Positions 1 through 64,000 of a stretch of DNA of 64,000 bases are shown piece by piece. Below the pieces are notes generated by a model, which searched no databases, was not told the origin of the DNA, and saw only the letters and a list, made by a program, of their open reading frames with translations. The DNA is from Bugula neritina. Taxonomy: Eukaryota; Animalia; Bryozoa. The number at the start of each line of letters is the position of its first letter. The first letter of the stretch is position 1. The translations under genes and the position numbers were made by a program. The DNA is taken from NCBI GenBank assembly GCA_964035545.1, contig OZ037765.1, positions 1,054,001 through 1,118,000 on the forward strand. Reading direction: 5' to 3'.

Positions 1-281
1 AATTGGGGTATAACAAAGCCTAAGCAGGTGCACATGATATTAACTGTTCTACTTATTATACACTCCATGTTCAACTATACTATCACTATCAACTGTTAAC
101 TGCTATTATAGTCACAACTGAAGCTATAACCCACTGCTATATGACTACAACTACAACAGTAGAATCACAACTATTGCTACTAACTATTACTAATATATCT
201 TCAGCACTGATACTGTTGGCATGGCACTGTTATACTAGCAACTATTATTTTACATACTATTACTATATAAATGTTACAAAC

Positions 282-1385
282 CTTGGGTATACCTTGTAGA
301 TGCTGATAGTCTTTAAGAATTATAAGTAGCTCTTCTATTTTCATATAATTGTTGTTATGTAAATCTACATAGTTTCCATGAAGTAAATATCCATATACTC
401 CATGACAAAAAATAGACACGATCAAGAGAGAGCAGTGTTCTATGTTATCTAGTTCATCTCTAAATGTTTGTTTGAACTGTGGAAATACAGCGGAAGAATG
501 TAAACGTGAAATCTTGAGTTGTATTGATTTCACCTCAACTCCCACTGCTTCTAATGCTGTGGTCATTTCATTGGCAGCTCGTTTCTCTTGTTTGGGAAAA
601 CTGAGACCATTACCAGAAGAGCTCCCTGTGACACCTTCTAAGAATCCCGAAATAACAATACCATACATTTTAGCAAATCTTATTCCCTCACTAGGACGAG
701 GGATTATATAAAAAAAATTGGAACATGGTTCAACAATCCTCATCATTTTTTGTGTCATGGGTGTTTTGCAGAACTCTTTCACGTTATCTTCTTTATCAAG
801 ATAGCCTAGCAAGGAAGGGCTCACACCAAGCGCAGGACGCAAAAGTGGCTCCATAATGTCAACACAATCATTTTTGGCAATAATGTTAAAACGAGGCTCA
901 TCTGCATTAGCTCTAGGATCAAAGAACTCATGGAACAACTCTACGGCGTTGCTTTCTATAAATCGCTTGACTGAATTGTGTTTGCATTGTCGTAGGTTCC
1001 AAAGAAACCACAACTCAGCACTCAACACAATCAACTTCCATACCTCCTGGTCATTCTTATTTATAGGTTTTAATCCATCAGATGCATTACCGCTCTCTTC
1101 CATCAGTTTATTTAGTTCCCATTCGACTGAACTATAAATTTCTGGTAATGACCATCTTTCTCTTTCATCTTCCGATTGCCTTTCAGCATTTTTATACAAT
1201 TCAAAAAGATAGTCCGGAATAGAAACGATATCCTTAGCAACTATTGGAAGGTTTTTCAGAAAGTCAACATCTGTTTTTTCTATCATAGTGTTTAGTTTTG
1301 CCATAGAAGATGTTTTACTTCGCCGCAGAAATGTTTTGAATTTCTTAAACAATTTCTTCACTTCTCCTTCTGTTAGTTCAGCCAT
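282..1385 (-). CDS. Atypical caspase-like protein copy 1, first coding exon (368 aa: N-terminal domain plus p20 up to GIPK); last exon is outside the window
   Basis: ORF has the caspase p20 pattern CSLLIVSIFCHG...KIEELL...LQGIPK and ends at a phase-0 donor (aag|gtttgt) at the same position as in the three + strand paralogs; acceptor ctacag|gtgtcac at 1435/1434 as in the paralogs. Confidence 0.85.
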
Positions 1386-3243
1386 ATTCTAGTTTTGTAG
1401 TCTTAGAATGATATACTCAGTTAGATAGTGACACCTGTAGGTATATTAATTATTCATTGTTACAGGTAAAAAGCTTTAAATCACTACAACTCATGAGTTA
1501 AGCAGTATATCTATTATCCTATACCACTATAAAAGTCGTAGAGAACTTCGGGTCAATCAGTGGTAATGGGATTTGTATTACATTATATAGATTTCGTCAA
1601 CGATCCTAGCCTAATGAGGCGCAATTGAAATAAGTAATTGATTGGCTGGAGGTACAACCAGTTCAACTTCATTGGTTAGGCAACGATCGTAACAACTAAA
1701 ACAAGTGGTGGATACAGTTAGGGTTGACATTAAAACACGGCAATTTCTAGCAGTAATTTGCATTCTAAATCAATTTTTTCATGCAAAAGGTTTTAGAAGC
1801 TAGGAGTTATGAGAAAGAATAATATAATGTAATAATTTTGATTGAAAAGTTTTAACAAATGCAGGTCTGAATTTTTATTTAAATCCGCTCCTTTTAGACT
1901 TTGTTCTGAACAAAGGATATTAAATACTGTAGCTATTAGATAAGAATTTAGTCTTGTAAGTATTTTGAAAGCATAATTGTCTTCTCACTCAATTTCAGCT
2001 CATATTATAAATTTATCAATCTTCATTATAAAGACATAATTGTCTTCTCATTAAATAATAGTCTATTACAACTTTATTGCTACCATAATATAATATCATT
2101 TTGTAAAATGTTTTTATTTTCATAGCATTTTTTGCTTAGTATTATAAAATTTTATGCTGCATTGTATATAGCCTACATATGCATATAATGAGCTGCATGT
2201 AGTAGACGAAAAGAAATATCGCAATTATATAAAAGATGTAGAAATTATTTGTAGAATATAAACAAATGCAAAATAATTTAACAAACATATAACTTTACGA
2301 ACCTCAGCATTTAAATTTAGTTTGCGGCAAGAATAATTTTTTGCTTGTAAAAAATTAAGTAAAAGATACCAACAATTTTGTTTCTTGTTTTTAATGTTAT
2401 ATTTGTTAACATTGTAGATGTGCCTGTATTACACTATATTGAGTTCTGATTATTTTGGTTTAACATTGTAAATAACATATTGTGCAGTATATACAAAATG
2501 AGCACATATATAAAACATATACTCATAGTGAAAGTATAAGTTCTAATTTTTTTTGCAAATTCATGCATATACTATTTGAAATATATGCATACAACTTGGT
2601 GTTTCTGATTTGTACATGAACAATTTTATTGCTAAATGCTAAGTAATTATTTAAATTTTTCTACAACAAATTCGTCGACATGTTTTATATACCATCTTTT
2701 AGCAAACACTTGCAACACTCCTATGCAATTACATATAACTGTAGCTATAGTAAGCTGTTCATAAAATAGCAACTATTATGAGTGCTGCATTTTTACACAC
2801 ACACTCACACACGCACACACACATGAAGAAAAGCAAGCATATAGTTTACTGTCATGAGTTACTTGCAAAAATAAGTTGAAATATATGTTGAAGACTTCAT
2901 ACATTAATACAAATGGTATACTCTCAGACAGAGGAGCGACATAGTGCACATGCTCTTAGGAGTTGCATTATCACCTTCTTTCTTGGTGTCATCAAAAATA
3001 TGGCATTGAAAGAAGACAATCACTGCTTTGTGGTTTACATATTTGTATTCCTTTTAAAACGTAGTTAAAAAATATATATACATATTTTCTAACTTGAAAA
3101 AATGCTCTATGTAGCTGCTTATATTTTAAAAGAAATTTTAGGTAGCAAAAGTAAGGAATTTTTGACATATTTACTGCAGGGGTGTGATGGACAAATGGAC
3201 ATAACATGCTTGTTTTAAAGCTAAAATATGATGTAACAGAATT

Positions 3244-3383
<140 letters not shown>

Positions 3384-3614
3384 TATATACATAATGAATG
3401 TCATTTCACTATATAACAAGAAGAAATAGGCTGCTATTTTTACACTTCTGTGCAGTAATTTAAAAGCTTTGATAGCTTAACCTTCTTCATCTGGATAACA
3501 AATTTTAGCGTGGGGTGTGGGTTAATAAAAATGTAATCACAAGAACATGTACATAACTTAATTTCTCCATTATTGCACCAACTATCAATATTTACTTAAT
3601 AACTAAACCCTATA

Positions 3615-3890
3615 TTTAGCCCAGTGTTCAGTATCTAACTAATATGTATGTACTATATACACTGTCCACCTGTTGAGTGTTATTTAAAAAGTGAAAGAAA
3701 TTCTACAACTATAGTCATATTTGACCCATCACTATTATTACACATATCAATGTGTAAAATTAGTAAAAATAATTTAGTGGAAGTATTTGACAAGAATGCA
3801 AGATTGCAAAAAATTTAGCCCACTCCGAGGATTGAACCCATACCCAATGGGTGCAAAGGAGACGCTGTTTACCACGAAGCCAATGCATCA
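3615..3890 (-). mobile_element. Interspersed repeat with tRNA-like (A/B box) head, SINE-like
   Basis: B-box GGTTCAATCC on - strand near 3829-3838; body shares tactgaacactgggctaaa and aaatatgRctata with the copy at ~27128-27335. Confidence 0.5.
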
Positions 3891-5886
3891 TCTTAGGAGG
3901 AGTGCCAATACATAAGGGATTATACTATAATGATATAAACAACAGCTAGAAAAATGAGTGGGTTATATTCCATCAGGGTGTTCACTAGCAGTGGATTGCC
4001 ATCTTGTTTTAAAATTGGCCTATGACTCTGTTGCTACTTGCAAAGGTATCTTGATTAAATAAACCAACGGTTAAAAATAAACTGTAGTTTGTATATTATT
4101 ACTAAGGCACAGCCAGCGGTCAGAGCTATGGTATATAAATATACACTGATGTACTAGGACCTAGGTAATAGATTGACAAGTCAAATTATCTTTTATAGGT
4201 AAACACACTTTGGTTTGAGAAAACATGCATGCAGCCTTAATTTTAGGTTTACGTCAGCAAATCATGAAAAGATCTAAACTAATATTAGAGGTAAATTTTA
4301 AAAATTAAATTAATTTTACTTATTTTTACAATAACAAATTTTTTGGAGAAAATAAGTTGCTTCCTTTTTGTTGCAATGATATTCAACTTGCTTGAGCTAT
4401 GGCCATCAGTGATGAAATTTGAAACCCTGATTGTTTTGAGATAACTTTGTGACTTATTATACATTTTTGCATATCTTTACCAACATATTACTTGATTCAT
4501 GATAGTTTTCACATTGCAATTTACGGCATCAGTTGAGACTTGCACTCTGACAAAATATTAACAAAGCCAAACATATGGCCACACTACAGTGAAAGCTGGT
4601 TGGTTATATTAATTGTGGCTGCACTAGTCATGGTCCTAGCAGTTGGCCTACCATGGTATTGCCAGGTGCGAGCAAGCTTACAAGCATTTATATAGCTATA
4701 GCTAAACTGATAAGCTTACAAAACATGTTGGCTAACATTATGCAGTTCACAATAGGCATATGGAAAACAAAGATGGTCAAAGGGTAATGATATTGTGGTT
4801 GACATAATATGTTAACTATAAATAGTTCACGAATGCAGTTCCATTAGGCCTACTGGATTACCACTTATTTGCACTAACAGAATGTGTTACAAACGGGCCA
4901 GCAGGCAACTAAACCGTGTAATGCACAACTTTTGACGTTATGCTATGTCATTATGCTCTGAAGTACGTTCTGTCATGGCTGAAAGTCACACTACTCTACA
5001 CTTGCAGTAGCAATTCGTTTACTACTTCCATCACCAACACTTGCATTTTTATAGGGGCCAAATTCCTGTACCAAATGGTGTGCTATTCTTTCAAAACAGA
5101 GTACTATAAATATTATTTTGCTCATAGATTTTAGCAGACAAAGAATTTATACTAAAGACTACCCTATAGAAATTCTATTTAAGAAAAAACTTCAATCCTA
5201 AAATACTACCTATTGACTTATACAGCTGAACAGAAAAAGAAGTAACCGCAGTTCGAGTATTTAGCATATCTGAGCCACAATTCAAAAATAAATAGAAGCA
5301 TAGCACATGTGCATAGTTAATATCATATTATAATAGTTCATATAGTTTGTTTGCCTTTGACAGCATATTGAATATTTCTCTACTTGGCTGTAGGTAAGCC
5401 CTGCAGTTTTTGTTTTTATCTTAATTTACAATGAAAGAATAAACTTGAAAAATGCAACCAAAAACTTATTATTGAAAAAAGGCTTTTAACTACTCTGCTA
5501 ACTATGGCTTTTAATTGTCAATAAATGACCCTTTTCATCTAACTATTGCATGGTGCTGAGACACTGATAATTATGTGTAAAAATGTGTGCAGGTGGGATT
5601 AATTAGCTGAGAAACTTTATTAACCTAAGCTCTTAAACTACAAGAGCGTTGATTAGGGGTGCATGGTAAAACGAAAGTTATTTCACTGCTTTTCCTCTAT
5701 AAAACTGAAGCCTTTCCAAATATATTTTTTATTGCACCAGCTGGTACAATCTAAAAATAAAATAAAGCTGAACAATCAAATTAAAAGAATAGGCGTTTTA
5801 TATCTTAACTTGTTGAAATGGTGCAGTAAAATTTGTTTGTTGCCTTTTAGGTAAATATTCACCAGGGCTGACATTGACTTCTTTAT

Positions 5887-6047
5887 CACCGCGTTTCCAT
5901 GACTTCGCATAATGCGAATGAATTCTGTACGGATTATTTGCGGTTTGTGGTTTGCATTAACTTATAGTTGCGTTTCATCGGATGTAACTGTTCCCATTAG
6001 CCGAATGAAAAAATCCATTCGCATAATGCGATAATGGAAACGCAGTG
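5887..6047. mobile_element. Short MITE
   Basis: TIRs caccgcgtttccat / atggaaacgcagtg with subterminal tcgcataatgcga palindromes at both ends. Confidence 0.7.
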
Positions 6048-6657
6048 TACTTCGCTTCTATGACTGAGCATTGTGTGAATTTGTAGTTGCAGTAACTCAT
6101 CAGTTGTGGTTTCCTTCGTTATGTAATTAGTTCCATGAGGTGATGAGAAATCCATTTTGGAATGAGAATGATGAATTGCAGTGCATGTAGGCTGCAGCTT
6201 CCAATTTTCTTAAATCAACCATTAGGCTATGTGTACAAAAAAAGGCAAAATACTTTGCTGTGGCCAACAGTCTGAAAAATACCAGCTAGCACTGAATAAA
6301 GCACAATAAGTATAGCTTATTTGCAATGCAATGTTGAGTTTTAGAAAGGTCTCAAGTTAGTGTTATTTCCTCACCACTCATGTGGAAAATTAACCAATAC
6401 TCCCTATTGCTAAGATTTTGTGCTATGCATCTAATTATTAAGGTGTGAGTTTTTAGAACCAATACTAGAATATAACTCCTTGCGATTATGTGGGAGAGAG
6501 ATGACATATTTGTTGTCAGTCAATATATATTGTAGGCTTGCCTATTACAGAGCTCAAGCCTAGCTCTTTACAATAAAAAGTACAAAGGTATGAAAGAACA
6601 ATAGTATGACAACAGAACCATGCGGTATCGTAACAATCAGGATGCAAATCATCTTGA

Positions 6658-9600
6658 TTATATAGCTAGATGCTTTTCTTCTCTAACGTAGATGTTCTTG
6701 TCAATAGTGAAGCTGCACTTAAACTCAAATGGCCACTTTCTTTTAGACCTGTAAAAGCAAAATATATTTCAACAGTCAAACTAAATAAGTTGAGGCGATG
6801 GTTTCATTGAAGTGACACATAGCAACAGAGTATGCAAAACAGGGGTAGAAAAAGAAATAGGGTAAGGCTCCATCAAGAAGACTCCAACAAAATTGAAAAT
6901 GCTGATATAAAATGTGCATTTGACTGACAATGTCTTTTGGCAATAAATTATGACTGCAGACAGCCCCTAGTTCTTAGTACCTAGAGGATCAATTAGGTTT
7001 CATGGAGATGAGTTGTGCTACATAAGCAATGAGGGTAACTAGTCAATATTCTGAATGCCCATTGCTCCGAAGGTCCATTAGTCCGAAAATTAGTACACAC
7101 AGGCATCCTCAATGAGAATATCATTAATTTCACTCACAATTCAGTTTAAGTTCTAGCTATGTTATTGCTCTGTGGGTGGCATGTGTGTTGCCTACTTGCT
7201 ACATCATCTATCAACATGATTATGCGTACGGTACATTATTAATTACAGGCTTGCGAGGTGACAGGCTAATGAATAGCTTGGTGTGTACTTTGTTTATGGA
7301 GCAGCCATAATGGAATGTTGATACAGCCCTTATTGATCATAGTGTAATCTCAGGCTAAACAATCACAAATAGGCAAACAGCATGCCACCCACAGATCAAT
7401 AATATAGCAAGAACTTAAACTGAATTGTGAGTGATATTAATGATATTCTCAGTGAGGATGCCTGTGTGTACTAATTTTCGGACTAATGGACCTTCGGAGC
7501 AATGGGCCTTCGGAATATTGCTTCGTCCCCAGAAATGAAGGGATCCGAGACAGGGCGGCAGTAAATGCAGTAACTATATTTGTGGGAAAGAGAAGGCTGG
7601 AATAATATGGGCACCTATGCAGCAGAGAACAATAAAACAAGAAGGGAATCAGCTACATCAGTGTGAAACTCCAGAGAAAGAGAGCAAGACCAAAACATTT
7701 AAACATGGGGGTTAAAAATCAAAAGAGATCATAGATTAGTGCAGAACACTGCGACCTAAAAGAATACAGTGAAGAATAGGAGGATGGCAAAATTAAGTAA
7801 AACAATGAGTATGAGAGTGACACCACTTGTGAAGCTGAAGTTCTATTTCTTTTAATTAATTGGTGAAAAAATATAATAGCAACTTTTATGACAGTCTTGT
7901 AGATTGGCTGTGTGATGAGGTGACTTGAATACAGCAGCCATGAGTAAAACCTGGCTGCAAATTAAAGCAGAAGGTGAACATTTTATGTATAATATAAGAG
8001 ATATATTCAAAAATTGAAATTACCATAAAAACTGTAGTCCTTGTCTGATAGTCAAAATAAATTGGCTGCCATCCATAATTTCATCATTCATAATTTCATC
8101 TTGATTACACTGCAAAACAAAATGAAGTATTTTGTTGATCACATGTATGAGTTTGAAATGAACTATGGTAACAAATATTAACATAATATTTCCTTGCATT
8201 TAGTGCATTTTTTAGTTAAGTAACTAGTCTGAATACTTCACATTGCAGTTTAATTTTCTAAACCAAACATACATTGATGAGCCTGAACTGAACAAGTGTT
8301 AGGTCAGCTTGACTAAAATATAACCATAAATACCATCAATATAAATTAGGGGTTTGTTGATTAAAATATAGTAAAGTAACAGAGTAAAATTAAAACAACC
8401 CTGAACAATAGCGTAGTAAAAGTGTACATTCAGGACTCCACACTTAAGGAGTATAGGAGGATGACAAAAATCAAGTTCAACCATATGAAAAACTAGGAAA
8501 CATACTGACATCATGTCCAAATATTCTTCCAACTGTCAAACATTTTAAACACTTAAGAAGAAAAATACCTCAAAATTGTGTGCATTATTTTTAGGTCTTC
8601 AAAGTTAATGCTTGTTCATGAAGATAAAGAAAAAAAACTGAGAAACTGATTATTCATGTAAAAGTAAATGTAATAATTTGACTATGTTCTGTAGTAAAAA
8701 AATTATGATGACTTCTTTTTCTAATATGTGTAAAGAGATAATATACTAGGTAAGCAATGCAGGGCTTTTTAATCTTTTAAATTTGTGCTCAAAGTATATT
8801 ATATTACCACTAAGCCTTAAGATATGCAATTTATTTTTAGATCATCTGTTATCATAATAGACTTTTAATTTTGTACAAATGATTTACCTGGACAAGCAAA
8901 ACAAAGTCTTTCCATTACATCTTCTATGTCAGCATTTTTCAGCTTCACCACAACAGCCATCGAGTAGTTCATTTTAAACTAAAAAGAAATAATTAATTTA
9001 GGAAATACAATGATTGCCTATGTAAAAAGTGACAATGTATGCACGTATGGCATCTGAAGCCACATTTAACTAACTATTCAACTTGCTAATATCATTTTTA
9101 AATAAGTTTTTGAAAATGGAATTAAGACAGTTATGAAAAAAAATTGATAACAATAAGAATATATGTTGAATTAAGTAATCATAGGTAGCAACTATAATAA
9201 TCATAGTGAAAGAAATAATTTCGAAGGGTGATGAAGTAATTCAACAGAATAAAAACTATGATGCGACTTTTAATTGTCACAATAAGAACTTTGGACAAAA
9301 AAAAACTTTGCAGGCTTTGAGTTATATATAAATAAAACCCTTTAGAATTTTTTGAAAAATAGTCTTACGAGACATAATAATACATAGTTAAGTTTTAGAT
9401 TTTTACAACACACTATGACTCATAATTAGTTAATAAAATATTCTTTTGTAACTGCATAGTGCATATAACATCTATTTGAATCAATTTGATGGAGTTTGTG
9501 AAATTTCTTGTTTGAAAATTACAAAAACTGGCGGCATGTTCGAGTTGTTGAAAATAGCAAAAAACAAGTAGTAAACAAAGTTAAATAACATTTGCAAAAC

Positions 9601-10557
9601 CTTATACAATGTGCTGTTAAATGCTTGGACAGATACTATCTTGAATAAGATTAATGCAAGCTTAAAAAAACTTTAAAGTTGAAAGGCATATATTTTGTTA
9701 CCATCATAATTCATATGCTGTGTAATCAAGCCACATCTTGAGATATAAATATTTTTCTGCTCCGTGGTCTCTTCCGTACTTAGACCTATGCCTTGCCACA
9801 CTCTACCACTGCACTTAGCCTTCAATCATAAATCACGATGACATGCAGTGTAAATGTTGCAGCTGTGGCCTGGTGAATAAGGATATTTTCCAACCACAAT
9901 TTTTAACAAAACAAAACAAGTTCTCACCTAAAAAACTAGAAATCAACTATAAAGAAAAATAATTGATTTTTAGTTTGATTATATGGTTTAAACCTGCATT
10001 TGCATAGGGGTAGTTGAAGTCTAAACATTCACCAGATTCGCATACATTATTTTCAATATTTCATGTTACCTAAAACTAAAATATATTCAATACTAAAACA
10101 TCTATTAAAGTGTAGTAACTGACATGTTCAAATGTGTGCCTTAGCGAACATCACACTCAAAAAGTAATTGTGAGAGGAAACAAGCTTTGCTTCCATTTTA
10201 GAAGTCAAGAGAAGTACCGTCACCTTACATTGGTAGCAACAGATTGTGTACCAAGAAATTGTTTCTAAAACTCCACAAAAATATAATTAAAACGTTGAAG
10301 ATTCTACAGGCAAAAAGTTCTGAATAGATTTTTATAAGCAGAGGACAAATTAAATTTTGCAAATAATTTCAAGCACAAATAGTCACTAAACAAACTTTAT
10401 ATGCATATAAATAAAAGCCAGCAATACATTAATTAACTTACTTGCATTATATAAGGATAAGCACAGATCTCCCTCTCTCCATATCCAATGCCTTACATAT
10501 AAGTGCCTGAAACCGTCTTTGCAGCTTTCCATTCAATTCCTCCACAGTGGTCACCAA
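6658..10557 (-). pseudogene. Decayed multi-exon KDZ (Kyakuja-Dileera-Zisupton) transposase gene
   Basis: Exon 10557-10442 gives CGGIEWKAAKT and, after a deletion/frameshift, KALDMERG-EICAYPYIMQ. Exon 9927-9702 gives *LKAKCSGRVWQGIGLSTEETTEQKNIYISRCGLITQHM. These resemble recalled KDZ motifs CG.SxWxAA, ALNMxRGEIFAYP and WSGRxxxGAGLTxGEEVEQVNSxLSR. Further GT-AG exons at ~8978-8888, ~8109-8024 and 6748-6658; the phases do not all join cleanly. Confidence 0.7.
7033..7530. mobile_element. 498-bp foldback non-autonomous DNA transposon
   Basis: ~165-bp inverted arms (caatatt..cattgctccgaaggtccattagtccgaaaattagtacacacaggcatcctca and its complement); 8-bp TSD agcaatga/agaaatga (1 mismatch); second copy at 45226-48302. 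Confidence 0.85.
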
Positions 10558-13500
10558 CTGAAATATTCTGAAAAATTAAATAATAATTTAACGTACCCAT
10601 ACAATTCTTACTTGTTTGCTCATATTGAAAACAAAAAAGATGAAAAAATAAAACAAGACATGTGACCATCGAACAATAGTTGGTAAATTGTATTGTATTG
10701 TAAATCATACGCAATCAAATTGAGAGCCTCAAACAGCCCTCTAAAAAAGTTGGTTATGCTCAACCATGCCGCGTATTTTTGATGTCATATGGGAGAACCC
10801 CACTTCATATATGTGATTAGTTTAAAGAAGAATTACAAGAAAACAGCATTTGAAAGCTTTCTTATCAGTTTGCTACTATAACCGCATCGGTTTTAAAGAG
10901 TTTTTTGCATTGCCCATTAATGAAATTATAAACGGTAACCGTCACAGATCATATCCAGAGTTTCTACCATTTGTTTATGCCAGTTCATTCTGATTTTTTG
11001 ATTGATTTTTATCCTCAATCTTTCATAATTTTTTTTCAACTTGCAAAAGTGGTAAAACAATTTATATTATAGGATAAATGGTACTGGTTCAACTTTTTCA
11101 CAGAGCGATTCAATCTGCCCCCTACAGAGGCACGTTGTAAAAAAAAATTAGTAAAAAAATGGGCTCTATGTTAGTGAGTAAAATGTTTACACATTTGATT
11201 TCAAAGGACAAAGACAGCAACATATGACTGACTTTTATGGTTATGGTCTTTGGATTGGCAAAATAATTCTCTACAAGTCATGCTAAAAAACACAATTTTT
11301 GGTTCAACTATATCCCCACCCTCGCCAATACGATATGAATTTCAATAGCCTTTCTCAGGGTTACCACTGTAATTCCAGAGAGCTATGCTTAAAAACAGAT
11401 TTATAGCAATTTTTCACAGAAATTAAAACATGTTGAGAGCATATTTAGCTTTTAATTGGTGTGTACATTGTCTTATATTACCTCATAAATACTGAGGAAA
11501 ACATGAATTACCAACAAAACCAAAAATTATCTATGGGTGTCCAAGAAATTTGAGCATGACTGCATTTGCAGAAAATTATTATAAAACAAAATTGTTTGAA
11601 CATGCAACCCACAAACAGATGAGAACTAAGATATTACATATAATTATATATTGTAATGCTGTATAAATATAGTGTGTCAGGGAATTTTCAAATAGGTATT
11701 ATGAATAAATACAAATTGATGTAGAATTTTAATAAATATGTAAGATGCACCTACTTTTCACGCAGCTTCAATCTTTATTTATTAAGTTTCAACTTTTTGC
11801 AGCATCACTTCTGACGTCATCTTCTGCCATACTCCTTTCAGTCAATGTCTCAAGTTGTGGCAAGCACAGGGAATAGCTATAGCCTATTCATCATTATCAA
11901 GAGTCTATAAAAATCATTCCAAACAGATAACTTTTAAGTTGTAGTCAGCAGCTATGAACAGAGTTGTCATTGTGAACATTTCAATAATGAAAAGGATATT
12001 TATATTCCCATTGAACTTAAATACCCATATTATAAGTACATCTAATAACGCAGCAAACTCCCTTTTAAAATCACATTAATATAGCATCAGCAAAAGAACA
12101 CTAAATGGCAAAAGCAGTTTGAAAACCAATTTCAGATTGAAAATTTAATTGATCAAATATTGCTTTTTTATTTAGATTAAGACTCATTGCGGTAAACAAG
12201 CAAGAAAACTTTGTGATATGGATAAGAAAGGTTTTAAAACAAAAGCCATGATTTTCAAAAAGTCTGCACCACACTTAAAATCAACACCATCCTAGATGCT
12301 ACACCAGAGCAACGAATAATTAAAACAGTATACCTTGGAGAGTTAATAACTGATATTGCATGGTTAAAATGAACAAGAAATAAAGAGAAGAAATGAACTG
12401 GCAAAAAATGCTTTCCAGGATATTTCTTAAGTATATTGAAATTAGAAAAATCAAAATACAAACACGAGAGAAATTACTATGCAAAAAATTCTTCCCCATA
12501 TAACAAGCAGATATTATTAGTTATTTATCAGTAACGCATCTACTAGGCATAGACTCACAAGGTTTCATAGTTGATTGTAAGAACAATGAGTATTTAACAC
12601 CATAAAAACCTAAAGCATTGATACTTGTGGTACATCTAGTACTAAACTCTAAAGCACTTACAGACTTACAGTGGTAGTCTGTTATCACTAAATCTAATGA
12701 TTTTCACAGTTCTCAATCAAGGTATTAGACACCATAACTACTAGTGGGCCTACTACTACTACTAGTAGTAGTACTAGTAACTAGAGTACTACTACTACTA
12801 GTACTACTACTGTACTAGTAGTAATAATAATTTATATCAAAAATGAGCACATTGTTTTACTAATAATATTCTCAACCTAATAGTAATAGCAATAGTACCA
12901 ACCTGATCCGTAATGGGTTTTCCTGAAGAATGGAACTAGATTGTAATTACCGACATGTGTATACATACTAAATTAGTCTCTAATAATATATTATTATGAA
13001 ATTTATGATTATCGCCCCATTTGCGGAGTAGTCGGGCCGAGTTTATTATGAACACAAGAGTCGAGTAAATTTGCGCAGATAAATTACTGGCCACCATGAT
13101 AGACCAGACCTGTTTTGACCGAATATCGGTTCTACTTGAACACTAGAATCGCCCCCAAGGTCCAATGCCTAATTGAGTCCGCGGCTCCTTTGGTCAAATG
13201 ACCCAAAGATTCAATTTCAATTTTGAATACCATAGGCGTGCTCAAACTTATAGTTATAGGCTAGGGCATATGCATGGTTATTATTGGAAAATAGATTAAT
13301 AATTAGTAATACTAATACTAATAGTAATACGAATGCACTAATGGTAATAGTTATAATGTCACGATTAGACTTTACATTTGCTCTTACTCTTAGTCTTAGT
13401 TATAATCATATTTATAAACATGAATATCGCTCTCACTCTGACTCACACTCTGACTCTAACTCTAAGTCTAAGTCTATCAGCATCACCATCAGTATCACTA

Positions 13501-15829
13501 CCAATATGAATATAGCTATAACTATAAGTATTACTCAATCAGTTTCACTATGACTATGATAAAATCATAAAATGATAAATAATCCACTAATACTTAGTGA
13601 TAACAGTTACTGATTAGAGTGATCTTAAATTAGTAATCAGTATAGCTGTGAGTATAACTCACTGTAGTACTCTTAATCATAATCATAATGGTAGTGGTAT
13701 GAGTATCACTATCAGTATGGGATCAACTAATACTAATAGTAATACTGTAAAGTGTAATACTAATACTAATACAGTATTACTAATAGTAATAGTAATAGTA
13801 TCAAATCGAAATTAATCAATAGTAAATATAGTTATACTTAAACTTAAAGACTTATACTTATAGTAGTAATAGTTATACTTATAGTATTAGAACCTTATAC
13901 TATGTCTATAGTCTATGACGGTATGACATACCCATAAATGGTGATGTCTAAGTCCTACTTCAAAGTAGCAGTTAAACTTAAAGTTTGATATTCTACTCTG
14001 TATAACCGAGACTGACTATCATACACCTTACATGTCATGCTGAGTATCATTATGATTATCACTTGAGGTTTATGAGTATCACTTTCAGTAAGATAATCAT
14101 ACTATGACTATGAGTTATACTTATAGTCACACCCCGATACCCATACTTCTACTTCTAGTGATCTACTCTTACTCCTAGTTCTACGGGCAAGGCTACTCAC
14201 TCATACTCATAGTCATAGTAACTGATAGTGGTGTAACCTAAACTAATACTATAACCAATGCCAAAAGACAAGGTAAAGCTGAAATTAAAAATAGAAACCA
14301 AAGGGTCATAAATCATATGTGTAATGGTGTTTTAGTTTATGATTGTTTATGTTCATTATATGTTTATTCTACCAAGTACCAACTCATCAGTCACTTAGTT
14401 TTATAGTGATAATTATACTTACACTTATAGCCTACACCCTATAGCTTATTTAATTTTGACTCTACCTTGCCCTTTGGCAGTGATTTAGTTTTAATTAAAT
14501 TGTTATATTTAATGTTTTTCATGAACTTTATGAAATTTTATTGATAAGATATCATATAGTAATAGTGATAATTGTATCATAATGATGATATTGATATATA
14601 AAACATTATGACCATCAATGTATCACTGTGAATGTAATAATTTTTATATAAGTAAATTAATTTACTATTAAATAAAAGTTGTGCAAGTTTATAGTTGGCA
14701 TCCCTGTGAGAAACCCCTGATGGGAAAGGTTTTTTGTTAAATGGGGCTAAGCAATTATTTGGTTGGAGCATAGGAGTAATTATGACTGGATGCTTTTCCT
14801 AACAAATGACAGTAATGAAAAATTGAATATGATTGTTATCTAATCATTATGTAAGGTTAACCTTTATGTTAGGAATCTCAATAGCACGAGCATACAATTC
14901 AATCATCGCCATGTTGGCTGTGATTTTCTTAATCATACTTATTAAGCTTGCAGTTTTTGATATTTGATAGATATAGTATTCATAATAATAGTCACTTAAA
15001 TTTGATGGTAATATTGATCAATAAATTTTAAGTACACTGACTAAATCTAATGATTAGTGGTAATGAAACTAACGACACTCAAACTGATTTGCCTCAAGAC
15101 TGAATTATGTTTTCTAAGTGATGACAGACTAAGATTAAGTTTAATAATAGGGCAGTAGTACATGTAACTAAAAGTATAAGCTAAAGTATACAACCATAAG
15201 TGAGTAACCATGATGTTATCTCGACCAACGCAATCTCAATACTAATACCTGATTTATTGAAAATGTTACTATATATTTGAGTATGAGTATGTAACTGTAT
15301 TAATATGATAAAACTTATACAGTTATGCACATAGTGCTAGTGAAAGTATCTCAAACCGTTGCAAAATCCAACTTTATTCAAAACTTTGCTACAAATACTT
15401 GAGTTTTTATTTTAAGGTTGATCATAAAAAGTTAAAATTATTGTGAATAAATTAATTTTAACTGTTCATTTTACTTCAACATTATCTTTTAATTTAATAA
15501 AGTTTTAATGAATATTAATTTATTTATTTTTCAACAAGTCACTGTTTTAATTAATATAGGTATAAGTTTAGGTATCTAATAACTTTAACCATCATTATAT
15601 TCATCATTTTTAATTTGTATGCCAATTGCTAAATTATAATACCTATACTGATATCACCACTGTGGAATTATTTTTCTTATTCACCTATGTTTGTAATACG
15701 GTTATTGCTTGTTAGTTAGTAGCATATATAACAACTATAGTAATAGCTATAACTACAAGCATATTTAATATGCTAAGGTATATTGAGAGATTGTCATAAA
15801 TATCTCAGTGATCATATACATGACACCCT

Positions 15830-16370
15830 TAGCATTCATGTCTTGAACATCTAGCCATAGCTCCCTTTATATTGTTTCCAGTGTTGAATGCCCATCCTGC
15901 AAGAATGCTTTGCCTCCATTTGAGAGGTGGTAAATTGATTGGATTTTATGTAAAATTTCTTAAGCTCTTGTTTCAGGACATCCTCAAACCTTAGATATAA
16001 GTTCTTCTAGCTGGATGAGTTCCTTTTGATATTAATGCATGCAATCGAGTGCGGCCGGCGGATGAGATACTTTGGCATGTTGACCAGCTCAGTGAAGACA
16101 GAAGAAATTCAGTTTTGAAGAAAGAGAATCCGGGTCTGTGATTTCAAATACATCTTCATTTATCATTTTATCTTCCCAGATTTTACTCAACATGCATCTT
16201 AAACTCCAGGTAAGAAAAGTGCTGAGCTTTGATTCTTGCAGTCCACATGTTGCCCATTTTTTTGATCCACAAGGAAGAATGCTGAGAACACAAACTTCGT
16301 AGACTTTTCTTTTGGCGTGAATATTAGGGTGGTTGTTTGTCCATATTTGCTACTTCACAAAGTGGAATTA
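15830..16370 (-). mobile_element. 3' fragment of an RTE-clade LINE (decayed C-terminal part of the RT ORF)
   Basis: Minus strand translates IWTNNHPNIHAKRKVYEVCVLSILPCGSKKW...SLRCMLSKIWEDKMINEDVF, matching the RTE pattern K..VY..CVLS.LLYGSE.W...CLR.IL.I.W.D...N..V; contains stops and frameshifts. Confidence 0.75.
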
Positions 16371-17347
16371 TTTTGGTATTTGTCATATCCTGCAGAGCCC
16401 ATTTAAATGTTTGAGCAGAAAAAGTAAAAATAAATATTTAGCAGTGTGTTTACTGTTTTGATGATGGTTTTAGGGAAACATCTAGATTTACCATTCATGT
16501 ACTTGTGACAGGCCTGTGTTTCAGCGATTAGGAGAGTAGAATTTTTCTTTAATAGAAATTGAGTCATGCAAGGGAAGCTGGTTTCCTTACTTTATTAAGC
16601 AAAATTTGCTATCATAACAACAGAAGTGTTGCTAGCCTTGATTTGGAAACATTTTATATTTATAACTCTGATACTTATTTTGAGACATTTGGCTGCATGT
16701 TGGATAGATTGCATAGCATCTTTACTTGCGCTAATACTTAGAAGCATTTACTTGGTTTTCCTATAGTTTTATTTTGAATGTTTTTATGACATATTGCAGA
16801 ACTGTGGGTTCATTCTACTTGTAAGTATATTCCATAGGTCTAACTCAAACCCTGTGAATTTTCAAGTTACTATGGCAAGCTATGATGAAAGAAATGCTAA
16901 ACTGGACAGGTAATAGAAAAGAAAGTCCGATAATTTTTTTAATTGTAATTTAAATTACTTAGCTTGCATTACTCAGCAGTATGGTAGCAGTGGTAGAACC
17001 AGCAGCAGTAGCAGCAGGAGTAGATCATAGTATAGTAGTATTGATAAAATGATTGATAGATTAGAACTGTAATTTTGAATATTAAAAATATGACAATGCC
17101 ACTGTGCGCCATAAATTTCTTGATGGCCATTAAAATCAGCCATTAAATCAGTTTTCTTTTGGCTAGAACAAGCACTGCTGCCTGGACATAGTAATATATT
17201 ATATGTATGAACTGTATGTTAATTATATGTAGAGGAATTATTTTTGCTAGCTTTAATAAAAAACCCTGCTCGTTTCTCATATTATTGTATTGTCAGTTTC
17301 AGCAATTTCAGGCCAGATACATTTAAATTATACCTTGCAAATTTTAG

Positions 17348-19001
17348 GCCTGTTCCAGTCTACCTGTCAACACATTTGTTTGATCTGATCTAATTATGAT
17401 GGCCTTCCAAGCAATGTAGTTAGCAAAAGTGAGAGAACTAATATTGCTTTTTCAGCCTATATTATGTTTGAAACCAGTAAAATAATAGAAATCATGAAAC
17501 TAGTAATAGGCAATCCTATAATGCTGTTTAATAAACTTATTTGCGCTGTTACTTTAGTGATTTCGACGCTGTTTTATAAATTATTAGCAATCTTTCAAAG
17601 ATGAATAAATATACATTTTCTTTTAGTATGTCACCAATTGGAATATTTGGACCTGTATACCTATCTAGTGGAGGTGTTAATTTGTAAGCATATTGGTTTT
17701 ACCAAGATTATTGATTAAAGCAGTTGCTGAAAGCCAAAATAAAATGCTAACCAAAGTTCATATCTAGTGGGCTACAATTTGCCAACTTCTATAAAGCATA
17801 TAATAGCTAGTAATTGTTTCTATGCTGTACCACTTGACGGTCTGTTCTCTTTTACCTTACTCTATATTATGCTGTATAAATTCTAGCACACCTATCTGGT
17901 TTTTAATCATTTCTTGCACCATATGCCAATATTTTTTACGTAGATGCATACAATCGGACAGCTGGATGGCCTGGCTATTGTGGAGAAGCATCATAACCAC
18001 CTGCTTGGTGTTGGAGCCGAGTGCATATCAAGGTGGGTAGCACAACTTCTCAGTTCATAAGTAGCAGCCTAGTTTTTTAAAAGGTTTGACTATATTAAAA
18101 TATAAACATTTTGTTATTGCACTAATACAATGATAAAATGAGCAAACAGTTTCCAATATAACTTGCTGCTGGTGAGATTTAGAGTACTTGTAGTAGAAAC
18201 AATATTAGTAGTGGTGGTGGTGGTGGCGGCAGTGGCAGCGGCGGTAGTGGTAAAAGTAATAGTAGCAGCAGTAGTAGCAGCAGTAGCAGCAGTAGTAGTA
18301 GTAGAAGTAGAAGTAGTAGCAGCAGTAGTAGAAGTAGTAGCAGCAGCAGTAGCAGCAGCAGTAGTAGTAGCAGTAGCAGTAGTAGAAGTAGTAGCAGCAG
18401 CAGTAGCAGCAGTAGTAGTAGTAGTAGAAGTAGTAGCAGCAGCAGTAGCAGCAGTAGTAGTAGTAGTAGTAGAAGTAGAAGTAGTAGCAGCAGTAGTAGC
18501 AGTAGTAGTAGTAGCAGTAGTAGTAGTAGCAGTAGCAGTAGCAGTAGTAGTAGTAGAAGTAATAATAATAAAATAATAACATTATTAGTAGTAGTGGTGA
18601 AGTTGCTTTTGGTTCTGACGTTAGTACTGTTAGTGGTAGAGATGGTGTTGGTAGAAATAGGATTAGTGGTTGTGCACTCATAGTTGAAGGCATAAAGCAT
18701 AAACCAGAATTGAATACATATATAACATAGATATGATATGACTTCTTATTTATATTGATTTACTATCTTGCATGAACATGGCATTTTCGCTATCAACATT
18801 AGTGTTTGTATTATATACTTTCACTAAACAAGCTTGTTAAATTTATAAAAAATTATGTAGGTGATGACTTTTGCATATCTGTGTTTAATTTTAAAAATAT
18901 CATGTTGCATAATTATTTTTTAGGTGTCTGGTGAGCGGACGACTTCATTTTCGGCTGCTTCATGGCACCTTTATTTTCGGAAAAGATGTAACCACTTGTA
19001 A
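17348..19001 (+). pseudogene. Decayed multi-exon gene with an NRF1/Ewg-like DNA-binding region, inside the 18-kb insertion
   Basis: GT-AG exons 17348-17428, 17627-17683, 17944-18032 and 18924-19001 join in phase to DGLPSNVVSKICHQLEYLDLYTYLVEVLIYAYNRTAGWPGYCGEAS*PPAWCWSRVHIKVSGERTTSFSAASWHLYFRK. This resembles NRF1 DGIP...EMLKY..GRGKPGWG..CKPIWW...W..V...SW; in-frame stops present. Confidence 0.4.
18205..18575. repeat. (AGT/AGC)n compound trinucleotide microsatellite
   Basis: Directly visible; source of the spurious poly-V/A, poly-L and poly-Y/C ORFs. Confidence 0.97.
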
Positions 19002-19673
19002 AATCAGTTTTTTTATGGTGAACTAAACAATATAATGTTTAACAAAATTCTTTTTTGGTTAAAAATAAAGGTATACTGTCTTTGGCTTTCTGTTATTTCT
19101 ATATTGTGTTCTTCTGTTGCTATGTGTAATTGATGAGATGACTCCAAACTCTTGCACATCCGCCACAATAAAGTTGATAATTTTGCTATGTGCATCAAGA
19201 TTTTGTTATAAGTAGATATAGTTTTGCAATGATAGTGTTGATGCTGCAGCAGGTAACATTCTAATAGGATAAACCAAACAGAATTTAAGCTAAAACATTC
19301 TAAAAAAAATACAGCATTGCTTGAGCCACCTTGCCTTCTCTTTTTTCTAGACAAAAGTTGTTAGCTAAATAAGGAAAAGACAAATTAATGATTTCTGTGA
19401 GAGTTGTCTACTACAAAAATTACGTAGCAGATCATCATTAGTAACCATAACAACACGTACATGTTTACAGCACTCATGTGCTCTCTTTGTTCTGATTCGT
19501 CAACAGTCGCGCCCTAGACAGTCGATGCTATCTTACGAAAATATATTGTTTATTGCGGCTAATATCGCGAGATGGCAAAATGAGGATCGACCCTGACAGT
19601 CGTAAAAGCCATGCGATGCACTGGAGTTAAGCATAAAATTAAAATTAATTCAAAACTAGTGGTTTTTACTTAC

Positions 19674-19810
19674 TTTTAAAATTGATGAATAGTTAATCAA
19701 TGTACGTTTTCTTAATATTATACTGGTATTCTGGCAGGTTATTCTGCGAACGTCATGACAAATTTCATTGGCTAGAAAGTTAACATATTTGATTGGTTAG
19801 AAAATCTGTT
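19674..19810 (-). promoter_or_regulatory. Displaced non-coding first exon and CCAAT promoter segment of caspase copy 1
   Basis: Reverse complement reads tattaagaaaacgtacattgattaactattcatcaattttaaaa|gtaagtaaaa, matching 29708-29755 of copy 2. Upstream ttctagccaatgaaatttgtcatga matches ttctagccaataaaacttatcatga near 28886 and 42746. Two CCAAT boxes present. Confidence 0.75.
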
Positions 19811-20763
19811 TGCCTACACAAGTAGTAACTAGAGCGGTTTCTCAGTTTTTGGCATCTGTCCAGCTGCTTTATGAAGGCAATTCTAGCAATAGCTCAAACA
19901 AGTTGAATGTCACAACAAAATATAGAGTTTTTTTTACTTTTCTCAAACTAATTTCCTTTTAGAGTTATATCATTGTAAAAAGTTATTTGGGTGCTTCTGA
20001 GCCAAGCAGCTCTAACTATGCTTTTTATTACTTTATAGGTGCTATAGTGCTGTGACCCCAAAGTTTACATTCCGTAACCTGTCAAGCCTTGTTGTATCAT
20101 TGTTGCATGGGTTCAATTAAATATGACTATTATATGTACTGTCAAATCTACTCAGTTCCAGCTATCTAATATCTTGTTGTGTGTTAACTTTTTATAGCTT
20201 ACTAAATCTCCTTTATACACAACTTTAAGAAATTTTCTTTGACATCTCAGCTAAAAGAAATATCTGAAATTATTGATATTTTTAATGTGAAATAGCAACT
20301 GCTTGTCTATAGTCAAGTCATTAACATAAATAGTTAACTTACATGTATTTATGTTCATAAAAACATGTACTTCTAACTTGAGTTTTGACGTAAATTCAAT
20401 AGTTTTAAAACAGCGATCATGTATAGTAAATGTTTTATTGTCTGTTTTCTCAAAATTAATCTAATAAATTCACTCTTTACGATAAACTAAACAGCACCAT
20501 CACGAATACAAAGATCTTACGCACGCTATTATATAATATGCTATGGTTTAATGAACAGTTTCCAGTTGAACAGGCGCTTATTCTACACAAATACGTATAA
20601 TACACGCGTCAATGTCAGATGTATAACGACAAAAATTAGCTTCTCTTTATTAAATTACCATCTAGAATAATACCGTATAATTTCAACAGTCTATTACTTT
20701 TAAGCATATAGAAATATTATAAATCAGAGTTTTCTATAAGTGTTGTCTTTAGTTCTTTATAAA

Positions 20764-20944
20764 CTAGTCCTCGTGGGACGTGGCAGTACCCCCCTCACTT
20801 AGACCATGTAGGGCACTGGCTAGTAGATGTATGTTCTTCATCTGACTCTCCTTCTGCTCACTCAGCTCATCTCTGATCTCTTCAGCAGCCTCTGTTAGCT
20901 AATCTAAACACTGTATCTGAACTCTCCATCTTGTTACAGTCTCT
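20764..20944 (-). pseudogene. Duplicated last exon of the TEX12-like gene, with a nonsense codon
   Basis: Near-identical 181-nt copy of 56498-56678 with part of its 3' flank; AAG (K) is changed to TAG; upstream exons are absent. Confidence 0.9.
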
Positions 20945-22857
20945 CTATAACATAAATAAATAAAATGTAGAGTAATAATATATAATAAATACTATGGAGC
21001 TTTTTAGAGTTACTAACATATTATTATATGATGATTGTATGCAATTAAATGGAAACAGAAGTTTTAATGAGTTCGCTCTCTATTAAAGGTTTTAGCTAAA
21101 TCACTGTGGGAGGACACAACTCTTAACTTTAAATTGTGTATCCGGTATCGGGACTTTGGAAAAGGGTTTATTAACTGAAAACATAATTTTACTCTTGTAG
21201 TTCTTTCAAGTATTTGCAATAAGGAGTTCTGCTTATCTGATTTGTTTTCTTTCAAGGAAAGAAACTTATGTGGGGAAGACAGTAGAGATTGAATGAATCA
21301 AAGCGAGTCTATAACTCTAAAATTCTAAAACTGAATTGGATTTTGTAAAAAACTAAACTTGAAAATTTATAGGCTTTAAATTAGATTTTTCACGACAGCT
21401 AATTTTTCAGGGATGCAAATTATTAGATTTTGTGAATACAGTTAGATTTTATGGAGACCATGTGCTTTCCATACTAAAATTTATTCTAATCCAATAAACT
21501 TTCCTTTAAAAATTATTTTAGATGTTTAAACTTTATCACTTTAACAAGCCTTGCATTACTTGTCAACAACTTTCCAATTCCGAGCAGATAACTCTGAATA
21601 ATATACTTGTGAGGAAATTACAAGTGGAAGTTTTAAAAATAAACAAATCTTGATGCAGTAGAATTACACATTTTATTTCTTAGCTTCAATTTGCTGCAAT
21701 AAAAGCCACAAGACTCTGCTGTATAACAAACACATTAATTTTTGTTTAATGCTTCTGTGATTATTATATTTTTTAAAAATGCATATGCATATGTGTGTAC
21801 TTGCATGGTCAATAATGTCAACCTAGATTATCATAATTACTGCAAGATATGCAGGGAGTAAACTTTACATCATTACTAATTACGTATATTCTACGAGTAT
21901 TTTGTAATGAAAGGTTCAGTTCTTTATCAAAGTTTCAACTTTTTACCATAGAGTTGAGAAATATCATTCTGCTACAATACCTCACTGTGACTAGACATGA
22001 GAAAACTAACTTTGGTTCTCAATGTGGTGTATTCTTTGCTGCATAATTACACTGTGACGTACTATTATTATCTCTGTAAGCCACGCCCACTATTTATTTC
22101 TATTTGCTGTATAATCTGATAGTTTTAGGAAATTGACTAATCAGAGAATATTAAAATGTGCTACTCAGTGGAGACTGTCTAGCCTTTGGATCATAAAAAG
22201 TCCATAAAATATTATAACCTAGCATATCAATTGCTAACTATAATATAATATAATAGAATATAATGTACCATATTATAATATAATATAATCTGATGGCCTG
22301 GGTGCAGACGGCGCTGAGTCATAGCCGACCCGGCAGCTCAGCCAGTGACATACTCTCAGACAGCTCTTACCCTCTCCACTCCAACCGTAGCAGTGAGTTC
22401 TGTTAGAGTTGTGTTCTTCCTGTCACTTTGTAGACTGAATATTCTCAGTTGGTATTTCTTAGTCTGAGAAAACAGTTTGCAAAGTTCTCATTCAACTTTT
22501 TTAAACTCCTTTTTGTAAACAAGAAGAGGGAAGACAACTACCAATAAATAAATATTTATACTACAATGATAAGGGGAGAGGGGGAAAATTTGAAGACATT
22601 TTTATCAAATGTCAATTTTACAAAGTGCTCATTCAAATTTGTAATTTTTTTGTAAAATTGACATTTTATTAAAATAACCCCCCCCCCCCCGCCTCCCCCC
22701 TCCTGTTATTATGGTAGAATAATATTTATTTATTGGTTGTTGTCTTCTCTCTTATTGTTATACTTGCTATAAGCATGAAGCACCATGGTGACGCAATATT
22801 TTGCTGACATAATCTACATATGATACTAAACTTTACTTTGAGTTTCACACTTATTAG

Positions 22858-23153
22858 GTAGTTGTGATGGAAGCTTGTCAAGGAAGGATTTAAAGTTACA
22901 GACCTTCAGACAATGATTAATCCTTACGATAATGCAATGATTCTGATGTCTTGTGACAAAGGACAAGACACCCCTTTTGATGTTTTTAGCAGCTAGTAAA
23001 AAATATGTTGACAAGCAGAAGGAAAACCACAAAATAATTCAAGAAGATTTTAATGGTAAGCCTGTGATGTATCGTTCTGAACCCAGCAAAGATATCCAGG
23101 TTCCAAGTTCCATAAGCAAGCCATCTGAGTCTAATCAGCAAGACTCTCAGTAG
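22858..23153 (+). pseudogene. Decayed orphan caspase catalytic/p10 exon
   Basis: ttag|GTA GTT GTG ATG GAA GCT TGT CAA followed by a frameshifting deletion and stop, plus a second internal deletion; closest in sequence and upstream context to 38440-38817. Confidence 0.9.
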
Positions 23154-25101
23154 TGACATCTTAAACTGTGTAGTTCACACCATGCCCTTACAAAGGACAC
23201 CAAACTTTTTGAAATCAACTGTAAAGAATCAAACAAAGAAGCATAATAGCCCTTGTTACAAATACCACTAGAACTTTTATTTTTAGCTTTTAATGGTGAT
23301 ATTTGTTATTATTAGATAGTTTATTCTCCTGTGCAGCAGTCAGCTGCCTAATAATAGATAAAGCCTAACCACCACCTTTGTTGAAGTCAGTTTTTAGGGT
23401 TTGACAGGAACTGATTCATCTTCCTTTGTGAGGTCATCACATGTGCCCCATAGTTAGCTGACCCTAATTGTAGCTAAATTTAGATGTAATTACCTTTTCT
23501 TTGTGATTGCCCTGGTATTTAAGGCAGCATTGAAACTCCAAAAAGACAGTCACTCATGTAGCCTAAGCTGAGCTACTTATTTTGTTAAGTTAAGTGACAA
23601 AGAGCTAAATTTTGAAGATATTATAGCAAGCTCGTCAAGAGAATAAAGGTATTTTATTATTATTCTTTGCTATTTTTAACTTGATAATGCTTTATGTCTT
23701 TTATCACAATTTTTATTGCTGTTATATTTTAATATTATATCGTGATGTTTGCTGGTATTTGAACAACTGTATTGTATGAGTTTTAGCACACCTATATGTA
23801 TTCTTTATGTTACTTGTAGTTTTTATGATTTAGAAGAAAATTAATAAAAGTGAGAGATTTGTTAAAACTTCTTCTCAGTCCGTACCAAAACCATTTTTGT
23901 GGCGAGACCTTGCTCAACATCAACCATTCAATTTTACAGTGATAGCACTTTCTAGTAAACCATTAACACATATTATCATAAGTCATATGACCATACTTAG
24001 TAGACAGAGCACGTGTTGTCTGTGCCCTAGTCTTTATCACTTTCATCATCAAGATTCAGGTGTACTGTAATATGATTTGTGTGCACCTGCAATACTGATG
24101 CTATGTGTAGATCACTGTGAAATACCTAGGAAGGTTCATGCAGGTGATTGCTTGCTCAGCTTTGCTACGCAATATTTCATCATCTAATCTTATCTGTATT
24201 TGTCTGATTTATGATGTAATTTCCTGTATCTATGTGCATGCAAACTGTTAATGCAGGGAGACCGTGATCTGATAGTTTCTGGAAATCGACCAATCAGAGA
24301 ATATTAAAATGTGCTACTCAATGGAGACTGCTTATAGTCTTATGACAATAAAAAGTCCATAAATATTATACCCCAGCATCTCATTTGTTAACTATAATAT
24401 AATATAATTTAATATGATATAATATAATATAACTCAATACAGTACAATGTAATACAATATAATATAACAATGATTTAATATAATATTGCTCTTCACTAGT
24501 TTTAAAAGCATTGAAATGCACAGGCCATAAACACCAACAGCTGCATGCTGCTTCTACAATCTACATCTTTGACACCTGACTGATTAGATAGTCTCAACAA
24601 TGAATATCTATAACACATAGTTTTTGACATTAGCCCAAAATCTAAGTTTTCAAGGTATTAGGACTAATAGAGATCAGCCTTCATTTTAAACAATTTATAT
24701 AGCCTGTGTTCATATATCTGGCTATGCAAAAGTTCCTGGTTAGGATAAGATGTGTTGCTCAATGATATTATTCCTCTATTAAACTGTATGTACAAGATAA
24801 AATAACATAGTTTGCTGCTACTGCTTAGGTTTTAAAGTGTCTTCTGCATCACCTGTCTTTGAGATGTTGAGTGGTTACAATGACAAATCACATCCAGAGT
24901 TTCTGTTATATTATAATAGATGTATATCAGGATTTAAAAATGTGGCAGCTAAAAGCTATCAAATAATTTACTCAAATCAACACATTATAGCAACTTCTTT
25001 GTTAACTTGAATATATTTTTTGTAACTTGATGTTGTATAAAGCCTCTAAGTGGTATGTTTGAATTTGTCTAGTAATTAAATGTATCAGCATGCACTTAAA
25101 C

Positions 25102-25438
25102 CAGGCTGTTCAATGGGCTGCCCTAAAGCCGGATATGGCCCCCAGCCTACATTTATGTGGCCCTCGAAGGCATAAAGCTAAAATTAATTTTTCTCGTATA
25201 CATGAATTAGAATGGAAAACCACCTTTTATATGTCTTATTTCTACACAAGACACAAAACATGCAGCTTCAGTAACAATTGAGACGAATTATTGAGTAACG
25301 ATTCATAAATTTTTGGAATAAAGCAATTTGAAAAATACTGATACTATGCCTCCCAACTCAAGCTAAAGTTTACAATGTGCCCATCCACATAATATTCCAT
25401 TTCAGTAGCCATTGGTCTGAAAAGGTTGGACCCCCCTG
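25102..25438. mobile_element. hAT-type MITE
   Basis: CAGG...CCTG termini (right end aaggttggacccccctg) with 8-bp TSD acttaaac/gcttaaac. Confidence 0.75.
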
Positions 25439-27127
25439 GCTTAAACAATGACAACTTGAATAAAGGAGGCAACCCATCAGATCAATGAAATCAATAGCAG
25501 CTCATTGATGAAATATATAAATAAACTATTCACAGTTGGTTTAAGGTCATACTTTTCAGTTTCTGGCTCTTTGCCAGGTGCTTTATGTTCTATATGAACA
25601 ATGTTCCACTGATAGCTCGAACAGGTTGAATGTCACAAGAGCAAAAAAAATATGAAAAGATAAAGAAACTTATGTTCTCCAATATACTTTTTTATTTTTT
25701 TCAAAAGCCAATTCATGTTTAAGTTATAGCGTGTTGAAAAATATAGTCCCCCTTCCACATTCTTTTCAATTTATACGCTCCTGACTTGTTATTGTGTCTC
25801 AATATGCCTTGTATTTGAGTGCTCGTTAGTCTCGCTTCACTAACTTTGCCTATACTTCACAAGTGCCAGTGCTGCTGGCTCAAAAGCTAAATGTTATAAA
25901 CTGTCAGCTAAAACCCAATCTTGTATTCCTAGGTTGGTTGGCCTAAATAAAACGATAGTCAAATCATGATTTCATGTTTTAAAAATTTACTCTATTCTAA
26001 CCTGCTGCCTAGCTAGTTCTATTTTTGATGTATAATTACAGAATTTGTGAAACATTTTTTCGGCAACCATCCTAGTTATAAAATGCAGTAATGGTACTTA
26101 TAATATTATATTATTATCATTATAATATATTATATAGTATAATGTGTGTTTTTATTATACTGCATAATATATATTTTATTATTGTTGTTGTGCAAACAAG
26201 TGCAATTAACCTAGTTTTCAAAATTTACCTCTAAATTATCAGAATATCAGTTTAGATATTTTCATGCTTTGTTAGGTAAACCTAAAAAAAGAGGCTGTAT
26301 TCCCAAAGTAAAGGGTGTTGAACTATGAACTATATTAGATTAGCCACATTTGCTACCAAGTGCATCAGTATAATATTATATGAATAGCTCTGATGCTTTG
26401 TCTCCGGTGGCTGGCTGCGATATGATAACTTGGCCAACTTCCAAGAGTTTAAAATTGGCGCAATTATTCAAGAGGTTACATACTGCACAGAGCTAGCAGT
26501 GATAGTAACCTTGCTATTGACAGTACTTATTACAACTGCCAGCATATAAGCTGCATTGTAGAATGCCGTTGGGGTAGGCTAGTAAAACCAAATTCTGCTC
26601 TCTAATATACCTTAGACACAACGCAGCAACACAATTTTTAGTTTCAAATTACATTTGCCACCCTTACATAAGCTGTGGGCTTCATAAAGATTCATATGAT
26701 TAGAGATTTATGCTATAGGCCCTATCTGTGCTAGTGTATGATGAAAATAACACACCATTGTCAAAGTTAACTTCAAGTATGTTGTTTTCCAGAAACTCAG
26801 TAATGTCCATTTATCTCTCGCATACAAATACTTATGTAATACCATACAGTTTAAGTTTTATTTTAGAGCACATCTGCAAACTCTACAATAAGAGCTTGCT
26901 TTACCAGTCTATTTCAGACCTGTTTTTGTAGCTAGTAATACGCAAGCTACTTATTTTTAAACTTTTGGGTTATTTGTTCAAAACCATTAGCCTTGCTAGT
27001 AACCCGGGGCTATTGCAACAGTTCACTGCTAATCAACATGAATTGACAGCCTAATAATTATAACCCATTTGCGCGCGAAATATTTATGTACTCATAGTTA
27101 CTCATATAGTTAGCAATTTATTAACGA

Positions 27128-27335
27128 TGACTGCGTGGTCCAGAGGTTAAAGGCGTCGGCGAGAAGCTGGTTGGTCATGGTTCAATCCTAGTATGCTGCA
27201 ATTTTTTTTGTCAACTTATGCAAATCCTACGCATGTATAATAAATATGGCTATAATTGTAAAGTTTTTTTTAACTTTTGTTCAACAGTAAGACAACATAC
27301 ATGCATAATACTTAGCTACTGAACACTGGGCTAAA
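27128..27335 (+). mobile_element. Interspersed repeat with tRNA-like head, SINE-like
   Basis: A-box-like tggtccagagg and B-box ggttcaatcc followed by a T run; body homologous to 3615-3890 (-). Confidence 0.5.
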
Positions 27336-28579
27336 CTTTAAATTGATCTTATAGAATACAATGTACTTAAAATAATCATATGTGAATTAGAGAAACTGGA
27401 AGTACAACTGCTGCACTATAGACAGACCTTTACTGACAAGACTGCAAAGTGAAGTGATTTAGCTGAAATTAACTCTGCCAAACAAACAAAGAATTATGTT
27501 GTGCTGAGGCATTGTCAATAGATTGTAACATAGTGAGATGATTCAGCTAAGTGCTAATGTAAAACAGGGAACATTATATTGGCAGAAATCCAATAGATTG
27601 CCAATTTGTGCGAGAGGGTACTATATGTTATTGTGATAGCCGCAGAGCGGCAAACGTACTAGGGATGTTATAATTAGTCACAGGAGCGTAGCTAGAACCA
27701 CCATATGAAGAATTTAGAAAATTGCAGTGAAACTTGCATAATGGTGTATGTTTTTACCAAATTGTGAAGAGCATAAACAGAATTTCAAAAAACAAAGAAA
27801 GTATATTAGAGAAAACATATCAAGGAATGTCAAGTTTAACTTTTAGACTTTATAAAATGAATCCCCTGTGCTACAGCAGTGGAACATGGAGGGTGTAAAA
27901 TTTTACTTATTATACAACAACTTTCTCAGAAAATTTTTTATTGAAAAATTAAAAAAGTATATGAAAGAGGAATGCAAAAGCTATCTTTTCATGTAAAATT
28001 TATTAATGTGAGGCAAAAACTGTTCGAGCTATCCCCTGGAAACCGTTTATATATAACATAAAGCAGTGCCTGAATCTGGAAAGTAATGACCTTAAACTAA
28101 CTGTGTTTTTGAATAATTTTACTTTATTTTTCTGATGAATCTCATGATCTATAATGGTAAAAAGTTGAAATCATAACATGACTACTGTAACACAGCTTGT
28201 ATTATGTGAAGCAATGGTCTGTAGACACAGTAGGGACACTACAACTATGACAAATATCAGCTGGTGACTGTTGAATATTGGGAAAGGCTTGCATATAATG
28301 TATAATGTGACAACATGTACTTGAAGGTAACTTAACAGATCAGGTTGAGGTAGATTAAAGCCAGAAATACTAACTAAAAATGGTATATCTGCCATATTCA
28401 ACAGGAATTTAAGTCATGGCAATGAACTTCCCAATTTTTTGGGGAAATTAACCCCCAGAATTAAATAATAATAGAATTATGACAAACTAAATAGTCTTTT
28501 CAAGACTATATTAACATATTATCTGCAATATTATTAAATACTGGACTTTCTTATGATAAAAACACAAATTTACGCTGTC

Positions 28580-28745
28580 TGGTAAAAATGGCATGGATAA
28601 AAATTACATAGCAAAAAGGGCACAAGTAATAACGGCACTGGTAAAAAGAGCACAAATGAAAAAGTAGGTAAACATGGCACAGTTTCAATATTAAGGTTTA
28701 GGGTGAGAGTGATTGTTTGGGATGAGGGTTTAGGTTTGAGGTTGT
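28580..28745. repeat. Fragment of a foldback repeat family with AAATGGCAC subrepeats
   Basis: gtaaaaatggca / gcacaaatgaaaaagtaggta units, also seen at ~41850-41905 and 42240-42415 (the latter with an inverted arm). Confidence 0.6.
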
Positions 28746-29466
28746 GTGTAGAGTGTCTGTAGAGTGAATAAAAAGTAGAGTAAGATAAAATTTGTTTAAC
28801 TCTGTAACATAATAATATATTACTCCTTCCGGCTGACAATACATCTATATAGTAAATATATTGTTAACTAGAATGTTAGTTGAGCTTCTAGCCAATAAAA
28901 CTTATCATGAACCACAGAGCAACCTGTATTAATTATGTTATTCCAGTTCTTATGAATCACTACACAAAAAAAGTTAAAATGACTGCATGCTTTGAAGCGT
29001 GGATATAAATAACATTTAAGAGGTTTTTTGTCAGCTGTAATTTATATACTATATATGCATAGATATTCACGAGACAGCATAAAATAATATAATATCATAC
29101 ACCATATAATACATTATGTTGTATGCATATTTACATATATCAAACATAAAGATGACAACAGGGTGTCTCAGTTTAGAAGCCTACTTTGTTGATATTAGAA
29201 TTTTTTTAACTTTTCTAAAAAGTTTTGTTTTGTACATGATAATTTACGGGAATATATGTTGTAAACATCTAGCTGCTGTAATGTTACAAACTGGTTAGCA
29301 AATCTATCATTCACTGCTTTGGATTATGCAATGACTCTATGGTTGTGGTTTGTATGAACTTATGCAACTGTTTTTAAATATGGAATGAAAAATTCATTGC
29401 ATAATGTGAAGCTTGGAAATAGTGATTAGAAAATAATTTTAATTTGCTATAAACTGCTGTTGCTGG

Positions 29467-29563
29467 CCCTGAGGCCACCTATTAGACAGCCCTGAGGCCG
29501 CCTATTGGACAGCCCTGAGGCTAGCTATTGGACAGCCCTGAGGCTGCCTATTGGACAGCCCTG
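29467..29563. repeat. 23-bp minisatellite (~4 units) upstream of caspase copy 2
   Basis: ccctgaggcYgcctattggacag repeated in tandem. Confidence 0.95.
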
Positions 29564-29898
29564 CAACAGTCCATAAAGCATAAACTAACAAAGGAATGTT
29601 CAACCATAGCAAGGACTGTTATAGTTATATTCATAAGGAAGAAGTGAAGTAGTTTACACCCTCACATATTCTCAGTGGTGTGGTGTTGGAAAGTTGTGGG
29701 AATTTTTATTAAGAAAACATTGATTAACTATCCTCACTTTTAAAAGTAAGTAAAAGTCATGAGCCTTCAATTTATTTTATACTGAAGTCATGAGTTGTAG
29801 TGATTCAAAGCTTTCTACCTGTAATAATAAATAATTAATATATCTGCAGGTGTCACTATCTAACTGAGTGTATCATTCTAAGACTACAAAACTAGAAT

Positions 29899-32625
29899 AT
29901 GGCTGATGAACTAACAGAAGGAGAAGTGAAGAATTTGTTTGGGGAATTCAAACAAATTCTGAGACAAGGTAAAACATTTTCTGCAGTGGCACTAAACGCT
30001 ATGATTGAAAGAACCAGTGGTTTATCAGCAGACCATAACTTTCTGAATAAACTCTGTGATGTTGCTAAGAATATAGATTCTATTCCGGACTATCTTTTCG
30101 CAAAGTATAAAACTGCCGAAAATCAACCGGAAGATGAAAGAGAGGGATGGTCATTACCGGAAATTTATAGTTCAGTTGAAGAGGAACTAAATGGACTGAT
30201 GACTAAGAGCCGTATTGCATCTGATGGAAGGAAACCTGGAAGTAAAAATGACAAAGAGGTATGGAAGCTAATTGTGTGGAGTGCTGAGTTGTGGTTTCTT
30301 TGGAACCTACAAAAATGCAAACACAATTCAGTCAAGCGATTTATAGAAAGCAACGCAGTAGAGTTGTTCCATGAGTTCTTTGATCCTAGAGCTGATAAAG
30401 ATGAGCTTCACTTTGATGTTCTTGCTGAGAAAGATTGTGTCGACATTATGAAGAAACTTCTGTGTCCTGAGCTTGGTGTGACCTCTTCCTTGCAAGAATA
30501 TTTTGATAAAAAAGGTAACGTGATAAGATTCTGTCAAAACTCCATGTCACAAGACATGATAAAGATCGTTAATCCACATTCAAAGAAGTTTTATATAATC
30601 CCTCGTCCTAGAAAGGAAAAAGGATTTGCTAAAATGTATGGTATTGTTGTTTGTGGATTCTGCAAACCAGACCAGGCTCCATTTTACGAAGCTGAGCAAC
30701 AAGCTGCCACAGCAATAGAGGACGCCTTTAAGGAAGTAGACATAGATATCATAGACACTAAGACTCACCCTCAAATCTTTGAGTCGGAAAATTTCTTTAA
30801 AGAGTTGCGTAAATGGATACGAGAAAAGCTAAAAGTTATTGAAAATCTTTGCTCTCTTTTAATTTTGACCGTTATTTGCCATGGAAAACACGGACATTTA
30901 GGACACAAAGTCGAAGGAAAAGAGCTGTATATGGCGATTGGAAAACTGTTTAAATTATTCAATGATAATGGTGGTTTAAAAGGAATACCCAAGGTTAGTA
31001 AAACATTTGCTTGCTAAGCTATTGTGTGTACTTGTGTGCAGGGGAGGGAAATAATATAGCCAGTAGTATGCACATATTACTTATAAGAAATTTGCATTTA
31101 AATCGGGGGGGGGGGGGGGGGGGGGGGATAAACACACACTTATTGTCAAGGTTGTAAGCTGTGAAGGTTCAACTCCCATTAACCTATTTTATGTACTTGT
31201 TGGCAGAACTATAAACACTTGACTAAGTTACAACAAAGAATACTATCACCATATTAATTAGTAGCTATCAATCATTCTGAGATCAACTCTCAGTTTAATC
31301 AAGCTGTTTGTCTACGCAGTCAGTTGTTCTGAGACCAACTCAGCTAGCCAAGCAACATAATTTTGAAAAAAACTGATAGTTTGCCAAGTCAAGCAAAATT
31401 GTTAATTGGCAGAAAAAATTATGTGCATTGTTTAGGCCAATGCACTGTGCCATTCCGTAACATTTAAATTTCGATCTACAGTATTTCAAATGTGCAATGT
31501 TTGCATACTTTCATCATATAGCATTTTATTATAGGCAATGGTTTGTTGGATCTGGAGTAATATGCTCATAATATTATAACTTATTTATCATCAATGTAGA
31601 ACAAAAGCTGCACTATGTTATACATATTACCATTTAGTTCTTACAGTATATAACCAGCTAAAAGCATTTATCAACCTGAAGTCAACCGACACCTTTTATT
31701 GCCTCTTGAAAAATTTTATCAGAATTCTTAAAATCATTTAGATTTTAGATATTAGGTGAAAATAAACAAATGTTATTACATGATTTTGTTAGGTTTCAAC
31801 AAATTGTAAAAAGTTGACCAAACTTTCAAGTTTAATGAAACTGCCTGTCTAAAGTCAAGTCACTAACTTATATAAAAAATTTTCTTTGACATCTCAGCTA
31901 CAAGAAATATCTGTGAAATAGCAACTGCTGGTCTATAGTCATGTCACTAACGTATTCTCACTTATTTTTATGTCCATAAAATATGTACTTCTAACTTTCG
32001 TTTTGACGTAAATTTAATAGTTTTCAAACTTGAGTGATTTTGACTATAGGGTGTTGAGATCATGCAAATGTGAGAATTTATATTAACCTATAACTTTCTA
32101 TTTCAACCAAATAAATAATATCAACAAGAATATATAATATTAATTATTAATTACTGAACTCCCCCCCCCCCCCCCCGTTTCTCTGCATGCAGCATCATAT
32201 TGTATTGCATTTTGGTGATATATTATATAGTCTATATGTGATCAGCTAAAAACTTTTCTTATTAGGTAGTTGTGGTAGAAGCTTGTCAAAAGTGCAAAAA
32301 AGAACTTGGGGATACAGATCTTGAGGGAATGATAAATCGTTATGAGGATGCAATGCTTCTGATCTCTTGCGACAAAGGTCAAAAAACCCCTGTAGATAAA
32401 AAGAACGGCTTTCTAATCAATCTGGCCGAAGAGCTTAAAATAGCAGGTGTTTCACAAACATTAGCAGATATGTTTTTAACAGCTAGTGAAAAATATGTTG
32501 AAAAGCAGAAGAAAAGAGGCTATACAGTTCAACCTGTGATGTTTCCTTCTGAACCCAGCAAAGATATCCTGATCCCAAAGTCCACAAGCAATCCAGATGA
32601 TTCTGATCAGCAAGACTCTCGGTAG
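29899..32625 (+). CDS. Atypical caspase-like protein copy 2; join(29899..30993,32266..32625), 484 aa
   Basis: Phase-0 intron aag|gttagt...ttag|gta joins ...ICHG...LKGIPK to VVVVEACQ (equivalent to caspase GKPKLFFIQACRG), followed by a p10-like DAMLLISC..G.....GFLINLAEEL...QPV..S...KDILIP. Confidence 0.9.
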
Positions 32626-34790
32626 TGACATCTTAAACTGTGTAGTTCACAGCATGCCCTTGCAAAAGACATCAAACTTCTTTTGAAATCAACCATTCAA
32701 TGTTACAGTGATAGCCCTCTATAATAAACCATCTACACCTATTATAACATGTAGGCCTACTGTGTTGTAAACTAGTGAAGTTGATCAAACTAATTTTAAT
32801 AAATGAGTTTGCGAGTTGATTGACTAAAATCTGCATAAATAATGGACTTTTTTGTAGCTATAGCAGAATAGTGTCTATGGACCACTACATTTCTGAGATT
32901 TTTTCTTGTGTTAATGATTACTATAGAATTACTTTATCTATTCACTTCAATATGCTATCATTTTATATATTATCTATGCTTATTATCACAGCCATTGTAT
33001 CACATTATGAATTATATAGGTCAAACTTCTAACTAATTCAAAGTTACTAACCCTCCATTGTTAATCTATAATATGAAAGAGCACCCTTCAAATAAAACAA
33101 AAACTATATACCTAAGCTAGAAACAAAATTTAAAAAGCATGTTGTGTATCTTTTTATGTTTTCTTGGAGACTTTCTGACATGTTACTTTTACCTGAATTT
33201 TTCATCAGATTAGATTTTTTCACGACAGCTAATTTTCTCAATTTGATTTATACTTCAGGTATAAAAGTTACTATAGATTTTATAAATACAGTTAGATTTT
33301 ATGGACACCATTGCATGCTTTCCATACTAAAATTTATTCTGATCCAACATAATTTCCTTAAAAAATTATTTTAGATGCCTAAACTTTATCACTTTAACAA
33401 GCCTTGCATTATTTGTCAACAACTTTCCAATTCCGAGCAGATAACTCTGAATAATATACTTGTGTAGAAATTACAAGTGGAAGTTTTAAAAATAAACAAC
33501 TCTTGATGCAGTAGAATTACACATTTTATTTCTTAGCTTCAAATTGATGCACTAAAAGCCACAAGGCTCTGCTGTATAACAAATACATTAATTTTTAAGG
33601 CACCTGTTTACAAACACACTCCAGTTTAATATAATTTTATGACAGACATAAACTTTTAAGAAAGACATATGCATATGTGTGTACTTGCATGGTCAATGAT
33701 GTCAACCTAGATTATCATATTTACTGCAAGATATGCAGGGAGTAAACTTCACATTACTAATTATGTATATTCTATGAGTATTTTGTAATGAAAGCTTCAG
33801 TTCTCTATAATCAAAGTTTCAACTGTTTACCATAAATCATGAGATTCATCAGAAAGATAAAGTAAAATTATTCAACAATAGTTTATTTATAGACTGACAC
33901 CAGAGTTGAGAAATAACATTCTGCTACAATACCTCACTGTGACTAGACATGAGAAAACTAACTTTGGTTCTCAATGTGGTGTATCCTTTGCTGCATAATT
34001 ACACTGTGACGTACTATTATTATCTCTGTAAGCCACGCCCACTATTTATTTCTATTTGCTATATATAGTCTGATAGTCTTAGGAAATTGACCAATCAGAG
34101 AATATTAAAATGTGCTACTCAGTGGAGACTGTCTGGCCTTTGGATAATGAAATGTCCATAAAATATTATAACCTAGCATATCATTTGGTAACTATAATAT
34201 AATATAGTATAATATAATTATATAATGTACCATATTATAATATAATATAATATAATATAATATAATATAATATAATGTACCATATTATAATATAATATAA
34301 TCTGACGGCCTGGGTGCAGACGGCGCTGAGTCATAGCCGACCCGGCAGCTCAGCCAGTGACATACTCTCAGACAGCTCTTACCCTCTCCACTCCAACCGT
34401 AGCAGTGAGTTCTGTTAGAGTTGTGTTCTTCCTGTCACTTTGTAGACTGAATATTCTCTGTTGGTATTTCTTAGTCTGAGAAAACAGTTTGCAAAGTTCT
34501 CATTCAACTTTTTTAAACTCCTTTTTGTAAACAAGAAGAGGGAAGACAACTACCAATAAATAAATATTTATACTACAATGATAAGGGGAGAGGGGGAAAA
34601 TTTGAAGACATTTTTATCAAATGTCAATTTTACAAAAAAAATTTCAAAGAACTCATTCAAATTTGTAATTTTTTTGTAAAATTGACATTTTATTAAAATA
34701 ACCCCCCCCCCCCGCCTCCCCCCTCCTGTTATTATGGTAGAATAGTATTTATTTATTGGTTGTTGTCTTCTCTCTTATTGTTATACTTGC
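32626..34790 (+). repeat. Segmental-duplication unit downstream of the caspase last exon
   Basis: Colinear high-identity copies at ~38818-41030, ~50419-52625 and partly ~21380-22770; each has a GC box, a CCAAT-like box, a (TATAA)n tract and a GC-rich island. Confidence 0.9.
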
Positions 34791-34843
34791 TATAAGCATG
34801 AAGCACCATGGTGACGCAATATTTTGCTGACATAATCTACATA

Positions 34844-37800
34844 TGTGACCAGTCGCGACAAAACCGGGGATGTGGCGGCGTTTATAAAGTGTAGTAAATG
34901 AAGGTTTAATTTGGAAATACTTAAATTTGAAATTAATTTCCAGTTTTTAGGTTTTGAACTTTTCTAATACAAAAAAATCCAAGGATTTCAAAAATCATAC
35001 TTTCGCAAGCATTTGATGATTCCTTCAGCTCCAAAATTGCATTTAAAGTTGGTAACTAAGGCATTCAATTTTTTAAATAATGAAAAAATTGCGAAGCTAT
35101 CAAATAAAGAAAGAAGACAATTTTAGTCATTTCCATAGCGTGAGATCTTGCAAATTTATTTTTTGTCAACTGAATTTAGTTTACACCTCTTTATTCGCAT
35201 TGTCAAAAGCATCGTATCTGAAATCGCAGGCTAGTTTTAGTTTTTCATCGTGCTCCATCCAAAGTTAGCTTTTAAGTTACTGAGCTGTTTTGCCCTTTGG
35301 TGATAAATGCTAAACTTAATCTTTATCTTTAGCGTTCAAGCTTGAAAATCACAACAATGCAGGTAATTATACTCAAAACCATCCTTTACGCTACTAACTT
35401 AGAATTGTTGCCAGGATTATTTGTAGTTATCAATTTATTAATATTCATACTATCGCTAGCCCTAGGACTGGAGTATGTCTATTCCTATTCTATACTACTA
35501 CTAGTAACTATTTAAATGACTCTCACTATGACTCACAGTTTGAGGTACGGTTAATCATAATGATAATCATAATGAATATCATTCATGATTTACTGATACT
35601 GGTATTTGGCAGTAAAACCAAATGTAGCTCATTACTATAACTATAAGTAATAATATTAATTAATAATTATAACTTCACTATTTGAGTCTGACTCTGAGTT
35701 TCGCCTTCGGTCTTAAAACTTGATATTTATACTGATAGTATTATATTTATTGATTTATTCTGTAGTTGATATTTAAATTTAAATTGGACTTATTCTTAGT
35801 AACTTTTAGTCTCTGTCTTAGATTTTGTGAATACAGTTACTGATTGCTATTAGCCTACTATTAGGCCTACTATTAGTATTAACATTAGGCCTACTAGTCA
35901 AACTATCGTTTACTTTTGTGATTTTTAAATTAGCTCAAAGTTTGATTTAAAATATAATGATAAAATATTTATCACATTATGCAGGCTTACAGTTACTGTT
36001 AAAACTCTATTGGTAATCCTATTTATATTGATAAAAGCATCACCTATAACCAAATTGAAATGGTAAATGTGATTAAATGTAAATGAGTATAATGATGAAA
36101 TATTAATGCGAGTTCATGGTGATTCTATAGTTGACTGACTTAGTTCTTCAGTAAGTTACTTGTAGTATTATTTAGTGAGTAGTAACACTAACTGAATGCA
36201 TAAATAGTCTAAACTTTTTAATTTCATTATAAAGGATGAGCAAAAGTTTATTCATATTTTGAAGTAATTTATTGAATTCAAATTGATTTTATAGTAAATG
36301 TCTTTAATATATTCAGTTGCATTTAGCTAGCTTTTTTACTCAATTAAATGCCTGAGTGGTTAATAGTTATCGAAAGACATTGCTTCAAAATTGCCAATTG
36401 CAGATATGCTAGATATTCAAGTGCATAATGTGTAATTTTACTGATAATACTATGTTAATATAGAATAATACGATATTCTGTACATTCTAGAAAGTGGACT
36501 TATGAGAGCATTAGAGTGAAGACTTATACCTACACAACTCTACTACCTATCAATCTAACACTTCTAATGTAGACACTCTGAATTTTGGCTTGCAAGGTTA
36601 TGGCTTCTGCTTATTTCATTCATAAAAAGGTTTGCAGTCTTTTAATGATGTGCTTGAAAATTTGCAACAATTTTTTTAATTTAAATTGTTCTGTTTAATT
36701 CAATAAATTTAAATGTTGATATAATGCAGGATGACAATTAACTGCTGCCATAATAGTACCACAAGAGTGTTTAACCAACTAAATTTTTATAATATGACTG
36801 CATATAATTTCTAATCAAGCTACCGTTTTCTTTTGTTATTTAAAAAAGTCAACATTGTACTTGCAGCTCTGGAATAGACAATAGATGGGTAGATTGGCAG
36901 AATGGATGGCAAGTAGCAGCATCTATAATTGCTAGAAAATCAGCTGATGATATAGATGAAGCTTTTTGCCACATACATAATGTTATGTGTCCATACTCTG
37001 TAAACTCATATTATGAAGACCAAGGAAGTAGAAAGATGAAAAGTGTGGTAAATTTATGTTGTGTGTGTGTGTCCTTTGTTGCCGAGATCGGTACTTCGGT
37101 CCTCCGAAACACCGATATGCCGATTCTCGGCATATCGGAATACCGAAGTACCGAAATGCCGGATTCGGCATTTCGGATCCCCGAAATGCCGATATTCGGT
37201 ATTTCGGGTCTCCGATCTCGGCAAACAAAGGAATGTCTTTGTCCTGCATGTATATAAAAGCCAGCGAGTTCCAGTATAGTTCAGTCTACTACTGGAGCTC
37301 GCTGGATAAAGACCATTGATTCACTCGGACTATACTACAATAAAGATTATCTACATTCTACCTTATTTCTCGCCTTGTTTCTCATACAAGCATGTAACAG
37401 CACTAGTTTCATTCACAATCCACAAAACTATCACAAAAGTGCCCTTTTTGCAAAAACCGTAGAAGCTACCTAATTTTCTTTTCTTGATTAGAGTTAATTC
37501 AAGCATAATGGTTGTATCCAGGTTGGATTTGTTACTGCATTTAATTATTTTTTTAAAATAATGTATTTGATGTTTTAAATGTGAATATTAATGCCCAATA
37601 AAACTCAAAAGTTCTAATCGCTGATTTTAAGTTTATATTTTCAACATCAATTACTAAATTTAGTTGCCATTAGAGATTATAAAAATATTTATGAATGAAT
37701 CTCGAATGATCTCATAATAGTCAAATGATTTTCTCATAAGTGTTCTACTCATTAAGCAATAACTATGAAACAGCACAGCTCAATAGCTGCAGTTCGATAT

Positions 37801-38400
37801 ATTACACAATATATTAGAGGAGAGGAAGATATTCAATGTATAACAGGAAGCAGCTGCCATTTTGTTTTATATGACTTCCTGCTGACTTGGATGCCTAATT
37901 TAAATATCTCAACACACAAATTTGCTGAGACATCCTCTTCTTTGCTGGAATTGTTGAACCTTTCAATCATTAAAGAAAGTAAAAAGCAAATTGACAAATA
38001 AATTTGACAAAAAGTTTGGCGGCCATATTTGACCTAATTTTATGTTGAGGCAACATAAAATTTAGTTTAACAGAAAGCCCAAACTTTCACAATTATTTTG
38101 ATACCAAATTTGTCACTATTCCTATTATACAAAGACCCGTTGCTAAGGCTTGTAAATTGTAAACAAATAATTCTCCACTTATTCTAGAGTTGCCAACTTT
38201 AAACGCGATTTTCTCGAAACAGTAATTTAGAAATTCTAGAAACGTTAAAGTTTTTAAATACTGATATCTCGAGTTCTATTTATGCTAGAGACTTCAAATA
38301 AAGTGCATAATGTTTGACAAAGTCTGCTCTATCAATCCATAGTAATAACTAGGTTTTCAACATTTTATATACATCCCTTGTTTTGTGGTGCCAGGTCACA
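34844..38400. mobile_element. 3.56-kb non-autonomous TIR DNA transposon
   Basis: Imperfect TIRs tgtgaccagtcgcgacaaaaccggggatgt / acatcccttgttttgtggtgccaggtcaca; the empty site ctacatatgatac is preserved in the paralogous segment near 22814-22826. TSD length (TA, ATAT or CATATG) is ambiguous because the site is palindromic. Confidence 0.85.
37072..37232. repeat. GC-rich nested palindrome (outer stem plus three inner hairpins)
   Basis: tcctttgttgccgagatcgg...ccgatctcggcaaacaaagga encloses ccgatatgccga/tcggcatatcgg, ccgaaatgccg/cggcatttcgg and ccgaaatgccga/tcggtatttcgg. Confidence 0.9.
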
Positions 38401-38439
38401 TATGATACTAAACTTTCCTTTGAGTTTCACACTTGTTAG

Positions 38440-38817
38440 GTAGTTGTGATAGAAGCTTGTCAATATTGCAAGGAAAGAGTTGAAGTTGCAGACCTTCAGA
38501 CAATGATTAATCCTTATGATAATGCAATGATTCTGATGTCTTGTGACAAAGGACAAGAAACCCCTTTAGATGAGAAGGATGGCTTTCTCATCTATCTGGC
38601 CGAAGAGTTTAAACAAGTAGGTTTTTCACAAACAGTCGCAGAGATGTTTTTAGCAGCTAGTAAAAAATATGTTAACAAGCAGAAGGAAATTCATGGGAAT
38701 GCTCTATTAGATTTTGATGGTAAGCCTAGGATGTATCGTTCTGAACTCAGCAAAGATATCCAGGTTCCAAGTTCCATAAGCAAGCCATCTGAGTCTAATC
38801 AGCAAGACTCTCAGTAG
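38440..38817 (+). CDS. Intact orphan caspase catalytic/p10 exon (125 aa); candidate alternative last exon of copy 2
   Basis: Acceptor ttgttag|GTA, phase 0, open frame VVVIEACQYCK...QQDSQ*, aataaa near 38994; no first coding exon between 32625 and 38440. Confidence 0.6.
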   Translation, partial: VVVIEACQYCKERVEVADLQTMINPYDNAMILMSCDKGQETPLDEKDGFLIYLAEEFKQVGFSQTVAEMFLAASKKYVNKQKEIHGNALLDFDGKPRMYRSELSKDIQVPSSISKPSESNQQDSQ

Positions 38818-41800
38818 TGACATCTTAAACTGTGTAGTTCACACCATGCCCTTGCAAAGGACGTCAAACATCTTTTGAAATTAACTATTCAATGTTACAG
38901 TGATAGCACTTCCTATAAGTAAACCATTAACACATATTATAACATGTACTGTGTTGTAAACTAATGAAGTTAGGAGTTGATCAAACAGATTTTAATAAAA
39001 AAGTTTGCAAATTGATTGACCAAAATCTGCATGAATAATGGACTTTGGTAGCTATAGAGGAGCATAGTGTCTATGGACCACTACATTTCTGAGATTTTTT
39101 CTTGTGTTAATAATTACTATAATAGAATTATTTTATCTATTCACTTCAATATATGTCATCATTTTATATGTTATCTCTGCTTATTATCACAGCCATTGTA
39201 TCACATTATGAATTATATAGGTCAAACTTCAAACTAATTCAAAGTTACTAACCCTCCTTTGGTATTCTATAATATGAAAGAGCACCCATCCAATAAAATA
39301 AAAAAACTATATAAATTCTAGACACAAAATTAAAAAGCATGTTGTGTATCTTTTCATGTTTTCTTGGAGACTTTTTGACATGTTATCTTTACCTGAATTT
39401 TTCATTAGATCAGATTTTTTCACAACAGCTAATTTTCTCAATTTGATTTATACTTCAGGGATGAAAATTATTATATTTTCTAAATACAGTTAGATTTTAT
39501 GGACACCATGTGCTTTCCCTACTAAAATTTATTCTGATCCAATATAATTTCTTTTAAGAATTATTTTAGATGTTTAAACTTTATCACTTTAACAAGCCTT
39601 GCATTATTTGTCAACAACTTTCCGATTCTGAGCAGATAACTCTGAATAATATACTTGTGTAGAAATTACAAGTGGAAGTTTTAAAAATAAACAAGTTTTG
39701 ATGCAGTAGAATCACACATTTTATTTCTTAGCTTCAATTTGCTGCATTAACAGGTACAAGACTCTGCTGTATAACAAATACATTAGTTTATAAGGCACCT
39801 TTATTACAATTAACACACCTCACTTTTAATGCTTTTGTGAAAGACATATGCATATGTGTGTACTTGCATGGTCAATAATGTCAAACTAGGTTACCATAAT
39901 TACTGCAAGATATGCAGGGAGTATAAAACTTTACATCATTACTAATTATATGTATATTCTACGAGTATTTTGTGATGAAAGCTTCAGCTCTCTATCAAAG
40001 TTTCAACTTTTTACCATAAATCATGAGATTCATCAGAAAAATAAAGTAAAATTATTCAACAATAGTTTATTTATAGACTGACATTAGAGTTGAGAAATAA
40101 CATTCTGTTACAATACCTCACTGTGACTAGATATGAGCAAACTAACTTTGGTTCTTAATGCGTGTATCCTTTGCTGCATAATTACACTGTGACGTACTAT
40201 TATTATCTCTGTAAGCCACGCCCACTATTTATTTCTATTTGCTATATATTCTGATAGTCTTAGGAAATCGACCAATCAGAGAATATTAAAATGTGCTACT
40301 CAATGGAGACTGGCTAGCATTTGGATAATAAAAATTCCATAAAATATTATACTCCAGCATCTCATTTGTTAACTATAATATAATATAATACAATATAATA
40401 TAATGTGCCATATCATATTTTAATATAATATAATATAATATGATGTACCATAATATAATGTAACATAATATAATATAACACAGTACAATATAATATAATA
40501 TAATATAATGTAATATAATAAAATGTAGTATAATCTGACGGCCTGGGTGCAGACGGCGCTGAGTCATAGCCGACCCGGCAGCTCAGCCAGTGACGGACTC
40601 TCAGACAGCTCTTACCCTCCCCACTCCAACCGCAGCAGTGAGTTCTGTTGGAGTTGTGTTCTTCCTGTCACTTTGTGGACTAAATATTCTCTGTTGGTAT
40701 TTCTTAGTTTGAGAAAACAGTTTGCAAAGTTCTCATTCAACTGTTTTAAACTCCTTTTTGTTGTGAACAAGAAGCGGAAGACAACTACCAATAAATATAT
40801 ATTTATTCTACAATGATAAAGGGGAGAGGGGGTGAAATTTGAAGACATTTTAATCAAATGCCAATTTTACCAAGAAAATTTAAAAGTTCTCATTCAATGT
40901 TTTAGATTTCTTTGTAAAATTGACATTAGATTAGATTGTCTTCAAATTCTACCCCCTGTTATCATTGAAGATTAAATATTTATTCATTTATTGGTTGTTG
41001 TCTTCCCTCTTATTGTTATACTTGTTATACTAGAAGTCATGTGACCATGTTTAGTAGACAGCACATGCGTTGTCTGTGCCCTAGTCTATCAATTTCATCG
41101 TCAAGATTCAAGTGTAATAAAATATGATTTGTGCGCACCTGCAATACTGATGCTATGTGTAGATCACTGTGAAATACCTAGGAAGGTTCATGCAGGTGAT
41201 TGCTTGCTCAGCTTTGCTACGCAATATTCCATCATCTAATCTTATCTGTATTTGTCTGATTTATGATGTAATTTCCTGTATCTATGAGCATGCAAACTGT
41301 TAATGCAGGGAGACCGTGATCTGATAGTTTTAAGAAATTGACCAATCAGAGAATATTAAAATGTGCTACTCAGTGGAGATGGTCTAGCGCAGTGGTACCC
41401 AACTTTTTTCATACTATTCCCCCTTTCATAAATGTAGACTATTAATTTCCCCCATTTGCACAGTGGAAAAAAATTCTGACTGACATAATGATAATATATG
41501 ATACAATGCAATGTATTTCATTATATTATATTTGCACATATATAGTACAATTATCATAATATACTTATTATCGTTACTATATGTTATAAAACACAGAGCA
41601 GTTGAGTTATTAATGTTAAGGCTGCATGCAGTTGATGCTTTTGTGCCAGCTTGCTTAAGCCTGCAGGCTCTGTTTTTGACAACAGGCCCATCTTAACTCA
41701 TCCTGCAGGTTAAGGCAGTTTCTCTTCACTTTGACAAGAATTATACCTCAGAGTAGGTGGTGTTGGATGGCACCAAAACTCTGCTTTGTCAGCTATGTGT

Positions 41801-42424
41801 GGGTTGCTTTTTGAAACCCAGAATGATTTTAGGTAAAACTGACGTATGTAAAGATGTCGCAGGTATTAATGGCACAAATGGAAAAGTAGGTAAAAATGGC
41901 ACACTGATGTTGAATTTATCCAAACTCATACCCCAAACTCTCCACCCCAACCCTTGGACCCCAAACCCCCACCTCCTAACTCAAACCCCCACCCCAAACT
42001 CTACTTTTTAAAAACCTTCTGGGCATCTCTTTGAACTTTTAATGGAGTTTCAATGGTGTTTCTCTAAGCTACCCCCTCAAAAAGAAAGAGCTAGATTCTT
42101 AACTTGACATGTTACCCATTGAACGCTTTGTTGAAAAGTTTTTAGAGGAATTACATGAGGATTTTATTGAGTTGGTTCACAATTCAGTAATGAAGTGATC
42201 TGAAATACTTTCCAATTGATGTATTGTTGGTGGTGTCCAGTAAAAATGGCGCAGGTAATGAAGGCACAAATGAAAAATTAGGTACAAATGGCACATTCTC
42301 AATAGTAAGATTTGGGGTGGGGTTGGGTGTTTGGGATAATTTGACAGCAGTGGGCTATTTTTACCTATTTTCCATTTGTGCCATTATTACCACTTTTACC
42401 TGTGCTATTCTTACTTAATATATA

Positions 42425-42570
42425 TATGTGTGTGCCCGCGTGTGTGTGTGTGTTTGTGTATGCGTGCATGTGTGTGGGTGCGTGTGTGTGCGTGTGCATG
42501 TACGTGTGCGTGTGTGTGCATGTGTGCATGTGTATGCGTGGGTGCGTGTCTGCGTTGAGTGTTGTGTGTA
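42425..42570. repeat. (GT/GC)n-type microsatellite
   Basis: Alternating purine-pyrimidine tract. Confidence 0.9.
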
Positions 42571-43325
42571 TAATATAGTTTTATAGTTTACCACTAAAAA
42601 GAGCTCATTGCAGGGCAGAGCAGAGTGAAAAAAAGTAGAGTAAGATAGAATTTGTTCAACTCTGGAACATAATAATATATTACTCCTTCCGGCTGACAAT
42701 ACATCTATATAGTAAATATGTTGTTTACTAGAATGCTAGCTGAGCTTCTAGCCAATAAAACTTATCATGAACCACAGAGAAACCTGTATTAATTATTTTA
42801 TTCCAGTTCTTAAGAATACCTACACAAAAAAGTTAAAATGGCTGCATACTTTAAATCGTGGATATAAATAACATTTAAGAGGTTTTTTGTTAGCTGTAAT
42901 TTATATACTATATATGCATAGATATTCACTAGACACCATAACATAATATAATATCATACACCGTATGATACATTATGTTGTATACATATTTACATATATC
43001 AAACATACAGATGGCAACAGGGTGTCTCAGTTTAGAAGCCTACTTTGTTGATATTAGAAGTTTTTTAACTTTTCTAAAAAGTTTTGTTTTGTACATGATA
43101 ATTTACGGGAATATATGTTGTAAACATCTAGCTGCTGTAATGTTACAAACTGGTTAGCAAATCTATCATTCTCTGCTTTGGATTATGCAATGACTCTATG
43201 GTTGTGGTTTGTATGAACTTAGGCAACTGTTTTTAAACATGGAATGAAAAATTCATTGCATAATGTGAAGCTTGGAAATAGTGATTAGAAAATAATTTTA
43301 ATTTGCTATAAACTGCTGTTGCTGG

Positions 43326-43445
43326 CCCTGAGGCCACCTATTAGACAGCCCTGAGGCCGCCTATTGGACAGCTCTGAGGCTGCCTATTGGACAGCCCTGG
43401 GGTCGCCCATTGGACAGCTCTGAGGCTGCCTATTGGACAGCCCTG
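43326..43445. repeat. 23-bp minisatellite (~5 units) upstream of caspase copy 3
   Basis: Same unit as 29467-29563 with one more copy. Confidence 0.95.
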
Positions 43446-43767
43446 CAACAGTCCATAAAGCATAAACTAACAAAGGAATGTTCAACCATAGCAACGACTG
43501 TAGTTATATTCATAAGGAAGTAGTGAAGTAGTTTACATGTTCTTGGCGGTGTGTTGGAAAGTTGTGGGAATTTCATATTAAGAAAATATTCATAAACTAT
43601 CTTCAATTTTAAAAGTAAGTAAAAGTCATGAGCCTTGAATTTACTTTATACTGAAGTCATGAGTTGTAGTGATTCAAAGCTTTCTACCTGTAACGATGAA
43701 TAATTAATATACCTGCAGGTGTCACTATCTACCTAAGTGTATCGTTCTAAGACTACAAAACTAGACT

Positions 43768-46700
43768 ATGGCTGAACTAACAGAAAAAGAAGTGAAGGAT
43801 TTGTTTGATGGATTCAAACAAATTCTGAGAAAAGGTGGAGAATTTTCTGAGGAGCCACTGAACACCATGATTGAAAGAACCAGTGGTTTATCAGCAGATC
43901 ATCACTTTCTGAACAACCTCCAAGATGTTGCTAAGAACATAGATTCTATTCCGGACTATCTTTTCACAAAGTACAAAGGTGCCGAGAGCCAACCGGCGGA
44001 GGGAGAGGGAGGGTTACTACCAGAACTTTATAGTTTGGTTGAAAAGGAACTAGACAACCTGTTAGAGAATAAAAGTTATCCTACATATGATCTGAAAAGA
44101 GATAGGGATAGGAATGACCAGGAGGTATGGGAGCTGATTGTGTTAAGTGCTGAGCTGTGGTTTCTTTGGAACCTACGAAAATGCAAACACAATTCAGTCA
44201 AGCGATTTATAGAGAGCAACACCGAAGATTTGTTCCGTGAGTTCTTTGCTCCTATTGCTGATGAGGATGATCCTCGTTTTGAGGTTCTTGCTGAGAAAGA
44301 TTGCGTCGACATTATGGAGAAAATTTTGTGTGATAAGCATGGTGTGAGCTCTTCCTTGCGAAAATATCTTGAAGACAAAGATAGGGCAAGAAAACTCTGC
44401 CAAAACTCCATGTCACAAAACATGATAAAGACTATTAATCCACATTCAAAAAAGTTTTATATAATCCCTCGTCCTAGTGACAGAAATAACTTTGCTAAAA
44501 TGTATGGTATTATTGTTTGTGGATTTTTAACATCAGACCAGGCTGATTTTTCTGAAGCTGAGCAACAAGCTGCCACGGCAATGGAGGACGCCTTTAAGAA
44601 AGTAAAAATAAAGATCATAAACACTAAAAATCACTCTCACATCTTTGAGTTAGAAGATTTTTTTACAGAGTTGTGTAAATGGGTAGAAGGTGAGCTAAGG
44701 GGTATTGAAAATGATTGCTCTCTGTTAATCTTAACCGTTTTTTGCCATGGACATTATGGACATCTGTCATACAAAGGAACTTCGCCGTGTATGAAGATTG
44801 AAGAACTGTTTATATCATTCAAAAAATTTAATGGTTTAAAAGGAATACCCAAGGTTAGTAAAATATTTGCTTGCTAAAATATTGTGTGTACTAATTGTGT
44901 GCAGGGGAGAGAAATTACTGATAAGAACCTTGCTTTTAGTGAGGGATAAACACTCACTGTAACAGCTTGATTAAAACAATGTATAGTAAACCATCAACTT
45001 TTCCACTACAGAATACCTTTCAAAACTTGACTGCCTGGTAGTATAGTAAAGGTTGTATAGGGTACACTTTCACTAACAGATTTTGTTGTACAAAAGTTCA
45101 CTCTACCTCATGTACTTTTGGACAAAACTAACACGCGTGCAGTTACAACAAAGAATACAATTTGTATGAATCACCCTGTCAGTAGCCATCACTCATTCTT
45201 AGATCACCTCTTGTCCATATGGTTTTGGTGACTAGTCAATATTCCGAAGGCCCATTGCTCCGAAGGCCCATTTGTAATGGATTTTAACAATCTAGTAATT
45301 ATATTGCATCACTATTATAATTGACCTGGTGTAACTTTTTGAATGCTGTTAAATGTTTTAATTATAGCTAAGCTCTTTGCATAGCTTTCTAATGCCTTAA
45401 GTATTGTAATTATAGCTAAGCTCTTAGCGTAGCGAATAGCGTAATGAATGTGAATTGCCCTTCCTATTTTTGTGCGTTTATAAAATACTGTAATAGTTTT
45501 TGTTGAGTTATGTTCCCCCCCCCCCCCGCCACTTTTTTGTAAATAATCTTTGATTAGTTTTGTGAGCCGAAAATCGACCGATTTCGGAGCCCGGAGGCTC
45601 AATTTCAGAAGGGCCTGTTCGATTTCGGACAGATCCTTTTGACTTCGGCCAATGGAACTCCAAATCTCGGCCGAGTTTCGGACACCCTAAGTGGTGGGAA
45701 ATTTTGTTGGTATATAAGTGGGATATTTTCCAGTGCTAAGTCAGTCTAACACTGAAGCTCACCCAAGAAGTATCTACAGGAGAATAAAGAAACTCATATC
45801 AAGAGTATTCAAAAGGCTTTCATTTATCAAAGCATAGTATAGGCATGCAGACTGCTTTAGTCTATTTTATCATAACCCACAAGTTTACTACATTGGTGAC
45901 AGCAGTGGGATGAAATAGACAAGCACGACAGGCAGCCATACTAAAAAAGACCAGAAAGAAGAAGAGGAAGAAGAAATGGAAGGAGAGGAGAGAGAGGAAG
46001 AATGTCTCACTATGGAGAAGCTTATCACCGCCCTCCGAGAAGTCAGTAGAGCCGGACAGGCAGCACCTGGAGACAGGTATTGCCTCAGGCCTCTGATTTT
46101 CCGATGCAAAGGAGACATTGAACAATTTATCATGGAGTTTGAAAAGGTAGCCACCCTTACCAAATAGCTGGCCCAGGTGCGCCTCCTTCAACTCCGAACT
46201 TGCTTAACTGGTCAAGCAAAGAGTTATGCTCTCGGACCTGACGTCGGCCACATCTTTCAGGCCCCCAGGTCTCGTTTAAGGTTGACTGCCCATGCTGCAA
46301 AAGATCGCCTGCGAACCATATGCAGGGACAGCAAGACATCACTCCAGGACCACGCCAATGCTATAGAGGCGCTGACACAAGTGGCCCATGGTAATGACAA
46401 CTCCGAGGCGCGAAGAGGCGTCGTGTACGAGGCCTTCTTTCACACCGTTAACAATCCTGGGTTACAACAGTACTACCTGGCAGCCAAAGTCACCACCATC
46501 GAAGAAGCCCTGGCCCTGGGAAAGGCATACTATCAGATAGAGAGACCCCAAGAGGCAAATTCCACAGCCAATCAGGTTGATGAGCAACCTGAAGCTACGA
46601 AGCCAGATCCGTCGAGCCCGCAGATTGTAACCGCCGCTACTGCTACCCCTTCACCGGAGCGACTCACCATAATGGACATGCTGAAAGATCTCCAGACAGA

Positions 46701-49700
46701 GATAAAAAGTGTGGGAGCTGTTCTGTCTCAGGTCCAGGGTGGAAGCGAGGTGGTTGTTGCTTATTACAGCAACACTCTTGCAGCCGCCGAAAAGAACTAC
46801 TGCACCACTAGGAAGGAACTCCTAGTAGTAGTCAGGGCGGTCAAGCACTTTCGGCCATATCTGTATGGGAGAACGTTCAGATTATGAACGGACCATGCGT
46901 CTCTGATATGGCTGTGTAAACGTGCTGAGCCCTCGAGCCAGGTGGCTCGCTGGCTGGAGATTCTTGCTGAGCTCTCCTACCGGCTGGAGCACCGTGCCGG
47001 TAAGAAGCATGAGAATGCCGACAGCATGAGTCGCCGGCCAGTAGAGGACACAGTTGGGAGACGTTAACGTCTATAATTTGGAGCACGGTCATCTTCGGCC
47101 CGAAACACAGTTAGACGATGTCCTGACACTTTGTGCTAACCCCACACTGTACCAAAATGTCAAGGAGCTATGTTGACTGCAGGAGACACTACCTGGAGCG
47201 GTAGCTGACATCTTCCAGGCCAAGAAAGAAGGCCAGCAACAGCAAGGGGATGTTGAGTTCCAATTTCTCTGCCGCCATTAGAAGTCTCTCCAGATCCACC
47301 CGGATGGCCTCCTGACAATGACACTTGTAGCAAACAATCGTCAACAGGAGCGAGATCGCGCCATTTGCCCATGCGCTCTCCGTCAGGAACTCATCTGGGA
47401 TACCCATAACAAAGCTCATGTTGGAGCCAGCCGGGTCATCAGATGCCTGCAGATGCGATGGTATTGGCCCGGAATGACCAGGGATGTGCGACTAAGAATC
47501 CGGCAATGCGAGGTCTGTCAAGCCAGCAAACACGGACGCCCCACCGAAACCACGGGTCGGCGCCGGCTATACACCGGCCAGCCCTGCCAGGTCGTGGCCG
47601 TGGACCTTGTAGGACCAATACTGACGACTGATAGAGAGAACACCTAGATTTTGGTGTTGACAGACCACTTTACACGGTGGGCGGACGCTCTGGCCATCCC
47701 AGACGCATCAGCCCCCAGGGTAGCTCGGGCCCTTGACCAACAAGTGTTTTGCTATTTTGGCCTACCAGAACAGATACAACTTGACCAGGGTGCCCAATTC
47801 CAGTCCCAGTTGATGAAAGACCTCTGCGGGATATGGGGGGTGAACCAGAATCGAACCACCCCATATCACCCCCAAGGAAATGAGGTGGTAGAAAGAAATA
47901 ATCGAATGCTGGGTGACGCTCTCTAGAGCCTCCTTTTGGGGAGAAGTCAAGAGGAGTGAGACGTCATGTTGCCACAAATCATGCGGGTGTATTGAAGTAC
48001 ACCTCACTCTAGCAAGAGACGCCGAACCTGCTGAAGTTGGGCTGAGAAACCAGAGTTCCTGAACATCTCATGTATCACGTTCTGCTTATTGATCATAAAG
48101 TAATCTCAGGCTAAACAATCACAAGTAGGCAACACGCATGCCACCCACAGAGCAATAATATAGCAAGAACTTAAACTAAATTGTGAGTGAAATTAATGAT
48201 ATTCTTAGTGAGGATGCCTGTGTGTACTAATTTTCGGACTAATGGACCTTCGGAACAATGGACCTTCGAAGCAATGGGCCTTCAGAATATTGCTCCGTTC
48301 CCTATGGTTTCATTTTTTTATTTTGGTGCAATATATAGAGTAGTATACCTATATAACTGTTGTGTTAATTACTAAATGTGAACTACTAGCTAATATATGA
48401 ATTATCTGGAATAATATTCTAATTTTCATGAATTTGTTTGGGGCAAAAATAACAGTAATTGTAAGAAATTTGCCAGTGCAACTAGTGCACTGAACTTAGT
48501 CACATCAGCTAGGCTAGTCTACCCAGTCTTGTGAAGGAGTTTAGCCTTGTGTGGTGAGCTGGTATTGTCTTGTTTATTGACTCACCCATGTGTGAATAGT
48601 AATTCTTACAGCAAACTTTATTACAATTTGACCAGATTTGTGAATTAGTAGTTAGCCAGCAGCTGAAGGAGAAGCAATGAGAAGAAACAATAAATAGCTT
48701 ATAATTAGTACGTGTTTTTATCAGGTTGATGGGTAAAGGAACACAGGTTAGCTTTTTATGTTGACTCATATGCAATCTGTTTACTCAGCATTGTTGTTGT
48801 GTTGGTTTTATAGCAGTAAATAATATCATTTTATATTATACTCTATTGCAAATATTTATTATAATCACAATTGGAATATAATAAATACATACATCAGTAA
48901 AGCCATCCTCATACAAAATTCATCTTTAATAACAGAGTTTTGGAGGTCTTATAAAAGAAACTTACAGTAATACATTAATAATAGGCATTATCTTTAAAAT
49001 GAATACTCATCAATAAAATATTTTCCAAACAGCAACAAATATATAGAGAAAATGCAAAATTAATAAGTTAATGCAGATCAAAGGAATTTATGTCATTAAG
49101 ATACATGTAGATATACAAATTTATTTAAATATAAATATATTTCAATAACATTCAAACAAATTGCACATGAAATATATGTATTGCACTAAAATAAATAAAT
49201 GTGGAAAGTGTCTAACTGGCATAACACCGTTCATATTTACAATCAGCGGAGTGATGCCAGTTTTGTGAAACTTATAATAGTTTGCCAAGTCAAGCAAAAT
49301 CTTCTTTTTTACTACAGTGGATCAGACAGAAAAAATCTACTATTGATTGAGTTTAATACACAATATGTGCATCGCTTGGGTCAACGAATGTCCCATTAAC
49401 ACTATAACTTAAGTTAAGTTGCATTTAAATTTGATCTATTACAAACATAAAATGCTTGCACATCATTTTATTAGGTAATGGTTTGTTAGATTTGGAGTTA
49501 TATGCTCATAACATTATAGCTAATCTCTAGAGTACCAATGAAGAGCAAAGGCTGCACTGTTATACAGTAGCTACTATCTAACTCTTACAGTATCTAATAA
49601 AAAAATTTATTAACCAGAAGTTATTTGACAATTTTTATTGTTTCTCAAAAAAAAGTTAGGTTAGGCTTATATAGGGGAAAATAAACAAATGTTATTAAAT

Positions 49701-50418
49701 GATTCTGCTAGGTTTCAACAACCTTTAGAATGTTGACAAAATTTTCAAGATTAATGGAGCCACTTGTCAAGTCACTAACCTGCGAATAGTTAGCTGTCAT
49801 TATATTTATGTCTAAACATATTTTCTTCTAACTTGAGCTATGAAGTAAATTCAACGGTTTTAAAACTTGAGTGACTTTGGCTAGGATTTGAACCAAATAA
49901 ACAATATATAATATTGATAGGTATTGAGCTCTTGACTTGCCCCTGCATGCAGCGTCACGGTGATGCAATATTTTGCTGGTATAATCTACATGTGATCATA
50001 AACTTTACTTTGAGTTTCATACTTGTTATAGGTAGTTGTGATAGAAGCTTGTCAAAATTGCAAGGAAGGAGTTGAAGTTGAAGATCTTCAGACAATGATA
50101 AATCGTTATGATGATGCAATGCTTCTGATCTCTTGCGACAAAAATCAAGAAGCTACTCCATATAAAAATACTGGCTTTATCATCAACATAGCCGAAGAGC
50201 TTAAAAAAGCAGGGTTTTCAAAAACAGTAGCAGAGATGTTTGCAACAGCTAGAACAAAATACATCAAAGAGCAGAAGGAAGAAATGCGCCAAATTGGATA
50301 TAGTGAAGATGATTTTATAGCTGAACCTGTGATGTATCGGTCTGAACCCATCAAAGGTATCCAGATTCCAAGTTCCATAAACAATCCAAATGATTCTGAT
50401 CAGCAAGACTCTCAGTAG
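43768..50418 (+). CDS. Atypical caspase-like protein copy 3; join(43768..44853,50032..50418), 490 aa
   Basis: Same exon structure as copy 2: ...FCHG...LKGIPK|VVVIEACQNCK...; intron enlarged by nested transposons. Confidence 0.9.
45226..48302. mobile_element. Second copy of the foldback element (as 7033-7530), interrupted by a Gypsy insertion
   Basis: Left arm 45226-45272 and right part 48085-48302 match 7033-7530; exact 8-bp TSD tatggttt at 45218-45225 and 48303-48310. Confidence 0.85.
45273..48084 (+). mobile_element. Truncated, internally deleted Ty3/Gypsy LTR retrotransposon
   Basis: 5' LTR TGTAAT..ACTACA (45273-45892) with TATA and aataaa; PBS tggtgacagcagtgggat (tRNA-Leu-like) at 45894; gag-like frame fused directly to RNase H (GAVLSQ..AYYS..EKNYCTTRKELL..FRPYLYGR); integrase HHCC and core (VDLVGP, DQGAQF, GNEVVERNN) with stops; protease, RT and 3' LTR missing. 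Confidence 0.92.
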
Positions 50419-53400
50419 TGACATCTCAAACTGTCTAGTTCACAGCATGCTGTTGCAAAGGACATCAAACTTTTTTTGAAATTAACCATTCAATGTTACA
50501 GTGATAGCACTTTCTAGTAAACCATTAACACATATTATAGCATGTACTGTGTTGTAAACTAGTAAAGTTAAAAGTTGATCAAACCAATTTTGATAAATAA
50601 GTTTGCAAGCTGATTGACCAAAATCTGTATAAATAATGGATTTTTTGGTAGCTTATATAGCGGGGTAGTGTTTATGGACCACTACATTTCTGAGATTTTT
50701 TCTTGTGTTAATAATTACTATAGAATTACTTTCTCTGTTAACTTCAATATGCTATCATATTTTATATGACATTTATGCTTATTATCACAGCCATTGTATC
50801 ACATTATGAATTATAGACCAAACTTCTAACTAATTCAAAGTTACTAACTCTCCTTTGTTATTTTACAATATGAAAGAGCACCCTTCAAATAAAACAAAAA
50901 CTATATACCTAAGCTAGAAACAAAATGTTGTGTATCTTTGTATGTTTTCTTGGAGACTTTTTGACATGTTATCTTTACCTGAATTTTTCATTAGATCAGA
51001 TTTTTTCACGACAGCTAATTTTCTCAATTTGATTTGTACTTCAGGGATGCAAATTATTATATTTTCTAAATACAGTTAGATTTTATGGACACCATTGCTC
51101 TCCATACTAAAAGTTATTCTAATCCAATAAAATCTCCTTTAAAAATTATTCTTGATGTTTAAACTTTATCACTTTAACAAGCCTTGCATTATTTGTCAAC
51201 AACTTTCCGATTCCGAGCAGATAACTCTGAATAATATACTTGTGTGGAAATTACAAGTGGAAGTTTCAAGAATAAACAAGTCTTGATGCAGTAGAATTAC
51301 ACATTTTATTTCTTCGTTTCAAGAATTGATGCATTAAAAGCCACAAGGCTCTGCTGTATATAACAAATACCATTAATCTATATAGCACCTGTTTTACAAA
51401 CATACCTCACTTTTAATACTTTTGTGATGGACATAAACTTTTAAAAAGACATATGCATATATGTGTGTACTTGCATGGTCAATAATGTCAACCTAGGTTA
51501 TTATAATTACTGCAAGATATGCAGGGAGTAAACTTTACATCAGTACTAATTACGTATATCCTACGAATATTTTTGTAATGAAAGCTTCAGTTCTCTAACA
51601 AAATTTCAACCTTTTACCATAAATCATGAGATTCATCAGAAAGATAAAGTAAAATTATTCAACAATAGTTGATTTATAGACTGACACCAGAGTTGAGAAA
51701 TGACATTCTGCTACAATACCTCACTGTGACTAGACATGAGAAAACTAACTTTGGTTCTTAATGCGTGTATTCTTTGATGCATAATTACACTGTGACGTAC
51801 TATTATTATCTCTGTAAGCCACGCCCACTATTTATTTCTATTTGCTATATATTCTGATAGTTTTAGGAAATTGACCAATCAGAGAATATTAAAATGTGCT
51901 ACTCAATGGAGACTGTCTAGCCTTTGGATAATAAAAAGTTCTTAAAATATTATACTCCAGCATCTCATTTGCTTATATAACTATAATATAATATAATATA
52001 ATGTAATATAATATAATACAACATAATATAATATAGTATAACATAATATGATATAATATACTATAATGTACCATAACATAACATATAATATAATATAATG
52101 TACCATAATATAATGTAATATAATATAATGTAATGTGACGGCCTGAGTGCAGACGGCGCTGAGTCATAGCCGACCCGGCAGCTCAGCCAGTGACGGACTC
52201 TCAGACAACTCTTACCCTCCCCACTCCAACCGCAGCAGTGAGTTTTGTTGGAGTTGTGTTCTTCCTGTCACTTTGTGGACTAAATATTCTCTGTTGGTAT
52301 TTCGTAGTTTGAGAAAACAGTTTGCAAAGTTCTCATTCAACTGTTTTAAACTCCTTTTTTTGTGAACAAGAAGCGGAAGACAACTACCAATAAATATATA
52401 TTTATTCTACAATGATAAAGGGGAGAGGGGGGTGAAATTTGAAGAAATTTTAATCAAATGTCAATTTTACCAAGAAAATTTAAAAGTTCTCATTCAAAGT
52501 TTTAAATTTATTTGTAAAATTGACATTAGATTAAACTGTCTTCAAATTCTACCCCCTGTTATCATTGAAGATTAAATATTTTTTATTTATATTTATTGGT
52601 TGTTGTCTTCTCTCTTATTTTTATACTAGAAGTCATGTGACCATGTTTAGTAGACAAAGCATGTGTTGTCTGTGCCCTAGTCTACCAATTTTATCATCAA
52701 GATTCAAGTGTAATAAAATATGATTTGTGTGCACCTGCAATACTGATGCTATGTGTAGATCACTGTGAAATACCTAGGAAGGTTCATGCAAGTAATTGCT
52801 TACTCAGCTTTGCTACGTGATATTTCATCATCTAATATTATCTGTATTCTTTTGACTTATGATGTAATTTCCTGTATCTATGAGCATGCAAACTTTTAAT
52901 GCATGGAGACCGTAAACTGATAGTCTTAGGAAATCGACCAATCAGAGAATATTAAAATGTGCTACTCAGTGGAGACTGGTTATATAGTCTTATGGCAATA
53001 AAAAGTCCATAAAATATTATACTCCAGCATCACATTTGTTAACTATAATATAATATAACATAAAATAATATGATATAATTTAAAAAAATAATATGATATA
53101 ATTTATAATATAATATAATATGATATAATATAACATAACTTAATATAATATAGCATAATGTAATATAATATATAATGTAATATAATATAATATGATATAA
53201 CAATTTAGTATTATATAAGCCATTACTCTTCACTAGGTTTCAAAGCACTGAAATGCACAGGCCATAAATACCAACAGCTGCATGTGGCTTCTATACCTTT
53301 GACACTTGACAGATTACATAGTCTCAACAATGAATATCTAGGACACATAGTTCTTGGCATTAGCCCAAAATCTAAGTTTTCAAGGTATTTGGACCAATAG

Positions 53401-53838
53401 GGTTCAGTCCTCATTTTAAACAATTTATATAGCCTGTGCTCATATATCTGGCTATATGCAAAAGTTCCTGGTTAGGATAAGATGTTATTCAATGATATTA
53501 TTCCTCTATCAAGCTGTATATACAGAATAAAATAACACAGAGCACTGCTCAACCACAATAACAGCTCATAAGGAAGTAGTGATAAACCATTACTAACTAT
53601 AGGTTACACCCCCACATATTCTCAGTGGTGCCGTGTTGGAAAGTTGTGGGAATTTTATTGATTAACTATTCCTCGCTTTCAAAAGTAAGTATTAACAAAG
53701 AGCCTTGAATTCATTTTATACTGAAGTCATGAGTTGTAGTGATTCAAAGCTTTCTACCTGTAACAATGAATAGTTAATATACCTGCAGGTGTCACTATCG
53801 AAATAAGTGCCTCATTCTAAGACTACAAAACTTGAGGT

Positions 53839-55810
53839 ATGGATGAACTGAGAGCAGAAGAAGTGAACAATTTGTTTGGGGAGTTCAAACAAATTCTGAG
53901 ACAAGGTAAAACTTTTTCTGCGGTGACACTAGGCGCTATGATTGAAAGAACCAGTGGTTTATCAGCAGACCATGACTTTTTGAACAACCTCCAAGATGTT
54001 GCTAAGAACATAGATTCTATTCCGGACTACCTTTTCGCAAAGTATAAAATTGCTGAAAATCAACCTGAAGATGAAAGAGAGGGATGGTCATTACCAGAAA
54101 TTTATAGTTCGGTTGAAGAGGAACTAAATGGACTGGTGACTAAGAGCCGTAATGCATCTGATGGAAGGAAACCTGAAAGTAAGAATGACGAAAAGGTATG
54201 GATGCTAATTGTGTGGAGTGCTGAGTTGTGGTTTCTTTTCAACCTCCAAAAATGTAAACATGATTCAGTGAAGCGATTTATAAAAAGCAACGCTATAGAG
54301 TTATTCCATGAGTTCTTTGATTCCAGAATAGAGAGCAATGAGCCCCATTTTGATGTTCTTGCTGAGAAAGATTGTGTCGACATTATGGAGAAACTTTTGT
54401 GTCCTGAGCTTGGTGTGAGCCTTTCCTTGCAAGAATATTTTGATAAAATAGGTAACGTGAAAAAGTTCTGTAAAACACTCATGAGACAAAATATGATAAG
54501 GATCGTTAAGCCACATTCAAAGAAGTTTTATATAATCCCTCGTCCTAGTGACAGAAATAACTTTGCTAAAATGTATGGTATTATTGTTTGTGGATTCTTC
54601 AAACCAGATCAACCTTTATTTTTCAAAGCTGAGCAACAAGCTGCCACCGCAACAGAAGATGCTTTAGATGAAGTAAATATAGATATCATACACACTAAGA
54701 CTCACCCTCAAATCTTTGAGTCGGAAAATGTGTTTACAGAGTTGCGTAGATGGGTAGGAGATAAGCTAAGTGGTATCGAAAATCGTTGCTCCCTTTTAAT
54801 TTTAACCATTCTTTGTCATGGAAAACACGGAAATTTAGCACACAAAATCAGAGGAAGTTGGCTGTATATGAAGATCGAAGAATTGCTCAAATTATTCAAA
54901 ACATTTGGTGGTTTAAAAGGAATACCCAAGGTTAGTAAAGTACTTGCTTGCTAAGCTATTGTGTGTACTTGTGTGCAGGGGACTTGTGTGCGAGAGAATT
55001 AATATAGCCAGTAGTATGCACATATTACTGATAACAAAGTTGCATTCAAATGGGGGGAATAAACACACACTTATTGTAAAGCTTGTAAACTGTGAAGGTT
55101 CAACTCCCATTAACCTATTTTATGTACTTGTTGGCAGAACTAACACACTTGACTAAGTTACAACAAAGAATACTATCACCATATTAATTAGTAGCCATCA
55201 ATCATTCTGAGATCAACTCTCAGTTTAATCGAGCTGCTTGTCAAGTCACTAACAGTCAAGTCATGTATTTACAACCTCAAAAATATAATGTACTTTTAGC
55301 TCCAGCTTTGCATAAATTTAATAGTTTTAAAACTTGAGCAATTGAATTGATAGATATTGAATTCAAGATTTGTTCTCCTTGCATGAAGCATCACAATGAT
55401 GCAATACTTTGTTGATATAATCTACATGTGATCATAAACTTTACTTTGAGTTTCACACTTGTTAGGTAATTGCGATAGAAGCTTGTCAAATGTGCTGGGT
55501 TGGGTCTGAAGGTGCAGATCTTCAGAAAATGATAGAGAATTATGACGATGCAATGCTTCTGATCTCTTGCGCCAAAGATCAACAAACCTATGCAGATGAG
55601 ACGAACGGCTTTCTAATCAATCTGGCCAAAGAGCTTGAAAAAGCAGGTTTTTCACAAACACTAGCAGAGATGTTTTTAACAGCTAGTGAAAAATATATCG
55701 AACAGCAGAGGGGAGAAGGTAGGACAGTTCAACCTGTCATGTTTCGTTCTGAATCCAGCAAAGAAATCCTGATTCCAAGGTCCATAACTGGTTCTGGTTC
55801 CCATCAGTGA
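53839..55810 (+). CDS. Atypical caspase-like protein copy 4; join(53839..54930,55466..55810), 478 aa
   Basis: Same structure: ...LCHG...LKGIPK|VIAIEACQMCW...; 535-nt phase-0 GT-AG intron. Confidence 0.9.
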
Positions 55811-56497
55811 GACTCTCAACACTAACAGAGAGCTCAAACGGTGTAGTTCGAAGCATGCTCTTGCAAAGGACATCACACTTCTTTTTGAAATCAACCAACC
55901 ATTCAATGTTACAGTGATAGCACTTTCTAGTATAAACCATTTACACCTATCATAGCATGTACTGCATTGTAAACTAAATGAAGTTAAAAGTTGATCAAAC
56001 CGATTATGATGAATAAGTTTTTTCGAGTTCATTGCCAAAAGCCTACATAACTTATGGACTTTTTGATAGCTATAGCGGAGTAGTATATGTGGATTACTTT
56101 ATTTAAGAGATATTTTTACATTTATAATTACTGTAAAATTATTTTATCTATTTACTTTAATATATTTTTATGCTTATTGTATCGTAATTAATGCTTTATT
56201 GGGTCTAAATTTAATTGGCAATTTGCTGAAAAATTAATCTAATAAACACTCTTTATAAACTACACATTACATAAATACAAAGATATTACATACACATATG
56301 CTATGCTATTGGACAGTTTTCAGTTATAAAGAAATGCTTGTTCTACAGCATATGTATATAATTTATGCATTCAATGTACTAGCTTCCCCTTATCAAATTG
56401 CCTAGTAGAAAAATGCAACAATCTATTACTTATAAGCATTTATAAAAATATTCTAAGTCAAATTTTTCTATAAGTGTTGTCTTTAGTTCTTTGTGAA

Positions 56498-57358
56498 CTA
56501 GTCCTCGTGTGACGTGGCATTACCCCCCTCACTTAGACCATGTAGGGCACTGGCTAGTAGATGTATGTTCTTCATCTGACACTCCTTCTGCTCACTCAGC
56601 TCATCTCTGATCTCTACAGCAGCCTCTGTTAGCTTATCTAGACACTGTATCTGAACTCTCCATCTTGTTACAGTCTCTCTGTATAACATACCAAGATAAA
56701 TAACCAGTAATCTATAAATATTGTAGAGTTACCAACATGCCATTTCCTAATTTTAGTTTTTTAACCATCTAAATGCTAATGGAGTTTATGCCTTTGTAAA
56801 TTGCTGCAACAAAGTCTGTGTTTTATGCTCTTAGGCTTTTTACATTTGCTTATATATAATTATAATAAATACTTTGCAATACCTGGTAATAACATTTGCA
56901 TGCTCTTGTATGCATTATTGCATAAACATTTTATTAGTGTGTCAATTTTTTAAACCTGATATTATGTATTGAAAATAGCTATACAGGTAGACTAGCAGCT
57001 ACTGACCTTTGATAATTTAACAATGCATTTTCGAAATCACAGGCCAGCTCATTCATACCTAGAAAGTATTTAAATTATAAGTAACATATAGGTAACTTTT
57101 TGGGTATTAAAATTAGTTCAAAATAAAAAAACGTGTCATAGAGCGTTCATATGATCAACTATATCATGCAGTATATAAATTAAAGAAAGCTTTTTAACTA
57201 GTGATAGAAGTGGACAGCGCTGATTCAAGTAGAGCCTCATTTTCATTCTCGCTATACTTTGGTTCCGTAGAAGTCTTGTTGGGAATGCAGAAACTAGCAT
57301 CAACATCTTCTTTGTCAGCAGAGATTGAAGTATTTAACATCTCAATGCTCTTATCCAT
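56498..57358 (-). CDS. Small helical protein, TEX12-like; complement join(57358..57199,57058..57007,56678..56498), 130 aa
   Basis: Three phase-compatible GT-AG exons (first donor gttaaa is weak). C-terminal MNELACDFENALLNYQRETVTRWRVQIQCLDKLTEAAVEIRDELSEQKECQMKNIHLLASALHG follows the pattern of recalled TEX12 [67 protein letters not shown]; size is similar. The gene model is more certain than the name. Confidence 0.55.
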
Positions 57359-58959
57359 GCTCTAAAGCATTTGATAATGAAAATAAATAGCAAAATTATT
57401 GTAGTACTGAGAGTACATTATAATTTTTTTTATTCTAGCTGTCATTGTAGAATTTATGAACTACCTATGTAGATATGACAATTATACTAACCACTAATAC
57501 TAACAATAAATTTATACCCACTTTAAACATAAGGTTATTCTAAAAATTATAATTACAATAACTATATTGATAATAATTATAATAAATAATTAATTAAAAC
57601 AAGTTTATAAAATATCCTTTTAGCTTTGCAAATATACAATAACAAATAAAATTATAATAATGACAACATAACTCCTACATGTTAATTGAAATACAAAATG
57701 TTAAAACCAATAATTGGATGAATCTTTAAAAATAAAGTATGTAGAATTAATTAATTCAAGTTTAATAAACGTCAGTATTATTATGGTTGAAAAGTTTTAT
57801 AAGACCAAGAATTACATATAATATTGACAATATAACTATCATATATAATCACAAAGATGCAGATGCTTGCTATATCGCAGTTTTAACTAAGTTATCTTCC
57901 CTTGCATGTAGCTGCAGTAATCTAAAGTAGGTGTGGCCTGCACAGAGTAATTAGTACAGAGAGATAGAGTGAGGGATTGTAGGTACAGAGTTTGTGTGAA
58001 AGCAAAGTTCTGAGAGGGAGTATATACAAAATTATAGTATGTATACCAAGGTATTGCGAATAAGAAGAGAAACCTAATAAGAATGTGTTAAGATGTGCTA
58101 GTAAGTGCTCAGTCTTGGATCTCATACTGTGAAGCAGCACCAGATGGATACCCTAACCTAGAAACTTAACTCTCTCTACATATTGACAGAAGCAAGCCAA
58201 GCTACCTATATACCAATACACAAGTTATACTGAGTTGACTCAACTGCTAGAATACAATATTTCTACTTGAGGAGTTTACAATTAACATAAAACTCTCGAA
58301 TCATTTGAAAGATGCTTTCTAAGCTTATATGTTTATGTTCATTCAAATTAAACTGAAAATAGAAATACTATCCACAGTGCGAGTATGAATACCGACACCC
58401 CAAGCTAGCAGTTATTTATTTGTACAAACATTAAATTTGAACGTAAAGCATAAGCATTACTGAAATATTGTCATTACTATAACATATAGGCCTAGTAGTA
58501 GTTAAATTTATGCTAAGTAAACCAGTAATTTTTTATATTAAACATACTCACAGTGATACTCATGCCTCATAGTGAGTCATAGAGTCGAAACATAAAATTA
58601 AAAGTGGTCTGGTAGTAACAGTAGTAGTTCTAGTAGTCGTACTCATAGTAACTATGAGTATGACTAGCTAGCTACTATAAGTACTATAACATAACATCAA
58701 CAATAACTAATAATATGATATTCATATTGATAATTATTACTCATAGTTTATTAGTTATTATAATTATTAAACTTGATGTTTAATTTTATGTTTATGTTAT
58801 AATACTTATACTTATAGTAGCTACGGTTATCATTTATCTTTTTGTAAACAAAACGTCTTGTGTGTTAGCACTAGTTTAAAATTTAATTTTATCTGTACAT
58901 AGAAATTTTAATTAATATTAATAAGTTAGTCAGTTAGTTTTTCAGCCATCAAGTTAGTT

Positions 58960-59354
58960 ATGCTTATAGAGCTTCACTTGTGATCAGGCGTCGTCTGCTC
59001 ATCAATGCTATATATCCGTTTCTGCTGGTCAAGGTCAGATAGTTAGCACAAAAACTTTATCGTCATACGGACCAATGAACAGATACAAACTGAAAAGACA
59101 TAGGGGGTGTCAAGAAATTTAGCCTGTGTTTTGATTGTCGACTAAGTGAGTACATTATTAATCTTTGACAAAAATGAGATTGAGCCAATAAATGAATCGG
59201 TAGATGTAACGAATCATGTTGTTGGCTTCTAGAGGCTGTTTCATAGAACAGTTTATGCCCATTTAAAATTAGTTGCGACTGTCACTCACAGTCGCAGTCG
59301 CTGTGTGCATTGGCCATTGTGATAGCCAATAAATAATTTTTCACCATAACCACG
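58960..59354. promoter_or_regulatory. Probable bidirectional promoter between the TEX12-like gene and LSM12
   Basis: CpG-enriched segment between head-to-head genes with several CCAAT/ATTGG boxes (~59131, ~59185, ~59309, ~59326). Confidence 0.5.
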
Positions 59355-62300
59355 ATGACTCTAATGGAAGCTACTGGCGGTGTTTTAGACCCCGGTACTT
59401 CAGTTAGATGCATCACTCGTCTCGATACTGAGATTTCAGGAAAAGTAGCTGCATTTGATTTAGTACGCAAAGCATTAGTTGTTGGTAAGTTTGAACTTGA
59501 AGTTCAATTTGAATTATATTTCTTGTTCACAATTATGAATTAAATTTTGTATTACTAATACTTTTTACTATAACTATTACTATTAATATTAGTTTATTAC
59601 TATAAGTAAAACTTAGTCTCATGGACATGAGACTGAATTATAACTTATAAGTATAACATTGGTGATTGGATATCAACTATATAAATTATAACTTATACTT
59701 ATAGTTAATGTTATAACTTATAAGTTATAAAACTTACAGTTATACTCAGTTATACTTATAGTTAATGTTATAATTAATAAATTATGCTTTAGTAATAGTT
59801 ATTCACTTATTGAGTATTGCATTGATTTACTATAAAGTGTTATGCTAAACTAATTACTATCATTACCATTATAAACTTATAATGGGTGACATTGAGTGTT
59901 CTATTGTCTACGAGGTGAAATACGAGGGGAAATAGTAAAACTGATGATCATAATGATAATGATCATCATTATGACTTTGCTGGCTTAAAAATGCCAAATT
60001 ATAAAGAATCTCTGTTGAATTTGCATAATTATATTTTAATTGAATACCTGATGATAACTTGACTGGATTTGCTAAGCCATTATTTTGATTTGCCACTTTC
60101 TGACTATATAACCCAGTAGAGCTCAGGAAAACTCAGCAAAGCTCTAGGTTCATTTTGTTGTATGTTAAACAGCTTGCCCGCCTGCCCCGGGATCTAAAGA
60201 CGTCAACAATACGTATCATGTTATAAATATCAGCAATCTCAAGGCTCTGGAGGTCACTGCTAAGTCGACTGGGGAGGATGAATTTCCAGTTGTGTCTCTA
60301 GACAATTCTAAGGTGCTCCAGCGTCTGATTTTGTGTGCTTGGATGTTTGTTAGCATATTTCTATCATGTTGATATATTTATAAAATGCAGTTTTCCTTCT
60401 ACTTTAGAGCAAAAATAAAACATTATCATGCAAATTAGGTTTGAATTTTTATTTAAACAGTTTCAAACTAAAAGCAGTAAAATAAGAAATTTATGATTAC
60501 ACGTACGGGTCACTCTGATTTGTTTCTTTCACAGATAATGAAACGAGTTAGAGATAAAATAGAGGAAAAGAAGCGGAAAGTGGCGAGTATAGGAGTTGGG
60601 GTTAGCGAGGAGGCGCAGGGGCTTTTCAACGCCATCAAGAAAACGTACTCAATACTTTAATTTTACAGATCTCATGCTACCTAGTATTTCTCATTAATCA
60701 GTTAGAGTTACAGGTTTTAGTCTTATACTCTGTAAATACATATGCAATACCTGAAGGAAATGCTCTACTAAAGTGTCATTCCACCAAACATGGTTGACAG
60801 TGTTTATTCAGGCAAATAATTCTACTAGCAATGTTTCTAGATTTTGGTAATTATATGCTTTAAAATCTGTGAAAATTGAAAAGTTTCAAATTTACTAAAT
60901 CAGAAGGCACTGAGTTGTTATTTGCAATGTATTTTTCTGTAGTTAAAATACTTCTCTTGAAGTTATGGACTTCATTCACTAAACCCAACTCTAAGCAGAT
61001 GCATTCACTAACCAAAAGTATTGCATACTCAGAGTCCTAATTGATTTGGTTGCTATTGAATTAGCAACAATAAAACGTGACATGTATAGCATGAGATTAC
61101 ATAATGACAAATATTTATATATTACATAATTACTGCTTTTACAATAAAGCCATTAACACCATTGCCATCTTCTGTTGATACAGGATGGTCTACTGAGCTG
61201 CTCAGCTGCTCTGTGCTACCTTTTCATACAGTCATAATATAATATTATATTAATATATCACTCCACTACTATGCTATACTCTACTACTGTGCTATACTCC
61301 ACTACTGTTCTATACTCCACTACTGTGCTATACTCCACTACTGTGCTATACTCTACTACTGTGCTATACTCCACTACTGTTCTATACTCCACTACTGTGC
61401 TATACTCCACTACTGTGCTATACTCTACTACTGTGCTATACTCCACTACTGTTCTATACTCCACTACTGTGCTATACTCCACTACTGTGCTATACTCTAC
61501 TACTGTGCTATACTTTGTGATATTATATTTCATTAAGTTATATAATGCTATCTTGTATTATGTTGTATTACATTATATTGCATTCTTATATTATATTGAT
61601 ACTAGAATTGATGACTTATACTGTACTATACTGTATTATATTATATTGTACTATATTGTGCTATACTAGAATTGATGACCTGTATTGGGACGGTAAGAAG
61701 ATAATAGCCATGGGAGACGTAACTATAGTAGAGCCGTACTCCGTGAATGACCTTCAGCTGAAGGCCGGGGGTAACCCCAACACCCTCGACCATATCTCTA
61801 AAATTGTAAGATATTTCAGTCGCTCTCTGAAACTCAAAGTGTAGATTCTATATTATCATTTCTTTCACAGCGTGGCTACCCATGTTCAACTTTATGGCCT
61901 GTTTTGGTGAATCAATTTTCATAAGTTTTGCTGAAATTTTTGGTATTAGTAAACTTATTCTCTAAACTGCAGAAATATTGTGACATAAAAAGTAATAAAT
62001 ATAATATATATATCCACAAATAATATAAGCTGAGCAACACTGCCAAAGCCAGTCTAGAATAGAGTACCTGCTAGCACTTGTTAAAGTGATAAAACCTAGT
62101 TTCTCTGATTGAAAACCAAATTTCCCCCAACCTGGGTTGAACTGCAGGCTGTAATATTTCCATTACACGTGCAAGAGTCACTTGTGCTGTACATCTAGGT
62201 CTTACAGGTTTCTCAGTAATATTACGGTCTATAAAGGGATATTCGTTGTATTTTGCTTTAGTATTTATTATATATTTTAGTATTATTTATAAATTTGCAT

Positions 62301-62394
62301 TTGATAACAGCCTCTGTTTTCAGTCTTGACTCATCCTGTAAGATTTCTGTATCTTTAGGTGCGAAAGCATTACGAAGACAAGAAGAAGCCATGA
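59355..62394 (+). CDS. LSM12: LSM12 homolog; join(59355..59484,60173..60312,60535..60644,61670..61805,62359..62394), 183 aa
   Basis: Five phase-compatible GT-AG exons. Lsm domain GTSVRCIT..ISGKVAAFD..KALVV and AD domain GVGVSEEAQGLFNAIKKTIDDLYWDGKKIIAMGDVTIVEPY...LDHISKIVRKH match LSM12 motifs. Confidence 0.93.
61261..61512. repeat. 18-bp minisatellite, 14 units, with 72-bp higher-order period, in LSM12 intron 3
   Basis: ctccactactgtgctata units; variants ctct.. and ..gttcta recur every fourth unit. Confidence 0.95.
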
Positions 62395-62880
62395 GGAGTT
62401 GTACCCCTCATCACTGATAAAGTTTTCCATATTTTTAATTTAGCGCATCATTAGCAAAACTGTTCTTCCAGAAGTATGTTGTTTCATTTCAGTGTCAAAC
62501 TTATCTCAGTGTATTTGTAAGAACATTCATGGAGTTGTCTGTCCTATACAAGCCCACCTATGTGCATAGTGCATTGAACTATCATTATAGTTTCAGTTCA
62601 GTGGCATAGTGTAGTATTTGTACTTTATAGCGCAGCAATATCAGAGCAACATTGATTATTTCTGTAAATTCGTTATTTGTTTGTACAATAGTGAAATGGG
62701 CAAATAAATGTATAGAAGTTGAATCTTTGAGGCCATTTTATTTTGACCAACAACTGATGGAATAAATGTAACTTAATCTGTGAATAGTATATAACAAACA
62801 ATTTGTAACAAAATAATATCATATAAACAAAATATAAATGTATACATAAAAGGCAAACTAAACAGATGAATTTCACGACT

Positions 62881-63803
62881 TCAATCGTCAAGAGTTGCGA
62901 TGGACATGTTCCAGAAGTTAGGAGGCGTTTCCATTGGTTGTTTCACAGCTCTGTGTCTACACACCTCTCCCAGTCTATCCAGTATCTCCTCTTCTGTGAG
63001 GTCCATCGAGCTGTAGTACTGTATCACACAAACATGGGTTTACAGCACAAACACACAGTATGGTACAATAATAGTGGACATGTCTCTAATTATACTCTCA
63101 TAACACTGGACATGTCTCTAACTATACTCTCCTAACACTGGACATGTCTATAACTATTAACTATACTCTCACCTCATAACACTGAGCACATCTGTAACTT
63201 GGCAATTGTTTTCTAGCCTTTCCTCTCACCACCTCTCCAATTTCATATCTATTTTTCTTTTCGGGTAAACTAAAAATAGTGTAATATGCAAGCAATTAAA
63301 CAGCTTTGAAAATGCTAAAATAAATTACCATATATAACATAATGTACTGCAGTAACCCTATTTCAGGTTATGATATATAAAGGGAGACAACTTTTGTTTC
63401 AACAAAAAACTTAGAGCATATAAATATTTTAATTGCAAATATTAATATACATTCAGAGAATCTGTGATTATTTTAGTTGGAAAAAAATTTCCTGTCTTGC
63501 AAACAAAAACTTATAAAAAAAGACTTCTAGCACGGAAAATAGTCTGAAATTTCCCACCAGGTCCTTGACTAGCAGAAGCATACCCCCCTCATATCATAGA
63601 AACACAAATCACAGGCTATCTAAAGATTTAGTAACTCAAACTTTTAGGCCAATTAGAATCTGTGTACCTGTCCAGATGAGTCATGGTTGAGCACCTGTCG
63701 GACACCTTGACTGCTGCCACTCTGTGAGATGTGACAGTTTCAGCTGAAGTGACGTCGGCCACAGGGTTGTTAAATAGACCCAGGTCCATGGCAGTAATAT
63801 CCT
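62881..63803 (-). CDS. RBBP8: CtIP/RBBP8 (SAE2 domain), last three exons 63803-63668, 63269-63173, 63018-62881; gene continues beyond the window
   Basis: Spliced product EVVRGKARKQLPSYRCAQCYEYYSSMDLTEEEILDRLGEVCRHRAVKQPMETPPNFWNMSI contains the CtIP CxxC, RHR and TPxNFW motifs; exon phases are compatible. Confidence 0.9.
63075..63170. repeat. ~32-bp tandem repeat (~3 units) in the last CtIP intron
   Basis: tggacatgtctctaaYtatactctcMtaacac repeated. Confidence 0.85.
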
Positions 63804-64000
63804 CTGCAATACACACCCCTAGGGCTATATTTAATGTTTTCTGGCTACCTTTTTAGTAAGGTTGAAATGTACCGTATAACATATAAGATAGTATTTAGCC
63901 TACAGCCTACTACAGATTGTTATACAACTAGACCTTGCATAGTGTATTCATGTAACATTTCTATTTTCCATATCATGGAATACATTCTCAGATCAACATA

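Follow-up and report, generated by a model that had tools for sequence, protein, structure and literature searches.

Four caspase-like genes of the bryozoan Bugula neritina raise the question of what a caspase fold does when the residues that select aspartate appear to have changed. Caspases are defined by their specificity for Asp, and to our knowledge hardly any shift of P1 specificity has been described among true caspases; we likewise know bryozoan cell-death and immune systems as essentially unstudied. The genes were analysed in a stretch of 64,000 nucleotides (the window; contig OZ037765.1), in which an earlier note, made by eye, had described an expanded family of caspase-fold proteins that were either non-Asp-specific proteases or decoys. 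The window holds a small, fast-changing caspase-type cluster in which the catalytic dyad was kept and all three Asp-pocket residues were lost, so that the proteins probably have other cleavage targets or serve as decoys.

Gene inventory

Gene models were based on a motif scan, the list of open reading frames and a reading of the splice sites. The window contains four intact genes of two exons each, three of them on the + strand (A, B and C) and one, D, on the - strand where the window begins. A last exon that is intact but unpaired (the spare exon) and a relic with a frameshift complete the set (Table 1). The spare exon sits in a duplicated unit of 2.6-3 kb consisting of a last exon plus 3' flank, and downstream of the relic comes the 3' flank typical of the family. 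A search of the whole genome (216 Mb) confined the copies to four first exons and the set of second exons listed here; outside the family, caspase-domain matches to exons of this genome numbered at least 179. The tandem amplification described earlier is real, but 'expanded family' overstates four genes and a spare exon in such company. The four first-exon and four last-exon strings aligned in the earlier note do not come from the same four genes: FPKQEKRAA belongs to copy D, whose first exon is the most divergent (51-57% identity to A-C) and has a longer 179 loop.

Table 1. Exons of the caspase-like cluster; positions are those of the window unless a contig or locus is named
Feature	Position	Strand	Remarks
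Gene A exon 1	29899..30993	+	365 aa; CHG at 30877-30885; ends ...GIPK, donor GT at 30994; layout: helical N-terminal domain of ~230 residues, then caspase large-subunit part (AF2 model, fold matches)
Gene A last exon	32266..32625	+	119 aa + stop; strand beta-4 and EACQ (32278-32289) first, then small-subunit part
Spare last exon	38440..38817	+	125 aa + stop; EACQ, own acceptor, without an exon 1 of its own
Gene B exon 1	43768..44853	+	362 aa; CHG at 44743-44751
Gene B last exon	50032..50418	+	128 aa + stop; EACQ at 50044-50055
Gene C exon 1	53839..54930	+	364 aa; CHG at 54814-54822
Gene C last exon	55466..55810	+	114 aa + stop; EACQ at 55478-55489
Gene D exon 1	282..1385	-	368 aa; CHG at 407-399; outside the range 29899-55810
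Gene D last exon	G000:C1:1053112-1053540 (L004:9112-9540)	-	460 bases before window start
Relic last exon	22858..23150	+	acceptor and EACQ present; frame lost after 11 codons, fragments go on in other frames

Every copy has a phase-0 intron with the donor CCCAAG/GTTAGT (GTTTGT in D) and the acceptor (T)TAG/GT, and the last exons open with four aliphatic residues followed by EACQ. Reading frames are open in 9/10 exons and splice sites are intact in all. The motif scan, reading frames and splice sites confirmed that first exons keep CHG and that last exons keep the catalytic Cys as EACQ. The intron of gene B (5.2 kb) contains a degraded LTR-retroelement remnant at ~45.9-48.0 kb. The published B. 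neritina annotation divides these genes into separate 'hypothetical proteins', which makes the family invisible to protein-level surveys. Intact orthologous copies occur in B. neritina DNA. The runs matching the locus (n = 4) are genomic DNA contigs that span the intron, and RNA-labelled runs of the species contain next to no matching words, so that these data showed no splice junction; a metagenome scan with the exon-2 alignment yielded no confirmed locus.

Caspase fold and descent

All searches and models were made exon by exon. The AF2 model of exon 1 had a pLDDT of 65-86 across residues 245-365, and its best 36 Foldseek matches were all caspases, chiefly large-subunit chains. Using VIA-align, residues 235-365 of the model were superposed on caspase-1 154-278 and caspase-3 37-156. 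Z was 11-12 with an rmsd of 3.0 Å over 120 residues for caspase-1, -4 and -11; for the C-terminal 130 residues of exon 1, Z was about 12 to each of caspase-1, -4, -11, -2 and -3. All 50 matches listed were caspases. A large-subunit profile, widened with distant homologues, matched PDB sequences of ancestral caspase-3/6/7 (E 0.001) and caspase-1 (E 0.014); the profile of the entire exon 1 and that of exon 2 gave no match to PDB sequences. In these models the C-terminal part of exon 1 adopts the predicted fold of a caspase large subunit, so that the caspase fold claimed for the family is borne out for this part.

The exon-2 model had a pLDDT of 54, too low for loop residues to be placed, and its top fold matches were all caspases but weak (Z 4.2-4.7). 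When the caspase part of exon 1 and the exon-2 product were predicted together as two chains, the score was 0.26, below the mark. Pfam Peptidase_C14, the profile named as a check in the earlier note, matched two last exons weakly (E 0.02-0.03), with the best score (14.8 bits) below the cut-off of 21.4; these scores were lowered by searching the exons apart. The N-terminal domain of ~230 residues had a low-confidence model and no match in Pfam, PDB or Atlas, and domain searches of the family found no death or Ig domains.

The family profile picked up ankyrin-caspase paralogues in the same genome, L014 (C3), L011 (C9) and L012 with L013 (C7), with E values between 5e-7 and 4e-9. All four share with A-D the phase-0 intron between ...IP(K/L) and strand beta-4 and the 'Y-x-I-P' leading into strand beta-1; L011 and L014 differ in carrying ankyrin repeats where A-D have the orphan helical domain. 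L014 retains Arg179, QACQ and the 341-loop Arg (HRN motif), and its exon 2 scores above the Pfam C14 cut-off, as does the homologue P0027, which also matches the family profile. L011 retains Arg179 yet has EVCQ, and L012 and L013 have QSC. Because a canonical ankyrin-caspase paralogue with the same intron position still has both Arg residues and QAC, the rewiring of the pocket took place inside this lineage: the family descends from caspases with the canonical triad. The natural series in one genome, from L014 (canonical triad) through L011 (Arg179 with Glu283) to the window genes (all three changed), could reveal how such a pocket is remodelled.

Catalytic dyad and S1 pocket

The His-Gly of CHG and the EACQ motif are invariant in genes A-D (EACQ also in the spare exon) and are kept in nearly all relatives; in the relative P0008, from metagenome DNA of B. 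neritina, CHG is replaced by CCG. S1 residues were mapped from one structural anchor combined with sequence and profile alignments. The anchor is K365 of exon 1, the last aligned residue, which corresponds to caspase-1 K278. This aligns the Glu of EACQ with Gln283 and the catalytic Cys, seven residues beyond the residue aligned with K278, with Cys285. The pentapeptide QACxG (Gln283, Gly287) is absent, and EACQ plus a variable residue is found in 7/7 full last exons.

Arg179 is absent as well. HMMER alignment to ancestral caspase-3/6/7 sets Tyr/Ser/Phe/Pro opposite Arg64/179; the earlier note, which had read Phe here, was right that Arg is missing but placed the column one residue too early. 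The 179 loop has the same length as in caspase-3, and no copy has an Arg within it. In A, B, C and the spare exon the 341 loop contains no Arg anywhere, and that of C lacks any basic residue, which upholds the loss of Arg341 in these copies; the position of the Arg341 column, to which the earlier note assigned Val/Leu/Pro/Ala, is uncertain by up to three residues. Copy D has both Arg and Lys in its 341 loop, and D and relatives carry an Arg two residues before the 341 column. The catalytic His-Gly and Cys are thus in canonical places, as proposed, with Glu in place of Gln283 and a non-basic residue in place of Arg179.

The roles of the S1 residues, and the acidic residue that precedes the Cys by two in para- and metacaspases, are as published (PMC2064784), in agreement with the earlier note. 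In those proteases Gln283 is replaced by Asp, Arg179 by Leu and Arg341 by Asp/Glu (PMC2064784); the features compared were an acidic residue (Asp/Glu) in the Arg341 column and, six residues past the 179 column, a conserved Asp. Every copy here has an acidic residue three (not six) residues past the 179 column, and most have Asp/Glu one or two residues past the ungapped 341 column, where the alignment is too uncertain to assign an acidic residue to that column. Given the Glu at 283 and the hydrophobic residue in the 179 column, an acidic pocket accepting Arg/Lys is possible in the family.

Divergence, function and known systems

Identity among copies is 80-82% in exons and 90-95% in flanks, so that exons have diverged twice as much as flanks. 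The flanks are locus-specific; they were considered as a genome-wide transposon, and this was rejected because full-length flank copies are restricted to the cluster. Frameshifting indels number 7-11 per kb in flanks versus none in exons, and the chance of staying stop-free at the observed divergence is 0.04-0.07 (93-96% of random histories gain a stop). Column entropy is 0.4-0.7 in beta-1, beta-3 with CHG, beta-4 with EACQ and beta-5, and 1.6-1.8 in L2, L3 and L4. Judged from sequence comparison, the core strands and active centre are conserved, L2, L3 and L4 are hypervariable, with variation concentrated in the substrate loops as the earlier note had it, and reading frames have been kept against neutral expectation. 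Among A, the spare exon, B and C, exon 1 gives dN/dS values of 0.5-0.7 and exon 2 values of 1.0-1.4. Exons that outpace their flanks are a pattern of a kind known from immune gene families, and the rapid diversification of substrate loops suggests an arms-race function, for example in immunity or cell death; the exon-2 dN/dS near 1 would also fit relaxed constraint.

We consider it likely, on balance, that these genes of a bugulid bryozoan arose, specifically in its lineage, from ordinary animal caspases and encode proteins that are active but no longer select Asp at P1. The predicted protein would run from the orphan helical domain of ~230 residues through the large-subunit part (to CHG...GIPK), the phase-0 intron and beta-4 with EACQ to the small-subunit part. 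It would be an active cysteine protease without Asp selection at P1, in which Glu283 should repel Asp; Glu283, the acidic residue past the 179 site and the frequent Asp/Glu of the 341 loop might together form an acidic pocket favouring Arg/Lys. Where caspases have their intersubunit cleavage site, 11 residues past the catalytic Cys, the copies carry an invariant Asp preceded by GDTD, EVAD, EVED, EGAD or PRAD, which makes activation in trans by ordinary Asp-specific caspases plausible; the putative site carries Leu at P1', which is unusual for caspase sites. A tentative and rather doubtful extension is a convergent acidic S1 (Glu283, the helix-1 acidic residue and 341-loop Asp/Glu) that cuts after Arg/Lys in a protease activated by Asp-specific caspases through the linker Asp. 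Such proteases would form a diversifying immune or allorecognition module of colonial bryozoans, recognisable by its hypervariable substrate loops and by exons more divergent than the flanks, with the spare exon allowing the active-site half to be swapped. If active, the proteins would add a protease of new specificity downstream of, or beside, a very large bryozoan caspase repertoire.

The alternative to be taken most seriously, although unlikely, is that the genes encode non-cutting regulators or decoys which keep the fold to pair with ordinary caspases or to absorb pathogen inhibitors, in the manner of cFLIP, the dyad being historical or used for binding only. Loss of all three Asp-binding residues, the exon-2 dN/dS near 1, the missing His of P0008 and the very many ordinary caspases available for regulation are what such proteins might be expected to present. 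The invariance of His-Gly and EACQ across the four genes, of EACQ in the spare exon and of both in nearly all relatives speaks against it, as does the finding that variation is lowest in the strands bearing the dyad; cFLIP and other known decoys have lost the dyad. The earlier interpretation, of a cutting protease or a decoy, is partly supported.

It is improbable that these are ordinary Asp-specific caspases whose pocket residues are merely misaligned. The loop alignment is not certain, the nearest folds are true caspases, and the Arg and Lys of copy D could be read in this way, but Glu283 is set by an ungapped structural anchor, no copy has an Arg in the 179 loop, the 341 loops of A, B, C and the spare exon lack Arg (that of C any basic residue), and the canonical-triad paralogue aligns easily. 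Still less probable is a decaying cluster of unexpressed copies, with which the DNA-only runs, the relic exon, dN/dS near 1 and the retroelement remnant in one intron are consistent. Such decay is at odds with the open frames of 9/10 exons, the intact splice sites, the contrast in frameshifts between exons and flanks, the escape from stops, the conserved catalytic core and the intact orthologues in B. neritina DNA. Membership of the paracaspase or metacaspase lineage, to which the acidic residue two before the Cys would point (PMC2064784), was rejected as highly improbable, since the best 36 Foldseek matches, the 50 listed VIA-align matches and the best PDB sequence matches are all caspases, the nearest genomic relatives are QAC-type ankyrin-caspases with the same intron, and the family has neither death nor Ig domains.

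A search of a limited set of papers found none on EAC-type caspases or bryozoan caspases. The family is like animal caspases (MEROPS C14A; structures of caspase-1, -2, -3 and -6) in its large-subunit fold, the His-Gly after beta-3, the Cys at the end of beta-4, the order of small-subunit secondary structure and the Asp in the linker after the Cys. It is unlike them in that Glu replaces Gln283, Tyr/Ser/Phe/Pro replace Arg179, A-C lack Arg341 and EACQ stands in for QACxG; it also has a helical N-terminal domain of 230 residues in place of CARD or DED and Pfam C14 scores below the cut-off, and its linker is ~8 residues shorter than that of caspase-3. With MALT1 and metacaspases (C14B) it shares a hydrophobic 179 column and, two positions ahead of the Cys, an acidic residue, but these families are not the closest in fold or sequence, and the family lacks their death or Ig domains; because it derives from QAC-type caspases, any such likeness would be convergent. 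Like cFLIP and other pseudo-caspases, the genes are lineage-specific duplicates of true caspases with a caspase fold that have probably left Asp-directed proteolysis, but pseudo-caspases lost Cys and/or His and this family conserves both. Drosophila Dronc (PFCRG) is a true caspase in which the residue two before the Cys is not Gln and in which P1 is relaxed, taking Glu as well as Asp; it retains the two arginines, whereas in the bryozoan family all three pocket residues are changed.

Gene cluster and relatives

The window was AT-rich animal DNA, spanning positions 1,054,001-1,118,000 on a contig of 35.6 Mb (assembly size 216 Mb). Three genes of one family (A, B, C) were arranged head-to-tail between 29.9 and 55.8 kb. 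The last exon of an inverted, more divergent gene (D) was located 460 bases beyond the window edge. No additional family copies were found in six-frame searches of the whole 216-Mb genome. A phase-0 intron was common to every copy, with donor CCCAAG/GTTAGT (GTTTGT in D) and acceptor (T)TAG/GT, and fell between ...GIPK and four aliphatic residues plus EACQ. Approximately 113-120 bases immediately 5' of the ATG were kept in four of the four genes (85-92%) and are probably a 5' UTR or core promoter.

Features of the window (window coordinates) and paralogues in the same genome (G000)
Feature	Location	Strand
Gene A, exon 1; last exon	29899-30993; 32266-32625	+
Gene B, exon 1; last exon	43768-44853; 50032-50418	+
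Gene C, exon 1; last exon	53839-54930; 55466-55810	+
Spare last exon, intact, no first exon	38440-38817	+
Gene D, inverted, at window start, exon 1; last exon (L004, adjoining stretch)	1385-282; L004:9540-9112	-
Relic of last exon, frameshifted	22858	
Conserved bases before ATG (A; B; C)	29778-29898; 43647-43767; 53717-53838	+
Conserved bases before ATG (D)	1386-1509	-
~140-base repeat in 3' flank	34160-34300 (query 1459-1602 of 32700-34790)	
(TG/CA)n microsatellite, between spare exon and gene B	42376-42700	
LTR-type retroelement remnant, gene B intron	~45900-48000	+
RNase H piece of remnant	46177-46884	+
Integrase zinc-finger piece of remnant	47318-47644	+
Integrase core piece of remnant	47651-47923	+
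18-base tandem repeat, near 61.3-61.7 kb	61258-61844	
L011, ankyrin-repeat caspase-like paralogue (Arg179, EVCQ)	G000:C9:6745000-6752000	
L014, ankyrin-repeat paralogue (Arg179, QACQ, loop Arg)	G000:C3:1662500-1669500	
L012, L013, paralogues (QSC; Gln/Lys-rich low-complexity insert after His)	G000:C7	

The LTR remnant was GC-rich (53%), and its pieces were broken and in different frames. The 18-base repeat had open frames on both strands.

Among 5.8 billion proteins, close relatives were only ORF-style calls on JGI metagenome contigs. A metagenome exon 2 was 98% identical to that of gene C, and the best exon-1 match was 84%. One exon-2 relative, from NCBI, was 'hypothetical protein EB796_011340 [Bugula neritina]' (104 aa). 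At the published B. neritina locus (GCA_010799875.2, VXIV02001713.1:168754-189068), the two exons were annotated as separate hypothetical proteins, the first of 370-373 aa. The make-up of this cluster was the same as in the window: an inverted D-type gene was present, along with last exons that were orphaned or broken, and an orphan last exon carried an internal stop. These matches place the window in B. neritina or one of its sibling species, and the cluster varies between lineages. In a D-type relative from metagenome DNA (P0008 on L003, JGI 3300003318), CCG replaced CHG, with loss of the catalytic His, and the last exon was still EACQ.

Caspase fold and domain structure

The earlier note had described a caspase-fold family with CHG in first exons and EACQ in last exons, which was borne out with small corrections. 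Each exon was searched and folded separately. From sequence alone, caspase identity was barely visible: Pfam gave no match on exon 1, and Peptidase_C14 gave E values of 0.02-0.03 on two last exons. The gap was bridged by homologues, with P0027, which also matched the family profile, and the last exon of L014 both above the Pfam C14 cut-off. In the PDB, a large-subunit profile widened with distant homologues (A4) matched the ancestral effector caspase at E 0.001, and many caspase-1 chains were matched at E of 0.014 or more.

The AlphaFold model of exon 1 was poor at residues 1-240 and had pLDDT of 65-86 at 245-365, a part whose matches were almost exclusively large subunits of caspases. In Foldseek, all of the top 36 hits were caspases. 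VIA-align yielded Z of 11-12 and rmsd of ~3 Å over 120 residues against caspase-11, -4, -1, -2 and -3, pairing model residues 235-365 with caspase-1 154-278 and caspase-3 37-156. Since this alignment ends there, the last residue of exon 1 was equated with caspase-1 Lys278. The Cys of EACQ is seven residues past this anchor and was therefore assigned to Cys285, placing Glu at the Gln283 position. The exon-2 model was weak (pLDDT 54), with elements in the expected order (strand, strand, two helices, strand). Every one of its best matches was a caspase chain, often a small subunit, but Z was only 4.2-4.7.

The N-terminal 230 residues were predicted to be helical. Their conservation extended from the family to more distant metagenomic homologues, and they matched nothing in Pfam, PDB sequences or Atlas clusters. 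The linker past the Cys was ~8 residues shorter than that of caspase-3. It contained an invariant Asp-Leu, with Asp 11 residues past the Cys, preceded by GDTD, EVAD, EVED, EGAD or PRAD. By position and motif, this Asp resembles an intersubunit cleavage site of caspases, at which ordinary caspases might trans-activate the family proteins.

Divergence between copies

Column entropy was lowest (0.4-0.7) in strands 1, 3 (CHG), 4 (EACQ) and 5, and peaked at 1.6-1.8 in L2, L3 and L4. These loops shape the caspase substrate groove, and the note had pointed to differences in the substrate loops, correctly by this measure. Exon 1 gave dN/dS values of 0.5-0.7; among the last exons (A, spare, B and C) they were 1.0-1.4. 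Non-coding flanks were more alike between copies than exons. Last exons were 80-82% identical, versus 90-92% for the 2.1 kb 3' flank, and for A versus B exon 1 was 81% identical and the 1.1 kb upstream 95%. Full-length flanks were confined to the cluster in a genome search. The ~140-base repeat of the 3' flank is a dispersed satellite or MITE, with tandem arrays on many chromosomes.

In pairwise comparison, the flanks had 7-11 frameshifting indels per kb and the exons had none. Under simulated random substitution at the observed divergence, the frame stayed open in 4-7% of trials. Taken with exon divergence, the open frames imply that the copies, including the spare exon, keep their frames while divergence is driven or tolerated. 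Divergence at third codon positions equalled that at the others, so that flank homogenisation (gene conversion sparing exons) is as likely as positive selection alone. Sequencing runs containing the locus were DNA, with the intron covered. Taken together, the sequence patterns argue for function of the genes.

Paralogues and the S1 pocket

A same-genome search with the family profile found four distant paralogues (table), sharing the intron position with the family. In L011, ~190 residues were inserted after the Cys and ahead of strand 5, and there was a long acidic tail rich in Ser, Glu and Gly. The full triad (Arg179, QACQ, loop Arg) is present in L014, and L011 has retained Arg179 alongside EVCQ, so loss of the triad within this lineage was stepwise. 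The window family forms a small offshoot, highly derived and related to the ankyrin-caspases. Peptidase_C14 gave at least 179 six-frame exon matches in the genome, many clustered on C1 (33-35 Mb), C6 and C7, which makes for a very large caspase repertoire. No paper on EAC-type or bryozoan caspases was found in the literature searched.

The basic Asp-binding pocket of caspases consists of Arg179, Gln283 and Arg341 (PMC2064784). Glu was invariant at 283, and the structural anchor upheld the earlier placement. In the HMMER alignment, the caspase Arg179 paired with Tyr (A), Ser (B), Phe (C) and Pro (D), nine residues from the strand 1 end as in caspase-3. The note's Phe was thus one residue short of this column, but no copy had Arg in the loop. 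Its Val/Leu/Pro/Ala at 341 came from an ungapped alignment, backed by conserved Ser-x3-Gly spacing and by the L014 Arg nine residues past the Ser, as in caspase-3. MAFFT opened a gap and shifted the column, setting this Arg opposite Lys/Lys/Asn/Thr. Under either alignment A, B, C and the spare exon had no Arg in the 341 loop, which in gene C was without any basic residue; D-type copies had Arg two residues before the column.

To the limits of sequence and predicted fold, the reading of a rewired pocket is supported. The products may be proteases of new specificity or decoys, with a putative immune role. An acidic residue was invariably three positions past the 179 column, and in most copies Asp/Glu stood immediately past the 341 column of the ungapped alignment. 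These residues would fit an acidic pocket. Para- and metacaspases have Leu, Asp and Asp/Glu at positions 179, 283 and 341 (PMC2064784).
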